Shown here: piece after piece, positions 1 through 54,870 of the stretch | Layout of the letters: each line of letters opens with the position of its first letter | Numbering within the stretch: the first letter of the stretch is position 1 | Assembly: GCA_964413195.1 (NCBI GenBank) | Contig: CAYPRD010000002.1 | Location: forward strand, 1 to 54,870 | DNA from: an uncultured Candidatus Peribacteria bacterium | GTDB taxonomy: Bacteria; Patescibacteriota; Gracilibacteria; BD1-5; JAGOOR01 | Length of the DNA stretch: 54,870 nucleotides | Reading direction: 5' to 3' | Position numbers and translations under genes: made by a program | The notes under the pieces: model-generated | Seen by the model: only the letters and a program-made list of their open reading frames with translations | Told to the model about the DNA's origin: nothing | Database searches by the model: none

Positions 1-2
1 CT

Positions 3-635
3 ATGTGACACAAAGTTAGTCCCATCTCATGGCGTATCGGAGTCACCCGTTCTTGGTCATCAACAGGATACTACGATAAGAAAGAATACACAGGAGCTAT
101 TGCTCAGGATGTAGTTATCAGGGATCTTATCCGTACTTTTTTCAAAGGACTTCCAGTCGGACACGTGACTATTGCGCACAGTGATACTGGTCTCAGAGTT
201 GTGATTTACACCTCTCGAACTGCTCTTGTGCTTGGGAAAAATGGAGAAAATATGACAAAATTGCAAAAAAAGCTTCATGCACTTTTTGAAAAAAAAGTTC
301 ATGTTGATGTCAAAGAAATAAAAAATCCTGATGTTCATGCGACACTTATTGGTGATAATATTGCTCGTCAAATCGAAAGACGTCTCCCATACCGTCGTGT
401 TATCAAACAAGCTATCATGAAGGCTATGGAGAAAGGAGCAAAAGGAATCAAGGTCCGTATTTCTGGACGTATCGGAGGTGCGGAAATTGCTCGTCGAGAA
501 GTGTATAAAGAAGGAAATATTCCAACACAGACTATCCGAGCTGCGATTGATTATTCCGTTGAACATGCCCTGACACCCTATGGTATCATCGGTTTAAAGG
601 TCTGGATTTATAAGGGTGACGTGACTAACGACTAA
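3..635 (+). CDS. rpsC: 30S ribosomal protein S3
   Basis: Starts ATG TGA CAC AAA GTT = M-(TGA)-H-K-V, matching the near-universal S3 N-terminus MG(Q/H)KV. The C-terminal part is track ORF 165..635 (GAKGIKVRISGRIGGAEIARRE). TAA stop. Confidence 0.95.
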
Positions 636-648
636 TTTCTCTTTTACT

Positions 649-1077
649 ATGCAACAACCCGCACGAACAAAATATCGAAAAGCCATGAGAGGCACTCAGA
701 AATGAATTGCCACCAGTGGATTTATGCTGACTCATGGATCATTTGGACTGAAGGCAATGACGTCCGGATTCCTTACTGCTCGTGAATTAGAAGCAGCTCG
801 TAAAACAATTGCTCATACACTTCAACGAGGAGGAAAAGTATGGTGCCGAGTTTTTCCTCATAAGCCGTACACAAAGAAAGCTCTTGAAGTCCCAATGGGT
901 TGAGGAAAAGGAGGTGTTGAATATTATCACGCTTCTGTTCCAGCAGGAACGATCTTATTTGAGGTTGATGGGGTAGCTGAATCTCTCGCACGAGAAGCAT
1001 TTACTCTGGCTGGACAGAAACTTTCTGTAGAAACATCTATCATTGATAGTTCATCACTTTTTGCCCTCGCTGCTTAA
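649..1077 (+). CDS. rplP: 50S ribosomal protein L16
   Basis: MQQPARTKYRKAMRGTQK(TGA)IA..FGLKA..TARELEAARK..PMG(TGA)GKGGVEYY. E. coli L16 has GRNRGLA and RMGKGKGNVEYW at these positions. 142 codons, TAA at 1075. Absent from the track because of 2 in-frame TGA. Confidence 0.93.
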
Positions 1078-1088
1078 TCATTTTATTT

Positions 1089-1283
1089 ATGCCAACTAAA
1101 AAAACTCCATCGAAAAAAACATCTTCTGCTCCTCGTGAGCAAAAGAGTGATCTTCGAAGTCTTCGCGCTGAATTTTTCTCTCTCAAGATGAAACATGCTC
1201 TCCGTGAATTAAAAGAAGTTCATAAATTAAGAAATGCTCGCCGCGATATTGCCCGCCATCTTACTAAGCTTCATAAATCATAA
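1089..1283 (+). CDS. rpmC: 50S ribosomal protein L29
   Basis: 64 aa basic helical protein (LRAEFFSLKMKHALRELKEVHKLRNARRDIAR) in the conserved slot between L16 and S17. Confidence 0.85.
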   Translation: MPTKKTPSKKTSSAPREQKSDLRSLRAEFFSLKMKHALRELKEVHKLRNARRDIARHLTKLHKS

Positions 1284-1285
1284 TT

Positions 1286-1516
1286 ATGCCACGCACAAAA
1301 ACTGGTGTTGTCACCTCAAATAAAATGACTGGAACCGTTACCATCAAGGTAACTGAGTATCATCGTCATCCAAAATATAACAAGGACATCCCTGTATCGA
1401 ACAAATTTCATGCTCATACAGATGTTCCTCTCGAGGAAGGTGTCGTTGTTACTATCGAGGAAACAGCACCTCGCTCAAAGACTGTTTGCTGGCGCGTTAT
1501 CCATCCTGCTGCATAA
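1286..1516 (+). CDS. rpsQ: 30S ribosomal protein S17
   Basis: KTGVVTSNKMTGTVTIKV..HPKYNK..FHAHTD..VVVTIEETAPRSKTVCWRV, the S17 OB-fold signature. Conserved gene order. Confidence 0.9.
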   Translation: MPRTKTGVVTSNKMTGTVTIKVTEYHRHPKYNKDIPVSNKFHAHTDVPLEEGVVVTIEETAPRSKTVCWRVIHPAA

Positions 1517-1526
1517 TAATTTTCCT

Positions 1527-1898
1527 ATGATTCAAAAAGAAACTCGACTTATTGTTGCTGATAATACCGGTGCCCGGGAGGTTCTGTGTTTCAATATACC
1601 ACGTTGAACCCGACATCGATATGCACGAGTTGGCGACATCATTGTTTGCTCTGTGAAAGATGCTGACCCAGATGGACAAGTAAAAGCTCACTCTGTCGTA
1701 CGTGCTGTTGTCATTCGTACATCTCGTCCGGTCAAACGTGCTGACGGTTCTACCGTCCGATCTGATGATAATGCGTGTGTGATTGTGAATGAAAAAGGTG
1801 AGCCTCTTGGAAGTCGTGTGTTTGGACCTGTCTTTCGAGAATTGCGTTCTGACAAACGTTTCAAAGCTATTATTAGTAAAGCTCCAGAAGTCCTTTAA
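1527..1898 (+). CDS. rplN: 50S ribosomal protein L14
   Basis: [26 protein letters not shown](TGA)[13 protein letters not shown]. coli L14 has KVLGGSHRRYA, so the TGA at 1605..1607 aligns to Gly. Ends ..KAPEVL. Confidence 0.95.
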
Positions 1899-1919
1899 GT
1901 TTTTTATATCTCTCCAAAT

Positions 1920-2273
1920 ATGCAGAAAATGAAAATACACACCTGAGATACCGTCCGCATCATAGCCGGAAAGGATCGTTTTCGAGTAGTAAAAAATAAG
2001 GATGGTGTAGAAAAGCGTACGCCTACCGAAGCAAAAGTTCTTCGGACATTTCCTCAGGAATCTCTGATTGTTGTAGAAGGAGTCAATATGGTGACTCGTC
2101 ATGTTAAAAAGCAAGGAACTACTCCAGGTCAGAAGATTCAATTCGAAAAACCTATCCACGTTTCCAATGTTATGCTCGTTTGTCCAACAACTAAAAAGCC
2201 TACCCGTATACGTATTGAGCGATGAACAAAGACGCAAAGAATTTCTGTAAAATCTAGCAAAACTATCGATTAA
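1920..2273 (+). CDS. rplX: 50S ribosomal protein L24
   Basis: MQKMKIHT(TGA)DTVRIIAGKD is a KOW motif with Gly expected at the TGA. A second TGA lies near the C-terminus. TAA at 2271. Frame length is divisible by 3. Confidence 0.9.
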
Positions 2274-2282
2274 TATTTCACT

Positions 2283-2819
2283 ATGTCACTTCAAAAGCAC
2301 TATACATCTACTGTCATCCCTCAGCTTGCTCGAGAGCTTGGGAAAAATCTTCATGCCCTTCCTCGTCTCGACAAGGTTGTTATCAATATGGGTATCGGCT
2401 CGCTAGTTACTGGAGGTCAGAAGGATTATTCTCTTTTTGAGAAACACCTCACATTGATCACGGGTCAAAAACCTGTTCTCTCACGATCTCGACAAGCTAT
2501 CTCAAATTTCAAACTTCGCGAATGACTCCCAGTTGGTCTTACCGTTACTCTCCGTGGGAAACGTATGTTTGATTTCTTGGAGAAATTTATCCACGTTGTG
2601 CTTCCACGTGTTCGTGATTTTCAGGGTCTTCGTCCAAAGAGTGTTGATCGTGATGGTAACTTTAACCTTGGTCTTCGAGAGCAGACACTATTTCCAGAAA
2701 TTGTTCAAGATGATATTGTCAAAACTCATGGTATCCAAATAACTGTTGTCACCAAAAGCACCTCGAGCAGCGATTCTCTTACTCTCTTACAGGCTCTTGG
2801 CTTCCCATTTCATAAATAA
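2283..2819 (+). CDS. rplE: 50S ribosomal protein L5
   Basis: Track ORFs 2283..2525 and 2565..2819 are one frame joined by a TGA. FKLRE(TGA)LPVG matches L5 FKxREGMPIG. [25 protein letters not shown]. Confidence 0.95.
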
Positions 2820-2824
2820 TTTCT

Positions 2825-3049
2825 ATGACTCGTAAATCTCTCATCGCCAAATGTCGCCGTCGTCAGCTTCGTGCTGCTCGTCAGCGAGCTAATGGGCACA
2901 AAGTAACCTTCTCAACTCGTATGTATTCACAGTGTATTGTCACTGGAAGACGACGAGGAGTGATTGGCCGTTTTGGTCTTTCTCGTATTGAACTCCGAGA
3001 GCGTATCAATCGTGGTGAAATGTTGGGTGTTCGTAAATCTAGTTGGTAA
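2825..3049 (+). CDS. rpsN: 30S ribosomal protein S14
   Basis: 74 aa. C-terminal [34 protein letters not shown] is the S14 signature. Confidence 0.9.
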
Positions 3050-3059
3050 TTTTTTTCTT

Positions 3060-3446
3060 ATGACTACTGATCCTATATCTGATCTTTTTGTTTCTCTGAG
3101 CAATGCACTCATTGCTGGAAAATCACACGTTATTCTTCCTTACTCTGTTCTGAAAGAAAGAGTCTTGGTTATTTTCCGTAAAAATAAGTATATTGTTGAC
3201 TTTGCTGTGGAAGGGGATGTCAAAAAATCTCTTCATATCAAACTTGATGATTCGAAAAACAGAAGAATACCAACATTTCGACGCGTGAGCACTCCTGGAT
3301 CACGAGTCTATGTCGGATCAACTGCTATTAAAAAATCCAGAAGTGGTACCGGTATCTATATTCTTTCTACTCCGAAGTGAGTCATCACTGGCTATGAAGC
3401 TCGAGCACTCAATGTTGGAGGAGAAGTTATCTGAGAAATTTATTAA
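3060..3446 (+). CDS. rpsH: 30S ribosomal protein S8
   Basis: MTTDPISDLFVSLSNA.. (S8-type start) ..GTGIYILSTPK(TGA)VITGYEARALNVGGEVI(TGA)EIY. TAA at 3444. Confidence 0.92.
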
Positions 3447-3454
3447 TTCTTTCT

Positions 3455-4000
3455 ATGTCACGACTCGCTAAAAAACCTCTACCAATCCCTCAAGGCGTTA
3501 CTTGTAATCTTTCAGGAAATACCCTATCTATCCAAGGGGGGAAAGGAAAAATTGATTTTATTGTACCATCTACTGTCAATGTAGACGTACAGGAAAAGGC
3601 ACTTGTTCTTTCAAGCGCTGTTTCTGAATGAAAAGAATTTGCTCAGTGGGGACTCTCTTGGGCTCTCATCAAGAGTAAAATGGCATGAGTAAGTCAGGGT
3701 TTCTCAAAGACACTTGAAATTCAAGGAGTGGGATATCGTGTTGAAATTGCTGGAACAAAGTTGACTCTCTCGGTGGGTTTTTCTCATAAAGTGAATTTTA
3801 CGATCCCAGCTCATATCTCCGTTGTTCCTGACGCACAAAATCCAAATATTATCACTATTTCTGGCCACGATGCCGAAGCGGTTGGTCAGTTTGCTGCTAA
3901 AATTCGAGCCACTAAAACTCCAGAACCATATAAGGGGAAGGGTATACGCTATAGCAATGAATATGTTCGTCGCAAAGCTGGTAAAACTGCTGCTAAATAA
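3455..4000 (+). CDS. rplF: 50S ribosomal protein L6
   Basis: MSRLAKKPLPIPQGV.., two in-frame TGA. The C-terminal half is track ORF 3728..4000 (PEPYKGKGIRYSNEYVRRKAGK). Confidence 0.92.
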
Positions 4001-4008
4001 TTTTTTTT

Positions 4009-4350
4009 ATGAATACTTCATCTCAAAAACGCCTTGTTCGTCACCGTCGCATCCGCTCTCGTCTTTCTGGGACAGCTGCATGCCCACGTCTTTCAGTATA
4101 TCGATCAAATGCCTATATTTATGCTCAGGTTATCGATGATACTACAGGAAAAACTCTGGCAAGCGCCCATGATATGAAAGCAAAAAAAGGCAACAAAGTA
4201 GATCATGCTCGTCAAGTTGGTACGGAGATTGCTCGTAAAACGCAAGATCTTGGTATCAAAAATGTCGTCTTTGATCGCTGAGGATTTCTCTATACTGGTC
4301 GTGTCTCAGCTCTTGCTGATGCTGCACGTGAATCAGGATTATTATTTTAA
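4009..4350 (+). CDS. rplR: 50S ribosomal protein L18
   Basis: CPRLSVYRSNAYIYAQVIDD..VFDR(TGA)GFLYTGRVSALADAARESGL. L18 consensus is FDRGGYxYHGRV. TGA at 4279..4281, TAA at 4348. Confidence 0.92.
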
Positions 4351-4359
4351 TTTTTTTCT

Positions 4360-4935
4360 ATGTCGGAAGAGCTCACAACACCTGTACCAGCATCACCAGA
4401 AGCCTCAACTGCTCCTGAATCACCAAGACGTCCTCGCGATAATTGACGAGGAGGTCGAGGAGGTCGAAGAGATGACCGTCGAGGAGGGTCTGGATTTGAG
4501 CCAGTAAAAAAGGAATTTGAAGAGGTACTCCTCGAAGTAGGACGTGTTACCAAAGTTACTCGCGGTGGTCGACAGCTCCGATTTCGTGCTGCGGTTGCCA
4601 TTGGTGATCGTAATGGTCGTGTCGGTTTTGGTCTTGGTAAGGCTCAAGAAGTTTCTGTTGCTGTTGAAAAAGCTGTCAATTCTGCCAAGAAACATTTGGT
4701 GAAAGTTCCACTGAAAAATGGTACTATCCCATATCAGGTTTCAAAGAAATTTAAATCAGTCCGCATCATGATTCATCCAGCGGCTGAAGGAACAGGTATT
4801 ATCGCGGGAGGTTCTGCACGTCGTATTCTGGAACTTGCGGGATGTCAAAATATTCTTTCAAAAAGACATGGTGGTCGTAATATTATTACTACTGCTTATG
4901 CAACCATGGCAGCCCTTAAATCTTATACTCGTTAA
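4360..4935 (+). CDS. rpsE: 30S ribosomal protein S5 with an RGG-rich N-terminal extension
   Basis: ..VTKVTRGGRQLRFRAAVAIGDRNGRVGFGLGKAQEV..IIAGGSARRILELAG. One TGA lies inside the N-terminal RGGRGGRRDDRRGG tract. Confidence 0.93.
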
Positions 4936-4938
4936 TTT

Positions 4939-5391
4939 ATGATTAATCACGCTACTATTCGTCCTCGATCCTCTTCTCGTACAAGCTCCAAGAGACTTGG
5001 TCGTGGCTCTTCATCTGGTAAAGGTGGCTTTTGTGGTCGTGGCTGCAAAGGGCAAAAAGCTCGTACTGGTAAAAAAATCCATCCCCTTTTTGAATGAGGA
5101 CAAACACCACTTCATATGCGTTTGCCAAAACTTCGAGGAGGTGCCTTCTCTGCGAAAGTTCCTTTTGCTGTCATACATGTGAGCGATATTGAAAAATTAG
5201 CACAAAATGGACATACAGATATCTCCATTACTCTCCTTGCTGAAAAAGGATATATCCGATCAAAAGATCGTGTGAAGTTGTTATCCGGGGGGAGTATCAG
5301 TACTCCAGTGACCCTTTCTGTACATGCTGCTAGTGCATCTGCTCGATCAGAACTCGAAAAAGCGGGAGGAACTCTTAATCTTGTTGCATAG
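4939..5391 (+). CDS. rplO: 50S ribosomal protein L15
   Basis: GRGSSSGKGG..GQKARTGKKIHPLFE(TGA)GQTPLHMRLPKLRG, matching L15 FEGGQMPL. Starts 3 nt after the rpsE stop. Confidence 0.92.
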
Positions 5392-5397
5392 TCTTGT

Positions 5398-6747
5398 ATG
5401 ACAAATTGGAAACAACTTTTCCGTTCACAGGGCCTGAAGAAGAAGATAGGTGTTACACTTGCTTTGATCGCTGTGTATAAGCTTCTTTCTGTTATCCCAG
5501 TGCCAGGCGTTTCACCAGCCTCTCTTGAGAGTATGAGAAATGTCTTTTCAGACCAACCAGGGTTAGCGTTTTTTAGTTCACTCATGGGGGGAAGTTTGGA
5601 ACGTTTTTCCATTATTCTCATGGGACTTTCACCGTACATCAATGCATCTATTATTCTTCAGCTTCTCACGGTTGTGGTACCGAAATTGGAGGAAATCAAG
5701 AAAGAATGAGCGCAAGGGCAGAAGAAAATCAACACCTATACTCGTATACTGACAGTTCCTCTGGCATTTATCCAGAGTTATGGGATGATTCTTTTATTAA
5801 ATAGTCTTGTTCAGGGGACTCCAATTGTTGATACAGGAAATTGGACGAATCTCCTTTTCATGATGTCAGTGATTACTGCGGGAACTGTTTTCTTGATGTG
5901 GCTTGGCGAACAAATTAATGAAGCTGGTATCGGGAATGGTATTTCTATGATAATATTTGCTGGAGTCCTGGCTGATGTTCCTTCACGGATCGTTACACAA
6001 CTTGCTCCAGTTACTTGGAATGGTGTGGGAGAGAGTCTTCGACAGTTACTTCCTTTTATCGGTCTTTTGTGTGCAACACTGGCGGTTATATACATTATTA
6101 TCCGGTTTACAGAATGATATAGACGAGTTCCTCTTGTGTATACTCGTACTGGTCGTGATGAGCGTTCGTATTTTCCAATACGCGTGAATCAGGCGGGTAT
6201 GATACCAATCATTTTTGCACTTTCTCTCGTTACATTCCCCTATATTATTGGACAGGCCCTCACTCTCCGAAGTGCCTCATTGCCTCAATTTATGAAGAGT
6301 GGTGCGAGCCTCTTAGTACAGGTATTTGATCCAAATTCTCCTACGTGGTGGTTTGTTGGTATATTTATTGTTCTTGTAGTAGGTTTTTCTTTCTTCTACC
6401 TTTCTATCACTTTTGATACGAAAGAAATTTCAGAAAGTTTACAGAAGCGAGGAGGATATATACCTGGTATTCGCCCTGGACGTCAAACAGCTGATTATCT
6501 CCGTACTGTTTCGAATCATCTTAATTTCTTCGGAGGATTATTTATCGCACTTGTGGCAGCATTTCCTTATATCGCTACATTGGTCAATAACTCTCTCAAA
6601 GCAAACAATATTCCCTATCTGAATGTTGCCCAAATTGATTTTCTTATCTCAGGAGCAGGTCTGATTATCGTTGTTGGTGTTATCTTAGAACTTTTGCGAC
6701 GATTTAAGTCCGAGGCACAATCGTACGATTATAAACGTTTCTTTTAA
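5398..6747 (+). CDS. secY: preprotein translocase subunit SecY
   Basis: Track ORFs 5398..5709, 5785..6117 and 6136..6747 share one frame joined by 2 TGA. GLSPYINASIILQLL. EIKKE(TGA)AQGQKKIN matches SecY KEGExGRRKI. Confidence 0.95.
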
Positions 6748-6757
6748 CTATTTTTTT

Positions 6758-7174
6758 ATGGATTCACAACTTATTGCACACATCCAAAACCTTGCTGCTG
6801 GAAAGAAAGAATTTCCAAAGCTTGCTACCGGTATGCAGGTAGAAGTATCTCAACGTATCACTGAAGGTGATAAATCCCGTATTCAGAAATTTGAAGGTGT
6901 TATTATTCGTCTTGGGGGGAAAACCCATGGTGAGAAATCCTATACTGTTCGTCGTGTTGCAGCGGGACTGGGTATCGAAAAAACTTTTCCTGTTGCTTGT
7001 CCTACAGTAGAAAGTGTAAAAATCATACGACAGTACAAAGTGAATCGGAAAAATATCAGATACGTTCGTGAATTAGATGGAAAATCTGCACGTCTCAAAG
7101 AAGTTAAACCTCAGAAGGAATCAACACCTAAGGCGAAAAAAACGAAAACGAAATCGTCTTCGAAATCAGAATAA
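6758..7174 (+). CDS. rplS: 50S ribosomal protein L19 with a Lys-rich C-terminal tail
   Basis: IQKFEGVIIRLGG..YTVRRVAAGLGIEKTFPV..IRYVRELDGKSARLKE is the L19 signature, followed by KPQKESTPKAKKTKTKSSSKSE. Confidence 0.9.
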   Translation: MDSQLIAHIQNLAAGKKEFPKLATGMQVEVSQRITEGDKSRIQKFEGVIIRLGGKTHGEKSYTVRRVAAGLGIEKTFPVACPTVESVKIIRQYKVNRKNIRYVRELDGKSARLKEVKPQKESTPKAKKTKTKSSSKSE

Positions 7175-7176
7175 AA

Positions 7177-7196
7177 GTATTTTTGACCAAAAATAC
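7177..7196 (+). terminator. weak AT-rich hairpin after rplS
   Basis: GTATTTTT-GACC-AAAAATAC stem-loop followed by T-rich sequence. The stem is all A/T apart from the G-C closing pair. Confidence 0.3.
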
Positions 7197-7222
7197 GCGT
7201 CTTGTTTTCTCATTTTTTCCCC

Positions 7223-7228
7223 TAATAT
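7223..7228 (+). promoter_or_regulatory. -10 box TAATAT, 6 nt before the ATG (leaderless-type)
   Basis: TAATAT-catagt-ATG(7235). No purine-rich SD in between. Confidence 0.45.
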
Positions 7229-7234
7229 CATAGT

Positions 7235-8122
7235 ATGAATATTTTGATTACTGGGGGAGCTGGTTTTATTGGATCACATTTGGTCGATTCCTGTATTGAT
7301 GCGGGCCATACCGTGTGTATAGTTGATAATTTTTCTTCTGGCTTGAGAGAAAATATTGTCCATCATGCCAATAATTCTCGCGTTATTATTTGCGAAGCAG
7401 ATATCACAAACCGTGACAGAATGGATGAAATATTTAGCACATTTCTTCCGGGTGCTGTTTTTCATTTAGCGGCACAAATTAATGTTCGTGAATCAATGAA
7501 AAATCCAGCGAAAGATATTTCCATAAATATTCTTTGAACCATACATATCCTTGATCTCATGAAGAAGTATGAGTGTAATCGTATAGTGTTTTCTTCGACT
7601 GGATGAGCACTCTTTTCTGGTGGATTGCCGCCATATTCAGAAGACCATACTCCTTCCCCAGAAACACCATATGGAATTTCAAAATACACAGATGAAATGC
7701 TTCTTTCTTTTTATCAAAGACAGCATGGAACGCTTGTCACTATTTTGCGTTATGCAAATGTGTATGGACCTCGACAAAATCCGCAGGGAGAAGCAGGGGT
7801 GATTTCTATTTTTCTTGAAAAAATACGTATCCAAGAACGTCCTACAATCTATGGTAACGGAGAACAGACTCGGGATTTTATCCACGTATTTGATGTTGTT
7901 GCTGCAAATATGCATGTACTCAAAAATGATATTTTATGAGTCTTTCATGTCGGTACTGGAGTAGAGACATCGGTAAATCAAGTCTGGAGTCTGTTGGGTA
8001 CGTCGAGTGGTTTAGAACCAATATATGTTCCTGCACTGGGAGAAATTCAGAGAAATTCTCTCAACCCTACCAAGCTTCAGAAAACAGGTTGGGTGATCAG
8101 ATATCCAAATATTACTTTCTAG
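7235..8122 (+). CDS. NAD-dependent sugar epimerase/dehydratase (GalE-like SDR)
   Basis: MNILITGGAGFIGSHL (GxxGxxG) and YGISKYTDE (YxxxK). Three in-frame TGA, including SSTG(TGA)ALF. TAG at 8120. Confidence 0.85.
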
Positions 8123-8123
8123 T

Positions 8124-9188
8124 ATGGCGTATCATCACCTTAATGTTCTTACGATTTTTCCTGATCGTCTGCATCATAATTTTTCCTATCTTCGTTCACG
8201 GAGTTCACATATCATACCAGTTCCCGTTTTAAAAAGTAACGCTTATGGTCATGGCATCAAGACCATTGCACCTCTTTTGTTCGATTATCGTGTACCATTT
8301 GTGTGTGTTGACTCTCTCTATGAGGCATACGAATTGGAAAAGTATGGGTACGATGAAGATATACTTATTATGTGATATGTTGATCCACGTGATGTACCTT
8401 TGAGAAAAAATTTTCATTATGCTGTCTTTGGCGCTGAATATGGGAAAGCTCTCATACGAAAATATTCCAAAATACGACTGCATCTTTTTCTAGATACAGG
8501 CATGCATCGAGAAGGCATACTGGATCTAGACCTCACAGATTTCCAACCTCTTATCAAAAATACTGTTGGACTTATGTCTCATCTCTCAACTCCCGATAAT
8601 ATCTTGGTGAGCGGTGAGCAGATCACGAGTTTTAGTGCGACAAAAAAAATTCTCCAGTCTGCTTGATTTTCATTTCTGTATACACATATTCATGCTTCTG
8701 GAGGACTTCTACAGTCCACTTCACTTCACGATGATATAGCCCATGCAAGAGTGGGATTAGCATATTATGGGTATGGTCATCCAGACCTTCTACCCGCACT
8801 TCGGTGCACGACGCGTATTGTCCAAATAAAAACATTGCAACCTGGTGCGACCATAGGATATGATGGAACATATCATGTGACACGAGTCATGAAAGTTGCT
8901 GTCCTTCCCATTGGATATAATGATGGGCTTGATCGTCGGCTGTCTTCTGGTGGTGAAATGATGATTGGAAATATCGTCTGCCCACTTGTATGAAGAATAT
9001 CGATGAATGTCAGTGTCATTGATATCACCCACGTCCCTCAGGTTACCCCAGGGGATGAAGTGTGTTTTATAAGTGAAATTCCTGGGGCACCAAATGCCCT
9101 CGAAGTGCATGCAACAAAATGTGGCACCATTCCTTACGATATGCTCGTACATATAAACAAAGAAATGCATCGAACTACCAGAGTCTAA
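8124..9188 (+). CDS. alr: alanine racemase
   Basis: VLKSNAYGHG (PLP-Lys motif), LDTGMHREG, PIGYNDGLDRRLS. Four track fragments in one frame joined by 3 TGA. Confidence 0.85.
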
Positions 9189-9227
9189 ATCTTTACATAA
9201 TAAATTTATATTTATAATATATTTACT

Positions 9228-9530
9228 ATGTGAGATATATACGCATCATCCTGACCTCTCCGTTCTTTCCCGAGAAGTAACTGAATGTGCGATACTGCTA
9301 GTTGTCTTACCTGCAACTGTCCATTTCGATCTCTGGTGTTGTGCCGTATTTTAGGTATACATCCGGGCTCTCTCTCTTCTACTAATGTTCCTCCAGATGT
9401 TCTTGAGCTTGTTCGGCGTATACCGAGAAATGTTTTTGAAGTTGTTATTCACACTGATGAGTTTACGGGGCATGAGCATATAGTACGTGGTGTACGACCA
9501 CTTGAGGCTGTTTCTGATGACGATTTATAA
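9228..9530 (+). CDS. hypothetical Cys-rich protein (100 aa)
   Basis: ATG TGA .. open to TAA at 9528. Includes track ORF 9285..9530 (CLTCNCPF..). -10-like TAATAT lies 7 nt upstream. No family recognised. Confidence 0.45.
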
Positions 9531-9536
9531 AAAAAT

Positions 9537-9564
9537 TTGACAATACGGAGAGCCTTACTATACT
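9537..9564 (+). promoter_or_regulatory. sigma-70-type promoter upstream of rpoB
   Basis: TTGACA (9537..9542), 16 nt spacer, TATACT (9559..9564). About 120 nt upstream of the rpoB ATG. Confidence 0.5.
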
Positions 9565-9630
9565 CCCCGCATATCACATTTTTTCTGAATTTTCGTGCAC
9601 GAACCAATTAGATAACTTGTCCGTGTCTAT

Positions 9631-9655
9631 CGCATAGAGCTGCTATGCGGTTTTT
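9631..9655 (+). promoter_or_regulatory. leader hairpin plus T-tract (possible attenuator) in the rpoB leader
   Basis: CGCATAG-agctg-CTATGCG followed by GTTTTT, located between the promoter and the rpoB start. Confidence 0.35.
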
Positions 9656-9684
9656 CTGTGTCTTTTATCTCCTTTTTTTGTTTT

Positions 9685-13362
<3,678 letters not shown>

Positions 13363-13383
13363 TTTTTTCCTATCCTTCTTTTT

Positions 13384-17544
<4,161 letters not shown>

Positions 17545-17558
17545 TATATTTTGATTCT

Positions 17559-17588
17559 AAAAATCCCTTACATCTGTAAGGGATTTTT
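17559..17588. terminator. bidirectional intrinsic terminator between convergent rpoC and the DUF1761 gene
   Basis: AAAAATCCCTTACA-tc-TGTAAGGGATTTTT: a GC-containing stem flanked by an A-tract and a T-tract. Confidence 0.6.
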
Positions 17589-17603
17589 AGTGTATAGTAT
17601 TTA

Positions 17604-18038
17604 TTATAATAACCAACCAATGATAGCTCACATGCCTGTGGCCACCAGAAGGATATATCCACAGTTGATCAGGTAGAGTTTCCAGGGCTTTTGTTCGTAG
17701 AGACTCTGCACGAGATAAAAAAGACACACCATGATACCTAAATCATATCCAAACAACATTCCCTTTGCACCAGTATACCATCCAAAATGTTTACAAAAAG
17801 CAGCAATATTGGCAGCAAGAAAGAGAAAAATTGGCACACTCCAGATCAGTGCCCATCGTGCTTTCTTTCCCCGTAAGTCTTCTTTTTTGAGCCCTGCTAG
17901 GTTCATCCAAGAGTTTCCAAAAACGTCAGGATGGTACCAAATCATGCCCACGACAAGAGCGAAAACAGTTGCAGATATATCCGCAGAATAGGATATATTG
18001 GTAAAAAGCCAGGAGATATCTTGTATAAGAGAATTCAT
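17604..18038 (-). CDS. DUF1761-like membrane protein
   Basis: Track ORF 17628..18038 reads through one TGA to TAA at 17604. GMIWYHPDVFGNSWMNLAG plus several hydrophobic segments. Confidence 0.7.
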
Positions 18039-18044
18039 GATCTG

Positions 18045-18050
18045 AGTATA
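18045..18050 (-). promoter_or_regulatory. -10 box TATACT, 6 nt before the ATG (leaderless-type)
   Basis: On the minus strand: TATACT-cagatc-ATG(18038). Confidence 0.45.
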
Positions 18051-18103
18051 TTTTTAGATGATGCTTTGGAAAGTCTGTTTCTGGGTTCCAAGACTATACT
18101 TTT

Positions 18104-19162
18104 CTAGAATTCAATTTTTTCTATAGATTGCCCAATACTCTCAAGAATTTCATCTTTTTCTCTTCCGTGTGCTAAACGGGGTTGTCCATATCATTCTATG
18201 ATGATAGGAATCAATTCTAATCATGCTAGTTGGGGTTTTACAGCATGCTTTATGCTGACGCGTACGATCAATCCTTGTTTTGTCTCTGGGCTGAACTCTT
18301 GATCAAAGACAAAATTTCACAGAGAATAGAAAATATATTTTCCCCGATAAACTTCCACCGGTTGTATCCAGTGAGGATGTGCTCCCAGAACAAGATCTGC
18401 CCCGTGATCAATAGCAGTGCGAGCAAAAGTTTTTTGGAGAGCGGTCGGGTGTCGTGAATATTCTTGTCCGGCATGCATATTGACGACAACGATGTCTGCT
18501 TGTTTTTTTGCTTCTTCGAGAGAGAGTATCAAATTTTGCGTATCCTGCATTCGAGCAATCTGCTCATGTGTGCCCGTCCCGTCATCATTATAGGCTGCAT
18601 ATGAAGCTCAGAGAAAAGCTATTTTTATTCATCGTACTTCCTGAATCTGCGGTTTCCATGGATCATCACCGACCCCAACAGGTTTTATACCTATTTTTGT
18701 AAGGAGATCTTGTGTTGTCTGTAGTCATGCTTCCCCTTGATCGAGAGCGTGATTATTGGCGAGACTTACGAGACGAAAATTAACGGTAGTAAGCGACTCT
18801 ATGAGGTGAGGAAGAGCATTAAATACGAGAGTTTTTTGATAGGAATATATCGGTGTTCCATTGGTGGGGGATTCGAGATTGCCAAAAACAAAATCAGCAC
18901 TTTTTAGAAGAGAACCAATCTTCTCCCAAATCCATGTTGGTCATCCTCACTTTTCTGCATACCGAGCCACATTTCTGGAGAGCATAATGTCACCAGTTGC
19001 TATGAAAACTACTGATGATGCTGGAGCTGGTGGAGGTGAATCTGATGCTGAGAGAGGGGGACTGAGAAAGGCATATATAAGTGTTGCGCTCACGAGAAAA
19101 GATACCAGCATTAGGCTCACGGCAAAAAATAAACGAATGTTGCATATGTGCATAGCTCTCAT
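18104..19162 (-). CDS. capA: CapA/PGA_cap-type metallophosphatase (poly-gamma-glutamate capsule synthesis family)
   Basis: Track fragments 18947..19162 and 18317..18550 lie in one frame of 353 codons with 8 TGA and no TAA/TAG (checked triplet by triplet). FIATGDIML, GNLESP, ANNHALDQGE, VNMHAGQEY, GAHPHWIQP, SL(TGA)NFVFDQ. Confidence 0.85.
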
Positions 19163-19213
19163 GCTATTGAACTTCTCTTAAGTGCAATAGACTTTCAAAA
19201 TATAGCAAGATTC

Positions 19214-19846
19214 TTATTGAATGGCAACAACCACCCGCAAGAAGCGCTTGGCGTTCTGCGGGGGCTTTTTGTAGTCGGTCAGGCGGTAAAAGGCATCAGC
19301 ACCGATTTGCTGGACTTCGATCAGCTCCACTCCCGGCATGGAGGGCGTGAGGACAATCAAGCCGTTGCTCGTCTTGACGGTGCCGAGGTCTTCCCACTGC
19401 TGCAGGTCGTCTGTGCCTTGAAAGGTGATCTTCAGGGCGGGATCGGTTGGAATCGTGGGGATGCGCAAAAAGAGGTTCTGCGGTGGAAGTCCGGGGTCTT
19501 GAATCTGGCCTGTCTCCACAGGCCCCGTGATGCCGGCGTATTCGGCAAGGTTCTTCGTGCCGTCGCCATCGGCGTCTTGGTCGGGATTGCGGAGAGGATT
19601 GGTGGCTCCGTAGGTGGCCAAAGCCCATGCATCGTAGAGCTGCAAGGCATCGGGTCTGGTCACTCTCACTTCCACAAGGTTCCCTACTCTATCTGGTTGG
19701 TAGGCGACACGGCCACGAGAACCGTAGTCCACTGCCACAAGACGCCCATCGGTGTCATAGGAGTAGTCGGCGGTGATGCTCACCGGGTCAGCAATGGCAG
19801 AGGCTGCACCGAGCAGGAGAGCGCTACAGGTCGAGATCGGGTTCAT
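19214..19846 (-). CDS. secreted YD-repeat / Ca-binding-motif protein (island ORF 3)
   Basis: Signal-peptide-like MNPISTCSALLLGAASAIA, one YD repeat (YSYDTDGRLVAVDY) and a DQDADGDG motif. TAA stop. High GC. Confidence 0.6.
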   Translation of the reverse strand: MNPISTCSALLLGAASAIADPVSITADYSYDTDGRLVAVDYGSRGRVAYQPDRVGNLVEVRVTRPDALQLYDAWALATYGATNPLRNPDQDADGDGTKNLAEYAGITGPVETGQIQDPGLPPQNLFLRIPTIPTDPALKITFQGTDDLQQWEDLGTVKTSNGLIVLTPSMPGVELIEVQQIGADAFYRLTDYKKPPQNAKRFLRVVVAIQ

Positions 19847-20276
19847 GGCGATGATTGCGTTTAATGGTGCGGAAATCTTCTGGATACGTCTTTCGCCGCC
19901 ATGATTGGAATTCTTCCGTTATCACGGGATCTTCGTCGGCTATTTCGCAGGTAAAACCCTCCCGCATCATTATTCGAGGCATGATTCTCACTTCTTCGGC
20001 AGAAATCATTTGAAGCTCTACATCTCTCGGAAATTCCGGTTCCACAATTTCAAATAGGCTCGCAGGGAATGCCGTGATCCAGCGGACTGGCACCTCAATT
20101 TCAAAGTGCAGACACCGTTTCCCGGTTTCCGCTTCTTCAAATGAAAGCCCAAGCACCCGATACTGCTCCCCGACTTCCAAAAGGTCTGCCGATGGAATCC
20201 CCCGATGTTGTTGGATTTCAGGAGTTCTCTTTATGTAGCACTCAGGATCGTTGATGGCTATACACTTAACGATCAT
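19824..20276 (-). CDS. putative immunity protein for the upstream Rhs C-terminal toxin
   Basis: ATG begins immediately after the toxin TAA (stop 20279..20281, ATG 20276..20274). 150 aa acidic protein. Called from its position, which is typical of Rhs toxin-immunity pairs. No family recognised. Confidence 0.5.
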   Translation of the reverse strand: MIVKCIAINDPECYIKRTPEIQQHRGIPSADLLEVGEQYRVLGLSFEEAETGKRCLHFEIEVPVRWITAFPASLFEIVEPEFPRDVELQMISAEEVRIMPRIMMREGFTCEIADEDPVITEEFQSWRRKTYPEDFRTIKRNHRHEPDLDL

Positions 20277-20278
20277 AT

Positions 20279-21268
20279 TTACTTGGGTTTTGGTTCATAA
20301 ATTTTACCTGTGGCATCGTTTCTATAAGCGTGAATTTGAATTTTTGACCCGTCCATCAACGTCTCGTGCCGGGAAGTAATCTTCTGCCAATCATTCGGTC
20401 GCCCCCCGTAAGTTTTTACAAGACGATTAATGTCATTTATTTTCTTCTTAACTCCTTTCCCTGCCATCACTCTATATTCGTTGGAGTATATTTTTTGCAG
20501 GAGTCGTTTTCCTGCCTCTATCCGCTGAGTGGTTACTACCCTCCCCACCTTGTTCAGACCAGCCGGAACGCCGGGAATAAATACGGAGAGGACATCGGAA
20601 CCGATGTCCTTCGCATCCTGCTTGAAGGTCTGCTTGTCCCACTTTCCGGTTCTGATGGCGGCAGCGGTATGTCCGATAAGCTGTCCGGTGTCCCAGAGCG
20701 TCACTCCAGCATCCCAGATGATATCGATGACATTGCCACTGGGATCAACGTAGGTCAGGGGATTCCCCCTCGCATACGCATAGCGGTTGAAGGTGGAAGG
20801 GTCTTGCAGGGTGCCTGTGACGGCATCTTGTGAGAGGAAGGCATGGGTGCGGGTGCAGTAGTGGCGTGCTCTCATCGAGAGCAGGCCTGACCCGTCATCC
20901 ATGACGCCCCATTCACCGCCGTGGCGGTAAGGATTGTAAAGAGCAAGACCGGAACCGCTGATGGAATCAGCCGTCAGTCCAAAAGGATCGTAGCCAAAGG
21001 CTTGTGTCGTAGTCTCGTCGGCTTGTGTCAGTGCCAGCGTGTTGCCGTGGGGATCGAAGTGAAACACTTCGTCGTTTAGGTATGAACCATCAGTATTGAA
21101 ACGGGCCAACAGGCCGAGTCCCCAGACGTAGTAGGCAGTGACCGCACCGGTATCCGTCATCTGTGCTAAAGCACAGGGCAGCGGTCTATTGTCATCGACA
21201 ACGTATCGCTGAACAGTGGAGCCGAGCTGACGTTCGAGACGAACGCCATCACCATTGTAGCGGAAAAT
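20279..21268 (-). CDS. 5'-truncated Rhs core plus C-terminal polymorphic toxin domain (orphan Rhs-CT)
   Basis: FRYNGDGVRLERQ, YYVWGLGLLARF, FHFDPHGNTLAL, FGYDPFGL, ARHYCTRTHAFLSQDAV..NRYAYARGNPLTYVDPSGN (Rhs core end), then about 165 aa of non-Rhs tail. Rhs similarity starts abruptly at the GC/AT junction. Confidence 0.8.
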   Translation of the reverse strand: MFRYNGDGVRLERQLGSTVQRYVVDDNRPLPCALAQMTDTGAVTAYYVWGLGLLARFNTDGSYLNDEVFHFDPHGNTLALTQADETTTQAFGYDPFGLTADSISGSGLALYNPYRHGGEWGVMDDGSGLLSMRARHYCTRTHAFLSQDAVTGTLQDPSTFNRYAYARGNPLTYVDPSGNVIDIIWDAGVTLWDTGQLIGHTAAAIRTGKWDKQTFKQDAKDIGSDVLSVFIPGVPAGLNKVGRVVTTQRIEAGKRLLQKIYSNEYRVMAGKGVKKKINDINRLVKTYGGRPNDWQKITSRHETLMDGSKIQIHAYRNDATGKIYEPKPK

Positions 21269-21302
21269 TTTATGAAGTAAAGTTTTCAGTCTTTTGTTTT
21301 AG

Positions 21303-21343
21303 TTTTTTTGAAAAATCTACCAATAGTAGATTTTTCAAAAAAA
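21303..21343. repeat. perfect 18-bp inverted repeat (hairpin) 35 nt outside the island's right edge
   Basis: TTTTTTTGAAAAATCTAC-caata-GTAGATTTTTCAAAAAAA. The arms are exact reverse complements. Confidence 0.85.
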
Positions 21344-21403
21344 CTCTATAGATATTTCCATATTACTGTCAATTCGTCTTCTGTGATTGTTGGGCGCGAT
21401 CTC

Positions 21404-21432
21404 TTGCCCGATTATGCTTTTTTTCATATACT
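21404..21432 (+). promoter_or_regulatory. promoter with -10 placed 6 nt before the ATG (leaderless-type)
   Basis: TTGCCC, 17 nt spacer, TATACT, then gagtgt-ATG(21439). Confidence 0.5.
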
Positions 21433-21438
21433 GAGTGT

Positions 21439-22599
21439 ATGAAAGCATTTTTCTCCCTTCAAACCAAGCAGTTTGTTTTGTATATTGTCATCATCATTGC
21501 GACTCTGCTGGGCCTCTGGTTGGTCTATCTTCTCCGAGATGTTTTGAGCCTTGTCCTCTTATCTTGTTTTGCCGCGCTTCTTCTTTCTCCCTTTGTGAGT
21601 CGACTCAATACATGGAAGATTCCTCAAATCCCTGCTATTTTGACCACTTTTCTTGGACTTCTTGTTATACTTAGTTTATTTGTTGTCTCTATTATCCCTA
21701 TCTTTGTTCGTCTGGCAGAAGATTCCAAGGGCTATGTGCTGCGTTCAATTGATTTTATTGAAGCACAGGCTCAGGATGAGTTTCCTGTTCTCGATAAACT
21801 CCCTTTTCATGCTGGATCTATGATACGAAAGGGTATCGATATTCCTGAACTCACCGCAATTGTTCTGGACAAAAATCGTGTCCAACTGGTAACAGAAAAC
21901 ATCACTAACAATATTGATACCCTCAAGAACTTTGCCCAGAATGGTATCGGTCAAGTAGGGAGTATCGGTGTTTCTTTTGCGAGCGGGTTGACTTCTTTTA
22001 TTACGCTCTTTTCTCTCTTTCTGCTGTTAACATTTTTTATTCTCTTAGAGCGTCGAGCATTCCTGAAATGGTTCTTTGCTATTCTCCCGCATCAACTTGG
22101 ACATTATTTTAAAAGTCGCGAACATACTATTGGTGAAGCAATCCATGCTTGGCTTCGGGGACAGCTTATTTTGGCTACTTTTATGTTCGCTATTAACTTT
22201 ATCGGTTTAGCCATTGCACAATTTTTTGGGCTTCCAGTCACCAATATTTTCTCCCTCGCACTGATTGCATGAGCGATGGAGTTTGTTCCCTATGTTGGTC
22301 CTGTTATTGCTTTTATTCCAACATTTTTGATGGTATTGGTAAGTCCAGACGTGAGTATGTGGTCCATCGCTGCTGTGATTGGTCTCTATGTCCTCTTTCA
22401 ACAATTAGAAGGCAATATTATGGTTCCCCTTATCATGAGCCGTACGTTGCGTCTCTCCTCGCTCTATATTTTGATTGTGACGCTGATAGGAGCAACGCTC
22501 GGAGGTCCTCTTGGTGTTCTTCTTGCTATCCCATTGGCATCGATTATCCATATCTTTTATCACGATTGGATGCATTATCGAAAAACTCTCGAACAGTAG
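21439..22599 (+). CDS. AI-2E family transporter (PerM/UPF0118)
   Basis: Track ORFs 21439..22272 and 22276..22599 are joined by one TGA. LALIA(TGA)AMEFVPYVGPVIAFIP and QQLEGNIMVPLIMS. Multi-TM. Confidence 0.88.
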
Positions 22600-22602
22600 G
22601 AT

Positions 22603-23277
22603 ATGTGGGTTTTTTCTGATACGTCCCAAAAATATTGTCCTGGCCCTGATGTTTTGGTGTATCAGGTGTTTGATCCTTCATGGGAAGATTTTTCTGGGGA
22701 AATCATCGACGTGTATACACCTCTCTCTTCCTCCTCACAATCGTATGATATGTGGTGCGCAGCATACCCGAGAGAATATGAGATTGAGATGATACGCACT
22801 CTTCTGTTATCATCGCACCGAATCCACATCCGTGGTATATCGACTCATGAATGAGTTGCCCTCCTTGGTACGTATTATGCATCATCTGGATATTATGACC
22901 AAGAAACACAAAAATACCATGTTCCCTCTGATGAGAGAATTACCGCTTCTGTTTCTCTCCATCATGCTTTGTGGTGTGAGAAGGATAAAACCCTTCTTCA
23001 ATGACTTATACACGACTTGATTCCCCCTCCCGTGCGTGGCCCATCAGATTTGCGTGTGATACAACAAGGATTGCGTAGCGGTATAATATCGACCCTCTCG
23101 GCTGCTGGCCAGGAGAACTACTTACATCTTTTACTCGAACGCCAGATACTCTCTTCTTTTCACATCCATGAAGTTATTTGTGCCAATTGGCAACGTATCG
23201 GTTTGACAGGGGCAAAGCATCTATTTCACCTCCCTATTCCTTCTTTTAGAGAAAGAAATTTTTCTCATACTCAGTAA
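22603..23277 (+). CDS. hypothetical protein (224 aa)
   Basis: 225-codon frame with only 2 TGA and no TAA/TAG (checked). ATG is 4 nt after the upstream stop. No motif recognised. Confidence 0.6.
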
Positions 23278-23450
23278 AAATTTCCTTCCGGAGATCCTCG
23301 AGAGTGTGATTGTAATTTTCATGATCCTGAAGTATTTTTTTGCTCTGCAAATGAATAACAAAAAAACTTACCAATACTCATCCTGCTATAATGGAAACAT
23401 CAATCCAATACATGTGCAGAAGAAACGTTGTAAATGTGTCTATCATAGTG

Positions 23451-24293
23451 TTAGAGAGAAGAAGTATTTTTTAGTTCGGTCACAACAAGAAGTCGATTGA
23501 GTGTTGTTCCGAGTGGCCAACAAGTCATAAGTGTGAGTTTTTTCTCATTTTTATCGCCCCCAAGAGAAGAAACATGTCAGGGCTTAACGACCATTTTTTC
23601 CTTGACGGTATAAATCACTTTTTTCTGTTTAAAGTACACGATGATTTCGTCTCACGCTACAAGTTCGTTGAGAAGGGCAAAGACATCATTGTACCCTCCT
23701 TTTGCCCAAGGATAATTGGAACTATGACCAAAAATAAAACTATTTCCTGATTCTCCTGGATCAGCTGAACCAGGGTATTTGACGACTCATCCTTCCAATT
23801 CCTTCATAAATATTTTCTGCCATTCATGTGAATTATCCGCATCATGGTGTTCGACATTGACCAGAGGAATATTTTTTCCGATTTTTGGGATAACAATGCG
23901 ATCTTCGTAAGGAGTAATATTGACCGATAAGCTCACACGTGAAATATCCTGATCAAAATAACTCACCCCCAGATTCTGTGTCTTTATCTGTCATTTTTCG
24001 AGCTGTCTTTTGAGAATTTTTTGTATGCGAGCTTTTTTTATTTCTTCAATTTCTGTGGAATCAACTACTTCGGCCTGAGCAATACTTCCCTCGATAGCTG
24101 CTTGTTCTTTCTGGAGAGCTTCTGGGGCTATCATGCTGCGCGCAAATGCACTATATGCTGACCAGTTTGATACCAGCAGAAGAACAATAAAGATAATACT
24201 TGTGAGAAAAATAAAATGAAAAAATGCTCGAATTTTTTTAACCCAGCGATATTTTTTTTCTACTTTTTCCTCCTCTTGTTGTACCCAACTCAT
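23451..24293 (-). CDS. sortase family transpeptidase
   Basis: N-terminal TM anchor (track ORF 23991..24293) continues through 4 TGA to TAA at 23451. IFGHSSN and LTLMTCWP (TLxTC catalytic Cys). Confidence 0.85.
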
Positions 24294-24427
24294 GATATCC
24301 CGTGATGTATCAAAAATCTCATGTACAAGCGTAATGGGGCCATGTCATTTTTCTTTTGTATGTGCATTCCAGGAGCTCATACTCCCAGCGTACCATATCT
24401 TTTATCTGATAGCAAAAAATGGACGTC

Positions 24428-25963
24428 CTAGATCTCCAGTTTCCAGGCTTCCTTTTTCCGTCTACTGAGGATACCCCAAGCCAAAACTGCTCCTCCATAG
24501 ACAATAAACATTCCCGAAAATCCGATAAAAGAAATAAGTGCTCCTCAAAATATGAGTCCGATAGCATTTGCAAAATTATTGAGAATCTTCATGGGCGCAG
24601 CGGAGACATCAGCATTGATGATATTTGATCCAGTTGCTTGAGCATAGGATTTGTTATACTCATCAGCAAATATAGATTGACTCATAGGATATCCTGCAGC
24701 ATAACCAGTACTATTGAGCATTCCAAAGAGGACAACGAGTATGAGTCCAAGGAGATTTTCAAAATTTCCACATATGGCCAGTCCGAGAAGCGCAATAGCC
24801 GAGAGAAATATACCCAACGTAATTACCCGAAATTTCCCATCAGTTTGGGATTTTTTTATCCAAAACATCTGGAGCGCATAGGCAGGAATTGCCAAAATTC
24901 CTATGAGTATAAAACCGCTTCGGATAATATTTTGAACCCCAGAATTTTTCAGGGCTTCATCCAAAAAGGTAACAAAAAATGTTGTCACAATTGTATCCCA
25001 GCATCAAAAGAGCAGTATACAGCCCGTTGACCAGAGAAGAATGGGAACAAAAGTCATTTTCTCAAAGACGAGTCTGTAGAGCAGAGCGTATTCTATTTTT
25101 GTCTTCTGGAAAATCTCGCTCCAATTGAGTTCTTGAGAGATTTCTTTTGGTTTCATGATCACATAATCCATCGATCCTTTTAACTTTTGAAAATCAAGGG
25201 TTGATACGGTAGTTTTGATGTATGCAGCTGTTTTTTGTTCGAGAGTCTTGGTTTTCTCCAGTAAATGAAGATTTTTGACAGCAGCAAGATCAAATACTTC
25301 GTTTGAGTTATCAAAATACCCCTGTATAAACACCCATACACATATGATGAGAAAAATAAGGACGAATAAGATGAGTTGTGTGGAATCAGTTTTGAGAGAT
25401 AAAATAGCGATGGAAATCACTATTCCCACAACTGATCCAATACCAACAGCAATATTATTTTTTGAAAGCGCTTTGTCATATTCAGAGGGGTCTGAATGAT
25501 TGAGGAGATAAGAAATAGTGGTTATATCATAGACTTCTTTCACTGTTCCGTAGAGTATACCGACGACTAGAAGGAGGATAAAATTGATCCCAGAAGCAAG
25601 AAAATTTCGTGTTACTTCTAGGATACTTCCATCAAAATCAAATTCTAGTTCGCCAGAGGTACGGACAAGGTATAAAAATACACAAGCCGCCAGAATCATA
25701 AAGCCATTTGCTATGCCGAGCATGGTTTTTGAGGGGACATGTCGTTGAATCGTCCCGAGAGGGACATCGATGAGCATAGACCAGATATTTCCTATACCAA
25801 GAAATATCCCTACGAGGAGCGGAGACCCTACGATAAAACCGAAGAAAAATACACTCGTGAGATGGAAAATTAACCAAATTGCTCAATAAACACCAACAAC
25901 ATTATAAAAATTCCTGAGGAGTTTCGCTTTTTCCGGAAGTTCTGGAGTAACAACATGGGTCAT
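24428..25963 (-). CDS. MFS-like multi-pass transporter
   Basis: Track ORFs 25004..25777 and 24545..24988 plus flanks form one 512-codon frame. Many hydrophobic segments. The function call rests on topology and a weak DxPxG..R..K loop only. Confidence 0.6.
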
Positions 25964-25970
25964 ACGGGCA

Positions 25971-25976
25971 AGTATA
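25971..25976 (-). promoter_or_regulatory. -10 box TATACT, 7 nt before the ATG
   Basis: On the minus strand: TATACT-tgcccgt-ATG(25963). Confidence 0.4.
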
Positions 25977-26004
25977 CTACAATTTTTCTCTTGAGTAAAG
26001 GAAA

Positions 26005-26709
26005 TTATGGTTGTGTAGGGAGCCCATAATTGAGAACCCAGATATCGTCACAATAGCCGACCCCAAGCTCGGTATATTCCCTTTTATACATATTTTCTCT
26101 GTGATGGATGCTTGTGGTGAGTTGATCGAGTATCTCGGCAATGCTTCTCTGTCCGAGTCCCAGATTTTCCCCGCCAGCAATATAATCATACCCTCCTGCG
26201 TCATATCGGGCCCCGAGTGTGCTTCCATGAAGCTCATGAGTGATCGTTTTTTCTTGACAAAGAGCCTGGGCATAGCTCTGAGCAATAGTGTTGAGTTTTT
26301 CGGATACTCGTAGTGCTCATAGACCGCGGCGTATACGACGTATACTATGCTCCTCGACCAAGAGCGTACGAAGTTGAGTTAGGCTTATATTTCGTGCATC
26401 CTGTGTGAGTACCCCCTGGGGTGTGTAATGATCATTACACATGTAGCCAGTGAGAATACTGTGTGTCTCACAGAGAAGATGGTTAAAATAACGAACGATT
26501 TCTTGTGCCGGTACTGGAAGCTTCGGAAGAGCATCTCTTATAAGTGTTTGTACAAGCATGATTTTTTTACTTTGCTCTTCCTCGCTGAGTGGAGAGAGGT
26601 GTTGCGATCTGAATGCATCATACAGCTCTTCTACTCGTACTTCACTTGGACCATCAAGTGCGAGAATTGGTACACAGAGGAGCAGACAGGCGATTAAAAA
26701 ACGCTTCAT
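26005..26709 (-). CDS. secreted CAP/SCP (YkwD-like) domain protein
   Basis: Signal peptide MKRFLIACLLLCVPILA. After one TGA: HELHGSTLGARYDAGGYDY..GENLGLGQ..HHRENM..ELGVGY. TAA at 26005. Confidence 0.8.
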
Positions 26710-26762
26710 AGGGTGGCAAAAAATGAAATTGTTTCTATAGTACTGGTATAATTGTCTTTGCA

Positions 26763-27470
26763 ATGCCTTCTCCATCAATCTTCTTGACTCTTTATCAAAA
26801 AAAACAATTAACGCATGATGTCTACGAGTTGGAATATAGGAGTGAACACATTTTCCCAATTATTCCGGGGCAATTTTTGTTGTGTGATACTATGGGAGAT
26901 AGTACATTGCGACGATCGTATTCTGTGAGTTGGGCTGAAGAAAAAAGTATTTTTCTTACTATCAAACGTCTTTCTCAAGGGAAATGAGGGAGTAGGGCAA
27001 TATGTGATCAACATATTGGTCACTGTATGGAAGTTTGGGGACCATTGGGGGGATTTGTTTTACAAAAAACCAATTTTCCAAAAGTTTTTATTGGTACGGG
27101 AACGGGATTTGCACCTCTCTACTTTCAAATGCGTTCACTTCTTCAAAATCACACCAAGGTACCCCTCTTTTTTCTTTTTGGTGTCCGAGAGATTCGAGAT
27201 GTTCTTCTTTGAGAGGAGCTAAAAAGATGGAGTGAAGACCACTCTTTTGATTATGAAATTTATTGCTCACAGGAGAAAGATATCCTCACAGATAAACATC
27301 ATGTGTGACGAGTAACGCACTTCATCACGCCGACTACTATTGGTGAAATTAATCCTGATAATACAACAGAATTCTATATTTGTGGAAGTCCTGCAATGGT
27401 TTCTGAAGTCCGATCCTTACTTGAGAAATATGGTATAAAAAAAGAGAAGATATTTTTTGAACAGTATTAG
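26763..27470 (+). CDS. ferredoxin-NADP reductase-like FAD/NAD(P)-binding oxidoreductase
   Basis: RRSYS (RxYS FAD motif), GK(TGA)GS, GTGTGFAP (NAD motif), ICGSPAMV. Four in-frame TGA. TAG at 27468. Confidence 0.85.
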
Positions 27471-27511
27471 TTGACAATTTAATTTTTTGAATATTTTTAA
27501 TTAAAATTAAT

Positions 27512-27517
27512 TAATAT
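27512..27517 (+). promoter_or_regulatory. -10 box TAATAT, 6 nt before the ATG (leaderless-type)
   Basis: TAATAT-agtttc-ATG(27524). Confidence 0.45.
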
Positions 27518-27523
27518 AGTTTC

Positions 27524-28075
27524 ATGGAAACAGATTTTTCAAAAATGCAAAATCTATTGTTCCGTTCAGCTGAAAAAGTATCCCACAGTTATTGAAGTTT
27601 CCCTCAGTACATTCGAGACTACATGGATCGATTCTTGGAGGGTGCGGATGTTCTTACAAAAGAGGAAGTTTTAATTCAATTACGTTTATGTACTCAGAGA
27701 CCCCCGTGTGGGTTTATGCATGAGTTTTCGATTCTACGAAATACCGCTTGAAAATGAGCTCCACCATATGACTTCTCAGGATTTATTCATGGTCCTTCAA
27801 CTTGCCCAAATAGAATATGAAATTGTCTCTGTGCTCACTCAAATATTCTTGGTTTAGTTTTAAGAGCATTGATTCTACTCAACCGTGAGGATAAGGCAGA
27901 AAAGTTACTTCAACCTATCTTTCTTATGATGGTGTATGACTGACACTTTGCCACTGTTGTGCAAATGGGCGAACAACCTTATCTTATGGATAAAAATTGA
28001 TTAGATAATCAGGTCCAGGTTGGAGCTCAAATTATGCAAACTGTTCAAACCACTATTGCTTTACTAGCTGCTTAA
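27524..28075 (+). CDS. hypothetical protein (183 aa)
   Basis: 184-codon frame with 6 TGA and no TAA/TAG (checked triplet by triplet). Invisible in the ORF track. No family recognised. Confidence 0.6.
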
Positions 28076-28079
28076 GTAT

Positions 28080-28811
28080 ATGCCCAATTTTGTACCTAAT
28101 AATGATGGATATACACGTATTCATGAGTTTACTTCTCTTAATTTTACAAGCTCACAAGAATGATCTTGGGATCCAGATGCTCATATTGCGGGACTGATGT
28201 CTCGTTCTTGGGAAAGAACTTGTGAAGAAGCGTTATATGCAGGGCATGCGCCTCTTATAAATAACGCTCTAGCAAGATTTATATCTGCTGAAGTGCGAGA
28301 TAATGTTGCCAATGTCGTTGGTAATCCTCAAGGGGTAATGTATAGTCAAGTGATTGGATGGAGAACTTCTCCTGAAATTGAACATTATAATTGAGAAGAC
28401 CACCCAAAGAGTATGAGTGTTCTGTGTATTGCTCAAACACGTGATGGTCGTTTTTGCTTCCGTTCGCGATGAAAAATGTGAGACTGGCACCATTCTCTTC
28501 TGGAAATGCCAGGAGGTTTTTTTAGAACGTCAGACCAGGATCCAACAAAGGCCCTTGTGAATAGATTCCAAGAAGATTACAACGATCCGAATTTTTTTCC
28601 AGGCTTTCAATGGTTTTGAATGATGGAGAGTCCCAGAATTGGAGAGTGCGTATCCCTGGCCTATGCGATCTTACCTGAATGATATATACCGCCAGATTCT
28701 ATATATATTCATCCAGATGATTTGGGTAAAAATAAAGCAGTAATTGCGCTCCCTTCTTTTGCGATAGTGAAATTCTTTTTGGAAGGTTGATTGGATTATG
28801 TAGGATATTAA
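28080..28811 (+). CDS. hypothetical protein with a degenerate Nudix-like box
   Basis: 244-codon frame with 7 TGA (checked). LEMPGGFFRTSDQDPTKALVNRFQEDYN resembles GX5EX7REUXEE with substitutions. Includes track ORF 28197..28394. Confidence 0.5.
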
Positions 28812-30784
28812 ACACACACCACCACCGGCTCACGCTCCCAAACCTTTAGTATCATTTTAGCAAGATCTTTTGCGAGAAAATCCCGGAAATTTCCATCACT
28901 CTCTTCTGGTTTTTTACCAGCAAGAGCCTTTTTTACATAGTCCACAAGAGCTCCATGAGACGCAGAAACTTCATCTGGAAAGAAAAGACCACGAGACTCT
29001 ACAGAGCCACTTTGTATTGAAACGATAACGACACCATCAGTTCCCATTTGTATGCGTTCTTTGACGGCACGGCTTTCGAGGGGCCCTATACCCATACCAT
29101 CAACACCCAGTGCTTCAAGAGGTATTTTTTTTCGTGAAAATACGAGTTCGTGTTTTTCATCCAGTTCGACAATTGATCCATCTTCGAGCATGAGGACATT
29201 TTTTGAATCAAATCCCATTTTCACAGCTTCGCGCTTGAGCGTTAGGCGTTGAGATATGTCGCCGTGTATGGGGATAATATATTTTGGTTTTACCAAATTC
29301 ATGATCACACGTTGTTCAACGATTCCACCATGTCCACCGGAATGGACTTCATTCTCTTTAATAGTAATAATTTTTGCTCCGAATCGGTTGAGTCGATTCA
29401 TCATATCGATGATCGCGAGTTCATTTCCAGGGATAACAGATGAAGAGAGAATAATTGTATCACGAGGTTTTATAGAAATGAGAGGATGATCGCCACGAGA
29501 AATATTATTGAGGCCGCCAAATTCTTCACCCTGAGCTCCTGTCGTGATGATAATCTGTTTGTTTTCTGGGATGCTTTCCATGGTCTTCTTATCAAGGGGT
29601 TTCATCGTGCCTTCTTTGCATTTTAGATACCCTATCTCTCGTGCTATGGCCACGCAATCGACCATACTTCTTCCATTGACGAGGACAACTCGACCAAGTG
29701 ATTCAGCAATAGTGACCACATCCTGTATACGGGAAATAAGAGTAGAGAAATTCCCAATAATAACACGTTCTGGGGCTTCTTGTATGAGAGAACGCAATTC
29801 ACCAGACACGCGAGTTTCTGAAGTAGTCCATTCTTGTTTATAGGAGTTGGTCGTTTCTTGGAGAAGTATATCAATACCACGAGCGGCAATACGAGCATAG
29901 TTTGCAAGATCCGCCTGTTTATCGATGCGAGGGAAAAATTCTATCTTGTAGTCCCCCATATGCATGATTCGAGCTGAAGGAGTTTCTATATAGATACCAC
30001 AGCTATCTGGAATGGTATGGTTTACACGAAAAAATTCATACTTAAAGACTCCAATATTTGCCATTTTTCCACTGTCAGGGTTAATGGGAAAAAATTGGAC
30101 TTTGTTCTTGAGTCCTGCTTCTTCGAAAGATTTTTTTATCATCGCAATCGTAAATGGTGCTGCATAGATAGGAGGAAAACCAAGCGCTGGAATGAGGTTC
30201 TTGAGGGCTCCTATGTGATCGAGATGTCCGTGCGTCACAAGCATTCCACGAATACGCTTTACGTGTGGTTGGAGAAATCGTATATCCGGAAGAAGGTAAT
30301 TAAACCCTGGACAACCTTCTCAGCGTGCAAATTCGAGACCGCCATCAACAATGATTATGTCATCTCCGTGTTCAAAAAGTGTGATATTTGCTCCTACTGT
30401 CCGTAGTCATCCTACCGGAATGATACGAGTAATATTGCGTTCAATTTTTGGTAGGATTTGTGGTTCTGAACTTTTTGGAAATAAGACGGGCACATTGAGA
30501 CTTTTGATGACCGCAGGAGAAAGTTGTTGTTGAGGGACTACATCTTCTCTCACTTCTGTTGCAAGAGGTTTTTCGGGAGGGAGCTCAAGTCTTTTCAGGG
30601 GGCGATTTTTCAAGAGAGGTTTTCCGGGTCTCTGTGGATGAGATTTATCTCATAAAAAAGGTTTTTTCTGTACGTGTTGATGAGTTGGTATTCATGGTTT
30701 TTGTCATGAAGGAGGCAGGGGAGATGGTTTTGGAGTGGTTTGACCAAGTTCTGAATCAAGTTCGGCAAAAAAATTATCTGACAT
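28808..30784 (-). CDS. rnj: ribonuclease J (metallo-beta-lactamase/beta-CASP) with a Pro/Lys-rich N-terminal extension
   Basis: Track ORFs 28808..30244 (THGHLDH..) and 30407..30613 are in one frame. The frame stays open through further TGA up to ATG 30784. No upstream Met before the stop. Confidence 0.85.
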
Positions 30785-31015
30785 ATAGTAAAAAAATATA
30801 AAAAACGGAGGATGTATGATCCACCTTAGGATAAAAAAGGTGTCATGAGCATCAAAAAATTCACTGCATGAATTCCATTGATGACCACGAATCGGTAAGT
30901 ACTGTTATCTAGGATACTACAAAATATGTTTTTCTCCAAGGGTCTTTTCCTTGCCTTCTTTCAATAACTTGTCTGATAAAACATGATAAGTGTAGCTATT
31001 TCTAATAAAAATCAA

Positions 31016-32062
31016 TTATTCAAAGAGAGTATTGTCATTCTTTTTGACCCAATCGAGGGATTTTCCTTTTCACCAAAAGGACCATAAGAGGATGTCCGTA
31101 AATGTGTATGAGCCAGCACGGAGGTCGTCGAGAGGATTCATAGCAAGCTCGAAATGCAAATGATAGAGGTATTTCTTATCAGGTACAGCAGAGTCTCCTA
31201 CGCGACCGATGATATCGCCACGTTTTACCCATTGACCCTTCTCGAGTTCGGATGGGATATCAGAAAGGTGCGCATAGATGGCTACGTGCCCAGAAAGTGT
31301 TTTGAGATAGACAGTATTTCCTCGGTATACATCCAGATTTTCTTGTTCTTCGAGATCGGAATCTCCAGGGTGGAGGTGGTTCATTTCTTCCCACGAGAAG
31401 TCACGTTTAGTATGTATAATCATACCATCTTCTATAGCGTGAACGAGAGTGCCTTCTTGGACATAAAAATCCCATCCATGATGGACTCCGTCTGTTTTCT
31501 GCGCTCGAAATGGACGAGGAGCGTTTGGTAAGTGAGAATTATTATTTGGAAGAGGAATTCCTGGTATGGGGAGAGAAAATTTTACTTTCCTGGTTTCCAA
31601 AATCAGAGAAATATCTGAAAAGAATCGTCGCATACGAGCCGAAGAAAATCGGTAGTCCGTAAAGAAGACAGATCATGCGCGAAGGGTGTTTGTCAGTGTC
31701 TCTGTTGAAACATCGCTGAGGGATTCGCGCGATGGGTATGATCATTGAAGAGGTAGAATATAGTTCTTTCCCTTGTACGTGACAAGAGGAAGTGGACAAG
31801 TGGTCACCGGCTTCCACTGAATAACTCGTGTCGTAGGCTCTTCTTTCAGTGTTGTTTGTTCATTTTCACAGGGAGAGATCAGTTTTTCTCCAGGATCCAC
31901 GCTCACAAGTACTGATGAGCTATTATCGAGGTGTGTTATGCCCGAAAAAAGAATCTCAAGACCGCTCCTACTAGCACTATTACTCACTTCAGGGGGTTCT
32001 GAAATAAGAATGGCTGGAGTACACAGCAGAAATGTTGCAACGAAAAAATGGGAACGAATCAT
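31016..32062 (-). CDS. secreted M23/LytM family metallopeptidase
   Basis: Track ORFs 31742..32062 (signal peptide) and 31070..31633 are one frame joined by TGA. HHGWDF (HxxxD) and YHLHFE (HxH). TAA at 31016. Confidence 0.85.
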
Positions 32063-32231
32063 AGATTTTGTCTCTTGTAACTCTCTTTGAGTGTATAAAA
32101 AAATTGATCAAATCAAACAAAAAACACATAGTATTTCTTGATTATCCGTTCTTTCGCGTACAAAACATTCTCTGTGAAGAATACGTGAAGGGTATTTCTT
32201 TTCTTTTCCCCTCGATTATAGTACTTTCACT

Positions 32232-33896
32232 ATGAAATATCTTCTTTTCTTTTTTGCCAGCGTAGGGATAGCATTTGTATGAGCAACGAGCCCCTTGGAT
32301 GCCGCTCGAGACTTGGCACAACAGGGGATCATCATCAATCAGTCTTCCTCTTTCGCGGGCAATTCTTCTTCACAAGAATCTTCTCTCTACCGTCTCAATG
32401 ATTTTCTCTCTCGACAAGAAGCGCTCGGTATTGCACTCAAGCTGCTATGAGCGAATCTGGATAACAGATATACTTGTCGTGGATACTTTGCGGATACGTC
32501 AGAATGGTGGGTGTGTCGGGCTTCTGAAATTGCTGCTGATTATGGTCTGGTGACACGCGCGAATAGACATTTTCGTCCCCGAGACACTTTGACACTGGCT
32601 GAATCCCTGGGAATACTTTTTCGGACCCTCGATATTCCTTTGTCTCAGACATCAACTCGTACTCTTGCGGGAAATGTGCCGGATTGGCAAAAGCGCATTA
32701 TTCTTACCATCAATGAACAATCTACTAATACGAGATTCTTTCGGGCCAAATTTGTACGTTCGTTAATTTTTCCTCCAGCCCTATGATGATATGAATTGGA
32801 TCTTTCGAATTTTGTTTTTGACGAATACTCAGATGGGTACTATAGCATTGGTCTTCAACAAAAATTAACTCGTGGTCAATTTTTTCAGATTGTTCTCTTA
32901 CTGACTCATTGATCCAATTCTCTCTGTTCCTCATATCGTTATTCTACCTGTCCCGCATCGTGCCAACCAGTTTGTCGCCCAAGTTCTTGTACGCCTGATG
33001 GGATTTGTACTGCTGATTGCGGATGAGCAGGAAGTTGTCAGGAAAAAACTGATGATGTACTTCTTCATTGTACGTCCTACAATGATGGATGTAATGATTG
33101 TGTCCGGATCAACGGTGTTGCTGCGTGTACAAAACGTGCTTGTTTTGTCCAATGAACTCCATCCTGCAGTGTTTGTGAGGAGGGATATACGCTCCTTTCT
33201 TGACGATGTGTGCAAAAAGAAACTACGTGTGTTGCCGAGGGATGATATGCAGGAGGTGGATATGTTCCTCATCAGGAAGATATAAATTCTTTTCAATGTT
33301 GTTCCAGCCTTGTTCGTGCTGATCGTAAAGATGGGAACATGATTGCCGATGGTGGTGCTATTTGTATCCGTCAGGGCGATGGATTCTGTGATGCTCGCTA
33401 TGAAAGCGCCTATAATTCTTCTGATTGCCGTCCTGCTTTTGACCTGACTGTTTGTGCATCGTATTATGATTGATGTAATACCTGTTCACGAACATCTTCT
33501 GGTCAATCTGTATGTACTTTGCGTGCCTGTATGACCCCGTGAATTCCATATTGCACGAGTTATATTCCTTATACTCCGCGAAATCAAAACCAAGACCGAG
33601 CCTTTCTGGATAAAATTGATACAGAAATTCAGGCGTACCTTGCTGATGTTTCGTGTCTGGATACGAGTGACTGTAAATATGCTTCTATGGGAGATCGCCC
33701 TTGCAACATATCGAGTGCTATGATACCGTATTCAACCAGAAATGTAGATAGCGTCCTCCTGAATCAAAAAACATTGTTTTATACTGACGCAGAAAAACTC
33801 TATAATACGACCTACAACATTGTAGGACCGTGTATATATCTATCACCACCTCGTGATCTACGTTGTATCAATCGCACGTGTAGTGCAAATTATTAA
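32232..33896 (+). CDS. secreted Cys-rich protein with an SLH-like N-terminal region and repeated CxSYxDGCNxC modules
   Basis: 555-codon frame with 11 TGA and no TAA/TAG (checked). Signal peptide MKYLLFFFASVGIAF. Repeats HCTSYNDGCNDCVRINGVAACTKRAC and VCASYYD(TGA)CNTCSRTSSGQSVCTLRAC. Confidence 0.75.
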
Positions 33897-33899
33897 GGA

Positions 33900-35675
33900 C
33901 TACATCTCGCTGGGGAGAGGTATGCCGAGTATGGAAGCACAAAATTCAATAATAGAGAGACTTTTTTGCACAATGTGCATCCTCATAGCTTTTTCCGCTC
34001 CTGATGTGTCTTTGAGTTTCGGGGTATTGACGTAGAGCGCATTGAGATGTCGAGCCAAAAGTGCCAGATGCGCAACAAGAATATGAAATTTATAACTTGT
34101 CGCACTTGCAGAAAGGAGGGCATTAAATCCCATAATATCCAATACAATATCTCGATCAAAGGAGGTTAATTGCCCCTGTGGGATGTCGTCTGTCGTCGTT
34201 TCTTGTGCACCCATCTCATCCAATATTTTTTTCCAACGAACGTAGGTGTACTGGAGATATGGTCCGCTGTTCCCCTCAAATGCGAGAACTTTGTCCCATT
34301 CAAACACCCAGTCTCTCTCTCGATCTTGGCTCAGGAATGAGTAGATAATGGCACCGAGAGCCACCGCCCGTATATCGTTATCCTGGAGGTCTCTTTCCCG
34401 TTCGATCAGGAGGGTTTTCACACGATAGAAACTTTCACTTACGAGGTCTTCTAAAAATATCACTCGTCCATGCCGAGTGGACATCGCACCATCCGGAAGG
34501 CTCACAAATCCATTTGCTGCGTGCGTGATCTCTGCAGTGTCCGGAAGCCATGCTTTTTTTGCTGTTGAGAAGAGCTGTTGAAAATGAAGTTTTTGTCTAT
34601 TATCAACAAAATAAATTATACGATCGGGTGACCAATGGTGTTGACGATATTTAATTGCTGCAAGATCGCTTGCGAGATATCCGTGCGTTCCATCACGTTT
34701 TTGGAGAATACAGGAAGGGAGTTTTTCTTCTTTTTTAAATGTTACCCCCACACTTCCGTCCTCGTTTTTCGTGGCAATTTTTGATGCAATGAGCTCATCT
34801 ACTACAGAGGACATAGTCATACTGTCGGCTATATCAGGCCAGTTGCCGAGCTTGGGGAGGGGAAGTCATTCGTAGAAGCTTTCACCTATCCATATATCTG
34901 GATGAACGCCAAATTCACTCATAATTTTTCGCACTTCCGCGAGACTTTTATCAGTGAATCTTTGCCAGAGCTTCATAGATGCATTATCTCCCTCTGAGAG
35001 AAGCTTGAAAGCGTCACGACATTCCTGATCGACTCATGTATCCTTCTCACATTTTTCTGTGATTGCAACGTAAATTTCTAGGAGGTGATGGATGGGATTT
35101 GTTTCAAAAGCTTCTTCGTTACCAAAATATTTCCATCCTGTGATAAGTTTTCCAAAAATTCCCCCCCAATCCCCCTGGTGGATATCGGCTATAACATTGT
35201 ATCCCATGAAACGGAGAAGGTTGATAGTTGCTTGACCAAAAAGGGGTGTGCAGAGGTGGCCGATGTGCAGAGGTTTTCCGATATTTGCACCCATATAGTC
35301 CACGATGATGGTCGAATCTTTTTTTTCATATTTTGGGAGGCTCCATACTTGGCTTTCTTCCAGGAAAAAACTGTCATTGACGAAGAGATTTACAAATCCC
35401 CCCTGAACATTCCCATCAGTTACGTAGTTTTCTGTCTTCATGAAACCAAGAATTTCTTCGGCAAGTTCTTGCGGCGGAGTCCTGGTTACTTTTACTGCGG
35501 GAAAAATGTTGATACAGATATCACCAAATTTCTTCTCAGGGGGGACGGTGTATTGAAATATATCAGGACTACAGGTTTTTCCTGACTGTGAAATATATTG
35601 TGCCAGAGAGCGAGAAAGAAGAGAGCTGTACATAGCCAGCAGTATAGGAAGAAACTTATTCTCGGCAATATTCAT
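33900..35675 (-). CDS. argS: arginine--tRNA ligase
   Basis: Track ORFs 35034..35711 and 33900..34820 are in one frame (2 TGA between them, checked). PLHIGHL (HIGH), GAMSTRHG (KMSKS-like). Start taken at MNIAENKF (35675). The ATG at 35711 overlaps the divergent gene's start. Confidence 0.9.
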
Positions 35676-35703
35676 TTGCTGTCCCAAATACCTCGCATAT
35701 ACT
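35676..35703 (+). promoter_or_regulatory. promoter with -10 placed 6 nt before the ATG (leaderless-type)
   Basis: TTGCTG, 16 nt spacer, TATACT (35698..35703), then ttcctc-ATG(35710). Confidence 0.45.
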
Positions 35704-35709
35704 TTCCTC

Positions 35710-36276
35710 ATGCATTTTTCAGCACCGTCGCATCCTCTGATCTACGCATTTTTATTGCAGCAGGAGAATTTTTGCCATGCTCGAAAGCTCATTGTTGAGA
35801 ATCAGGAGCAAGGAGAAAAACTCCTCCACATACTCGAAGCATGGCAATCACTCCAAAAAATACCACAAAATAAATGCGCACGATCTGGTTATCGACTTAT
35901 TAGGACATCTATCGATCTTATTGAATGGTCACATGATGTCTCGTTGGTGGGCATTTTCCCTCTTGAAACACTGGATCTACACGTGAAACAAAAAGAACTG
36001 GACCACTACTGTCTTGAACTCAAAAAAGGAATGAAATATAGTGAAGAACAATGTATTACTTGGCTCTCTGAACATGGTTATGTTGCCAAAAAAAGCGAAG
36101 AAGTTGGGACATATTTTCGTGCTGGAGATACTATTTCCGTGCCACTTTCTCGGGGGATACTGAGTATAAGTTTTTTTGGTACTACTCTCGAAGATTTGTT
36201 TCTCAAAAATGCCTCGATTACTTCTGTTTGGATTTATTCACGGCCTGGATCACTTCCGGAGGAACAAATTTCATAA
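35710..36276 (+). CDS. stand-alone Mfd N-terminal (UvrB-homology D1a-D2-like) fragment
   Basis: LELKKGMKYSEEQCITWLSEHGYVAKKSEEVGTYFRAGDTISVPLSRGILSISFFGTTLEDLFL parallels E. coli Mfd LVMKKGQRLSRDALRTQLDSAGY..GEYATRGALLDLFP..YRLDFFDDEIDSLRVF. TAA stop. No TGA. Confidence 0.65.
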   Translation: MHFSAPSHPLIYAFLLQQENFCHARKLIVENQEQGEKLLHILEAWQSLQKIPQNKCARSGYRLIRTSIDLIEWSHDVSLVGIFPLETLDLHVKQKELDHYCLELKKGMKYSEEQCITWLSEHGYVAKKSEEVGTYFRAGDTISVPLSRGILSISFFGTTLEDLFLKNASITSVWIYSRPGSLPEEQIS

Positions 36277-36499
36277 ATACCCATACGAGCAAGGGGATGA
36301 TGATCACATCATCTGCAAGTCAGAAGAACACTATAATGTCTGGGAGAGCATCAATTGGCATACTAACGTATCCCAGGATGCCCGCTGCGAGAAGAAGTTT
36401 TGCTGTAAATGGAGTTCCTGGATGCCTAAATGCTCACCAAGCAGAACCAAGTTTCTGTTTGAGATTTTGAAAGCGACGAAAGAGGTGTCAGGGTTTCAT
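36218..36499 (-). CDS. DUF1232 (YkvA-like) small membrane protein
   Basis: MKPGHLFRRF..PFTAKLLLAAGILGYVSMPIDALPDIIVFF(TGA)LADDVIIIPLLVW. 94 codons, 3 TGA. Not in the ORF track. ATG is 15 nt after the TerC stop. Its 3' end overlaps the mfd-N 3' end by 59 nt. Confidence 0.7.
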
Positions 36500-36513
36500 A
36501 GTTTCACTCAACC

Positions 36514-37452
36514 TTACAGGAGGTCTGAGATATGTTTTTTATCCTTTGTTGGGAAGAGAACTGAGGCAAGAATAGAGAGCGTAAGACAGCCGACGATGAT
36601 ACTCAGAGAAACGAGGATATCAAAATGATAATACCCAGAAATAAGCATCTTTATACCGACAAATGCTAGAACAGCTGAGAGTCAGTATTTGAGATAGGTA
36701 AAGTTCCCCATCATTCCTGAGAGTGCAAAGTACAGAGAGCGGAGACCGAGAATGGCAAAGATGTTACTCGTATACACGATAAACATGTCATGGGAAATAG
36801 CGAGTACAGCCGGGATAGAATCAAGCGCAAAGACGAGGTCAGTAAATTCAATCATGAGGAGCGCGACGAGCATCGGTGTTGCGTAGTGTTTTGCATTTTG
36901 TATGGTGACAAACTTTCCTCCATCCATCTCTTTTGAGATGGGCATAAATTTTTTGAGAATTCGTACGATAAGTTTTCGTTCAAATTCGATTTCTTCCTTG
37001 CTTTCAAAGAGCATTTTCACCGCTGTCACGATAAGGAAACCTCCAAAAATATATATCACAAAATGAAATGCTTCGAGTATTTCGATACCGAGCTTGATAA
37101 ATATGGCACGCATCACCAGTGCTCCGAGGATTCCCCAGAAGAGGATCTTGTGTTGATAGATTTTTCCTATTTTGAAATAGGCGAAAATCATAATAAAAAT
37201 AAAGAGATTATCGATACTGAGAGATTTTTCCATGACGTATGCTGTCACGAATTCGAGTGCTTTTTGACTGCCCATCCAATGTCATATAAGAGCTGCGAAG
37301 ACACCAGCTAGTCCGATCCATACTGCACTCCAGATAAGAGCCTCTTTAGTTTTTATTTCATGCGCTTTTTTATTAAATACGCCGAGATCGAGCACGAGCA
37401 TGATGATAACAAAGACAAAAAATCACTCCCAGAAATATGTTTGGACATCCAT
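36514..37452 (-). CDS. TerC family integral membrane protein
   Basis: Track ORF 36682..37275 is extended through TGA on both sides. EKSLSIDNLFIFIMIF and LDSIPAVLAISHD are the TerC repeats. TAA at 36514. Confidence 0.88.
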
Positions 37453-37611
37453 AAGAAAAAGTTAAATAACTTCTACATCCTATGAGTTTGTTCGGATTTT
37501 CAATTTTTCGTTCATTTTTTGAAATAAATTACAGAAAAATATTTTGTTTCATTACAGTATGATCGTCTTGATTAATTAGGTCATTGCAATACCATCGTGT
37601 GGATAATTCTC

Positions 37612-39975
37612 ATGCCCCAAAAACAACCACAATCCCTCGCTCTTGGTCTCGATTTCGTACCTGATTTTCTTCGGATTCGTCGTGAATATTCTCCGATTGA
37701 GATAAATCAGATAGCTGATCCTCTGCATCCGTCGGTAGGGATTGAGTATGTTGAATGCGACACACTGTCGGAGCTCGTGGAGTTTCTCAAAAAACCAAAA
37801 AAGATACTGGTCCTTACCAAACAGACGCCTGTGATGGAAAAATTCTGTGCTGATAATGAAATTGAAGCAGAGATTCACGCTTGGAAATTGGGAGGACCGT
37901 CGTTTGTCATGGGTGACGAATGTATTATTACTGATGAGCTGATTTGACCACTCTTGGGGGGAGTCTTTCGTCGGAAGAAACGACCGCAACTTGACCTTCT
38001 TGTACAGATAAAAGCAGGCGATTCTGTGGTACATCTCTTTCATGGTGTGGGTATATTTCAGGGGATAGTTCGAAATACACTCTCTGGTACAGAGCGCGAA
38101 TATATAGAAATAGAATATGCGGAAAAGGATAAACTCTTTGTTCCCGTCGAGGAGCTTCATCGTGTGAGTAAATTTGTTGGTGAAACAGCTCCAGAACTTA
38201 CTCGTCTTGGGTCTCCATCTTGGAAAAATATTCTTGCGAAGACAAATGAGGAGGTGCAAAAAATCGCTGAAGAACTTATCAGAAATCATGCCCATAGACG
38301 ACTGGTGGGCGGAGTGGCTCTCATGGATTTTCCAGAAAAAGAAGAAACTTTTCATCTTGCGTTCTCGCATAAGCATACGATCGATCAGGAAGAGGCAATC
38401 GCAAACATCATGGCAGATATGGGGAGTGAGAAACCGATGGATCGACTCCTTTCGGGTGATGTTGGATTTGGGAAAACAGAAGTTTCCTTGCATGCGGTGT
38501 ATCGCGCGTATCTCAATCAGAAGCAGGCTATTTTCCTTGCTCCCCTTGTCGTCCTTGCGTATGAGCACTATGAGTCTCTTCGAGAACGGCTTAAGCCCTT
38601 TGGTATCAACGTGGCACTTTTGACTCGTATGAGTACGACGAAGGAGGAAAAGGCTGTTTTACGAGGACTCAAAGATGGTTCTATTCACTGTATTGTCGGG
38701 ACACACCGTCTGTTATCATCTGATATACATTTTCATAATTTAGGACTCGTTGTCGTTGATGAAGAACATAAATTTGGTGTTACAGATAAAGAGAAGATTC
38801 TCGCCCTCAAGGCGGGTGTTGATACATTGGCTCTTTCGGCCACTCCCATCCCACGTTCGCTCAATCTTGCTCTCTCGGGTGTGAAAAATTTTTCTATCCT
38901 CTCGACCCCTCCTCACGGGAAAAAGCCAATCCACACCGCGGTAGCTCGTTATGATCAGACCATTGTGAAACGTGCGATCGAAGAAGAGCTGGCTCGTGGT
39001 GGCAAAGTATTTTTTGTTCACAATACCATCAAAACGCTTCCTATTTTGAAGAAAGAACTCGAATCTCTCGTGCCAAAAGCAAAGATCGTTATCACTCATG
39101 GGCAACTTCCTTCTGATGAGCTTGAAGATCGTATCATGGAATTTAAGCTGGGGATGCACAATGTCCTCCTCACGACAACAGTGATTGAAAATGGTATCAA
39201 CTTTCTTGATACCAATACGATTATTATCGATGAAGCGGAAGATTTCGGTCTTGCCCAGCTCCACCAACTTCGGGGACGTGTTGGTCGTGGACAGATACAA
39301 GGGATTTGTTATCTTCTCTATCGACAACCAGAAATTCAGGATGAAGCACGAGAGCGACTCATGACTATCGCGAATCATACACATTTATGAGCGGGTTTTG
39401 AGATTGCTTTGAGAGATATGGAAATTCGTGGTGTTGGGGATGTGCTTGGTGTTCGTCAGTCAGGGAAAACTCGAGATGTTGGCGTGAGTTTTTATCTCAA
39501 ACTTCTCGAACAGAAAATAGAAGAACTTCAATCTGGCAAAAAAACGACGAAAATAGATACGACGATCGATCTTCCGATCAGCGCCTATATTCCTGATGAA
39601 GCCTTTAGTTCCGATATCGAAAAAATACATTTTTATCGAGAGCTCGAGTCCGTCCGTGATGAAGAGGAACTTCTTGAAGTTATTGAGCCTCTCAAGGCTC
39701 GTATTGATATAAAACAATCAGCCGTCGACCATCTTTTCCTTCTCATTCGTGCTCGACTCAAACTCTCATTCCTCGGTGTCCGTCGTGTTTTTATGCAACT
39801 CGGGAAATATACACTTGAATGGGGAAGTGAAGGCGAGAAAACACTCGATGCCATGAAACAGATTATCAAACAGGATACAAAACAGTGCGCAGAAGTACTC
39901 TCAGGCAAAAAAATTGCCTTCTCAAGGAAGGCGTTTTTGAATCATGGAGATTTTTTGAGGTATTTTTTGAAGTAG
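37612..39975 (+). CDS. mfd: transcription-repair coupling factor core (D3-RID-translocase-D7), lacking the UvrB-homology module
   Basis: Three track fragments in one frame. GDSVVHLFHGVGIFQGI (CarD-like RID), GDVGFGKTEV, VVDEEHKFG, SATPIPRS, QLRGRVGRG. ATG 37612 (GTG 37597 also in frame). Confidence 0.93.
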
Positions 39976-39977
39976 AC

Positions 39978-41132
39978 TTACCCGCTCTTTTCTCTCAGAG
40001 CAGTTACCGCTCCTGCTGTTACATCATGCATTGACCAAGGATTAAATACAAGTCAAGAATAAGCAGAAACGAAATTTGCTCCACTCGCAATAGCTTTCCG
40101 TCCTTCTTCAAACCGTTGTTGACGAGTTTTCCCAGTCCCGAGACCTCATAAGGCTATTATAGTAGTTTTGGGCGCTATCTCTCGTACGAGCTGTACTGTT
40201 CGGAGCATTTCTGGAAGTATAAATTTGCCACTGAGTCAACCAGGATGCTTGCCAATAGGGGTTTGATCCTTGAATCTTACGTCCGGAGAGGTATTAATAC
40301 AGGTATATCCTATTACGAGACTATGGGTTGATGCTAAAACGCGTTCCATTACTTCACGATCAAGATGTGGAGGAAGCTTGAGAAGTACAGGCATATGTTC
40401 CTTCCCAGCTTCTCGGAGTCATTCATGAAGCGCAGTGAGTGTAGCTACAAGAGATTCAAGACTTTCCCCACTAAATGCAGATGCACCACTCCCTTTACCG
40501 ACATTTGGACAACTAGCATTATATTCTATTACCTGTACGAATGATCCTATTTTTTTTGCCATTTCTTTCGCTTCTGTTGGTTTGTCCTCTAGCCTTGTTA
40601 GCGGATCATTTGCTATATTGGCAATGAGTGGAATATGCTCTACACCAAGCACATCTCTTTCATATTGGAGTTGTGCAGCCCAGAGATTGATGCCAGAATT
40701 ATTCAGACCCATAAAATTCACTATTGAACGTGTTGTTGAATCAACATGAAGTCGCTTTCATTCATTTCATTTACGGTACTCTGGTGTTATGCCACCAATT
40801 GTTTTTGCCCCGATTGGAAGTGTGTGAAAAACCCTATTTGGATTCATGTCGTGCCTTTTGAGAAGTCAGGCTGCAGTAATAAAAGGTGTACGTAATTTAA
40901 GTCCACCAAGCATATATTCTCAACCCTGCTCTTGAAGCCATACATCAAAACGAGGACTTCATAGAAGTTTTGCACAGAGCTTTGGAGTATGTTCCAGCGT
41001 TTGTCATAATCGGAGTCAGAGATTGTGAGCTTCTTCGCCATCACGAGATGCTCGGATCATTTTTCGTCCAAGTGTATATCATGTTGCTAATACTGTTCTT
41101 CGAAGTTGACCAGGATATGATGAAGGTTTCAT
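39978..41132 (-). CDS. pyrD: dihydroorotate dehydrogenase
   Basis: NFMGLNNSG, NASCPN, PG(TGA)LSG (conserved GGLSG; TGA at 40236..40238), GLGTGKT. Frame checked for TAA/TAG. Start Met uncertain (41132 or 41060). Confidence 0.85.
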
Positions 41133-41148
41133 GATTTTGCGAGAAAGA

Positions 41149-42537
41149 TTAAGCCGCGACTAGGTATCCTCTCCACCGTATTCGTTTTCCTCACGCAAGT
41201 ACTGCTGTTATCTTATCAGCCCCATTCTTGAGAGCCTGAGCAGAAGAAGCTCATTGCATGTTTTCTCCGAGTGCGTCAAAAACTGTTTCATATCACAAAT
41301 GTTCACCATACATAAACCTTGGAACATTGTATCATTCATTTATAAATTCAACTGGACGACCTTTCCCCAATGTTTCTTCATTAAATCCAAAGAACTTTGC
41401 TGCATTTTTCCCTGTTAGTAAAGGGAATAAATCCAATCTATTATGTTCTTCGAGAAATTGAAAGAGCATCTCAAATGCAACGGGAAGATTGTAGGCACCG
41501 TTTGCACAGCAATCTGGTTTTCCTCAGAGCCCAAGTTTTGTGGTGAGTGGGTGCGGAGCCGAATCTGTTCAAAATCGTAATTTTTCTGTAATTTCTGGAG
41601 AACTGTTGAGTACTAAATCAACAATAGCCTGTCTATCAGTACTGGTATTTATTTCTGGCCTCATCGAAGCAATAATGTCTATACCCCCATGTCATTTGCG
41701 TATATCGGCATCATCGTAGATGAGATGTTGAGGAGTAAATGTACAAGACACATTGGGGTATTTTCGTACAACGGCGCATGCTTCTTTTGTAGAAATATGT
41801 TCAATAACAATTTGCAAATTTGGATGAGATTCTGCAAGGATAATAACATCACGAAGCATATCTCTTTCAGCACTTGCAGGTCATCATTCCAAAACATTGC
41901 CATTCGTATCACGTATAAGTGGCCTTTGTGCGTGTATCAAGAATGGAATTTTATTTTTCTCCATTGCTTCAAATCGTGCATCAGTAGGATTGAGTGAGAT
42001 ATTACCACTTTTTGCATCGGAATTTACTGTACCGCCTGCTGGATACCATTTGATACCAACAATGCCTGATTCTTTTGCTGCTTCTATCTCAGCTGCATCG
42101 ATATCTGGACCAAACGTCAGTGTCATCATAGGAATAAATCATTCTGCTGTATTTGCATAGAGATCATCTCGATACCTTTTTGCTATTTCCACGCCGGTTA
42201 TAGCACCACTGGGACTTGCCTCTGTTTTATAATGTCCAGTATTTGGCATAACAACACCACCCGTCAGTAATCTGGTTGAAGCCTTGCCTATGACTGGTAA
42301 AAGACCAGAAGGATCACGTAGATGCATGTGAGAATCAAATATGTAAGGAACTCCGAAAGATAATTTACCATTTCGAAATGTTATTTTGCTGAATCATGCT
42401 GAGAGAAGCTCTTTCTTTTTCGTTTCTGGCACTTTTCATCCAAATTGATGAATCTCAGAAAGCCGTGCAAGACGGATAGTTGGTTCGCCTTCTGCATCTG
42501 AGTTATTCCAGTTTGGCATGTCTTCGTAGAAAGCCAT
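41149..42537 (-). CDS. pyrC: dihydroorotase (E. coli PyrC-like type) with an N-terminal extension
   Basis: DSHMHLRD, VMPNTG, IKWYPAGG, TFTPQHL, RF(TGA)TDSAPH (conserved LGTDSAPH; TGA at 41569..41571). 463-codon frame checked. Start at 42537 or 42519. Confidence 0.85.
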
Positions 42538-42675
42538 AGTATTTTGATTAATACAGTTACTATATTCTATTTAAAAATCTGTCAATTGATTTTAAAAAAT
42601 TATATTCCTTATAATTCTTGAGATACTTTTTGTAAAAGAAAAATGAGTTTGAAATGAGTGAAATTAACTATGATA

Positions 42676-43587
42676 TTACCCGCCAAACATTCTATAGTTT
42701 TCCAGTATTTGAGTTTGTTGGATTTTATCTGCCGGTTGCTCACAGCTCATATTTTCTATGGTTATCATAATTTCGCGGTGAATAGCACGTATTTCTTCAT
42801 CGGTTGCATCGGTACAAGTGATACACAAATACATACCAGTCATACATCCAAAGGTTCCTACAATCACTGCTTTTCCAGGAAAACGAACACGTAAATTTTG
42901 TTCGAGAGTTTCTGAGAGCCGGTAGCTAAACTTAGGTTCGAGAGTGAGGCATGTATCATTTTCATGAGTCTTTGGCTTGAGGAGGCGTAGATCACAGACC
43001 ACTGCTTTTGTATCGGATGTTGTGTGCTTTTCAACAAGTATTTTATACTGTTTTTGATCAATTTCCGCGAGACTCTCTTGGGCTGCGTGTGGGTCATGAA
43101 ACGTAAACTGTCCACACTGTTGTGCGGTCGCAAATGGTACTCAGAGAAATCCTTCTTTGTCTCCGTGGCCTTCTTCAATACCTCCGATATAACTTAGGGC
43201 TCTTTGTATCGAGCTTGCTACTGCCGCTCGGATACTCTGTGTGTCCAATTCTACAAGAGTAGTTATACGAAAGCCATAACCTGCTTTTGTTTGAAAGGGG
43301 GAAATATCTAGGATCATCCGTGTATCGAGTGCTGGTAAATATTCTGCGAGACTTGATCGGAGACTTCCCGTGTCGCGAGTGTAGGCGAGGAGGTGTTCAT
43401 TGGTATGCATACCAGCATGGAACCGCAGATATTCATCCTCATGGGGGAACGGGAAGAAATCGAGTGTGTAGGTAGTGATCGTGAGAGGAGCATCTGCAGT
43501 AATATGTTTATCAACCGAGAGTGTTCACCCTGTCATGGCTGTGTGGTCTTTTTCGCTGGAATGTGGTCCGCTCGTAAAAGTAATCAT
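42676..43587 (-). CDS. tandem LuxS-like protein (two S-ribosylhomocysteinase-like halves)
   Basis: Half 1 has KDHTAM, HTNEHLLAY (HxxEH), DISPFQTKAGYGF (GCxTG Cys missing) and ATAQQCGQFTFHD. Half 2 has TFGCMTGMYLCI (GCxTG present) but no HxxEH. One TGA. Frame checked. Confidence 0.7.
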
Positions 43588-43593
43588 ATGTGT

Positions 43594-43621
43594 ATTGTAG
43601 ATATTTCTCTGTATGTGTAAA
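43594..43621 (-). promoter_or_regulatory. promoter with -10 placed 6 nt before the ATG (leaderless-type)
   Basis: On the minus strand: TTTACA, 16 nt spacer, TACAAT, then acacat-ATG(43587). Confidence 0.45.
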
Positions 43622-43636
43622 TTTCAATTTTTCACA

Positions 43637-43682
43637 GAAAATAATTTTTCCAGAAAAAACATTTGTCAGAAAAATTATTTTC
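43637..43682. promoter_or_regulatory. pair of inverted 14-nt quasi-palindromes, candidate LexA operators
   Basis: GAAAATAATTTTTC (43637..43650) and GAAAAATTATTTTC (43669..43682) are exact reverse complements. The second one fills the -35/-10 spacer of the lexA promoter. Confidence 0.4.
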
Positions 43683-43690
43683 CTTATAAT
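43663..43690 (+). promoter_or_regulatory. lexA promoter
   Basis: TTGTCA, 16 nt spacer, TATAAT. 27 nt upstream of ATG 43718. Confidence 0.5.
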
Positions 43691-43717
43691 GCTTGTGTTA
43701 TTTTTTCTCTCTTTCCT

Positions 43718-44335
43718 ATGAGACCTCTTGATGGACGTCAACGTGATATCTTGGAATTTTTAACACAGAACCAAGAATATTCACTCACATTAGCAGATAT
43801 CGGTGCTGCTGTTGGCATTGATCATCCACAGAAGGTTCTGGATAAGATCGATCAGCTCCTTCGCATGTGATATATCGCTAAGAGTCCGTTTGGGGGATAT
43901 CAAGTCCTCAAACATTTTGAGGAGACAGACCAGCTCTCGATCCCTTTTTATGGATTTGCACAGTGCGGACATGCGGGACCAACTATCCTAGAGGAATACC
44001 CTAGAAAAAAACTTGAAATCGATAAGGATCTTATTGTCTCTGCTGAGAAAGATACATATTTTGTGACCCGAGCAAAAGGGGATTCGATGGAACCGTTTAT
44101 TCACTCAGGAGATTTTCTGTTAATCAAGGTACAAAAAGGTTTTCATTCCGAAGACCAGGTCATGGTGGTGCACAATGGAGTTCCAAAAATCAAAAAAGTT
44201 CTGCAAGATGGAGAGAAACTCGTGCTTCGTTCTTTTAACCGTGAATTCGGAGATTTTGTTGTGGAGATGGATGATGAAGCCCAGGTAATTGGCGTTGTCA
44301 GGAAACGTTTCCCAAAAGATGCTTTTATTGTCTAA
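43718..44335 (+). CDS. lexA: LexA-type repressor (wHTH plus S24 peptidase)
   Basis: Track ORFs 43613..43870 and 44063..44335 are one frame joined by one TGA. CGHAGPT (Ala-Gly cleavage site), KGDSMEP (catalytic Ser), PKIKKV (Lys). Confidence 0.88.
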
Positions 44336-47300
44336 GTCGGGGTATCTTCTGCGAGTTGAATTTCACTTCACACCTTCTTGATCCTATATTTTCCTCCCTT
44401 TACTCATCGATTTCTTGAGATAGATACCATGTATTGGGCTATACTTGCATCAATAGCTCTGTTAATTTCACGAAGGTTAAAGAAATCAGCACTTAATGGA
44501 GGTTTTGTTCCTTGTCAAAAACCTCTTATTACATTATCTGAGGCATTGTGTGTTCTGCAGACACTTTCACATATTCAGTAAATAAAATCAACAACGTCAT
44601 CATCGATACCTGTTATTTCGATCTCAAAATTTATCATCATTGGTCTCATTCCAATGAGCATTAAATTTTGTCGTACTGCCCTTCTAAATTCTTCTTTTGA
44701 GACTCATAGCATAGGGAGTATGTTAAATCGATTTGCAAATTCTGGCTTTTTAACTCATTTATCATCTTGGAATGCTTCGGCGATACAATCAACTATTTGA
44801 CTTTTATCCATACCGGCATGGAGCTTTTCTGCTCCTGCGTTTGTTGCAGCTATGATAATATATCTTTTTCTTTGGAATGTCTTCCCTACACCAGAGGTCA
44901 TTTTCCCTTCATCTACAAAATTCATAATTGCCATGCGAACTTCAGGGTGCATCTTATCGAGCTCATCTATAAAAACTATCCCTAGTTCATTATCTCTCAT
45001 GAAATTTGTTAAGGTGCCTCATTCATTTGAATTAACGTATCCGGGAGGAGATCATGTAAGGCGTGCTACAGAATGTGCTTCCTTATACATCGAGCCATCA
45101 AGAGTGAGTAGGGGAATATTAAAGTGCTTATGTAATACCTCGGCCATCCATGTCTTTCCGACTCACGTAGGTCATGGGAAGAGAAATGACAATGGTCTGT
45201 CAGGATTAGATCAACCAAGGATATGAGATTCAACTCGAGCACAAAATGTATTGATAACATGGGCTTGTCATACAATATGTTCATTGAGTATTCCTGGTAG
45301 AGCTTGTAAGCTTTTCTGTAATCCTTCCATTTGTTGCGTATTGGTCATGTCAAGAAATGTAGACACGGCAAAACCAAGATCTTCTCAATTAATCTCTCTT
45401 CTTCCACATGCATGACTATTAATAGCACAGGCTTGAATAATGCGAATACTGAGATGAAGTGGATCAGTTCCAGGATTCCGCATTCGAGCGACAATAGAAA
45501 CAATTCTCATAATGATTGTCTCTGGTATTATAACTCACAAAGATGTACTCATTTCATCTCTACAGTTGCATAATCTTGACCGTATTTCTTGATCAGAAAA
45601 AGCTGATATTTGTACCAGATTTTCTACCCCTGGGATGCTTTGAGGTCCAGAAATAACTATTTTTAGTCCTAATCTTCCCACGATTTCGAGAAATTCTCCA
45701 ATTTTTTGTGCGTCAACATATTGAGTTGGTAATCGTAAGACTATGACGGTGTCAGGGTTATAGTTTGCTATTGCAAGAAGGCCTTCATGGATTTTTGTTA
45801 TATCATCTATAATTGTTCCTGGATCTCATCACTGCAGAAGAGATAATAACGCCTTCCATCAGTTTTTTTCTTCTATTCCAATTTCCACTACTGAGTGATT
45901 CTTGAGAGAGTCCGGAACACTACCTGCCATTATCCTTTGCGTTAAACGTCCAAAGAGTCTTTCTGGAATAGCATCATAATCTCATCACCCACTGTTGTAT
46001 CTTGTGGTGTCTACTACTAGTACACTTCATGTTTCCCCGAGTCCTTGGATCATGCTATCCACTTCTGGATCCAGTCAAAGATCTTCCGATTCAGGCTTCA
46101 TAGCTACTGCATGAGTGCTTTTAACACTTGTTGCCGGGGCTTGAAGATTATCCATAAAAATTTGTGGCTCGTAATTCTGTTGGACGAGTTGATATCTTTC
46201 AAAAAGAGATGCGTTTATATGAAATCGTCTTATGCATAGCTGAACAAGAAAAGGAGGTATTTCTCTTATTCAATTTTTACTACATATCTCCAGTATTTGG
46301 ATCATAGCTTCTTCTGTTATTTCTTCAGTTTTTTCTAATATAAAATAGAGTATATCTAAGAGGTTTCTTTTTTCTTTCCAGCGACCATCATGCTCCATTG
46401 TCTCGACTACATGTCGTAAGTTCTGTACGCCAACGACTTTTACCCCTTTAGTACGAAGAATTTCATATATAAATCTATTTTGACTCATACTTTCTCTTTT
46501 CTTGGAATCAATTCACATAGCTTCTTCCATAAATCTTGGTGTTTGGCTTCATAAAAATTGTACTTGCCTCAATCAGTCATAATCATTTTCAAATGCTCAC
46601 TCTCCAAAATATATCATTGGCTGTGCCTCTAGTCTTGTCCCAAAAGACTGATCCATATGATTGCAAGATCGAGTCTTTAATATTTTACATATAGTTGCAA
46701 AAGATTCTTTTGACCCTCTTTCTGCTGAAAATGTATATACGACTTTTCTACTTCCAGAAGATTTTTTACCAGGAATTCATAGACCTCTAATCTGTTCTTC
46801 TAATGTTTTTTTTGTTGTATTGCCTGAATTTCTAAATGGTTTTTTTGCCATAGAGGGGTGGCCAACTCATGTTAATATATATCGTAATGACAAAAAGAGT
46901 AGATCTTCTGCAGAATTGTCGTAACCTTCAAAATCGAGATCTCCTACAATATCCAGAGGTACAAATTCATATTCTTTTTGATGTGCTCAAGAACTAATTT
47001 CTCCATATCTTTCTAATCATAATCGAATCAATTCATGGAGTCATTTCCCAGATACAGATGTTCCATTTCTACAATCTATGGCGACTTTATTTGTGGTTCT
47101 TCTGGAAAATGCGTTATGGATTGTATGGAGGCCAAGCATGAAAGGCCTAATTGCATTGATTGCCGGAATTTGTCTACGAACAGGGAGGGTACCAATATAT
47201 CTACCGACAGCACCTTTTCAATTAAAATCCGGTATTCCTAATAGATCGGAGAGATTGTCATCTTTTCTAAGTATCCGCCTATCGATGACATGTCAGAGCA

Positions 47301-47643
47301 CTGTTCATTTTACTCTTAACAAAAGATTATTTAATTCGTGTCCTGAGATTTCCCCTTCTTTTTTTTCATCTAAAATATTTCTATCCTCTTCACTTTTTCT
47401 ATTCCGTTCGTATCTTGCCATACGTCGTCATAGTACTGTTAGATTAAGCAATGCTCACGTTTTTCTTATTAATCACAGTGATTCACATTCGCGGATGGCA
47501 TCTTCATCTTGTGCATGGGAACTTTCGCCTTTCTTCTCCAGGAGAGCGATTAAAAGATTTTTTATTGTTTCCGCTGTTTTCCCGGCTTCCTGTAACTCAG
47601 AGGTATTTATGGAACTCGTTTGTTGAGATTCTAGGGGGGGCAT
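44332..47643 (-). CDS. 1103-aa ClpA/B-like AAA+ protein: unknown N-terminal region, degenerate D1, intact D2
   Basis: One frame from ATG 47643 to TAG 44332. All 56 sequence lines were split into triplets and no TAA/TAG was found. About 37 in-frame TGA. D2 has GQAHVI..FLFPGPTGVGKT..GSPPGYV..IVFIDELDKMHP..IIIAATNAG. D1-like region has no GKT. Confidence 0.85.
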
Positions 47644-47647
47644 GAGA

Positions 47648-47670
47648 TTATTTTAAATTATTTAAAATAA
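47648..47670. promoter_or_regulatory. perfect 11-1-11 palindrome overlapping the -10 of the AAA+ gene
   Basis: TTATTTTAAAT-T-ATTTAAAATAA. On the minus strand the -10 TAAAAT (47655..47650) lies inside it, 6 nt before ATG 47643. Confidence 0.4.
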
Positions 47671-47709
47671 TTATGGTTTATTAAACATTTTGTCAAATTT
47701 TATTTTATA

Positions 47710-48345
47710 TTAATTATTTTTAATAAAATCTAATATAAACGGGAGATGTTCTATGACTCTTTTTCCGGCATGAAGATTCTTCTCAAAATCTTCCTCGGCA
47801 CTAGAGTTGGCATTATCGGATATTATTTTTAGTACCAGCAGTGATACCGCATAATGATGAGCAACTTTTGCCAGAGCGGCACCTTCCATGTCGACCAGTT
47901 GTCCACCACGTACCTGGAGAGATTCTCGCATACTTTCTGTTGTGATAAATTGATCCCCAGTGACTAAAACTCCCTGTTTCAGCTCAGGATGTTCAACCGT
48001 AATAAGGTCAAAAAGAGGGTAGAGTCGGTTTTGTGTTTCGGGCATGTTTTCAAAATATCCGTCATGTTCGATCGTTTTTGTAGCTACTACTACATCACCA
48101 AAACATAAATGTGGACTCAAACTTCCGGCGAGGCCAATATTGATAATAATATCGACCCTATGTTGTTCGAGAATTTTTGTGAGTGTCATGGCAGCAGCTA
48201 CCTTCCCTATGCCGCTGAGAGCGAAGATATAGTCCCCAAATACGACCACACTTCCTACAGAAAGGTTCTCTGTGAATCAGAGAAAATGAGCTATTGGTAC
48301 TATTTCCTCTTCCATGGCCGATATGAATGCTATTTTTTTAGTCAT
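47710..48345 (-). CDS. mtnN: 5'-methylthioadenosine/S-adenosylhomocysteine nucleosidase
   Basis: MTKKIAFISAMEEEI (E. coli KIGIIGAMEEEV), SGIGKVAAA, VDMEGAALA. One TGA upstream of track ORF 47710..48249. Confidence 0.88.
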
Positions 48346-48859
48346 ATTGTAGTACAGAGTACAGTTCAGAAGGTTCTATTTTTTTTCTTCATCATAAAGA
48401 AAGGAGCTCTATGATGACTCCTCCAAAAACAGCACTGGCGCCATTTTCTCGAGCAAGATCAAGTGATGCTTTCATGGTTCATCCAGTTGCGAGAACATCA
48501 TCAGCGACGAGCACCCGGTGTCAGGTTAGTATATCTTTCCTGATGGTGAGAGTAGCGTGACTGTATTCGTAGCTATAGGATTTTTTTGAAACTAACGTTT
48601 CCGGAAGTTTGCCATCTTTTCGGATCATGATAAATGGAAGCTGGTATTTTTCAGCTAACATACTCCCCAGCACAAAACCACGGGCATCGACGCCTGCGAT
48701 GGCATCAATATGTTTATCTTTTATAAATGTGCGGAATCCTTCCAACATACTGGTGCGTTTTTTTGGATCAAAAAGCAGAGGAGATATATCCCGAAAAAGC
48801 ACTCCTGGAATTGGAAAGTCCTGGTAATTTGTCAGCAAATGGTCGAATTCGTTCGTCAC
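48338..48859 (-). CDS. apt: adenine phosphoribosyltransferase
   Basis: GVDARGF and VLVADDVLATG(TGA)T (PRPP motif ..ATGGT). GTG start. TAA at 48338 overlaps the mtnN start. Confidence 0.88.
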
Positions 48860-48899
48860 GACTCCATTCTAGATATGTTTTTTGAATCTCAAGGAAAAA

Positions 48900-50042
48900 T
48901 TACTGTTGGCTGATAACATCGGAAAGTTGCATGATTGGACTCATGATAGCGTATGCTATGAGACCAACAAAGATAGCCATAGAGACGATAATAACGGGTT
49001 CAATGATTTTATTGATGGTGGTCACGGCATTGTCGACTTCTTCATCATAGAAATCAGCTACTTTCACAATTATTGAGTCTATTTTGGCTGTTTCTTCTCC
49101 TACTTTGATCATCTGAGTAACCATATCGGGGAAGAGGGCATCATTTTCGAGAGATTTTGCTATTGTGACACCGTGCATCACGTCATCTCGTAAAAGCAAA
49201 ATTCTCTGCCGGTATACTTCATTTCCGACGGCTCCTGATATAATTCTCAGTGCTTCTACAATGGAGACTCCACTTCCGAGTAAGCTCGATAATAGGCGTG
49301 AAAAACGAGAAATAATAATTTTTTGTAAGAGAAGTCCGACACCAGGTATTTTGAGGAGGATTTTATCGGACATGTAGAGCCCATTTTCCGTTTTTCTCCA
49401 GGATGCTAAAAGAGATGCAATTCCAACAGGAACAAGGATAAAAAGATACCAAAAACCCTGAACAAATTCACTCATATTCACCAGTATTTGTGTGGCCTTT
49501 GGGAGTCCTCAAAAGTCTTCAAAGATGGTCATCAATTTTGGTACCACCTGCCACATAAGTACAAACACTACTCCCAACATCACTACAATGATCAATGCTG
49601 GATATATGAGGGCTCCAATAAGTTTTTTTGAGAGAGAAGAAAGTTTTTCTATTTGCGCAGCCACTTGTAGCAATGCGACATTTAATTTTCCAGTTTTTTC
49701 TCCTGATTCGATCATAGCGACTTCTGAGTCTGAGAAACTTTTTGGAAACATCTTGAGAGTGGAGGAGAGGTTTTTTCCGGAATGGATGTTTTCTATCATG
49801 GTAGTTTCTATTTTTTTCATGACAGGATTTTTTTGATCATCCTTGAGTACTTTGAGTGCCTGAAGAATGGTCAGGCCAGCGTTGACCATAGTCGCCAAAA
49901 GACGATAAAAAGTTACTTTGTCTTTGAGTTTTACTTTCTGGTTTGTGACGAGAATATCATTGATCAATTCCCACCAAGACTGTTTTTTTTCCTTTGGTCC
50001 TTCGAATTGTTCTGAGAGAATGATGATTTGTTCTTTGGTCAT
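48900..50042 (-). CDS. pilC: type IV pilus / T2SS platform protein (PilC/GspF family)
   Basis: Track ORFs 49509..50132 and 48900..49481 are one frame joined by one TGA. Two T2SSF-like repeats with TM segments. Start taken at MTKEQ, 8 nt after the pilB stop. Confidence 0.88.
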
Positions 50043-50049
50043 ACAAAAA

Positions 50050-51312
50050 TTATACTTCTTGGCGAACCGCTCCGTATACTTCTTCGAGTGTTGTAACTCC
50101 TTGAAGTGCGCGAATAACACCATCTTGCTCAAGCGAAATCATACCATCACGAACCGCAGCGGAAAATATATCTCGAGCTGAGGCTTCTTTGAGTATCATC
50201 TCTTTTATCCCTCCTGTCATCTCCATGACTTCATAGAGTGCTATACGTCCTTCGTAGGCCTGATCATGATGTTCTACTTTAGTGAGATCAGGAACCAAAA
50301 AGCCAGGATCTTTCATCATTTCTTCCGAGAGTCGTTCTCGGATTTCTTCTTTTGGTGTACTGGCGATAACGTTCTTGATGCGCTGTTGTAAATTTATATC
50401 AAGTTCGGAAAAAGGCATTCTTTTTGCCTTGTCCTTATTGATACGTCGTACAAGTCGCTGTGCAATAATAGCATTGATAGTGGCGGGGAGTAGAAATGTT
50501 TTTACCCCTAAATTGATGAGACGAGTGAGAGTTTCAGCAGCAGAATTGGTATGAATTGTGGAGAGCACGAGATGTCCCGTGAGAGATGCTTCTATAGCTA
50601 TATCTGCTGTTTCTTGATCTCGGATTTCCCCCACCATCATGATATCTGGATCTTGACGAAGTGCTGTACGGAGACCCGTAGCAAATGTATATCCTATATC
50701 GGGAAAAACCTGACTCTGATTGAGTCCATCGACGACTATTTCTACTGGATCTTCAAATGTCATGATATTCACTTTTGGTTGATTGAGTTTTTTCATGATC
50801 GCATAGAGGGTGGTAGATTTACCAGACCCAGTTGGACCCGAGTTGAGAATGATACCATTTGGTTGTTCGATTGCCCGGCTAATAATAGCATTATTCTTTC
50901 CTTCGAGTCCGAGCTTTTCCAGGTCAGGAATTTTTTTCTTTTTATCCACGATACGCATCACTATCTTTTCACCGTGCACGGTTGGAAGAGTTGAGAGACG
51001 CAGATCAAATGCCTTGTCGCCGCTTTCATGGGAAATACGTCCATCCTGAGGTTTTCGTGTCTCATCCATTTTCAAGTTTCCAAGAATTTTGTAACGAGCC
51101 ACGATTTGCCCATGATTGAGAATGGGATATTCCAGTATTTCAGTCAGGATACCATCAATACGATATCGCAGACGAACTTTTTCTGAAAAAGGTTCGAGAT
51201 GTATATCTGAAGCATTTATTTCGACAGCATACACAATCATCATATCACAAATCTGTGCTGGATCTTCTCCAGAGAAAATTGATTGCTTTAATGTATCGAG
51301 AGTAGTCGCCAT
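50050..51312 (-). CDS. pilB: type IV pilus / T2SS assembly ATPase (PilB/GspE family)
   Basis: GPTGSGKSTT (Walker A), DPDIMMVGEIRD (Asp box/Walker B), TGHLVLSTIHTN (His box). 420 aa with no TGA. Confidence 0.93.
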   Translation of the reverse strand: MATTLDTLKQSIFSGEDPAQICDMMIVYAVEINASDIHLEPFSEKVRLRYRIDGILTEILEYPILNHGQIVARYKILGNLKMDETRKPQDGRISHESGDKAFDLRLSTLPTVHGEKIVMRIVDKKKKIPDLEKLGLEGKNNAIISRAIEQPNGIILNSGPTGSGKSTTLYAIMKKLNQPKVNIMTFEDPVEIVVDGLNQSQVFPDIGYTFATGLRTALRQDPDIMMVGEIRDQETADIAIEASLTGHLVLSTIHTNSAAETLTRLINLGVKTFLLPATINAIIAQRLVRRINKDKAKRMPFSELDINLQQRIKNVIASTPKEEIRERLSEEMMKDPGFLVPDLTKVEHHDQAYEGRIALYEVMEMTGGIKEMILKEASARDIFSAAVRDGMISLEQDGVIRALQGVTTLEEVYGAVRQEV

Positions 51313-51315
51313 AAC

Positions 51316-52581
51316 TTATATTCGAGATTGGGCTTGGTTAACAATAGTACTGAGGTTTTCGAGCTTCTTTTTGAGCGTTTCCACAGTTGTCAAAATACCA
51401 GTGCGATGCGAGAGTATTTCTATTGGAGTAAAGTTGCTATTAGCGCTTCTCTCTTCAGCAAGGATGCTATCATACGCTGCTCGTGCCTGCATCAACAGAT
51501 TGACGATATCTTGTATTTGTTCCGATTCTCGACATGTATTGCAGGTTTTGAGGAGCGTGTTTCCTTGAGCAATGAGTGATCATTCTCTATTTCCCTTATC
51601 AAGGAACGTGCTAATCATATCATCCAATCGTGCAATATGATCTTTACTGGCTCATCGTATGTAGAACTCCAGAGTTACCGATATGTCCCAGTTTTCTTTT
51701 GTCTGGGTGTGAATACTTTTTCTGTCTAGGCTGTTTTCTTTTGAGGCAGGTTTAATATTGATCGTGTTTACGGTGACGAGCAAATTTTTGAGAGAAGACT
51801 GATTTCCTCCAATGTTTCGTATTGGTTTCGCATCGCGGTGTGTTATCGTCATGTTCTTGTTTTCTCGATTGACATCAATAGCGCCTGTTTTCCCGAGAAA
51901 TTCGAGAAGATAGATTACACTTTCGTTATCAACATTATCAAAACGGAGGGGTATCTCGTATATACCTATTTCTGGTGCTTCTGGTATAAAACGTACATTT
52001 CGTATACCAATTTGCCCTGTGGCATGACCGAGATTATATTGTTCAACAATATTGACTTGTATATATTCAAGGAGTGTTTTCAGGGTAATTTTCCCAGCGA
52101 TGTCGCTGGTAGAATTCATTTCTGCTATACCAGCAAAAACGGGGATCACTTCTCAGATGCTGAGTTGTACAGCTTTTAGAGCTTCTTCTTCTTCTTTTGT
52201 CCAGGATTTTTCTAGCCAAGAAACATAGGAGCCGTCCCCAATTTTCTGGCTAATATTTTTCATGACTGATATGTTTTTTGTTGCATGAATTCCAGTTCCA
52301 ACAAGTTTTGAGAAATTTGGAGAGAGCTGAAGCATGGTTGCCCATCGTTGATTTTTTCGTTCTTCTGGTGTTATTTCCTCCCAGTTTTTTGAAGTTATGA
52401 CTCCTTCTTTTATGAGTATATTGAGTTCGTTCTCGAGTTTTTCTATCTTGGCTACTGTTTCACTTCAGATTTGACTGAAAAAATGACTTACCCACCATCC
52501 TCCTACCAAAGAAAGGATGGCTCAGGCAATCCAGATGGCGCTTGTATTTCTGAGCTCTATGATGGGATTATTGTTTGTCAT
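51316..52581 (-). CDS. hypothetical single-pass membrane protein in the pilus operon
   Basis: 422-codon frame (checked) joining track ORFs 52153..52335 and 51652..52149 through TGA. N-terminal TM AIWIAGAILSLVGGWWVSHFF. TAA is 4 nt before the pilB ATG. Confidence 0.65.
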
Positions 52582-53470
52582 AGGTGAGTTGTTTTATTCG
52601 TTCTGGTTCATATCGAGAAGGAATGTAGGTGACCTGAAGACTGAATTCAGTGGTGAGAAAACCACTCTTCTCATCCAGTTTCATATCGAGAGACTCCGGA
52701 TAAGTGACAAGTATTGATTGTGTTTTTTCCAATTCGGCCATGAAGTCGAGTGATCTTTTGCGTGGCTGGAGAGGCGGTCGAGTTGATACCTGACAACGCA
52801 TAGTTGCATCTAATCCGTCAAAAGTGATCTCATGACAGGAAATTTTGCTCGTAGCATCAGTCATTTTTGCTGCTGTTTCTGACATAATTTTTACTACTAC
52901 TTCGTGATGAATACGATGTTCTGGTGCATTTTTACTGATTATTTCCAGTTCAGGAAGTGTATCGAGAGTGTGGGAGAGGAACTTTTTTGGAACGATTGTT
53001 TCATATGCTCGTCGCAGTTCTATTGTGGCGAAATCTTTTTCTAGCTCGAGCCACTGCGCAATCGTATCGGGAGCAATGCAGTGATTACTTTCGAGAAGGT
53101 CGATATAGGATTGTTTTCATCGTGATATCAGAAAACTTCGAAAAGCAGCATCCTTTCTGAGGGTATCATTGTGTCCGTGGCTCATCCACTGACACCAAAT
53201 ACTATCGTTTGTATTCATTTTTAGACCCATGAGCCAGCTATTTTGCATCTGATTTCTCGTCCAACCATAGAACGCCAAAACCAGCATACATGCCAGACCA
53301 AACCAGGTTACATATCGGGCAATGAGAATCGTTTTCTCCAGGATGTTTCTGAGTTTTTCTGTACTCGGATTCACTTCCTCGGATTCTGGGTTGAGCGCAG
53401 ATAGATCAGTATTCTCGTAGGCACTGACATCGGACCCTTCGGTGATGGGGGTGAAAGAATTTTCTGTCAT
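52568..53470 (-). CDS. hypothetical single-pass membrane protein, first gene of the pilus operon
   Basis: Track ORFs 53117..53470 and 52568..52885 are one frame (one TGA, checked). TM ILIARYVTWFGLACMLVLAFYGW. Overlaps the next gene by 14 nt. Confidence 0.65.
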
Positions 53471-53537
53471 ACCTCTAGGCTATCGTATTTTCTTTTGGGA
53501 ATCAATGATTCTTTCCAAGAGGCTGAGAGAGAAGATA

Positions 53538-53565
53538 TTGACAGATATGTTTAACATAACATAAT
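53538..53565 (+). promoter_or_regulatory. promoter with -10 placed 6 nt before the ATG (leaderless-type)
   Basis: TTGACA, 16 nt spacer, CATAAT, then ctattc-ATG(53572). Confidence 0.5.
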
Positions 53566-53571
53566 CTATTC

Positions 53572-53970
53572 ATGCAATCAGAGACAATCCAATTCTATGC
53601 AACACATCCTCAGCACATGAAAGAAAACCCAGAGGCAACCATTATTCATAGGGAAAATAATAGTGTTTGTGGGGATAATATTACCATCTATATGGATATA
53701 GAGAATGGAAAAGTCCGAACGTGGTCTTTTTCATGAGAGGCATCATTTATTACGATAGCATGTTCGGGCTTGTTTGGTGATCTCATTATGGATCAAAAAA
53801 TTGAGACTATTTTTTCCTGGCATCAGAAAACTCTTATAGAAAAAACCGGTATTACGGTATCCCCACGACGACAGAGGGCCCAAGTGCTCGCGCTTCTTGC
53901 CACGAGAAATGCCCTGCATACGTACCTTCAGGATGGGGAAAGGGATGATTTTAGCGATGTGTTAATGTAG
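53572..53970 (+). CDS. SufU/IscU-like Fe-S scaffold homologue (degenerate Cys set)
   Basis: NNSVCGDNITIYM (NPxCGD-like) and FS(TGA)EASFITIACSG. 132 aa with one TGA. Includes track ORF 53770..53970. Confidence 0.7.
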
Positions 53971-54014
53971 AGCATTCTTTGTCCCACGTATTTTCGTAAA
54001 TCAAATATTTTCTT

Positions 54015-54042
54015 TTGTTTCAGAGGTCGGAAAGAATATACT
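54015..54042 (+). promoter_or_regulatory. promoter with -10 placed 6 nt before the ATG (leaderless-type)
   Basis: TTGTTT, 16 nt spacer, TATACT (54037..54042), then cttttc-ATG(54049). Confidence 0.45.
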
Positions 54043-54048
54043 CTTTTC

Positions 54049-54870
54049 ATGGAACAATCTCGCAAATATGCTTGGTGAAATATAGCCTTCTTTACAGGGT
54101 ATCATGTGGCGCTTTTCGCCCTCACGCCGATATACTTCCTCACTTTTCAGTGGAGCTGGTGAGCATTTGGTCTCGCCTTCTTGCTCTATTTACTCTCGTG
54201 ATTCTCTATAACTGGTGGCTATCATAGACTCTTTTCTCATCGGACCTATGAGGCGTCGAAGGTGATGGAGATTGTCTATCTTTTTCTGGGATTTCTGAGT
54301 ATTGCTGGTTCAGCCGCAGTATGGTCATGTGAGCATAGAATTCATCATGCCAAAACAGATACCCTCGAAGATCCTTATAGTATCAAAAGAGGTTTCTGGT
54401 TCGCTCATATGGGATGGCTCTTTGCATACAAGAATCATTTTGATACTACAAAAATAGCTGATTTATGGTCGAGTAAATGGATTCGCTGGCAGCACCAATA
54501 CTATATTGCCGGTGTTGTTGTTACCAATAGCCTTATATTCATTTGAGCCGGATTACTCACGGATTGGATGTCATCACTGTATTTGGTGATACTGTTACGT
54601 ATATGCTGCTTTCATCACTCTATGTTTTCTATTAATTCTCTTGCCCATACATGGGGGTCAAAAACATATGCGAAAGAGCTCACAGCGGTGGATAATTTTA
54701 TCCTGGCGTTTCTGACTTTTTGAGAAGGATATCACAATTACCACCATGCATTCCCCAACGACTACCGTAACGGAGTTTTATGGTATCATTTTGATCCAAC
54801 TAAATGGCTTATTTGGACTCTTCAAAAGCTTCACCTTGCCAAAAATCTTCGTAGTAAGAATGATTTTCTC
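54049..54870 (+). CDS. acyl-CoA/acyl-lipid delta-9 fatty acid desaturase (3' end outside the window)
   Basis: His boxes GYHRLFSH, EHRIHH and F(TGA)EGYHNYHHAFP. Five in-frame TGA. Frame open to the window end. Confidence 0.88.

Follow-up and report, generated by a model that had tools for sequence, protein, structure and literature searches.

The window, by which we mean the whole stretch of 54,870 nucleotides analysed here, has a GC content of 41% and carries 53 genes in our curated map, at a coding density of 94.8%. TGA occurs in frame 184 times in 45 of these 53 genes (10.6 per 1000 codons), including rpoB (7), rpoC (5), secY (2) and 10 ribosomal protein genes, and TAA or TAG not once. When TGA is released as a stop, the number of stop-to-stop frames of at least 300 aa rises from 10 under table 11 to 33, compared with only 12 when TAA and 10 when TAG is released; the ORF-lengthening effect is specific to TGA. 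Of the 52 complete genes, 41 have TAA as their stop and 11 have TAG, and one gene runs off the window end. The claim of the first-pass annotation that all genes terminate at TAA or TAG therefore holds, though partly by construction under a TAA/TAG-only rule. These terminators are backed by the short distances of 2–22 nt from stop to next start throughout the ribosomal operon. TGA codons are spread evenly along the genes, with no excess at the 3′ ends.

Gene content from the ribosomal operon to rpoC

The plus strand begins with the 5′-partial rpsC (S3, 3..635), whose single TGA (6) faces glycine in E. coli, followed by rplP (L16, 649..1077; TGAs at 703 and 901, G and K in E. coli, respectively), rpmC (L29) with rpsQ (S17) (1089..1516, no TGA), rplN (L14, 1527..1898; 1605, E. 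coli G), rplX (L24, 1920..2273; 1944 and 2223, both GGA in relative L003), rplE (L5, 2283..2819; 2523, E. coli G) and rpsN (S14, 2825..3049, no TGA). In rpsH (S8, 3060..3446), TGA 3378 faces G in E. coli and in five PDB S8 chains, and TGA 3432 is retained in three relatives, in a column occupied by G, C or A in the PDB S8 chains. Further along lie rplF (L6, 3455..4000; 3629 and 3686, the latter G in E. coli and GGT in three relatives), rplR (L18, 4009..4350; 4279, GGC or GGT in relatives and S in E. coli), rpsE (S5, 4360..4935; 4444, in a variable N-terminal tail with A, D or S in relatives) and rplO (L15, 4939..5391; 5095, G in E. coli and GGT in three relatives), with no L30 gene between S5 and L15. 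They are followed, still on the plus strand, by secY (5398..6747; 5707 and 6115, both G in E. coli), rplS (L19, 6758..7174; no TGA, the exact protein being present in two public assemblies), a gene for an NAD-dependent epimerase (7235..8122; 7535, 7604 and 7937, GGN or TGA in relatives) and the alanine racemase gene alr (8124..9188; 8373, 8664 and 8991, the last being G in E. coli and five relatives). Pfam matches accompany S3 (Ribosomal_S3_C/KH_2), L16, L29, S17, L14 (147 bits), L24, L5, S14, L6, S5, L15, SecY (310 bits), L19, the epimerase and the racemase.

The two large polymerase genes close this part of the plus strand. Of the seven TGAs of rpoB (9685..13362; 10069, 11899, 12337, 12340, 12373, 12706 and 13051), those at 12340, 12373, 12706 and 13051 face Gly in 7/7 standard-code outgroups, and every aligned close relative has G or TGA there; at 12337, E. 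coli has G and the outgroups do not, and at 10069 the reverse is true. In rpoC (13384..17544; 13795, 15154, 15391, 16039 and 16555), four of the five TGA columns are Gly in all five outgroups, and TGA 16555 is common to 8/10 close and 31/50 mid-distance relatives (39 independent MAGs).

The fragment counts given earlier for secY (3), mfd (3) and, if translation starts at 8124, alr (4) are reproduced exactly. Those for rpoB and rpoC stand in part: the seven TGAs of rpoB leave seven non-empty pieces and not six, six of them being at least 100 aa, and the five TGAs of rpoC leave six pieces and not five, one of just 78 aa. Since one rpoB piece is shorter than 100 aa and one rpoC piece has 78 aa, the counts of six and five are consistent with an ORF track that applies a length threshold. 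A table-11 gene call made independently on an identical public contig breaks SecY into pieces of 103, 110 and 203 aa.

Gene content downstream of rpoC

A DUF1761 protein (one TGA, opposite GGN in 10 relatives) and a PGA_cap-family protein (eight) are encoded on the minus strand (17604..19162; Pfam). Next on this strand comes a GC-rich island (19214..21160) with an RHS-repeat fragment, a 150-aa ORF and an RHS core with a C-terminal tail, detected through RHS_repeat matches. Its GC content reaches 0.59, none of its 54 Gly-type codons is TGA (P(0 TGA) = 2e-4 to 3e-6), all three ORFs stop at TAA or TAG, and both junctions were recovered in the per-run assemblies L170 and L098. This GC-rich, TGA-free RHS toxin cassette at 19.2–21.2 kb was probably imported.

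The region 21439..24380 (Pfam) encodes an AI-2E transporter (plus strand, one TGA), a hypothetical protein (22603–23277, plus, two), a small ORF (23246–23446, minus, one) and a sortase (minus, five); 24428..28811 (Pfam) encodes an MFS transporter (minus, three), a CAP-domain protein (minus, one), an FAD/NAD oxidoreductase (plus, three) and two hypothetical proteins (plus, six and seven). On the minus strand follow RNase J (28808..30784; five TGAs; Pfam RNase_J_b_CASP and Lactamase_B) and an M23 peptidase that is detected only once TGA is released (31016..32062; three TGAs). A secreted Cys-rich repeat protein (32232..33896, plus, 11 TGAs) contains the paralogous repeat pair that had been put forward as internal evidence, and the two segments, AATGATGGATGTAAT (33081..33095) and TATGATTGATGTAAT (33465..33479), are found as described. 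The repeats align to each other with a score of 85, against 25.3 ± 4.8 for shuffles (max 53), and this alignment sets GGA (33087) opposite TGA (33471).

Beyond argS (33900..35711, minus, two TGAs; Pfam) and the genes for a DUF1232 and a TerC-family protein (36218..37452, minus, three TGAs each; Pfam) lies mfd (37612..39975, plus; 37945 and 39388, the latter G in E. coli; Pfam). The minus-strand pyrD (39978..41132; Pfam) and the dihydroorotase gene pyrC (41149..42537; PDB dihydroorotases E = 4e-26) have 12 TGAs each; opposite those of pyrD at 40866, 40767, 40236, 40146 and 40053, both E. coli and PDB dihydroorotate dehydrogenases have G, and pyrC 41569 is the G of the G-[ST]-DSAPH motif in 4/4 PDB dihydroorotase alignments. 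In the PDB alignments, the conserved columns at the TGAs of PyrD, PyrC and S8 are invariably Gly.

A LuxS-like protein (minus, three TGAs) and a LexA-like S24 peptidase (plus, one TGA, opposite GGT or GGC in four relatives) share 42676..44335 (Pfam). The densest case is an AAA_2 (ClpB-D2-like) ATPase of 1103 aa (44332..47643, minus; Pfam), which has 37 TGAs and no table-11 fragment longer than 96 aa; its Walker A motif G-P-T-G-V-G-K-T requires TGAs 45172 and 45163 to be Gly, and E. coli ClpB and two loci have G there. The remaining minus-strand genes are mtnN (one TGA) and apt (GTG start at 48859; four TGAs, all in columns that are G in E. coli) at 47710..48859 (Pfam), pilC/T2SSF (one) and the pilB/T2SSE ATPase (none) at 48900..51312 (Pfam), and those for two hypothetical proteins at 51316..53470, listed by their TGA counts (five and one). 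A NifU-like protein (one TGA) and a 3′-partial fatty-acid desaturase (five) end the window on the plus strand (53572..54870; Pfam). All 12 TGA positions cited in the first-pass annotation were present in the quoted motifs, nine on the plus strand and three as TCA on it (TGA on the minus strand).

Residues opposite TGA and the lineage of the window

As a non-circular test, the window genes were aligned to the standard-code genes of E. coli K-12. TGA columns faced G in 36/60 aligned and 36/57 ungapped cases, and W or C in none, compared with G at 397/571 GGN columns and a Gly background of 7.9%. In an earlier E. coli tally the excess of Gly over background had a binomial p of 5e-26, and the difference from GGN a p of 0.21. 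About a third of the TGA columns are non-Gly in E. coli (D 5, E 4 and others), as are those of GGN; the non-Gly TGA columns are variable positions. The proposed tabulation of the consensus residue at each TGA column thus gave an enrichment for Gly, at the rate seen for GGN, and zero Trp.

A codon-level comparison over 80 loci pointed the same way. In the 13 close relatives, window TGAs face G 185 times, TGA 20 times and other residues 15 times (220 pairs), and in mid-distance relatives G 484 and TGA 76 times (675 pairs), Trp being absent from both, where pair counts over relatives are non-independent observations. Against rpoB/rpoC outgroups lacking in-frame TGA, window TGAs face G in 62/82 pairs and never W. 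In the reverse view, the relatives' own TGAs lie opposite window GGN in 61/100 close and 354/540 mid-distance pairs. With Gly-rich columns and such GGN/TGA swaps, the earlier reading of TGA as Gly in a table-25 pattern is supported.

The 13 best RpoB matches are all MAGs, with 84–90% identity; five of the 13 carry the label Candidatus Gracilibacteria in their deposits, with isolate names that differ, and the nearest relatives also have in-frame TGA. The order ribosomal proteins, secY, L19, epimerase, alr, rpoB, rpoC, DUF1761 is one that the window shares with L003, L010 and L012. RpoB identity and gene order indicate that the window belongs in Gracilibacteria. Over 4,024 nt, one independent assembly matches the window at 100% identity, with the TGAs in place, and independent assemblies from two runs also show 100% identity. 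Given these identical assemblies and the recurrence of TGA positions, such as 16555, in independent MAGs, the TGAs are not assembly artefacts, a concern that the first-pass annotation had itself raised.

The 55-kb window, equal to about 5% of the chromosome length in relative OZ246415.1 (1.05 Mb), contains no tRNA gene, no Rfam match and, by Pfam, no release-factor gene or domain. A tRNA with anticodon UCA is found in L045 (RpoB 64% identical), the only relative tied to one; it scores 45.8 bits against Rfam tRNA and has the full Gly identity set (G1:C72, C2:G71, G3:C70 and U73), with GCG...CGC acceptor ends and CCA. This 76-nt type occurs in 29 metagenome loci, with the T-stem pair 50:64 varying among C-G, A-U and U-A; 0/71 metagenome tRNA loci are linked to the window.

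The genetic code and its consequences

Taken together, we are highly confident that the window derives from the chromosome of an uncultured bacterium within the Gracilibacteria (CPR/Patescibacteria), and that this organism translates with NCBI table 25. UGA is a sense codon for glycine, with termination by UAA and UAG only. As relatives and the literature suggest, decoding would be carried out by a dedicated tRNA-Gly with anticodon UCA and the glycine identity set described above and, since this set is retained, the tRNA would be charged by GlyRS; by the same token, release factor 2 would have been lost, leaving RF1 for UAA and UAG.

A mixed use of TGA, mostly as glycine and in some genes as a terminator, selenocysteine or read-through signal, seems very improbable. 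In its favour, RF2 loss in this genome is deduced from relatives and the literature, and ARAGORN labels the UCA tRNA as SeC; moreover, the share of TGA among glycine codons is 14% overall, 7% in translation/transcription genes and 21% in others, and a remaining cost or leakiness could explain this three-fold depletion in highly expressed informational genes. However, no gene needs a TGA stop, 52/52 complete genes reaching TAA or TAG a few bases from their neighbour; the uniform spread of TGA along genes, the absence of Cys from the E. coli columns, and the form of the UCA tRNA, which at 76 nt and with the acceptor stem of a tRNA-Gly is no long-arm tRNA-Sec, also speak against it.

Tryptophan, as in table 4 of Mycoplasmatales, Entomoplasmatales and several insect endosymbionts, would likewise remove the ORF fragmentation and is the commoner bacterial reassignment of UGA (PMC8629427), yet it has next to no chance of being correct. 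Window TGG faces W in 17/42 (E. coli), 192/235 (close), 430/520 (mid-distance) and 37/56 (outgroup) pairs, against 0/60, 0/220, 0/675 and 0/82 for TGA, and the relatives' TGAs lie opposite window W in 1/540 mid-distance pairs. In the earlier E. coli tally, the contrast of 0/56 for TGA with 16/36 for TGG (p = 2e-8) ruled table 4 out; the column tabulation already refutes this reading. Shared with Mycoplasma/Spiroplasma and the endosymbionts are the loss of UGA as a stop and a small, reduced genome; the residue differs, being Gly and not Trp in every comparison made. That TGA is a normal stop, with pseudogenisation, sequencing or assembly errors behind the in-frame codons, accords with the fragments yielded by a table-11 gene caller and is practically impossible, since only TGA occurs in frame, in 45 genes including rpoB, rpoC, secY and ribosomal protein genes, on Gly columns, at positions recurring in independent MAGs and in identical assemblies of two runs.

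Under table 25, all codons besides TGA read as standard. CGA (13.4 per 1000 codons) faces Arg in 66/119 E. coli and 498/577 close-relative pairs, CGG (3.4 per 1000) faces R in 7/22 E. coli pairs and aligns with Arg or Lys, and neither was ever opposite Trp in the E. coli and relative alignments. The Absconditabacteria (SR1) extended code combines UGA→Gly with CGA/CGG→Trp, and CGG→Trp occurs in some Gracilibacteria (Shulgina and Eddy 2021, PMC8629427). The window shares UGA→Gly; in contrast, its CGA is common and Arg, and its CGG Arg or Lys, never Trp. It therefore uses table 25 as such, with none of the further reassignments of Absconditabacteria.

UGA→Gly is an already known code, in this group since 2013, and the first-pass annotation was correct in calling it previously described: it has been reported in Gracilibacteria and Absconditabacteria, together with a tRNA identity rule and RF2 presence as the mark of standard-code exceptions (PMC8629427). 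Table 25 is the Candidate Division SR1 and Gracilibacteria code (Campbell et al. 2013 and Rinke et al. 2013, as cited in PMC8629427 and PMC13293708); that GlyRS aminoacylates the tRNA is attributed to Campbell 2013 in the summary of PMC13293708, and proteomic support is reported for a BD1-5 bacterium (PMC4032931). The window agrees with this system in its UGA, its TAA/TAG stops, its Gracilibacteria placement by RpoB and a GC content inside the reported range of 0.21–0.53; the tRNA(UCA) is carried by a relative. The code itself is identical, and the window adds only a further lineage (nearest species representatives 84–90% in RpoB).

As for the RHS cassette, it may have entered this code-25 genome recently from a donor with the standard code, a tentative proposal that we consider somewhat doubtful. 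If true, the cassette would be a tangible example of genes crossing the supposed 'genetic-code firewall', and it would have got through solely by the chance that TAA or TAG closes its ORFs. In a related way, the recoded codon would still carry a translational cost, to judge from its three-fold depletion in informational genes. TGA as glycine is real, and it is the essential key for annotating the window.

Gene content of the window with TGA as a sense codon

The first-pass annotation had proposed that TGA is read as glycine (translation table 25), and the 12 codons it cited are all TGA in the frame and motif given for them, nine on the plus strand and three (in pyrD, pyrC and apt) as TCA on the plus strand, that is, TGA on the minus strand. 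Releasing TGA raised the number of stop-to-stop frames of at least 300 aa in the window (54,870 nt, GC 41%) from 10 to 33, the longest being 1394, 1249 and 1107 aa, and the control release of TAA or TAG gave 12 and 10 such frames, respectively. The frame-opening effect is thus specific to TGA.

The gene map was prepared with TAA and TAG as the sole stops: all candidates were scanned twice against Pfam, the gaps were then read again, and a third scan followed. The curated map contains 53 genes at a coding density of 94.8%. In window order, the ribosomal cluster (S3, L16, L29, S17, L14, L24, L5, S14, S8, L6, L18, S5 and L15) is followed by secY, L19, an epimerase, alr, rpoB and rpoC; then by DUF1761, PGA_cap, the RHS cassette, an AI-2E transporter, a sortase, an MFS transporter, a CAP-domain protein and an FNR-like oxidoreductase; then by RNase J, an M23 peptidase, a Cys-rich secreted protein, argS, TerC and mfd; then by pyrD, pyrC, a LuxS-like protein, a LexA-like protein and a 1103-aa AAA_2 ATPase; and finally by mtnN, apt, pilC, pilB, NifU and a desaturase. 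In-frame TGA occurs 184 times in 45 of the 53 genes (10.6 per 1000 codons, 14.2% of TGA plus the ordinary Gly codons GGN), evenly distributed along gene length, with no in-frame TAA or TAG across the mapped genes. All 52 complete genes stop at TAA (41) or TAG (11), as had been claimed. Under the standard bacterial code (table 11), the AAA_2 ATPase gene (44332–47643, minus strand) falls into 36 pieces of at most 96 aa each, pyrD into 13 and pyrC into 12, and the public table-11 gene call for an identical contig cuts SecY in three. The ORF fragment counts of the first-pass annotation hold in a qualified sense, being consistent with a length-thresholded ORF track.

Greedy longest-ORF picking with TGA released produced spurious antisense ORFs of 228–285 aa opposite ribosomal protein genes (1497–2354, 2426–3112 and 4342–5178, minus strand), as well as false ORFs at 30826–31863 and 48727–50046. 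Pfam and re-reading put L14, L24, L5, S14, S5, L15, the M23 peptidase and pilC in place of the spurious ORFs; a naive table-25 longest-ORF caller would mis-annotate the ribosomal region. The M23 peptidase gene (31016–32062, minus strand; signal-like N-terminus, three TGAs) was overlooked by longest-ORF selection and became visible only after TGA release and gap re-reading. It forms a divergent pair with the gene of the Cys-rich secreted protein (32232–33896, plus strand), which contains at least two internal repeats and 11 TGAs. The first 80 or so residues of RpoB (9685–9930) form a low-complexity extension rich in Lys, Ser and Ala, ahead of the RpoB part used as search query.

Glycine at the TGA positions

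Since the predicted proteins of relatives may already be table-25 translations, we have chosen DNA and standard-code references, and aligned 27 window proteins to their homologues in 15 E. coli K-12 regions as a non-circular test. At 60 TGA columns the E. coli residue was Gly in 36, Asp in 5, Glu in 4 and a gap in 3, with other residues once or twice each and neither Trp nor Cys, compared with Gly in 397/571 GGN columns, Trp in 17/42 TGG columns and a background of 7.9% Gly over all aligned positions. In an earlier tally, the Gly share at TGA (36/56) differed strongly from background (p = 5 × 10−26) and did not differ from that at GGN (p = 0.21), and Trp was found at 0/56 TGA versus 16/36 TGG columns (p = 2 × 10−8).

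Solved structures and internal repeats give the same residue. The PyrD TGAs at 40866, 40767, 40236, 40146 and 40053 correspond to Gly in the dihydroorotate dehydrogenase structure alignments listed, the remaining aligned PyrD TGAs lying in variable columns; all four structure alignments of PyrC place the TGA at 41569 on the G of G-[ST]-DSAPH, and the S8 TGA at 3378 is G in five of five. A further S8 TGA (3432–3434), four codons before the S8 stop, falls where solved structures have G, C or A; it is kept as TGA in all three covering close relatives (L003, L010 and L012) and is the most conserved TGA seen apart from that at rpoC 16555. The AAA protein has a Walker A motif, G-P-T-G-V-G-K-T, only when both of its TGAs are read as Gly. 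The argument from internal paralogues stands as well: both quoted 15-mers match the window sequence exactly, and the two Cys-rich repeats align with a score of 85 versus 25 ± 5 for shuffles, with GGA (33087) facing TGA (33471) and a second TGA opposite TGA.

For the relatives, an RpoB scan with one genome per GTDB species yielded 80 loci, whose TAA/TAG-delimited frames were translated and aligned with the proteins of the window; each window codon was then paired with the codon facing it. Opposite window TGA, the close group (RpoB ⩾80% by BLASTP, 13 loci) showed a Gly codon 185 times, TGA 20 times and other codons 15 times, and the mid-distance group (55–80%, 60 loci) a Gly codon 484 times and TGA 76 times, while in the reverse direction the relatives' TGA stood opposite window GGN in 61/100 (close) and 354/540 (mid-distance) pairs. 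The pairs are not independent of one another, but they form a one-sided pattern. Seven outgroup loci without in-frame TGA (labelled Halanaerobiaceae, Saccharibacteria and Lacticaseibacillus) had a Gly codon in 62 of 82 cases. Trp was absent opposite window TGA in all three groups. Of the 12 TGA columns in rpoB and rpoC, eight show Gly in all outgroups aligned, and another, rpoB 12337, has Gly in E. coli alone; at rpoC 16555, TGA itself recurs in 8 of 10 close and 31 of 50 mid-distance relatives. Three loci at 56% identity (L061, L068 and L069) lack TGA in both rpoB and rpoC, and may be relatives that use the standard code.

Three other readings of TGA were weighed. A context-dependent dual use, in which TGA would serve as both Gly and stop, or as selenocysteine, is improbable, and nothing supports it: no gene requires a TGA stop, there is no TGA excess at 3′ ends, Cys is never found opposite TGA columns, and the UCA tRNA of a relative (L045) is short and Gly-type. 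Pseudogenes or sequencing errors are excluded, since TGA is the only stop found in frame, its columns are Gly-specific, the TGAs are conserved across MAGs and independent assemblies are identical; three public contigs assembled independently from the sequencing runs SRR8893623 and SRR8893624, plus one from ERZ27258528, spanning 4070–8093, 6656–7192, 20037–21414 and 18491–20211, match the window at 100%, in-frame TGAs included. Reading TGA as Trp (table 4) is excluded by the lack of a single Trp opposite a window TGA in any comparison.

With TGA read as Gly, the codon-by-codon tabulation against E. coli gave the standard residue as top match for every sense codon except ATA (a trivial V/I tie). 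CGA and/or CGG are reported to be read as Trp in Absconditabacteria and some Gracilibacteria (PMC8629427). In the window, by contrast, CGA is common, at 13.4 per 1000 codons, and the residue opposite it is Arg in 66 of 119 columns against E. coli and in 498 of 577 pairs with close relatives. CGG stands opposite Arg or Lys, and Trp is never opposite either codon in E. coli or the close relatives. The code is plain table 25, without CGA/CGG-to-Trp changes.

Candidate decoders of UGA

In the window UGA is decoded as glycine, and termination occurs at UAA and UAG only. The window itself contains no tRNA gene, no Rfam match and no release-factor domain, and exact-protein look-ups to extend it toward a tRNA or prfB returned only contigs of 0.5–4 kb (SRR8893623, SRR8893624 and ERZ27258528), two of the look-ups having no match at all. 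The tRNA scans of the 80 related loci detected one UCA tRNA, in L045 (Patescibacteria MAG UBA5532, RpoB 64%), located at 2253–2331 on the minus strand, immediately upstream of rpoB and on the opposite strand to it. In this 76-nt tRNA the anticodon UCA lies in a loop of 7 nt (CUUCAAC), the acceptor ends read GCG...CGC, position 73 is U and the CCA end is encoded; the tRNA satisfies the rule of Shulgina and Eddy for tRNA-Gly(UCA) (PMC8629427). Its identity rests on the Rfam covariance model (45.8 bits) and ARAGORN, not on the minimum-free-energy fold, which gave no cloverleaf and was no better than shuffles (z = −1.3). Its D-loop is unusually long, and ARAGORN labels it tRNA-SeC.

Scanning metagenomes with a pattern for Gly-type UCA tRNAs gave 71 loci (L099–L169). 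The 76-nt type found in L045 is present in 29 of these, judged bona fide, with C-G, A-U or U-A at the T-stem pair 50:64 and compensatory D-stem changes; they share no genes with the window, and no link to it was found. The other 42 were rejected as UCA tRNAs: they are 70–78-nt tRNA-Gly(UCC)-like genes in which, in the representative sequences inspected, 'CTTCAA' is a 6-nt anticodon loop, one C short, and they probably reflect rare deletions or assembly errors at homopolymers, not genes that decode UGA. Two of them (L152 and L157) have 65% GC and rpoB fragments aboard.

According to a 2026 review (PMC13293708), Campbell et al. 2013 showed that GlyRS charges tRNA-Gly(UCA) with glycine. Two 'Gracilibacteria' species without recoding have RF2 and lack tRNA-Gly(UCA) (Shulgina and Eddy, PMC8629427).

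Uneven TGA use, the RHS island and the lineage

TGA makes up 6.9% of glycine codons in the ribosomal, RNA polymerase, secY, mfd, argS and RNase J genes, versus 20.8% elsewhere in the window (p = 2 × 10−12). The share is about 4–8% for rpoB, rpoC, secY, mfd, argS and the ribosomal proteins as a group, 27–46% for pyrD, pyrC, apt and two hypotheticals (27524–28075 and 28080–28811), and 38% (37 TGAs) for the AAA gene. No significant correlation between TGA share and GC3 was found (Spearman −0.23, p = 0.16).

The RHS island (19.17–21.2 kb) reaches 59% GC versus 41% for the window. Its three minus-strand ORFs, an RHS-repeat fragment, a 150-aa ORF and a 5′-truncated RHS core with a unique C-terminal tail, lie at 19214–19846, 19824–20276 and 20279–21160, with stops TAA, TAG and TAA; the frame of the core ORF stays open for about 35 codons upstream of its ATG. 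There is no TGA among its 54 glycine-type codons (p = 2 × 10−4 to 3 × 10−6), and both junctions with the TGA-containing flanks recur in per-run assemblies. A homologue search with the RHS protein returned only RHS proteins at 34–47% identity, and no donor was identified. The simplest reading is that the island is probably a recent import from a standard-code donor, and probably a horizontally acquired orphan toxin cassette.

The best RpoB matches of the window are MAGs at 84–90% identity (tblastn), five of them being deposited as Candidatus Gracilibacteria under different isolate names. Third-party MAGs in the same identity range (L001, L003–L005, L008–L010 and others) are labelled 'uncultured Candidatus Peribacteria bacterium' and likewise have TGAs in frame at Gly columns; this name seems to reflect a coarse mapping of the taxonomy. 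The window and the close relatives L003, L010 and L012 have the genes from the ribosomal cluster to DUF1761 in the same order. L30 is absent between S5 and L15 (4360–9188 region), consistent with a CPR genome. The layout of this region is unusual, with L19, and not adk, map, infA, L36, S13, S11, S4, rpoA and L17, directly after secY, followed by the epimerase, alr and rpoB–rpoC; this order is kept in the same three relatives.

Taken together, the reading of TGA as glycine is correct and is the key to the window. That UGA encodes Gly in Gracilibacteria and SR1 has been on record since 2013; this recoding is part of NCBI table 25 and is recovered by automatic screens such as Codetta (PMC8629427), and the window is a textbook instance of this known code and brings no new biological principle. 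For annotation the choice of table is decisive: table 11 gives a field of fragments, and table 25 a normal genome at 95% coding density. The added value is modest, and consists of plain table 25 in this lineage, a marked gene-class bias in TGA use, and a TGA-free, probably foreign, toxin cassette.

Follow-up and report, generated by a model that had tools for sequence, protein, structure and literature searches.

Does the GC-rich block that separates capA from its divergent AI-2E transporter gene represent DNA received from another bacterium, a relic of the lineage's own past, or an artefact of assembly? We analyzed this island in the context of the window, meaning the whole 54.9-kb stretch of DNA under study. 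The evidence makes it very probable that the island is a real import, namely a contiguous slice of ~2.05 kb from the Rhs locus of a GC-richer bacterium that reads TGA as stop, now residing in a code-25 genome. The features of the locus are as follows, each with the evidence on which it was assigned:

18104 to 19162, minus strand: host capA-like gene (PGA_cap; PF09587 at 2.7e-69), with 8 in-frame TGA codons
19163 to 19213: native left remnant of the divergent capA/AI-2E intergenic region (comparison with relatives)
19200 to 19230: left junction, at or a few nt from the ORF1 stop codon at 19214-19216 (composition step, Logan contig L001)
19214 to 19846, minus strand: ORF1, complete secreted YD-repeat protein of 210 aa (PF05593, family alignment)
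19824 to 20276, minus strand: ORF2, putative cognate immunity protein of 150 aa (homologues adjoin homologous toxin domains)
20279 to 20731, minus strand: ORF3, linker and C-terminal toxin domain of the Rhs fragment, ~150 residues (homologous tails)
20732 to 21265, minus strand: ORF3, 5′-truncated Rhs core remnant, last ~178 residues (TIGR03696 and BLASTP)
21266 to 21272: right junction, where Rhs homology and high G+C stop (composition step, Logan contig L002)
21269 to 21438: native right remnant of the capA/AI-2E intergenic region (comparison with relatives)
21439 to 22599, plus strand: host AI-2E family transporter gene (PF01594 at 2e-44), with 1 in-frame TGA codon

Composition, genetic code and boundaries

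An earlier note on this DNA, made from its letters, described a sharply bounded high-GC island in an AT-rich genome. The island itself was borne out by a sliding-window check, which revealed a discontinuity at both edges. Positions 19214-21268 have a G+C content of 53.4%, whereas all other 2055-nt segments average 40.7% (sd 1.6, maximum 44.1), placing the island at z = 8. At 30-nt resolution both edges are sharp, with G+C rising from 0.30 to 0.60 over ~19214-19244 on the left and falling from 0.50 to 0.23 at 21268 on the right. The description of the genome was overstated, since a background of 41% G+C is only mildly AT-rich. Profiles of tetranucleotides and codon usage, which the note had proposed, also mark the island as an outlier. 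Its tetranucleotide distance from the remaining window is 0.040 (reference, 0.0166 ± 0.0019), and its genes have a GC3 of 0.48-0.69 vs. 0.32 in domain-verified host genes. Within the island, G+C is uneven, reaching 58-60% at 19200-19900 and 20500-21200 and dipping to 40-47% at 20200-20500, where the tail of the toxin gives way to the beginning of the immunity gene. This dip reflects the usual lower G+C of a toxin/immunity cassette.

Assignment of the host to code 25 was verified by in-frame TGA codons at universally conserved glycines of RpoB (NPL[TGA]V, GGQRF[TGA]EME, KITPK[TGA]E), RpoC (IF[TGA]P, EGKAI, FHSG[TGA]) and S3 (M[TGA]HK). The closest capA loci belong to MAGs labelled Gracilibacteria or Peribacteria, in which capA orthologues show 52-62% identity. 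As the earlier note had claimed, the three island ORFs (19214-19846, 19824-20276, and 20279-21160, the last one open back to 21298) all lie on the minus strand, lack in-frame TGA and end in TAA, TAG, and TAA, respectively. Not one of the 41 TGA trinucleotides on the island's coding strand is in frame. Since host genes carry 5.4-9.6 TGA per 1000 codons (this rate and the host GC3 were computed from domain-verified genes only), 3.5-6.2 would be expected in the 653 island codons, and the probability of finding none is 0.03 to 0.002. Being free of TGA and terminated by TAA or TAG, all three ORFs are decodable unchanged in the recipient. By comparison, TGA is the stop codon of 9 of the 13 genes in donor-type, GC-rich Rhs loci.

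The site of the island was compared among relatives of the host. The AI-2E gene keeps its synteny with capA, and its divergent orientation, in L004, L005, L007, L009, L028, and L030-L032. In four distinct relatives (five loci: L007, L009, L030, and L031/L032) the site is empty, with gaps of 145-176 nt, and in every relative found it is either empty or holds an unrelated gene of native G+C. Neither island proteins nor Rhs homologues were found at the capA/AI-2E loci of relatives, and no other Rhs homology was found within the window. Scans of genome and metagenome contigs with capA gave no host relative above 62% identity, and exact look-ups of table-11 fragments of capA and AI-2E, aimed at the empty-site allele of other runs, returned nothing on record. 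The left edge of the island lies 51 nt from the capA start, as previously noted (capA ATG at 19162), and the two native remnants sum to 221 nt, compared with the 145-176 nt of relatives that share the gene order. Past the right junction, the open frame of ORF3 continues into unrelated AT-rich host sequence. Promoter-like sites numbered 6 vs. 2.4 ± 1.7 in shuffles, all being consensus matches; one of them, TTGCCA-17-TATATT on the minus strand at 19227-19199, spans the left junction and is likewise a match to consensus only. The right remnant harbors a single-copy, 45-nt perfect palindrome (21301-21345; predicted to fold at -24 kcal/mol, z = -7.5) and, 7-8 nt before the AI-2E ATG, a promoter-like TATACT box that is conserved in L007 and L009.

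Gene content of the island

ORF3 is the end of an rhs gene. The Rhs_assc_core model TIGR03696 matches its residues 103-188 with 57.7 bits (cut-off, 32.5), and BLASTP aligns it with Rhs proteins P0002, P0003, and P0004 at 30-42% identity (E 1e-38 to 1e-40); the YD/RHS repeat model PF05593 scores 18.6 bits, under its 22-bit cut-off. Homology begins at residue 12 of the open frame (FRYNGDG, nt ~21265), which upholds the earlier observation that the right edge cuts an Rhs ORF where G+C rises. The core ends with NPLTYVDPSGN, a motif of the PxxxxDPxGL type with a final N replacing L, and its P180, D185, P186, and G188 are invariant among 8 homologues. The core remnant has a G+C content of 56.4% and a GC3 of 0.60, and the toxin part has a G+C content of 47.9%. 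With ~180 core residues vs. 1440-1787 aa in full Rhs proteins, ORF3 is devoid of the N-terminal trafficking region and of a full YD shell. Because these parts are absent, we infer that the fragment cannot act as a delivered toxin.

The conserved toxin module occupies roughly the last 65 aa of ORF3 and follows the pattern AGKG..(13-14 aa)..YGG.P.DW.K..(~17 aa)..IH.Y.N..TG..EPK. Homologous C-terminal domains are carried by other polymorphic-toxin scaffolds (P0011 and P0002), form the tail of a full Rhs protein in L024, and occur as a 126-aa orphan in L019 (33% identity, E 1.7e-8). The domain matched no Pfam or NCBIfam family and nothing in a PDB sequence search. Its AlphaFold model is modest, reaching a pLDDT of 74-81 for aa 56-112 only and being reliable for the last ~55 residues, and Foldseek found no fold match for it in the PDB.

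The start codon of ORF2 lies 2 nt past the toxin stop codon. ORF2 is an intact gene whose product can be aligned over its whole length with homologues P0037, P0100, and P0033 at 26-33% identity. In L019/L020 the orphan homologue of the toxin domain is followed after 9 nt by the gene for P0037, and in L024 an Rhs gene whose toxin domain is also homologous is followed after 13 nt by that for P0100, so that toxin and ORF2 families adjoin each other at both places. Since this type of toxin is trailed by the ORF2 family in two unrelated Rhs loci, both of them GC-rich, ORF2 is likely the toxin's putative immunity protein. It had no significant match in Pfam, NCBIfam, or a PDB sequence search, and Foldseek found no PDB match for its AlphaFold model (pLDDT 74.5).

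ORF1 overlaps the putative immunity gene by 23 nt. It contains a signal peptide, one RHS repeat (PF05593 at 22.8 bits vs. a cut-off of 22), a calcium-type motif (DxDGDG), and a beta-rich domain with RFLRVVV at its end. With a G+C content of 58.8% and a GC3 of 0.69, it is richer in G+C than any other part of the island without being an Rhs core. End-to-end alignment with 18 proteins of 179-209 aa, in which its C-terminus coincides with that of the family, indicates that ORF1 is complete and was not truncated. The homologue P0043 is encoded 24-75 nt upstream of a DUF6531-Rhs gene of 1440-1457 aa in L021, L022, and L023.

Origin and possible function

Horizontal transfer from a GC-richer donor that does not use TGA as a sense codon, as envisaged in the earlier note, is supported by the verified code of the host, the TGA-free genes, and the empty sites of relatives. 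A further line of support is that the gene families of the island occur in Rhs loci on contigs of 53-62% G+C with TGA as stop. When 5.8 billion proteins were searched for a donor, the highest identity for ORF3 was 42%, and the only matches of ORF1 and ORF2 were to themselves; a full HMMER search of 1.84 billion representatives yielded only remote families at 26-44% identity. The database search that had been expected to name the donor lineage therefore gave no pointer to host or prey, the best matches being 30-42% identical. We infer that the transfer was recent, since composition has not ameliorated and TGA codons have not arisen. With homologues this distant and no donor sequence found, it is from composition that both the recency and the donor lineage are read.

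The source of the DNA would be a tandem Rhs polymorphic-toxin locus, and the target would be the short divergent intergenic region between capA and AI-2E. On the minus strand, the donor fragment would comprise the 3′ end of an rhs gene (core end and variable toxin), its cognate immunity gene, and the YD-repeat 'leader' of the next rhs gene, with one end inside the rhs core and the other at or just past the stop codon of the leader gene. Relative to a classical integrase-mediated genomic island, the locus has the deviant composition and is without the integrase or transposase, the tRNA target, and the direct repeats. No integrase or transposase is encoded by the three island ORFs, no tRNA gene was found in the window, Rfam gave no match, no terminal direct or inverted repeats or target duplication were found at the island, and the island showed no similarity to plasmid and phage DNA. 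The absence of an integrase, tRNA gene, terminal repeat, and target duplication suggests that DNA taken up from a neighboring or host cell may have been inserted by illegitimate recombination of the end-joining type. Import of host DNA via ComEC and type IV pili has been proposed for CPR bacteria (PMC8080830). A gene for a PilB-type ATPase is present in the window.

Two other accounts of the island's origin were weighed against import. The earlier note had left room for an assembly chimera, in which 2 kb from the contig of a GC-rich organism would have been misspliced into a Gracilibacteria-type contig. The sharp composition steps, the interruption of a gene at one edge, and the absence of mobility signatures would all fit such an error. 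However, both junctions are crossed at 100% identity by per-run Logan contigs, from two runs and a different assembler. L001 (run SRR8893623) covers 18491-20211 of the window and crosses the left junction, and L002 (run SRR8893624) covers 20037-21414 and crosses the right one, where it includes 146 nt only of the AT-rich flank and ends before the AI-2E gene. Although the two contigs may share part of their read sets with the window's own assembly, a chimera would require two misjoins, and yet capA/AI-2E synteny is perfect and the 221-nt flanks are near the native 145-176 nt. Moreover, a second contig with the same ORF1 or ORF3 protein is absent from the record. We give misassembly scarcely any credence. 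Alternatively, the island could be a remnant of the lineage's own former rhs locus, its G+C being an intrinsic property of cores rather than a trace of recent transfer. Rhs cores are GC-richer than their genomes and the tips are lower in G+C, as in the rhs elements of E. coli, and the island is likewise high in G+C at its core and low at its tip. Against this stand the most GC-rich part of the island, which is the non-Rhs ORF1, and the state of the site in all relatives found, with no Rhs homologues nearby. Long residence under code 25 should also have added TGA glycine codons and lowered GC3, whereas TGA is absent and GC3 reaches 0.69. A native origin thus appears very unlikely, and recent import remains the preferred reading.

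What the imported DNA does for its recipient is a separate matter. At our best guess, most of the insert is passenger DNA. If any part is of use, it is plausibly the acquired immunity gene alone, which could protect against an Rhs toxin of the donor lineage. It is possible, if doubtful, that the insert is kept as a functional defence because the immunity gene protects an epibiont or predator from such a toxin. The immunity ORF is intact and aligns along its full length with its family, and there are precedents for orphan immunity genes that protect against non-self effectors (PMC10539506; bioRxiv 10.1101/471110). The island ORFs are co-oriented with capA and lie downstream of a native promoter-like site, and given this orientation transcription from the native right flank could run through into capA. 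All three stop codons are TAA or TAG, as opposed to the prevalence of TGA in GC-rich loci, which would fit selection for termination under code 25; this pattern, however, comprises three genes, with P about 0.04 at a TGA share of 0.65. The insert also holds one immunity gene rather than an array, occurs in one lineage only, and looks very recent. A more elaborate version seems improbable, in which an epibiotic or predatory CPR bacterium with code 25 took up DNA of its host or prey, and the island, as a record of this uptake, was kept for its immunity gene and owes its TAA/TAG stops to a code-compatibility filter or to repair of TGA to TAA after transfer. Still less plausible is a selfish toxin-antidote addiction, in which an internal start codon (ATG at 21160) would give rise to the toxin domain, with loss of the insert made costly by the linked immunity gene. 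An ATG-initiated ORF of 293 aa does span the toxin domain and is followed almost at once by the immunity gene. On the other hand, ribosome-binding or promoter evidence was not found for it, and release of Rhs toxins normally requires a folded shell and autoproteolysis, with the shell missing here.

Significance and relation to known systems

Reassignment of UGA has been suggested to impede the exchange of genes in both directions. The present locus holds cleanly delimited standard-code genes, intact in a genome in which UGA encodes glycine, where they are readable unchanged only because they are TGA-free and end in TAA or TAG. The locus also defines an unannotated, putative Rhs toxin/immunity pair and a family of 'leader' YD-repeat proteins that precede rhs genes. 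If the donor were identified in the same samples, it could reveal the physical partner, host or prey, of a Gracilibacteria-type organism, and it would allow a direct test of stop-codon repair after transfer.

The island resembles the orphan Rhs toxin/immunity modules of Salmonella and E. coli, which likewise consist of a 3′ core fragment with a DPxG-type motif, a variable toxin, and a coupled immunity gene, and in which the toxin/immunity part is also lower in G+C than the core (PMC3967940). Classical orphans, however, immediately follow a full-length rhs gene of their own genome, with which they can recombine (PMC3967940), whereas no resident rhs gene was found here in the window or in relatives; the island occupies an intergenic region between housekeeping genes, in a genome that is phylogenetically remote and has a different genetic code. 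As in polymorphic toxin systems at large, one toxin module is shared by several scaffolds and is followed by the same family of small proteins (Zhang et al. 2012, PMC3482391). Unlike those systems, the toxin and immunity families of the island matched no Pfam model or solved fold. A horizontally acquired immunity gene in the absence of the cognate delivery system is also a property of acquired interbacterial defence (AID) clusters and orphan immunity genes (bioRxiv 10.1101/471110; PMC10539506). AID clusters, in contrast, group several immunity genes in arrays carried by recombinase-bearing mobile elements, and their protective effect has been demonstrated, whereas the island comprises one putative immunity gene and a toxin remnant and has no recombinase. 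A parallel in terms of genetic code is Vampirococcus lugosii, a code-25 relative in which UGA also encodes glycine and which gained genes from standard-code donors; it has 126 horizontally transferred genes, and DNA uptake via ComEC and pili was proposed (PMC8080830). The transfers in that species were deduced from phylogenies and are for the most part older, whereas the present island is physically delimited, un-ameliorated, and accompanied by empty-site comparators. The island is thus one more horizontal transfer event with a known type of cargo, and an unusually clean example of a known process rather than a new type of system.

The capA/AI-2E site and the probable insertion

The GC-rich island at 19214-21268 lies between divergently transcribed genes for a capA-like protein (PF09587) and an AI-2E transporter (PF01594), as the earlier note had read the flanks. 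That note also described an island of deviant composition with sharp bounds, and a sliding-window profile bears this out: G+C is 53.4% in the island against a mean of 40.7% (sd 1.6, maximum 44.1) in the remaining 2055-nt windows across 54.9 kb (z = 8), with edges that are sharp at 30-nt resolution. In tetranucleotide composition, the island stands at a distance of 0.040 from the remainder of the window (comparison value 0.0166 ± 0.0019). Calling the genome AT-rich was an overstatement, as the background G+C is 41%.

Such a stretch could be either a true insertion or an assembly chimera. Per-run Logan contigs, recovered by exact-protein look-ups, match the window at 100% identity across each junction: SRR8893623_199018 covers 18491-20211 and reaches across the left junction, including 723 nt on the capA side, and SRR8893624_351382 covers 20037-21414 and extends 146 nt past the right junction. 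The capA loci closest to that of the window (52-62% amino-acid identity) belong to MAGs labelled Gracilibacteria or Peribacteria, and no host relatives closer than 62% identity were found. The divergent gene pair is kept in these relatives, none of the island proteins was found in their capA/AI-2E loci, and the gap is only 145-176 nt in four distinct relatives (five loci: L007, L009, L030 and L031/L032). What remains of the flanks in the window, 51 + 170 = 221 nt, comes near this native gap size, and L007 and L009 share the AI-2E-proximal TATACT box. A chimera would require two misjoins that happened to restore synteny, and is very improbable. The Logan contigs, the relatives' loci and the residual flanks are three independent lines that argue for a real insertion, and horizontal acquisition is favored of the two readings offered in the earlier note.

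In three other relatives, the gap holds an unrelated Cys-rich gene of ~1.7 kb (L004 8279-10000, L005 8239-10000, L028 2639-4359) with native G+C. Since this gene is absent from the window, L007, L009 and L030-L032, the intergenic site is one at which the lineage has repeatedly gained or lost genes.

Gene content of the island

The three island genes are tightly packed on the minus strand, where ORF2 starts 2 nt after the ORF3 stop and overlaps ORF1 by 23 nt:

20279-21298, minus strand, ORF3 open frame, Rhs-associated core (TIGR03696, 57.7 bits)
19824-20276, minus strand, ORF2, putative immunity protein
19214-19846, minus strand, ORF1, secreted YD-repeat protein

Tails of Rhs proteins align with ORF3 from residue 12 (FRYNGDG) on. 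Because this homology starts exactly where G+C rises, the island edge cuts the gene short, as had been suspected of an Rhs ORF there. The core-end motif NPLTYVDPSGN is followed by a C-terminal region of ~150 residues, the last ~65 of which recur on other toxin scaffolds. Lacking the shell and N-terminus, the Rhs remnant cannot be a deliverable toxin.

A word-indexed search found no relatives of ORF2 (150 aa); a small family of 130-137-aa proteins emerged when 1.84 billion representatives were scanned in full with HMMER. At L019/L020 (61.6% G+C), a large Rhs gene and an IS110 transposase are followed by a 126-aa orphan ORF with homology to the toxin domain of ORF3 (33% identity, E 1.7e-8), and one family member is found 9 nt downstream of that orphan ORF. 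At L024 (60.8% G+C), 13 nt separate another from the upstream gene for a long Rhs protein, whose tail …ATYGGRARDWQKVTG…VQVHAYRNAATGRVVEP matches …KTYGGRPNDWQKITS…IQIHAYRNDATGKIYEP of ORF3. Comparative analyses normally recognize a toxin-immunity pair by adjacency that is conserved across independent loci, and the ORF3 toxin domain and ORF2 show such adjacency. Neither family matched any Pfam model or solved fold. ORF2, the putative immunity gene, is intact; in principle, it could confer protection against the toxin of the donor lineage. G+C within the island is uneven (58-60% at both ends, with a 40-47% dip at ~20200-20500), and by part it is 47.9% in the toxin region, 48.3% in ORF2, 56.4% in the ORF3 core and 58.8% in ORF1. 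Rhs cores typically have a higher G+C than toxin/immunity cassettes, and the dip is the toxin/immunity cassette.

ORF1 (210 aa) has a signal peptide, one RHS repeat (PF05593, 22.8 bits), a DxDGDG motif and a beta-rich C-terminus that ends RFLRVVVAIQ. That the gene is complete follows from its full-length alignment with 18 proteins of 179-209 aa ending RFYRVVV, a family in which the RHS repeat is the only part with a Pfam match. In three contigs (L021, L022, L023), a homologue lies 24-75 nt upstream of a DUF6531-Rhs gene encoding 1440-1457 aa. Taken together, the three genes give the island the look of a single cut from a tandem Rhs locus, which would run from the end of rhs(n) through its toxin and immunity gene to the leader gene of rhs(n+1). 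The family as a whole consists of secreted single-YD-repeat proteins of ~180-210 aa ending RFYRVVV, immediately upstream of large DUF6531-Rhs genes (in L021, 8001-8609 and 8684-13006; the same pairing occurs in L022 and L023). To our knowledge, this pairing has not been described.

Genetic code of the host and stop codons of the island

When TGA is read as stop, many genes across the window are broken; with TAA and TAG as the only stops, rpoB (7 TGA), rpoC (5 TGA), secY and ribosomal protein genes stay open. TGA falls on universally conserved glycines of RpoB (NPL-G-V, GGQRF-G-EME, KITPK-G-E), RpoC (IF-G-P, FHSG-G) and S3 (M-G-HK), so the host uses code 25. Codons 885-886 of rpoB (9685-13362) are TGA TGA at a conserved Gly-Gly (VR-GG-DILVGK), and this consecutive pair provides strong internal evidence for UGA=Gly. 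No other protein in the window comes close to using the reassigned codon as heavily as one of 1103 aa with a ClpB-like AAA_2 domain (44332-47643, minus strand): its 37 in-frame TGA codons make up 38% of its glycine codons vs. 16% window-wide, and its G+C is only 37%. A 652-aa Cys-rich predicted secreted protein without a Pfam match (31938-33896, plus strand) has 14.

The island departs from this usage. GC3 is 0.69 in ORF1, 0.60 in the ORF3 core, 0.53 in the ORF3 toxin region and 0.48 in ORF2, compared with 0.32 in eleven domain-verified host genes. The claim that the island ORFs lack in-frame TGA held, with none in 653 codons against 5.4-9.6 per 1000 codons in host genes (P = 0.03 to 0.002), and 41 out-of-frame TGA trinucleotides occur on the same coding strand. 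TGA is the stop in 9/13 homologous genes of the GC-rich comparison loci (L019 5612-6393; L024 3-2693; L021 8001-13006), indicating that organisms of this type read it as stop; among toxin-domain genes it is the stop in 5/5 (four large rhs genes and one orphan toxin-domain ORF). The island ORFs end in TAA, TAG and TAA, as first read, so that decoding and termination of all three would be identical in the recipient. With n = 3 genes, these stops could reflect chance, a compatibility filter or post-transfer repair. Homologue searches, the full HMMER scan and cluster look-ups identified no donor lineage; the value of the island would rise if the donor turned up in the same samples.

Probable route of entry and related systems

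No integrase or transposase, tRNA gene, terminal direct or inverted repeats or target duplication was found, nor any plasmid or phage similarity of the island, and one end cuts a gene. We infer from these features that a random fragment of imported DNA was probably inserted illegitimately. Code-25 relatives, which have many HGT-derived genes, have been proposed to import host DNA via ComEC and type IV pili (PMC8080830), and a PilB-type ATPase gene is present in the window. The three ORFs are co-oriented with capA, and promoter-like sites, as consensus matches only, occur at 21372-21343 within the native right flank, reading into the island, and at 19227-19199, straddling the left junction. A palindrome at 21301-21345, 33 nt right of the island edge, has perfect 20-nt arms (AGTTTTTTTGAAAAATCTAC-caata-GTAGATTTTTCAAAAAAACT), is single-copy in the window, has an RNA fold of -24 kcal/mol (z = -7.5) and overlaps the -10 hexamer of a minus-strand promoter-like site. 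It could be a candidate operator, or a cruciform-prone break site favoring insertion.

The closest known systems are orphan Rhs toxin/immunity modules (PMC3967940), from which the island differs in that no full-length rhs gene is seen to reside alongside it, and immunity genes of the orphan or acquired kind (PMC10539506; bioRxiv 10.1101/471110), from which it differs in having neither an immunity array nor a recombinase; it fails the defining context of both. Horizontal gene transfer into code-25 bacteria has already been documented (PMC8080830), and the island is a clean, physically delimited, un-ameliorated transfer.

What the first reader, a model, noticed from the sequence alone, without database searches (positions are those of the whole stretch)
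44332..47643. A 3.3 kb apparent gene desert is one 1103-codon AAA+ gene with an unknown N-terminal half
The ORF track shows only two short minus-strand fragments here, plus a spurious 182-aa plus-strand ORF. Splitting every line into triplets gives no TAA/TAG from ATG 47643 to TAG 44332, with about 37 in-frame TGA.
- The C-terminal third is a clear ClpA/B D2 module: FLFPGPTGVGKT, GSPPGYV, IVFIDELDKMHPEV, IIIAATNAG.
- Upstream of it is a D1-like module with the Walker A replaced (VLVVDTTRYNSGGGDYDAIPERLFGRLTQRIMAGSVPDSL, no GKT) and IIDDI in place of the Walker B.
- There is no long M-domain coiled coil.
- The first roughly 480 residues match nothing I recognise.
The gene appears monocistronic. 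It has its own palindromic promoter region and converges on lexA with a 4-nt overlap. A dead-D1/live-D2 Clp-type unfoldase fused to a large orphan domain has no obvious assignment in a reduced genome.
Basis: partly seen in the sequence, partly recalled or inferred. Interest (0 to 1): 0.75.

Follow-up and report, generated by a model that had tools for sequence, protein, structure and literature searches.

The report
Clp-type unfoldase with dead upper tiers
The apparent gene desert is one real 1103-codon gene of a Gracilibacteria genome that reads TGA as glycine; it belongs to a small, unnamed family of Clp/Hsp100-like protein-unfolding machines in which only the last ATPase module is alive.

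Summary
Window 44332..47643 (-) is a single 1103-codon ORF with 37 in-frame TGA and no internal TAA/TAG. TGA encodes glycine (code 25): it falls on invariant Walker A glycines, and it swaps with GGN in an orthologue.

The C-terminal third is a complete Clp D2 motor with every catalytic residue. It has no ClpP-docking loop and no M-domain. The middle region (~513-747) is a genuine D1-derived AAA+ fold that has lost its P-loop, its Walker B acidic pair and its arginine fingers.

- The Walker-B-equivalent strand is TVIVLR (633-638), not IIDDI.
- The N-terminal half is not orphan. An exhaustive HMMER search found a family of about 35 representative proteins of 1070-1360 aa that are homologous over their full length. 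They occur in code-25 and in standard-code bacteria. One is a 50.6%-identical orthologue with 43 TGA.

AlphaFold and Foldseek on a family member suggest, weakly but consistently, that the N-terminal core is a third, degenerate AAA+-like module.

There is no conserved gene neighbourhood, no family name and no N-terminal Pfam domain. My best reading is a stand-alone, ClpP-independent single-motor unfoldase with two non-catalytic tiers. It is a new variant of a known kind and of moderate interest.

The parts
44332..47643 (-). Whole CDS: 1103 codons plus the TAG stop, with 37 TGA read as Gly (code 25)
47254..47643 (-). N1: N-terminal helical region, residues 1-130. The fold is uncertain and only a weak wHTH-like hint exists.
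   Evidence: AF2 model of homologue P0184 has low to moderate confidence here. Pfam wHTH-PRTase_assc E 0.14. 43.5% identity to the L010 orthologue.
46108..47253 (-). N2: alpha/beta core of five strands plus a helical lid, residues ~131-512. Predicted to be a degenerate AAA+-like module with no conserved P-loop. The long family members carry a coiled-coil insertion here.
   Evidence: AF2 pLDDT 77-92 in P0184. Foldseek top hits in both PDB and BFVD are AAA+/STAND ATPases, but weak (E >= 3.6e-3). Sequence profiles are not significant. Mapping to the target.
45403..46107 (-). D1 pseudo-ATPase tier, residues ~513-747: a Clp D1-derived AAA+ fold
   Evidence: hhalign family-D1 vs ClpC D1: Prob 78%, E 1.8e-5, 201 collinear columns. 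Foldseek of the full-length homologue model onto ClpA/ClpC/ClpB D1+D2 protomers: TM 0.64-0.72.
45961..46026 (-). D1 beta1 (SVLVVD) plus TTRYNSGGGDYDAIPE, which replaces the Walker A P-loop. The family motif VD.T.Y (D545, Y549) is nearly invariant.
45730..45747 (-). D1 beta3 TVIVLR (633-638): the Walker-B-equivalent strand, with no acidic pair
44335..45402 (-). D2: intact Clp-type AAA+ motor with large and small subdomains, residues 748-1103
   Evidence: Pfam AAA_2 E 2.8e-32. ClpA/ClpB NCBIfam E ~1e-41. PDB ClpB D2 E 6e-36. BLASTP runs to the C-terminal end of ClpC.
45151..45174 (-). D2 Walker A GPTGVGKT (K830). Both leading glycines are encoded by TGA.
45016..45054 (-). D2 pore loop GSPPGYVNSNEGG. 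Y869 is invariant in the family.
44953..44979 (-). D2 Walker B IVFIDELDK. D893 and E894 are invariant.
44833..44859 (-). D2 sensor 1 IIIAATNAG. N935 is invariant. No IGF/LGF ClpP loop follows it.
44722..44745 (-). D2 arginine-finger region PEFANRFN. R972 is invariant.
44452..44484 (-). D2 sensor 2 region FFNLREINRAI. R1058 is invariant and aligns with the R of GAR in ClpC.
47647..47696 (-). Upstream spacer: sigma70-like TTGACA-N18-AATTAT (47696..47667) and a perfect 12+12 AT palindrome (47647-47671)
   Evidence: These are consensus matches only; function is untested.
43613..44335 (+). Convergent lexA-like gene (LexA_DNA_bind + Peptidase_S24) that overlaps the target's 3' end by 4 nt

Best explanation
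The gene encodes a member of a small, so far unnamed branch of the Clp/Hsp100 AAA+ unfoldases.

**Shown**
- It is a single code-25 ORF.
- D2 is complete, with an invariant Walker A Lys, Walker B Asp-Glu, pore-loop Tyr, sensor 1 Asn, Arg finger and sensor 2 Arg.
- D1 keeps the AAA+ fold and is collinear with Clp D1. Across the whole family it lacks the P-loop (VD.T.Y in its place), the Walker B acidic pair, the KYRG pore loop and the Arg fingers.
- There is no Clp_N domain, no M-domain and no ClpP-docking IGF/LGF loop.
- The N-terminal half is conserved family-wide.

**Inferred**
- The protein assembles into a ring like its relatives.
- It uses ATP hydrolysis only in the D2 tier to grip substrate polypeptides with Tyr869 and thread or unfold them.
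- The dead D1 tier and the N-terminal module (predicted to be a third, degenerate AAA+-like unit) act as a non-catalytic scaffold, entry channel and substrate/adaptor-recognition platform.
- It works without ClpP, as a remodeller or disaggregase rather than a protease partner.
- It is an independently transcribed, low-expression gene, judged from its TGA-rich, low-GC3 codon usage.

The substrate is unknown.
For: ORF and genetic code. In one search, 25 conserved Gly columns pair TGA in one species with GGN in the other.

D2. Invariant catalytic residues across 28 sequences are listed.

D1 ancestry and degeneracy:
- HMMER finds a 23-aa collinear hit.
- Single-sequence hhalign gives P 3.8e-4.
- Profile-profile comparison gives E 1.8e-5 against D1, compared with 0.049 against D2.
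- Foldseek places the full-length homologue model on ClpA/ClpC/ClpB D1+D2 protomers with E ~1e-25 and TM(target) 0.64-0.72 over ~640 columns.

Family: exhaustive phmmer returned 41 representatives at E<1e-10. The top hits are 1070-1364 aa long with D2 at the C-terminus, and the full-length alignment shows 20-30% identity to the target.

Purifying selection: the L010 orthologue is 50.6% identical with almost no gaps (N 42-44%, D1 48%, D2 64.5%).

No ClpP loop or M-domain.

Stand-alone gene: seven different neighbourhoods.

N-terminal AAA+-like fold.

Codon usage.
Against: - No biochemical or oligomeric-state data exist for any member, so ring formation and threading are inferred by homology only.
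- The AAA+ assignment of the N-terminal module rests on weak Foldseek scores (E >= 3.6e-3, TMq <= 0.27, high rmsd) for a model of a 30%-identical homologue. Sequence profiles do not support it (P 0.02-0.2).
- The target itself could not be modelled, because the tools refuse code-25 translations.
- In canonical ClpB/Hsp104, D1 nucleotide binding and its Arg fingers contribute to assembly and regulation (established knowledge; e.g. PMC4239642 listed). A ring with a fully dead D1 is therefore not guaranteed.
- No partner gene or context points to a substrate.
- I could not check whether the host also has a canonical ClpB/ClpC/ClpP.
Confidence: 0.6

Rival explanations
1. It is simply the lineage's highly diverged housekeeping ClpB/ClpC orthologue, the sole Hsp100 disaggregase of a reduced genome. 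Its odd features would be drift rather than a distinct family.
For: The best sequence and structure matches are ClpB/ClpA/ClpC. Reduced, fast-evolving genomes often carry divergent housekeeping genes.
Against: The same architecture recurs in standard-code bacteria with ordinary gene content: a dead D1 with a conserved VD.T.Y, a ~500-aa conserved N-terminal half, and no Clp_N or M-domain. The target's D2 is only ~30-36% identical to any ClpB/C among 5.8 billion proteins, yet 57% identical to family members in the core fragment. The family is rare, with 41 representatives, unlike ubiquitous ClpB.
Confidence: 0.12
2. It is not a threading unfoldase. Instead it would be a nucleotide-dependent switch, scaffold or sensor (STAND-like or TnsC-like), possibly part of a defence or targeting system, with the N-terminal modules sensing a ligand.
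For: The Foldseek hits for the N-terminal module include TnsC, CED-4/Apaf-1, an NLR resistosome and ORC/Cdc6. Conserved non-catalytic residues at the former D1 nucleotide site (D545, Y549, R562, K661) could form a ligand site.
Against: The D2 pore-loop Tyr and the full Clp D2 catalytic set are invariant, which is typical of translocases. There is no PADLOC hit, there are no defence or transposition genes nearby in seven contexts, and nothing was found on phages or plasmids.
Confidence: 0.12
3. The three AAA+-like modules of one chain, times two chains, build a single planar pseudo-hexameric ring, as in dynein, midasin or RNF213. In that case the protein would not form a three-tier hexamer.
For: Dynein, Mdn1 and RNF213 AAA modules are among the N-terminal module's fold matches. 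There are three successive alpha/beta-plus-lid units in one chain.
Against: In the model, D1-D2 superpose as a stacked pair on ClpA/ClpC protomers, with TM 0.64-0.72 over ~640 columns. That fits tiers, not a planar arc. The fold matches to dynein are weak.
Confidence: 0.06
4. The ORF is a decaying pseudogene or a non-functional relic, and the TGA codons are real stops.
For: 37 TGA codons would break the gene under table 11.
Against: TGA sits on invariant glycines and exchanges with GGN in the orthologue. Neighbouring housekeeping genes (rpoB, rpoC) also contain in-frame TGA. There are 1103 codons free of TAA/TAG. The orthologue is intact and 50.6% identical.
Confidence: 0.01

Closest known systems
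ClpB / Hsp104 (class I Clp/Hsp100 disaggregases)
   Same: It has a tandem D1-D2 AAA+ architecture. D2 is of the AAA_2 type with GYVG-type pore-loop Tyr, sensor 1, Arg finger and sensor 2. There is no ClpP-docking loop. These proteins are also the best sequence and structure matches.
   Different: D1 is catalytically dead: it has no P-loop, no Walker B acidic pair, no KYRG pore loop and no Arg fingers. There is no M-domain in the D1 small subdomain and no Clp_N domain. An extra ~500-aa conserved N-terminal half is present.
ClpA / ClpC / ClpE (ClpP-coupled class I unfoldases)
   Same: The D1+D2 protomer fold is shared (Foldseek TM 0.64-0.72), and D2 aligns to the very C-terminus of ClpC.
   Different: It lacks the IGF/LGF ClpP loop (a gap in the alignment, absent family-wide). 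It lacks the Clp_N, UVR and M-domains, and D1 is dead.
Skd3 / human CLPB (single ClpB-D2-type ring with a non-AAA N-terminal domain)
   Same: It works with only one active, ClpB-D2-like motor ring plus a large N-terminal substrate or regulatory region. PDB CLPB chains match D2.
   Different: Skd3 has ankyrin repeats and no D1 at all. Here a D1 pseudo-tier and a further AAA+-like module are retained.
Pex1/Pex6, and other type II AAA proteins with one degenerate ring such as NSF (known from the literature, e.g. PMC6862443 and PMC10518020 listed)
   Same: The functional logic matches: a double-tier AAA machine in which one tier is a non-hydrolysing scaffold and the other is the motor.
   Different: They belong to a different AAA+ clade (classic AAA with SRH, eukaryotic, hetero-hexameric). 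They are not specifically related by sequence.
ClpI of Actinomycetota (PMC10149685)
   Same: It is a precedent for a bioinformatically defined additional class of double-ring Clp unfoldases, with subclasses that lack the LGF loop.
   Different: According to that paper's abstract, ClpI has intact ATPase modules in both rings and an M-domain. It has no extra N-terminal AAA-like module.

Membership tests
Clp/Hsp100 (AAA_2, D2-type module) | AAA_2 domain with Walker A GxxGxGKT, Walker B hhhhDE, pore-loop GYVG-type Tyr, sensor 1 Asn, Arg finger and sensor 2 Arg | tested here: met
   Pfam AAA_2 scores 112.5 bits against a cutoff of 27. All of these residues are invariant in the 28-sequence family alignment.
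Class I Clp/Hsp100 (ClpA/B/C) | A D1 AAA+ tier N-terminal to D2, homologous to Clp D1 | tested here: met
   hhalign E 1.8e-5, 201 collinear columns. Foldseek superposition of the homologue model on D1+D2 protomers.
Class I Clp/Hsp100 (ClpA/B/C) | Functional D1 nucleotide site: Walker A GxxGxGKT, Walker B DE and Arg fingers | tested here: not met
   The P-loop is replaced by TTRYNSGGGDY (family VD.T.Y). Strand beta3 is TVIVLR (family TILVLDA). RRF is replaced by PG.P.
Class I Clp/Hsp100 (ClpA/B/C) | Clp_N (double Clp repeat) N-terminal domain | tested here: not met
   No Pfam Clp_N hit at E<=10. hhalign vs the ClpC N-domain gives P ~0.2.
ClpB/Hsp104 | Long coiled-coil M-domain inserted in the D1 small subdomain | tested here: not met
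   In the target, the D1 lid passes to the D2 linker with no insertion (residues 700-790). The coiled-coil insert of the long family members lies in the N-terminal module instead.
ClpA/ClpC/ClpX (ClpP partners) | IGF/LGF-type ClpP-docking loop after D2 sensor 1 | tested here: not met
   There is a 9-residue gap opposite ClpC's KKLGFLSDN, and no such motif appears in the family consensus. The conserved GF at 1041-1042 corresponds to the canonical lid motif GFDP.YGAR, not to a ClpP loop.
Clp/Hsp100 | ClpB_D2-small C-terminal lid domain (PF10431) | tested here: inconclusive
   Pfam reports no PF10431 hit for the target. However, BLASTP aligns the target to the end of ClpC, including the sensor 2 Arg, and the homologue model superposes.
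Clp/Hsp100 | Hexameric ring, ATP-driven substrate threading | not testable with these tools
   This needs biochemistry, cryo-EM or multimer modelling.
Unnamed family found here (P0184, P0186, P0187 and others) | A length of 1070-1360 aa, full-length collinear homology, VD.T.Y in place of the D1 P-loop, R..(L/I)M.G.V...L.N.S, DPL.L...AA, an N-terminal RF.(I/L)P...Y.P block, and a live D2 at the C-terminus | tested here: met
   Target identity to members is 20-30% over the full length. D545, Y549, R562, G574, K661, D727 and R359 are nearly invariant. The L010 orthologue is 50.6% identical.
AAA+ fold (for the N-terminal module, residues ~131-512) | ASCE alpha/beta core plus helical lid, recognisable by structure or profile comparison | tested here: inconclusive
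   Foldseek top hits in two libraries are almost all AAA+/STAND, but with E >= 3.6e-3 and TMq <= 0.27. hhalign vs AAA+ profiles gives P 0.02-0.2. The model is of a homologue, not the target.
Known anti-phage defence systems | Match to a PADLOC model, or a defence-island context | tested here: not met
   No PADLOC hit at E<=10 for residues 1-761. The neighbours are housekeeping genes.

The most novel reading that the evidence does not exclude
The family would be a previously undescribed class of Clp/Hsp100 machine built from three stacked AAA+-type tiers per subunit. Two tiers (an N-terminal 'D0' and D1) would be ancient pseudo-ATPases retained as a passive channel and recognition platform, and only D2 would be the motor. 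The conserved residues at the former D1 nucleotide pocket (D545, Y549, R562, K661) would form a new regulatory or ligand site. Gracilibacteria would have kept this machine despite genome reduction, which would imply a specific and important client.
Probability: 0.35. Interest if true: 0.65.

Novelty: new variant of a known kind. Interest (0 to 1): 0.5.

Why it matters
It turns a 3.3-kb blind spot of standard annotation into a defined gene, and it links that gene to a rare family that carries no name, no N-terminal Pfam domain and no literature that I could find.

For AAA+ biology, the family is a natural experiment. Here a Clp double-ring enzyme has run for a long evolutionary time on the D2 motor alone, with D1 conserved as a pseudo-enzyme and possibly an extra degenerate AAA+ tier on top. 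That bears on two open questions: what D1 contributes beyond hydrolysis, and how pseudo-ATPase tiers are reused.

Practically, it shows that word-indexed protein searches and table-11 gene calls both miss such genes in code-25 lineages. The family appeared only when a TGA-free fragment was searched exhaustively.

Tried and rejected
- **Word-indexed protein searches.** The search with residues 1-761 found nothing. The full-length search found only ClpB/C at ~30% identity. Both missed the family.
- **GTDB representative scan.** It used exact 8-mer peptides and found only two unrelated ClpB/C loci. The source genome is not in that collection.
- **Gated tools.** They refuse code-25 translations, versions with X at the TGA sites, and DNA references that contain TGA. 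The target itself could therefore not be modelled or searched as a whole. I used TGA-free fragment 876-962 and the homologue P0184 instead.
- **Exact look-up of the PilB-like neighbour.** It is not on record.
- **Synteny through PilB relatives.** Relatives at 81-87% identity break synteny right after pilC, with no target-like gene within 10 kb.
- **Other libraries.** There was no informative hit for residues 1-761 in PADLOC, PHROGs or relaxed Pfam. A PDB sequence-profile search of the N-terminal alignment gave only noise. Phage, plasmid and IMG/VR searches found nothing.
- **N-terminal module vs AAA+ profiles.** hhalign against D1/D2 profiles was not significant.
- **Taxonomy of the standard-code members.** No source gives names for these proteins or their neighbours.
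- **Literature.** Four searches found no description of this architecture. ClpI differs.
- **Ideas rejected:**
  - TGA=Trp (code 4).
  - A two-gene split.
  - The conserved GF at 1041-1042 as a ClpP loop.
  - Gene-specific TGA regulation. TGA share tracks low GC3 in several genes, and whole neighbourhoods are TGA-rich in L015 and L017.
Full report
**1. Observation**

The reverse complement of window 44332..47643 is 3312 nt. It reads ATG...TAG with no internal TAA or TAG, 37 TGA and 3 TGG. A table-11 ORF list shows only short fragments there, plus the antisense 182-aa ORF at 47078..47626.

The lexA-like gene (LexA_DNA_bind + Peptidase_S24) ends at 44335 on the + strand. It overlaps the target's stop by 4 nt.

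The 66-nt spacer between the upstream Pfs/MTAN-like gene and the ATG holds two features. One is a TTGACA-N18-AATTAT match. The other is a perfect 12+12 AT palindrome 3 nt before the ATG.

**2. Genetic code**

The TGA codons fall on glycines that are invariant in Clp D2 modules: both leading glycines of GPTGVGKT, the G of VGQ, and glycines in GSPPGYV and EGG. In the 50.6%-identical orthologue found later, 25 conserved Gly columns pair TGA in one species with GGN in the other, and 15 columns are TGA in both.

rpoB, rpoC and other housekeeping genes of the window also carry in-frame TGA. PilB homologues place the organism among Candidatus Gracilibacteria. This is therefore code 25 and not code 4.

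The target has the highest TGA density among the long genes of the window: 33.5 per 1000 codons, or 38% of Gly codons. It also has the lowest GC3, at 0.26. TGA share tracks low GC3 in several other genes too. That is why this gene in particular looks like a desert under table 11. I read this as a codon-usage class effect (weak selection or low expression), not as gene-specific regulation.

**3. The D2 motor**

- Pfam gives AAA_2 for residues 818-975 (E 2.8e-32).
- NCBIfam ClpA/ClpB/ClpV models match 742-1039 at E 1e-37 to 1e-42, far below their full-length cutoffs.
- PDB ClpB D2 chains match 749-1012 at E 6e-36.
- BLASTP against a ClpC (P0008) runs from the D1-D2 linker to ClpC's last residues.
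  - It aligns the sensor 2 Arg (FFNLR with YGAR).
  - It shows a gap where ClpC has its KKLGF ClpP-docking loop.

In the 28-sequence family alignment the following are invariant: Walker A G824/P825/G829/K830/T831, pore-loop Y869, Walker B D893/E894, sensor 1 N935, Arg finger R972 and sensor 2 R1058. D2 is therefore a complete, presumably active, translocating AAA+ module without a ClpP loop.

**4. The family**

Two word-indexed searches of 5.8 billion proteins missed all relatives. A GTDB scan with exact 8-mers also found nothing useful.

The gated tools refuse code-25 translations. I therefore submitted the longest TGA-free D2 fragment (residues 876-962) to the exhaustive HMMER search. The top hits were not ClpB. 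They were 1070-1364-aa proteins with this fragment near their C-terminus, at 42-57% identity, compared with ~40% for ClpB. There were 41 representatives at E<1e-10.

These proteins align with the target over their whole length at 20-30% identity. The alignment includes the N-terminal half and the Walker-A-less D1.

- Two members (P0186, P0218) show W where G is expected. Their loci carry 34 and 37 in-frame TGA, so they come from code-25 genomes mistranslated with code 4.
- Other members sit on contigs with no in-frame TGA, three of which use TGA as a stop, so they belong to standard-code bacteria.
- A 62-aa fragment (P0185) led to contig L010. It holds a 1100-codon orthologue with 43 TGA and 50.6% identity overall, with almost no gaps. 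By region, identity is 43.5% for N1, 41.5% for N2, 48.1% for D1 and 64.5% for D2.

The N-terminal half is thus a real, selected part of one protein. The orthologue also supports the ATG at 47643 as the start.

No source gives any member a name. Precomputed Pfam hits for members are AAA-type families only.

**5. D1**

HMMER with a ClpB/C profile sees only a 23-residue collinear match, LTQRIMAGSVPDSLKNHSVVEIG. This corresponds to the helix after the D1 P-loop. Single-sequence hhalign gives P 3.8e-4 against D1 and ~0.2 against D2 or the N-domain. With the family profile, this rises to Prob 78% and E 1.8e-5 over 201 collinear columns against D1, compared with E 0.049 over 40 columns against D2.

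The AlphaFold model of the full-length homologue P0184 (pLDDT 79.8, pTM 0.65) superposes on complete D1+D2 protomers of ClpA, ClpC, ClpC1 and ClpB. The values are E ~1e-25, TM normalised to target 0.64-0.72, and ~640 aligned columns.

Mapping the model's secondary structure to the target gives the following:

| Element | Target residues | Sequence / note |
|---|---|---|
| beta1 | 540-545 | SVLVVD, followed by TTRYNSGGGDYDAIP where the P-loop should be |
| alpha1 | from ~561 | ERLFGRLTQRIMAGS |
| beta2 | 584-588 | SVVEI |
| beta3 (Walker-B-equivalent) | 633-638 | TVIVLR; family consensus TILVLDA |
| beta4 | 660-665 | LKIVIS |
| Arg-finger position | - | PG.P in place of the RRF fingers |

D1 is therefore a conserved pseudo-ATPase. 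It has no P-loop Lys, no catalytic Glu, no KYRG pore loop and no Arg fingers. It does carry family-specific, nearly invariant residues (D545, Y549, R562, G574, K661, D727).

There is no M-domain between the D1 lid and D2. The long family members do have a K/E/R-rich coiled-coil insertion, but it lies in the N-terminal module.

**6. The N-terminal half**

Pfam, NCBIfam, PADLOC, PHROGs and PDB sequence or profile searches give nothing significant.

An AlphaFold model of P0184 residues 1-527, built with a 16-sequence alignment, has pLDDT 70.6 and pTM 0.63. The first ~120 residues are poorly defined helices. Residues ~130-510 are confident. They form five beta-strands interleaved with helices, followed by a helical bundle. 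The same elements appear in the full-length model.

Foldseek against PDB returns almost only AAA+/STAND ATPases among its top 50: TnsC, ClpC, dynein and Mdn1 AAA modules, ORC/Cdc6, CED-4/Apaf-1, CbbQ, Vps4, Rpt subunits, ClpX and clamp-loader subunits. The scores are weak, with best E 3.6e-3, TMq <= 0.27 and rmsd above 10 A.

The independent viral library gives the same fold class at the top (Cdc48-like, Lon-like, RFC, generic AAA), again weakly. Sequence profiles do not confirm this (P 0.02-0.2). I conclude, tentatively, that residues ~131-512 are a third, degenerate AAA+-like module without a conserved P-loop.

**7. Context**

In the window, the gene follows pilB-pilC-apt-pfs on the minus strand and converges on lexA, with luxS, an amidohydrolase and pyrD beyond.

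The closest PilB relatives (81-87% identity) have a different arrangement after pilC and no target-like gene within 10 kb. Family members in six other loci have unrelated housekeeping neighbours. These loci are L006, L008, L009, L010, L011 and L013/L014, plus L015 and L017.

So the gene is a stand-alone gene without a conserved partner. It is not on phages or plasmids.

**8. Interpretation**

The shown facts fit a Clp/Hsp100-derived machine that runs on its D2 motor alone. By homology with ClpB, ClpA and Skd3, I infer the following:
- The protein assembles as a ring.
- ATP-driven threading occurs through the Tyr869 pore loops.
- The dead D1 tier and the N-terminal module serve as scaffold and substrate/adaptor platform.
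- It is independent of ClpP, since it has no docking loop, and of M-domain/DnaK coupling.

The functional logic resembles Pex1/Pex6 (inactive D1, active D2) and Skd3 (a single D2-type ring with a large N-terminal region). By descent, however, it is a distinct branch of class I Clp proteins. ClpI, a recently defined Clp class, keeps both rings intact and is different. I found no description of this architecture in four literature searches. Absence from those searches is not proof of novelty.

**9. Verdict**

It is right on the single gene, the code, the live D2, the dead D1 and the absent M-domain. It is wrong on the Walker B assignment and on the orphan N-terminus.
- Novelty: a new variant of a known kind, in a rare, unnamed family.
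- Interest is moderate at 0.5. The case is informative for AAA+ pseudo-enzyme evolution and for annotating code-25 genomes. There is no functional lead to a substrate, and the most striking element, a third AAA+-like tier, rests on weak structural evidence.

Noticed in passing
window 19100-21200: This is a GC-rich island, with GC up to 0.59 against ~0.41 background. It holds three minus-strand ORFs (19214-19846, 19824-20276, 20279-21160) that contain no TGA codons and have GC3 up to 0.57. Two of them hit RHS_repeat. It looks like a horizontally acquired RHS cassette fragment from a standard-code donor inside a code-25 genome.
   Followed up: partly
whole window; L010, L015, L017: TGA's share of glycine codons ranges from 0 to ~46% among window genes and tracks low GC3. 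rpoB, rpoC and secY use 5-8%, while the target, the pyrD-like gene, the amidohydrolase, 27524-28811 and 31773-33896 use 27-46%. The L010 orthologue is also TGA-rich (49%) while its neighbours are at 0-8%. In L015 and L017 the whole neighbourhood is TGA-rich, up to 76%.
   Followed up: partly
window 47647-47671: A perfect 12+12 palindrome, ATTATTTTAAAT-a-ATTTAAAATAAT, sits 3 nt upstream of the target's start codon and overlaps the -10-like hexamer region. It could be an operator or an mRNA 5' hairpin. It does not resemble a Cheo-type LexA box (the LexA-box comparison is from my own knowledge).
   Followed up: no
window 42676-43662 (-): The LuxS-like ORF is 328 aa, about twice the usual LuxS length, and Pfam LuxS matches it in two stretches. 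It could be a duplicated or fused LuxS domain. It lies next to lexA and, across the target, near Pfs/MTAN and APRT.
   Followed up: no
window 31773-33896 (+): This is a 707-aa cysteine-rich ORF, probably secreted, with 15 TGA and only a weak pacifastin-like hit (E 1.2e-4). Its function is unknown.
   Followed up: no
L006 13698-14517 and 21692-22511: A duplicated gene pair, GIY-YIG nuclease plus zeta-toxin/AAA_18 kinase-like, flanks a 1510-aa unknown gene just downstream of the closest standard-code family member.
   Followed up: no
window 47710-48859; L013 2644-4678 / L014 2580-4614: Nucleoside and purine salvage genes lie directly upstream of the family gene in two unrelated contexts: Pfs/MTAN + APRT in the window, and IU_nuc_hydro + PfkB kinase in L013/L014. 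This may be chance, since the other five contexts do not show it.
   Followed up: partly
L003 11918-14716 (-), L005 ~5000-9400: In the closest PilB relatives, the position after pilC is taken by a 932-aa gene with no Pfam hit, on the opposite strand. In the table-11-called Logan contig L005 the same stretch is fragmented and looks like another 'gene desert'. It is unrelated to the target by tblastn.
   Followed up: partly
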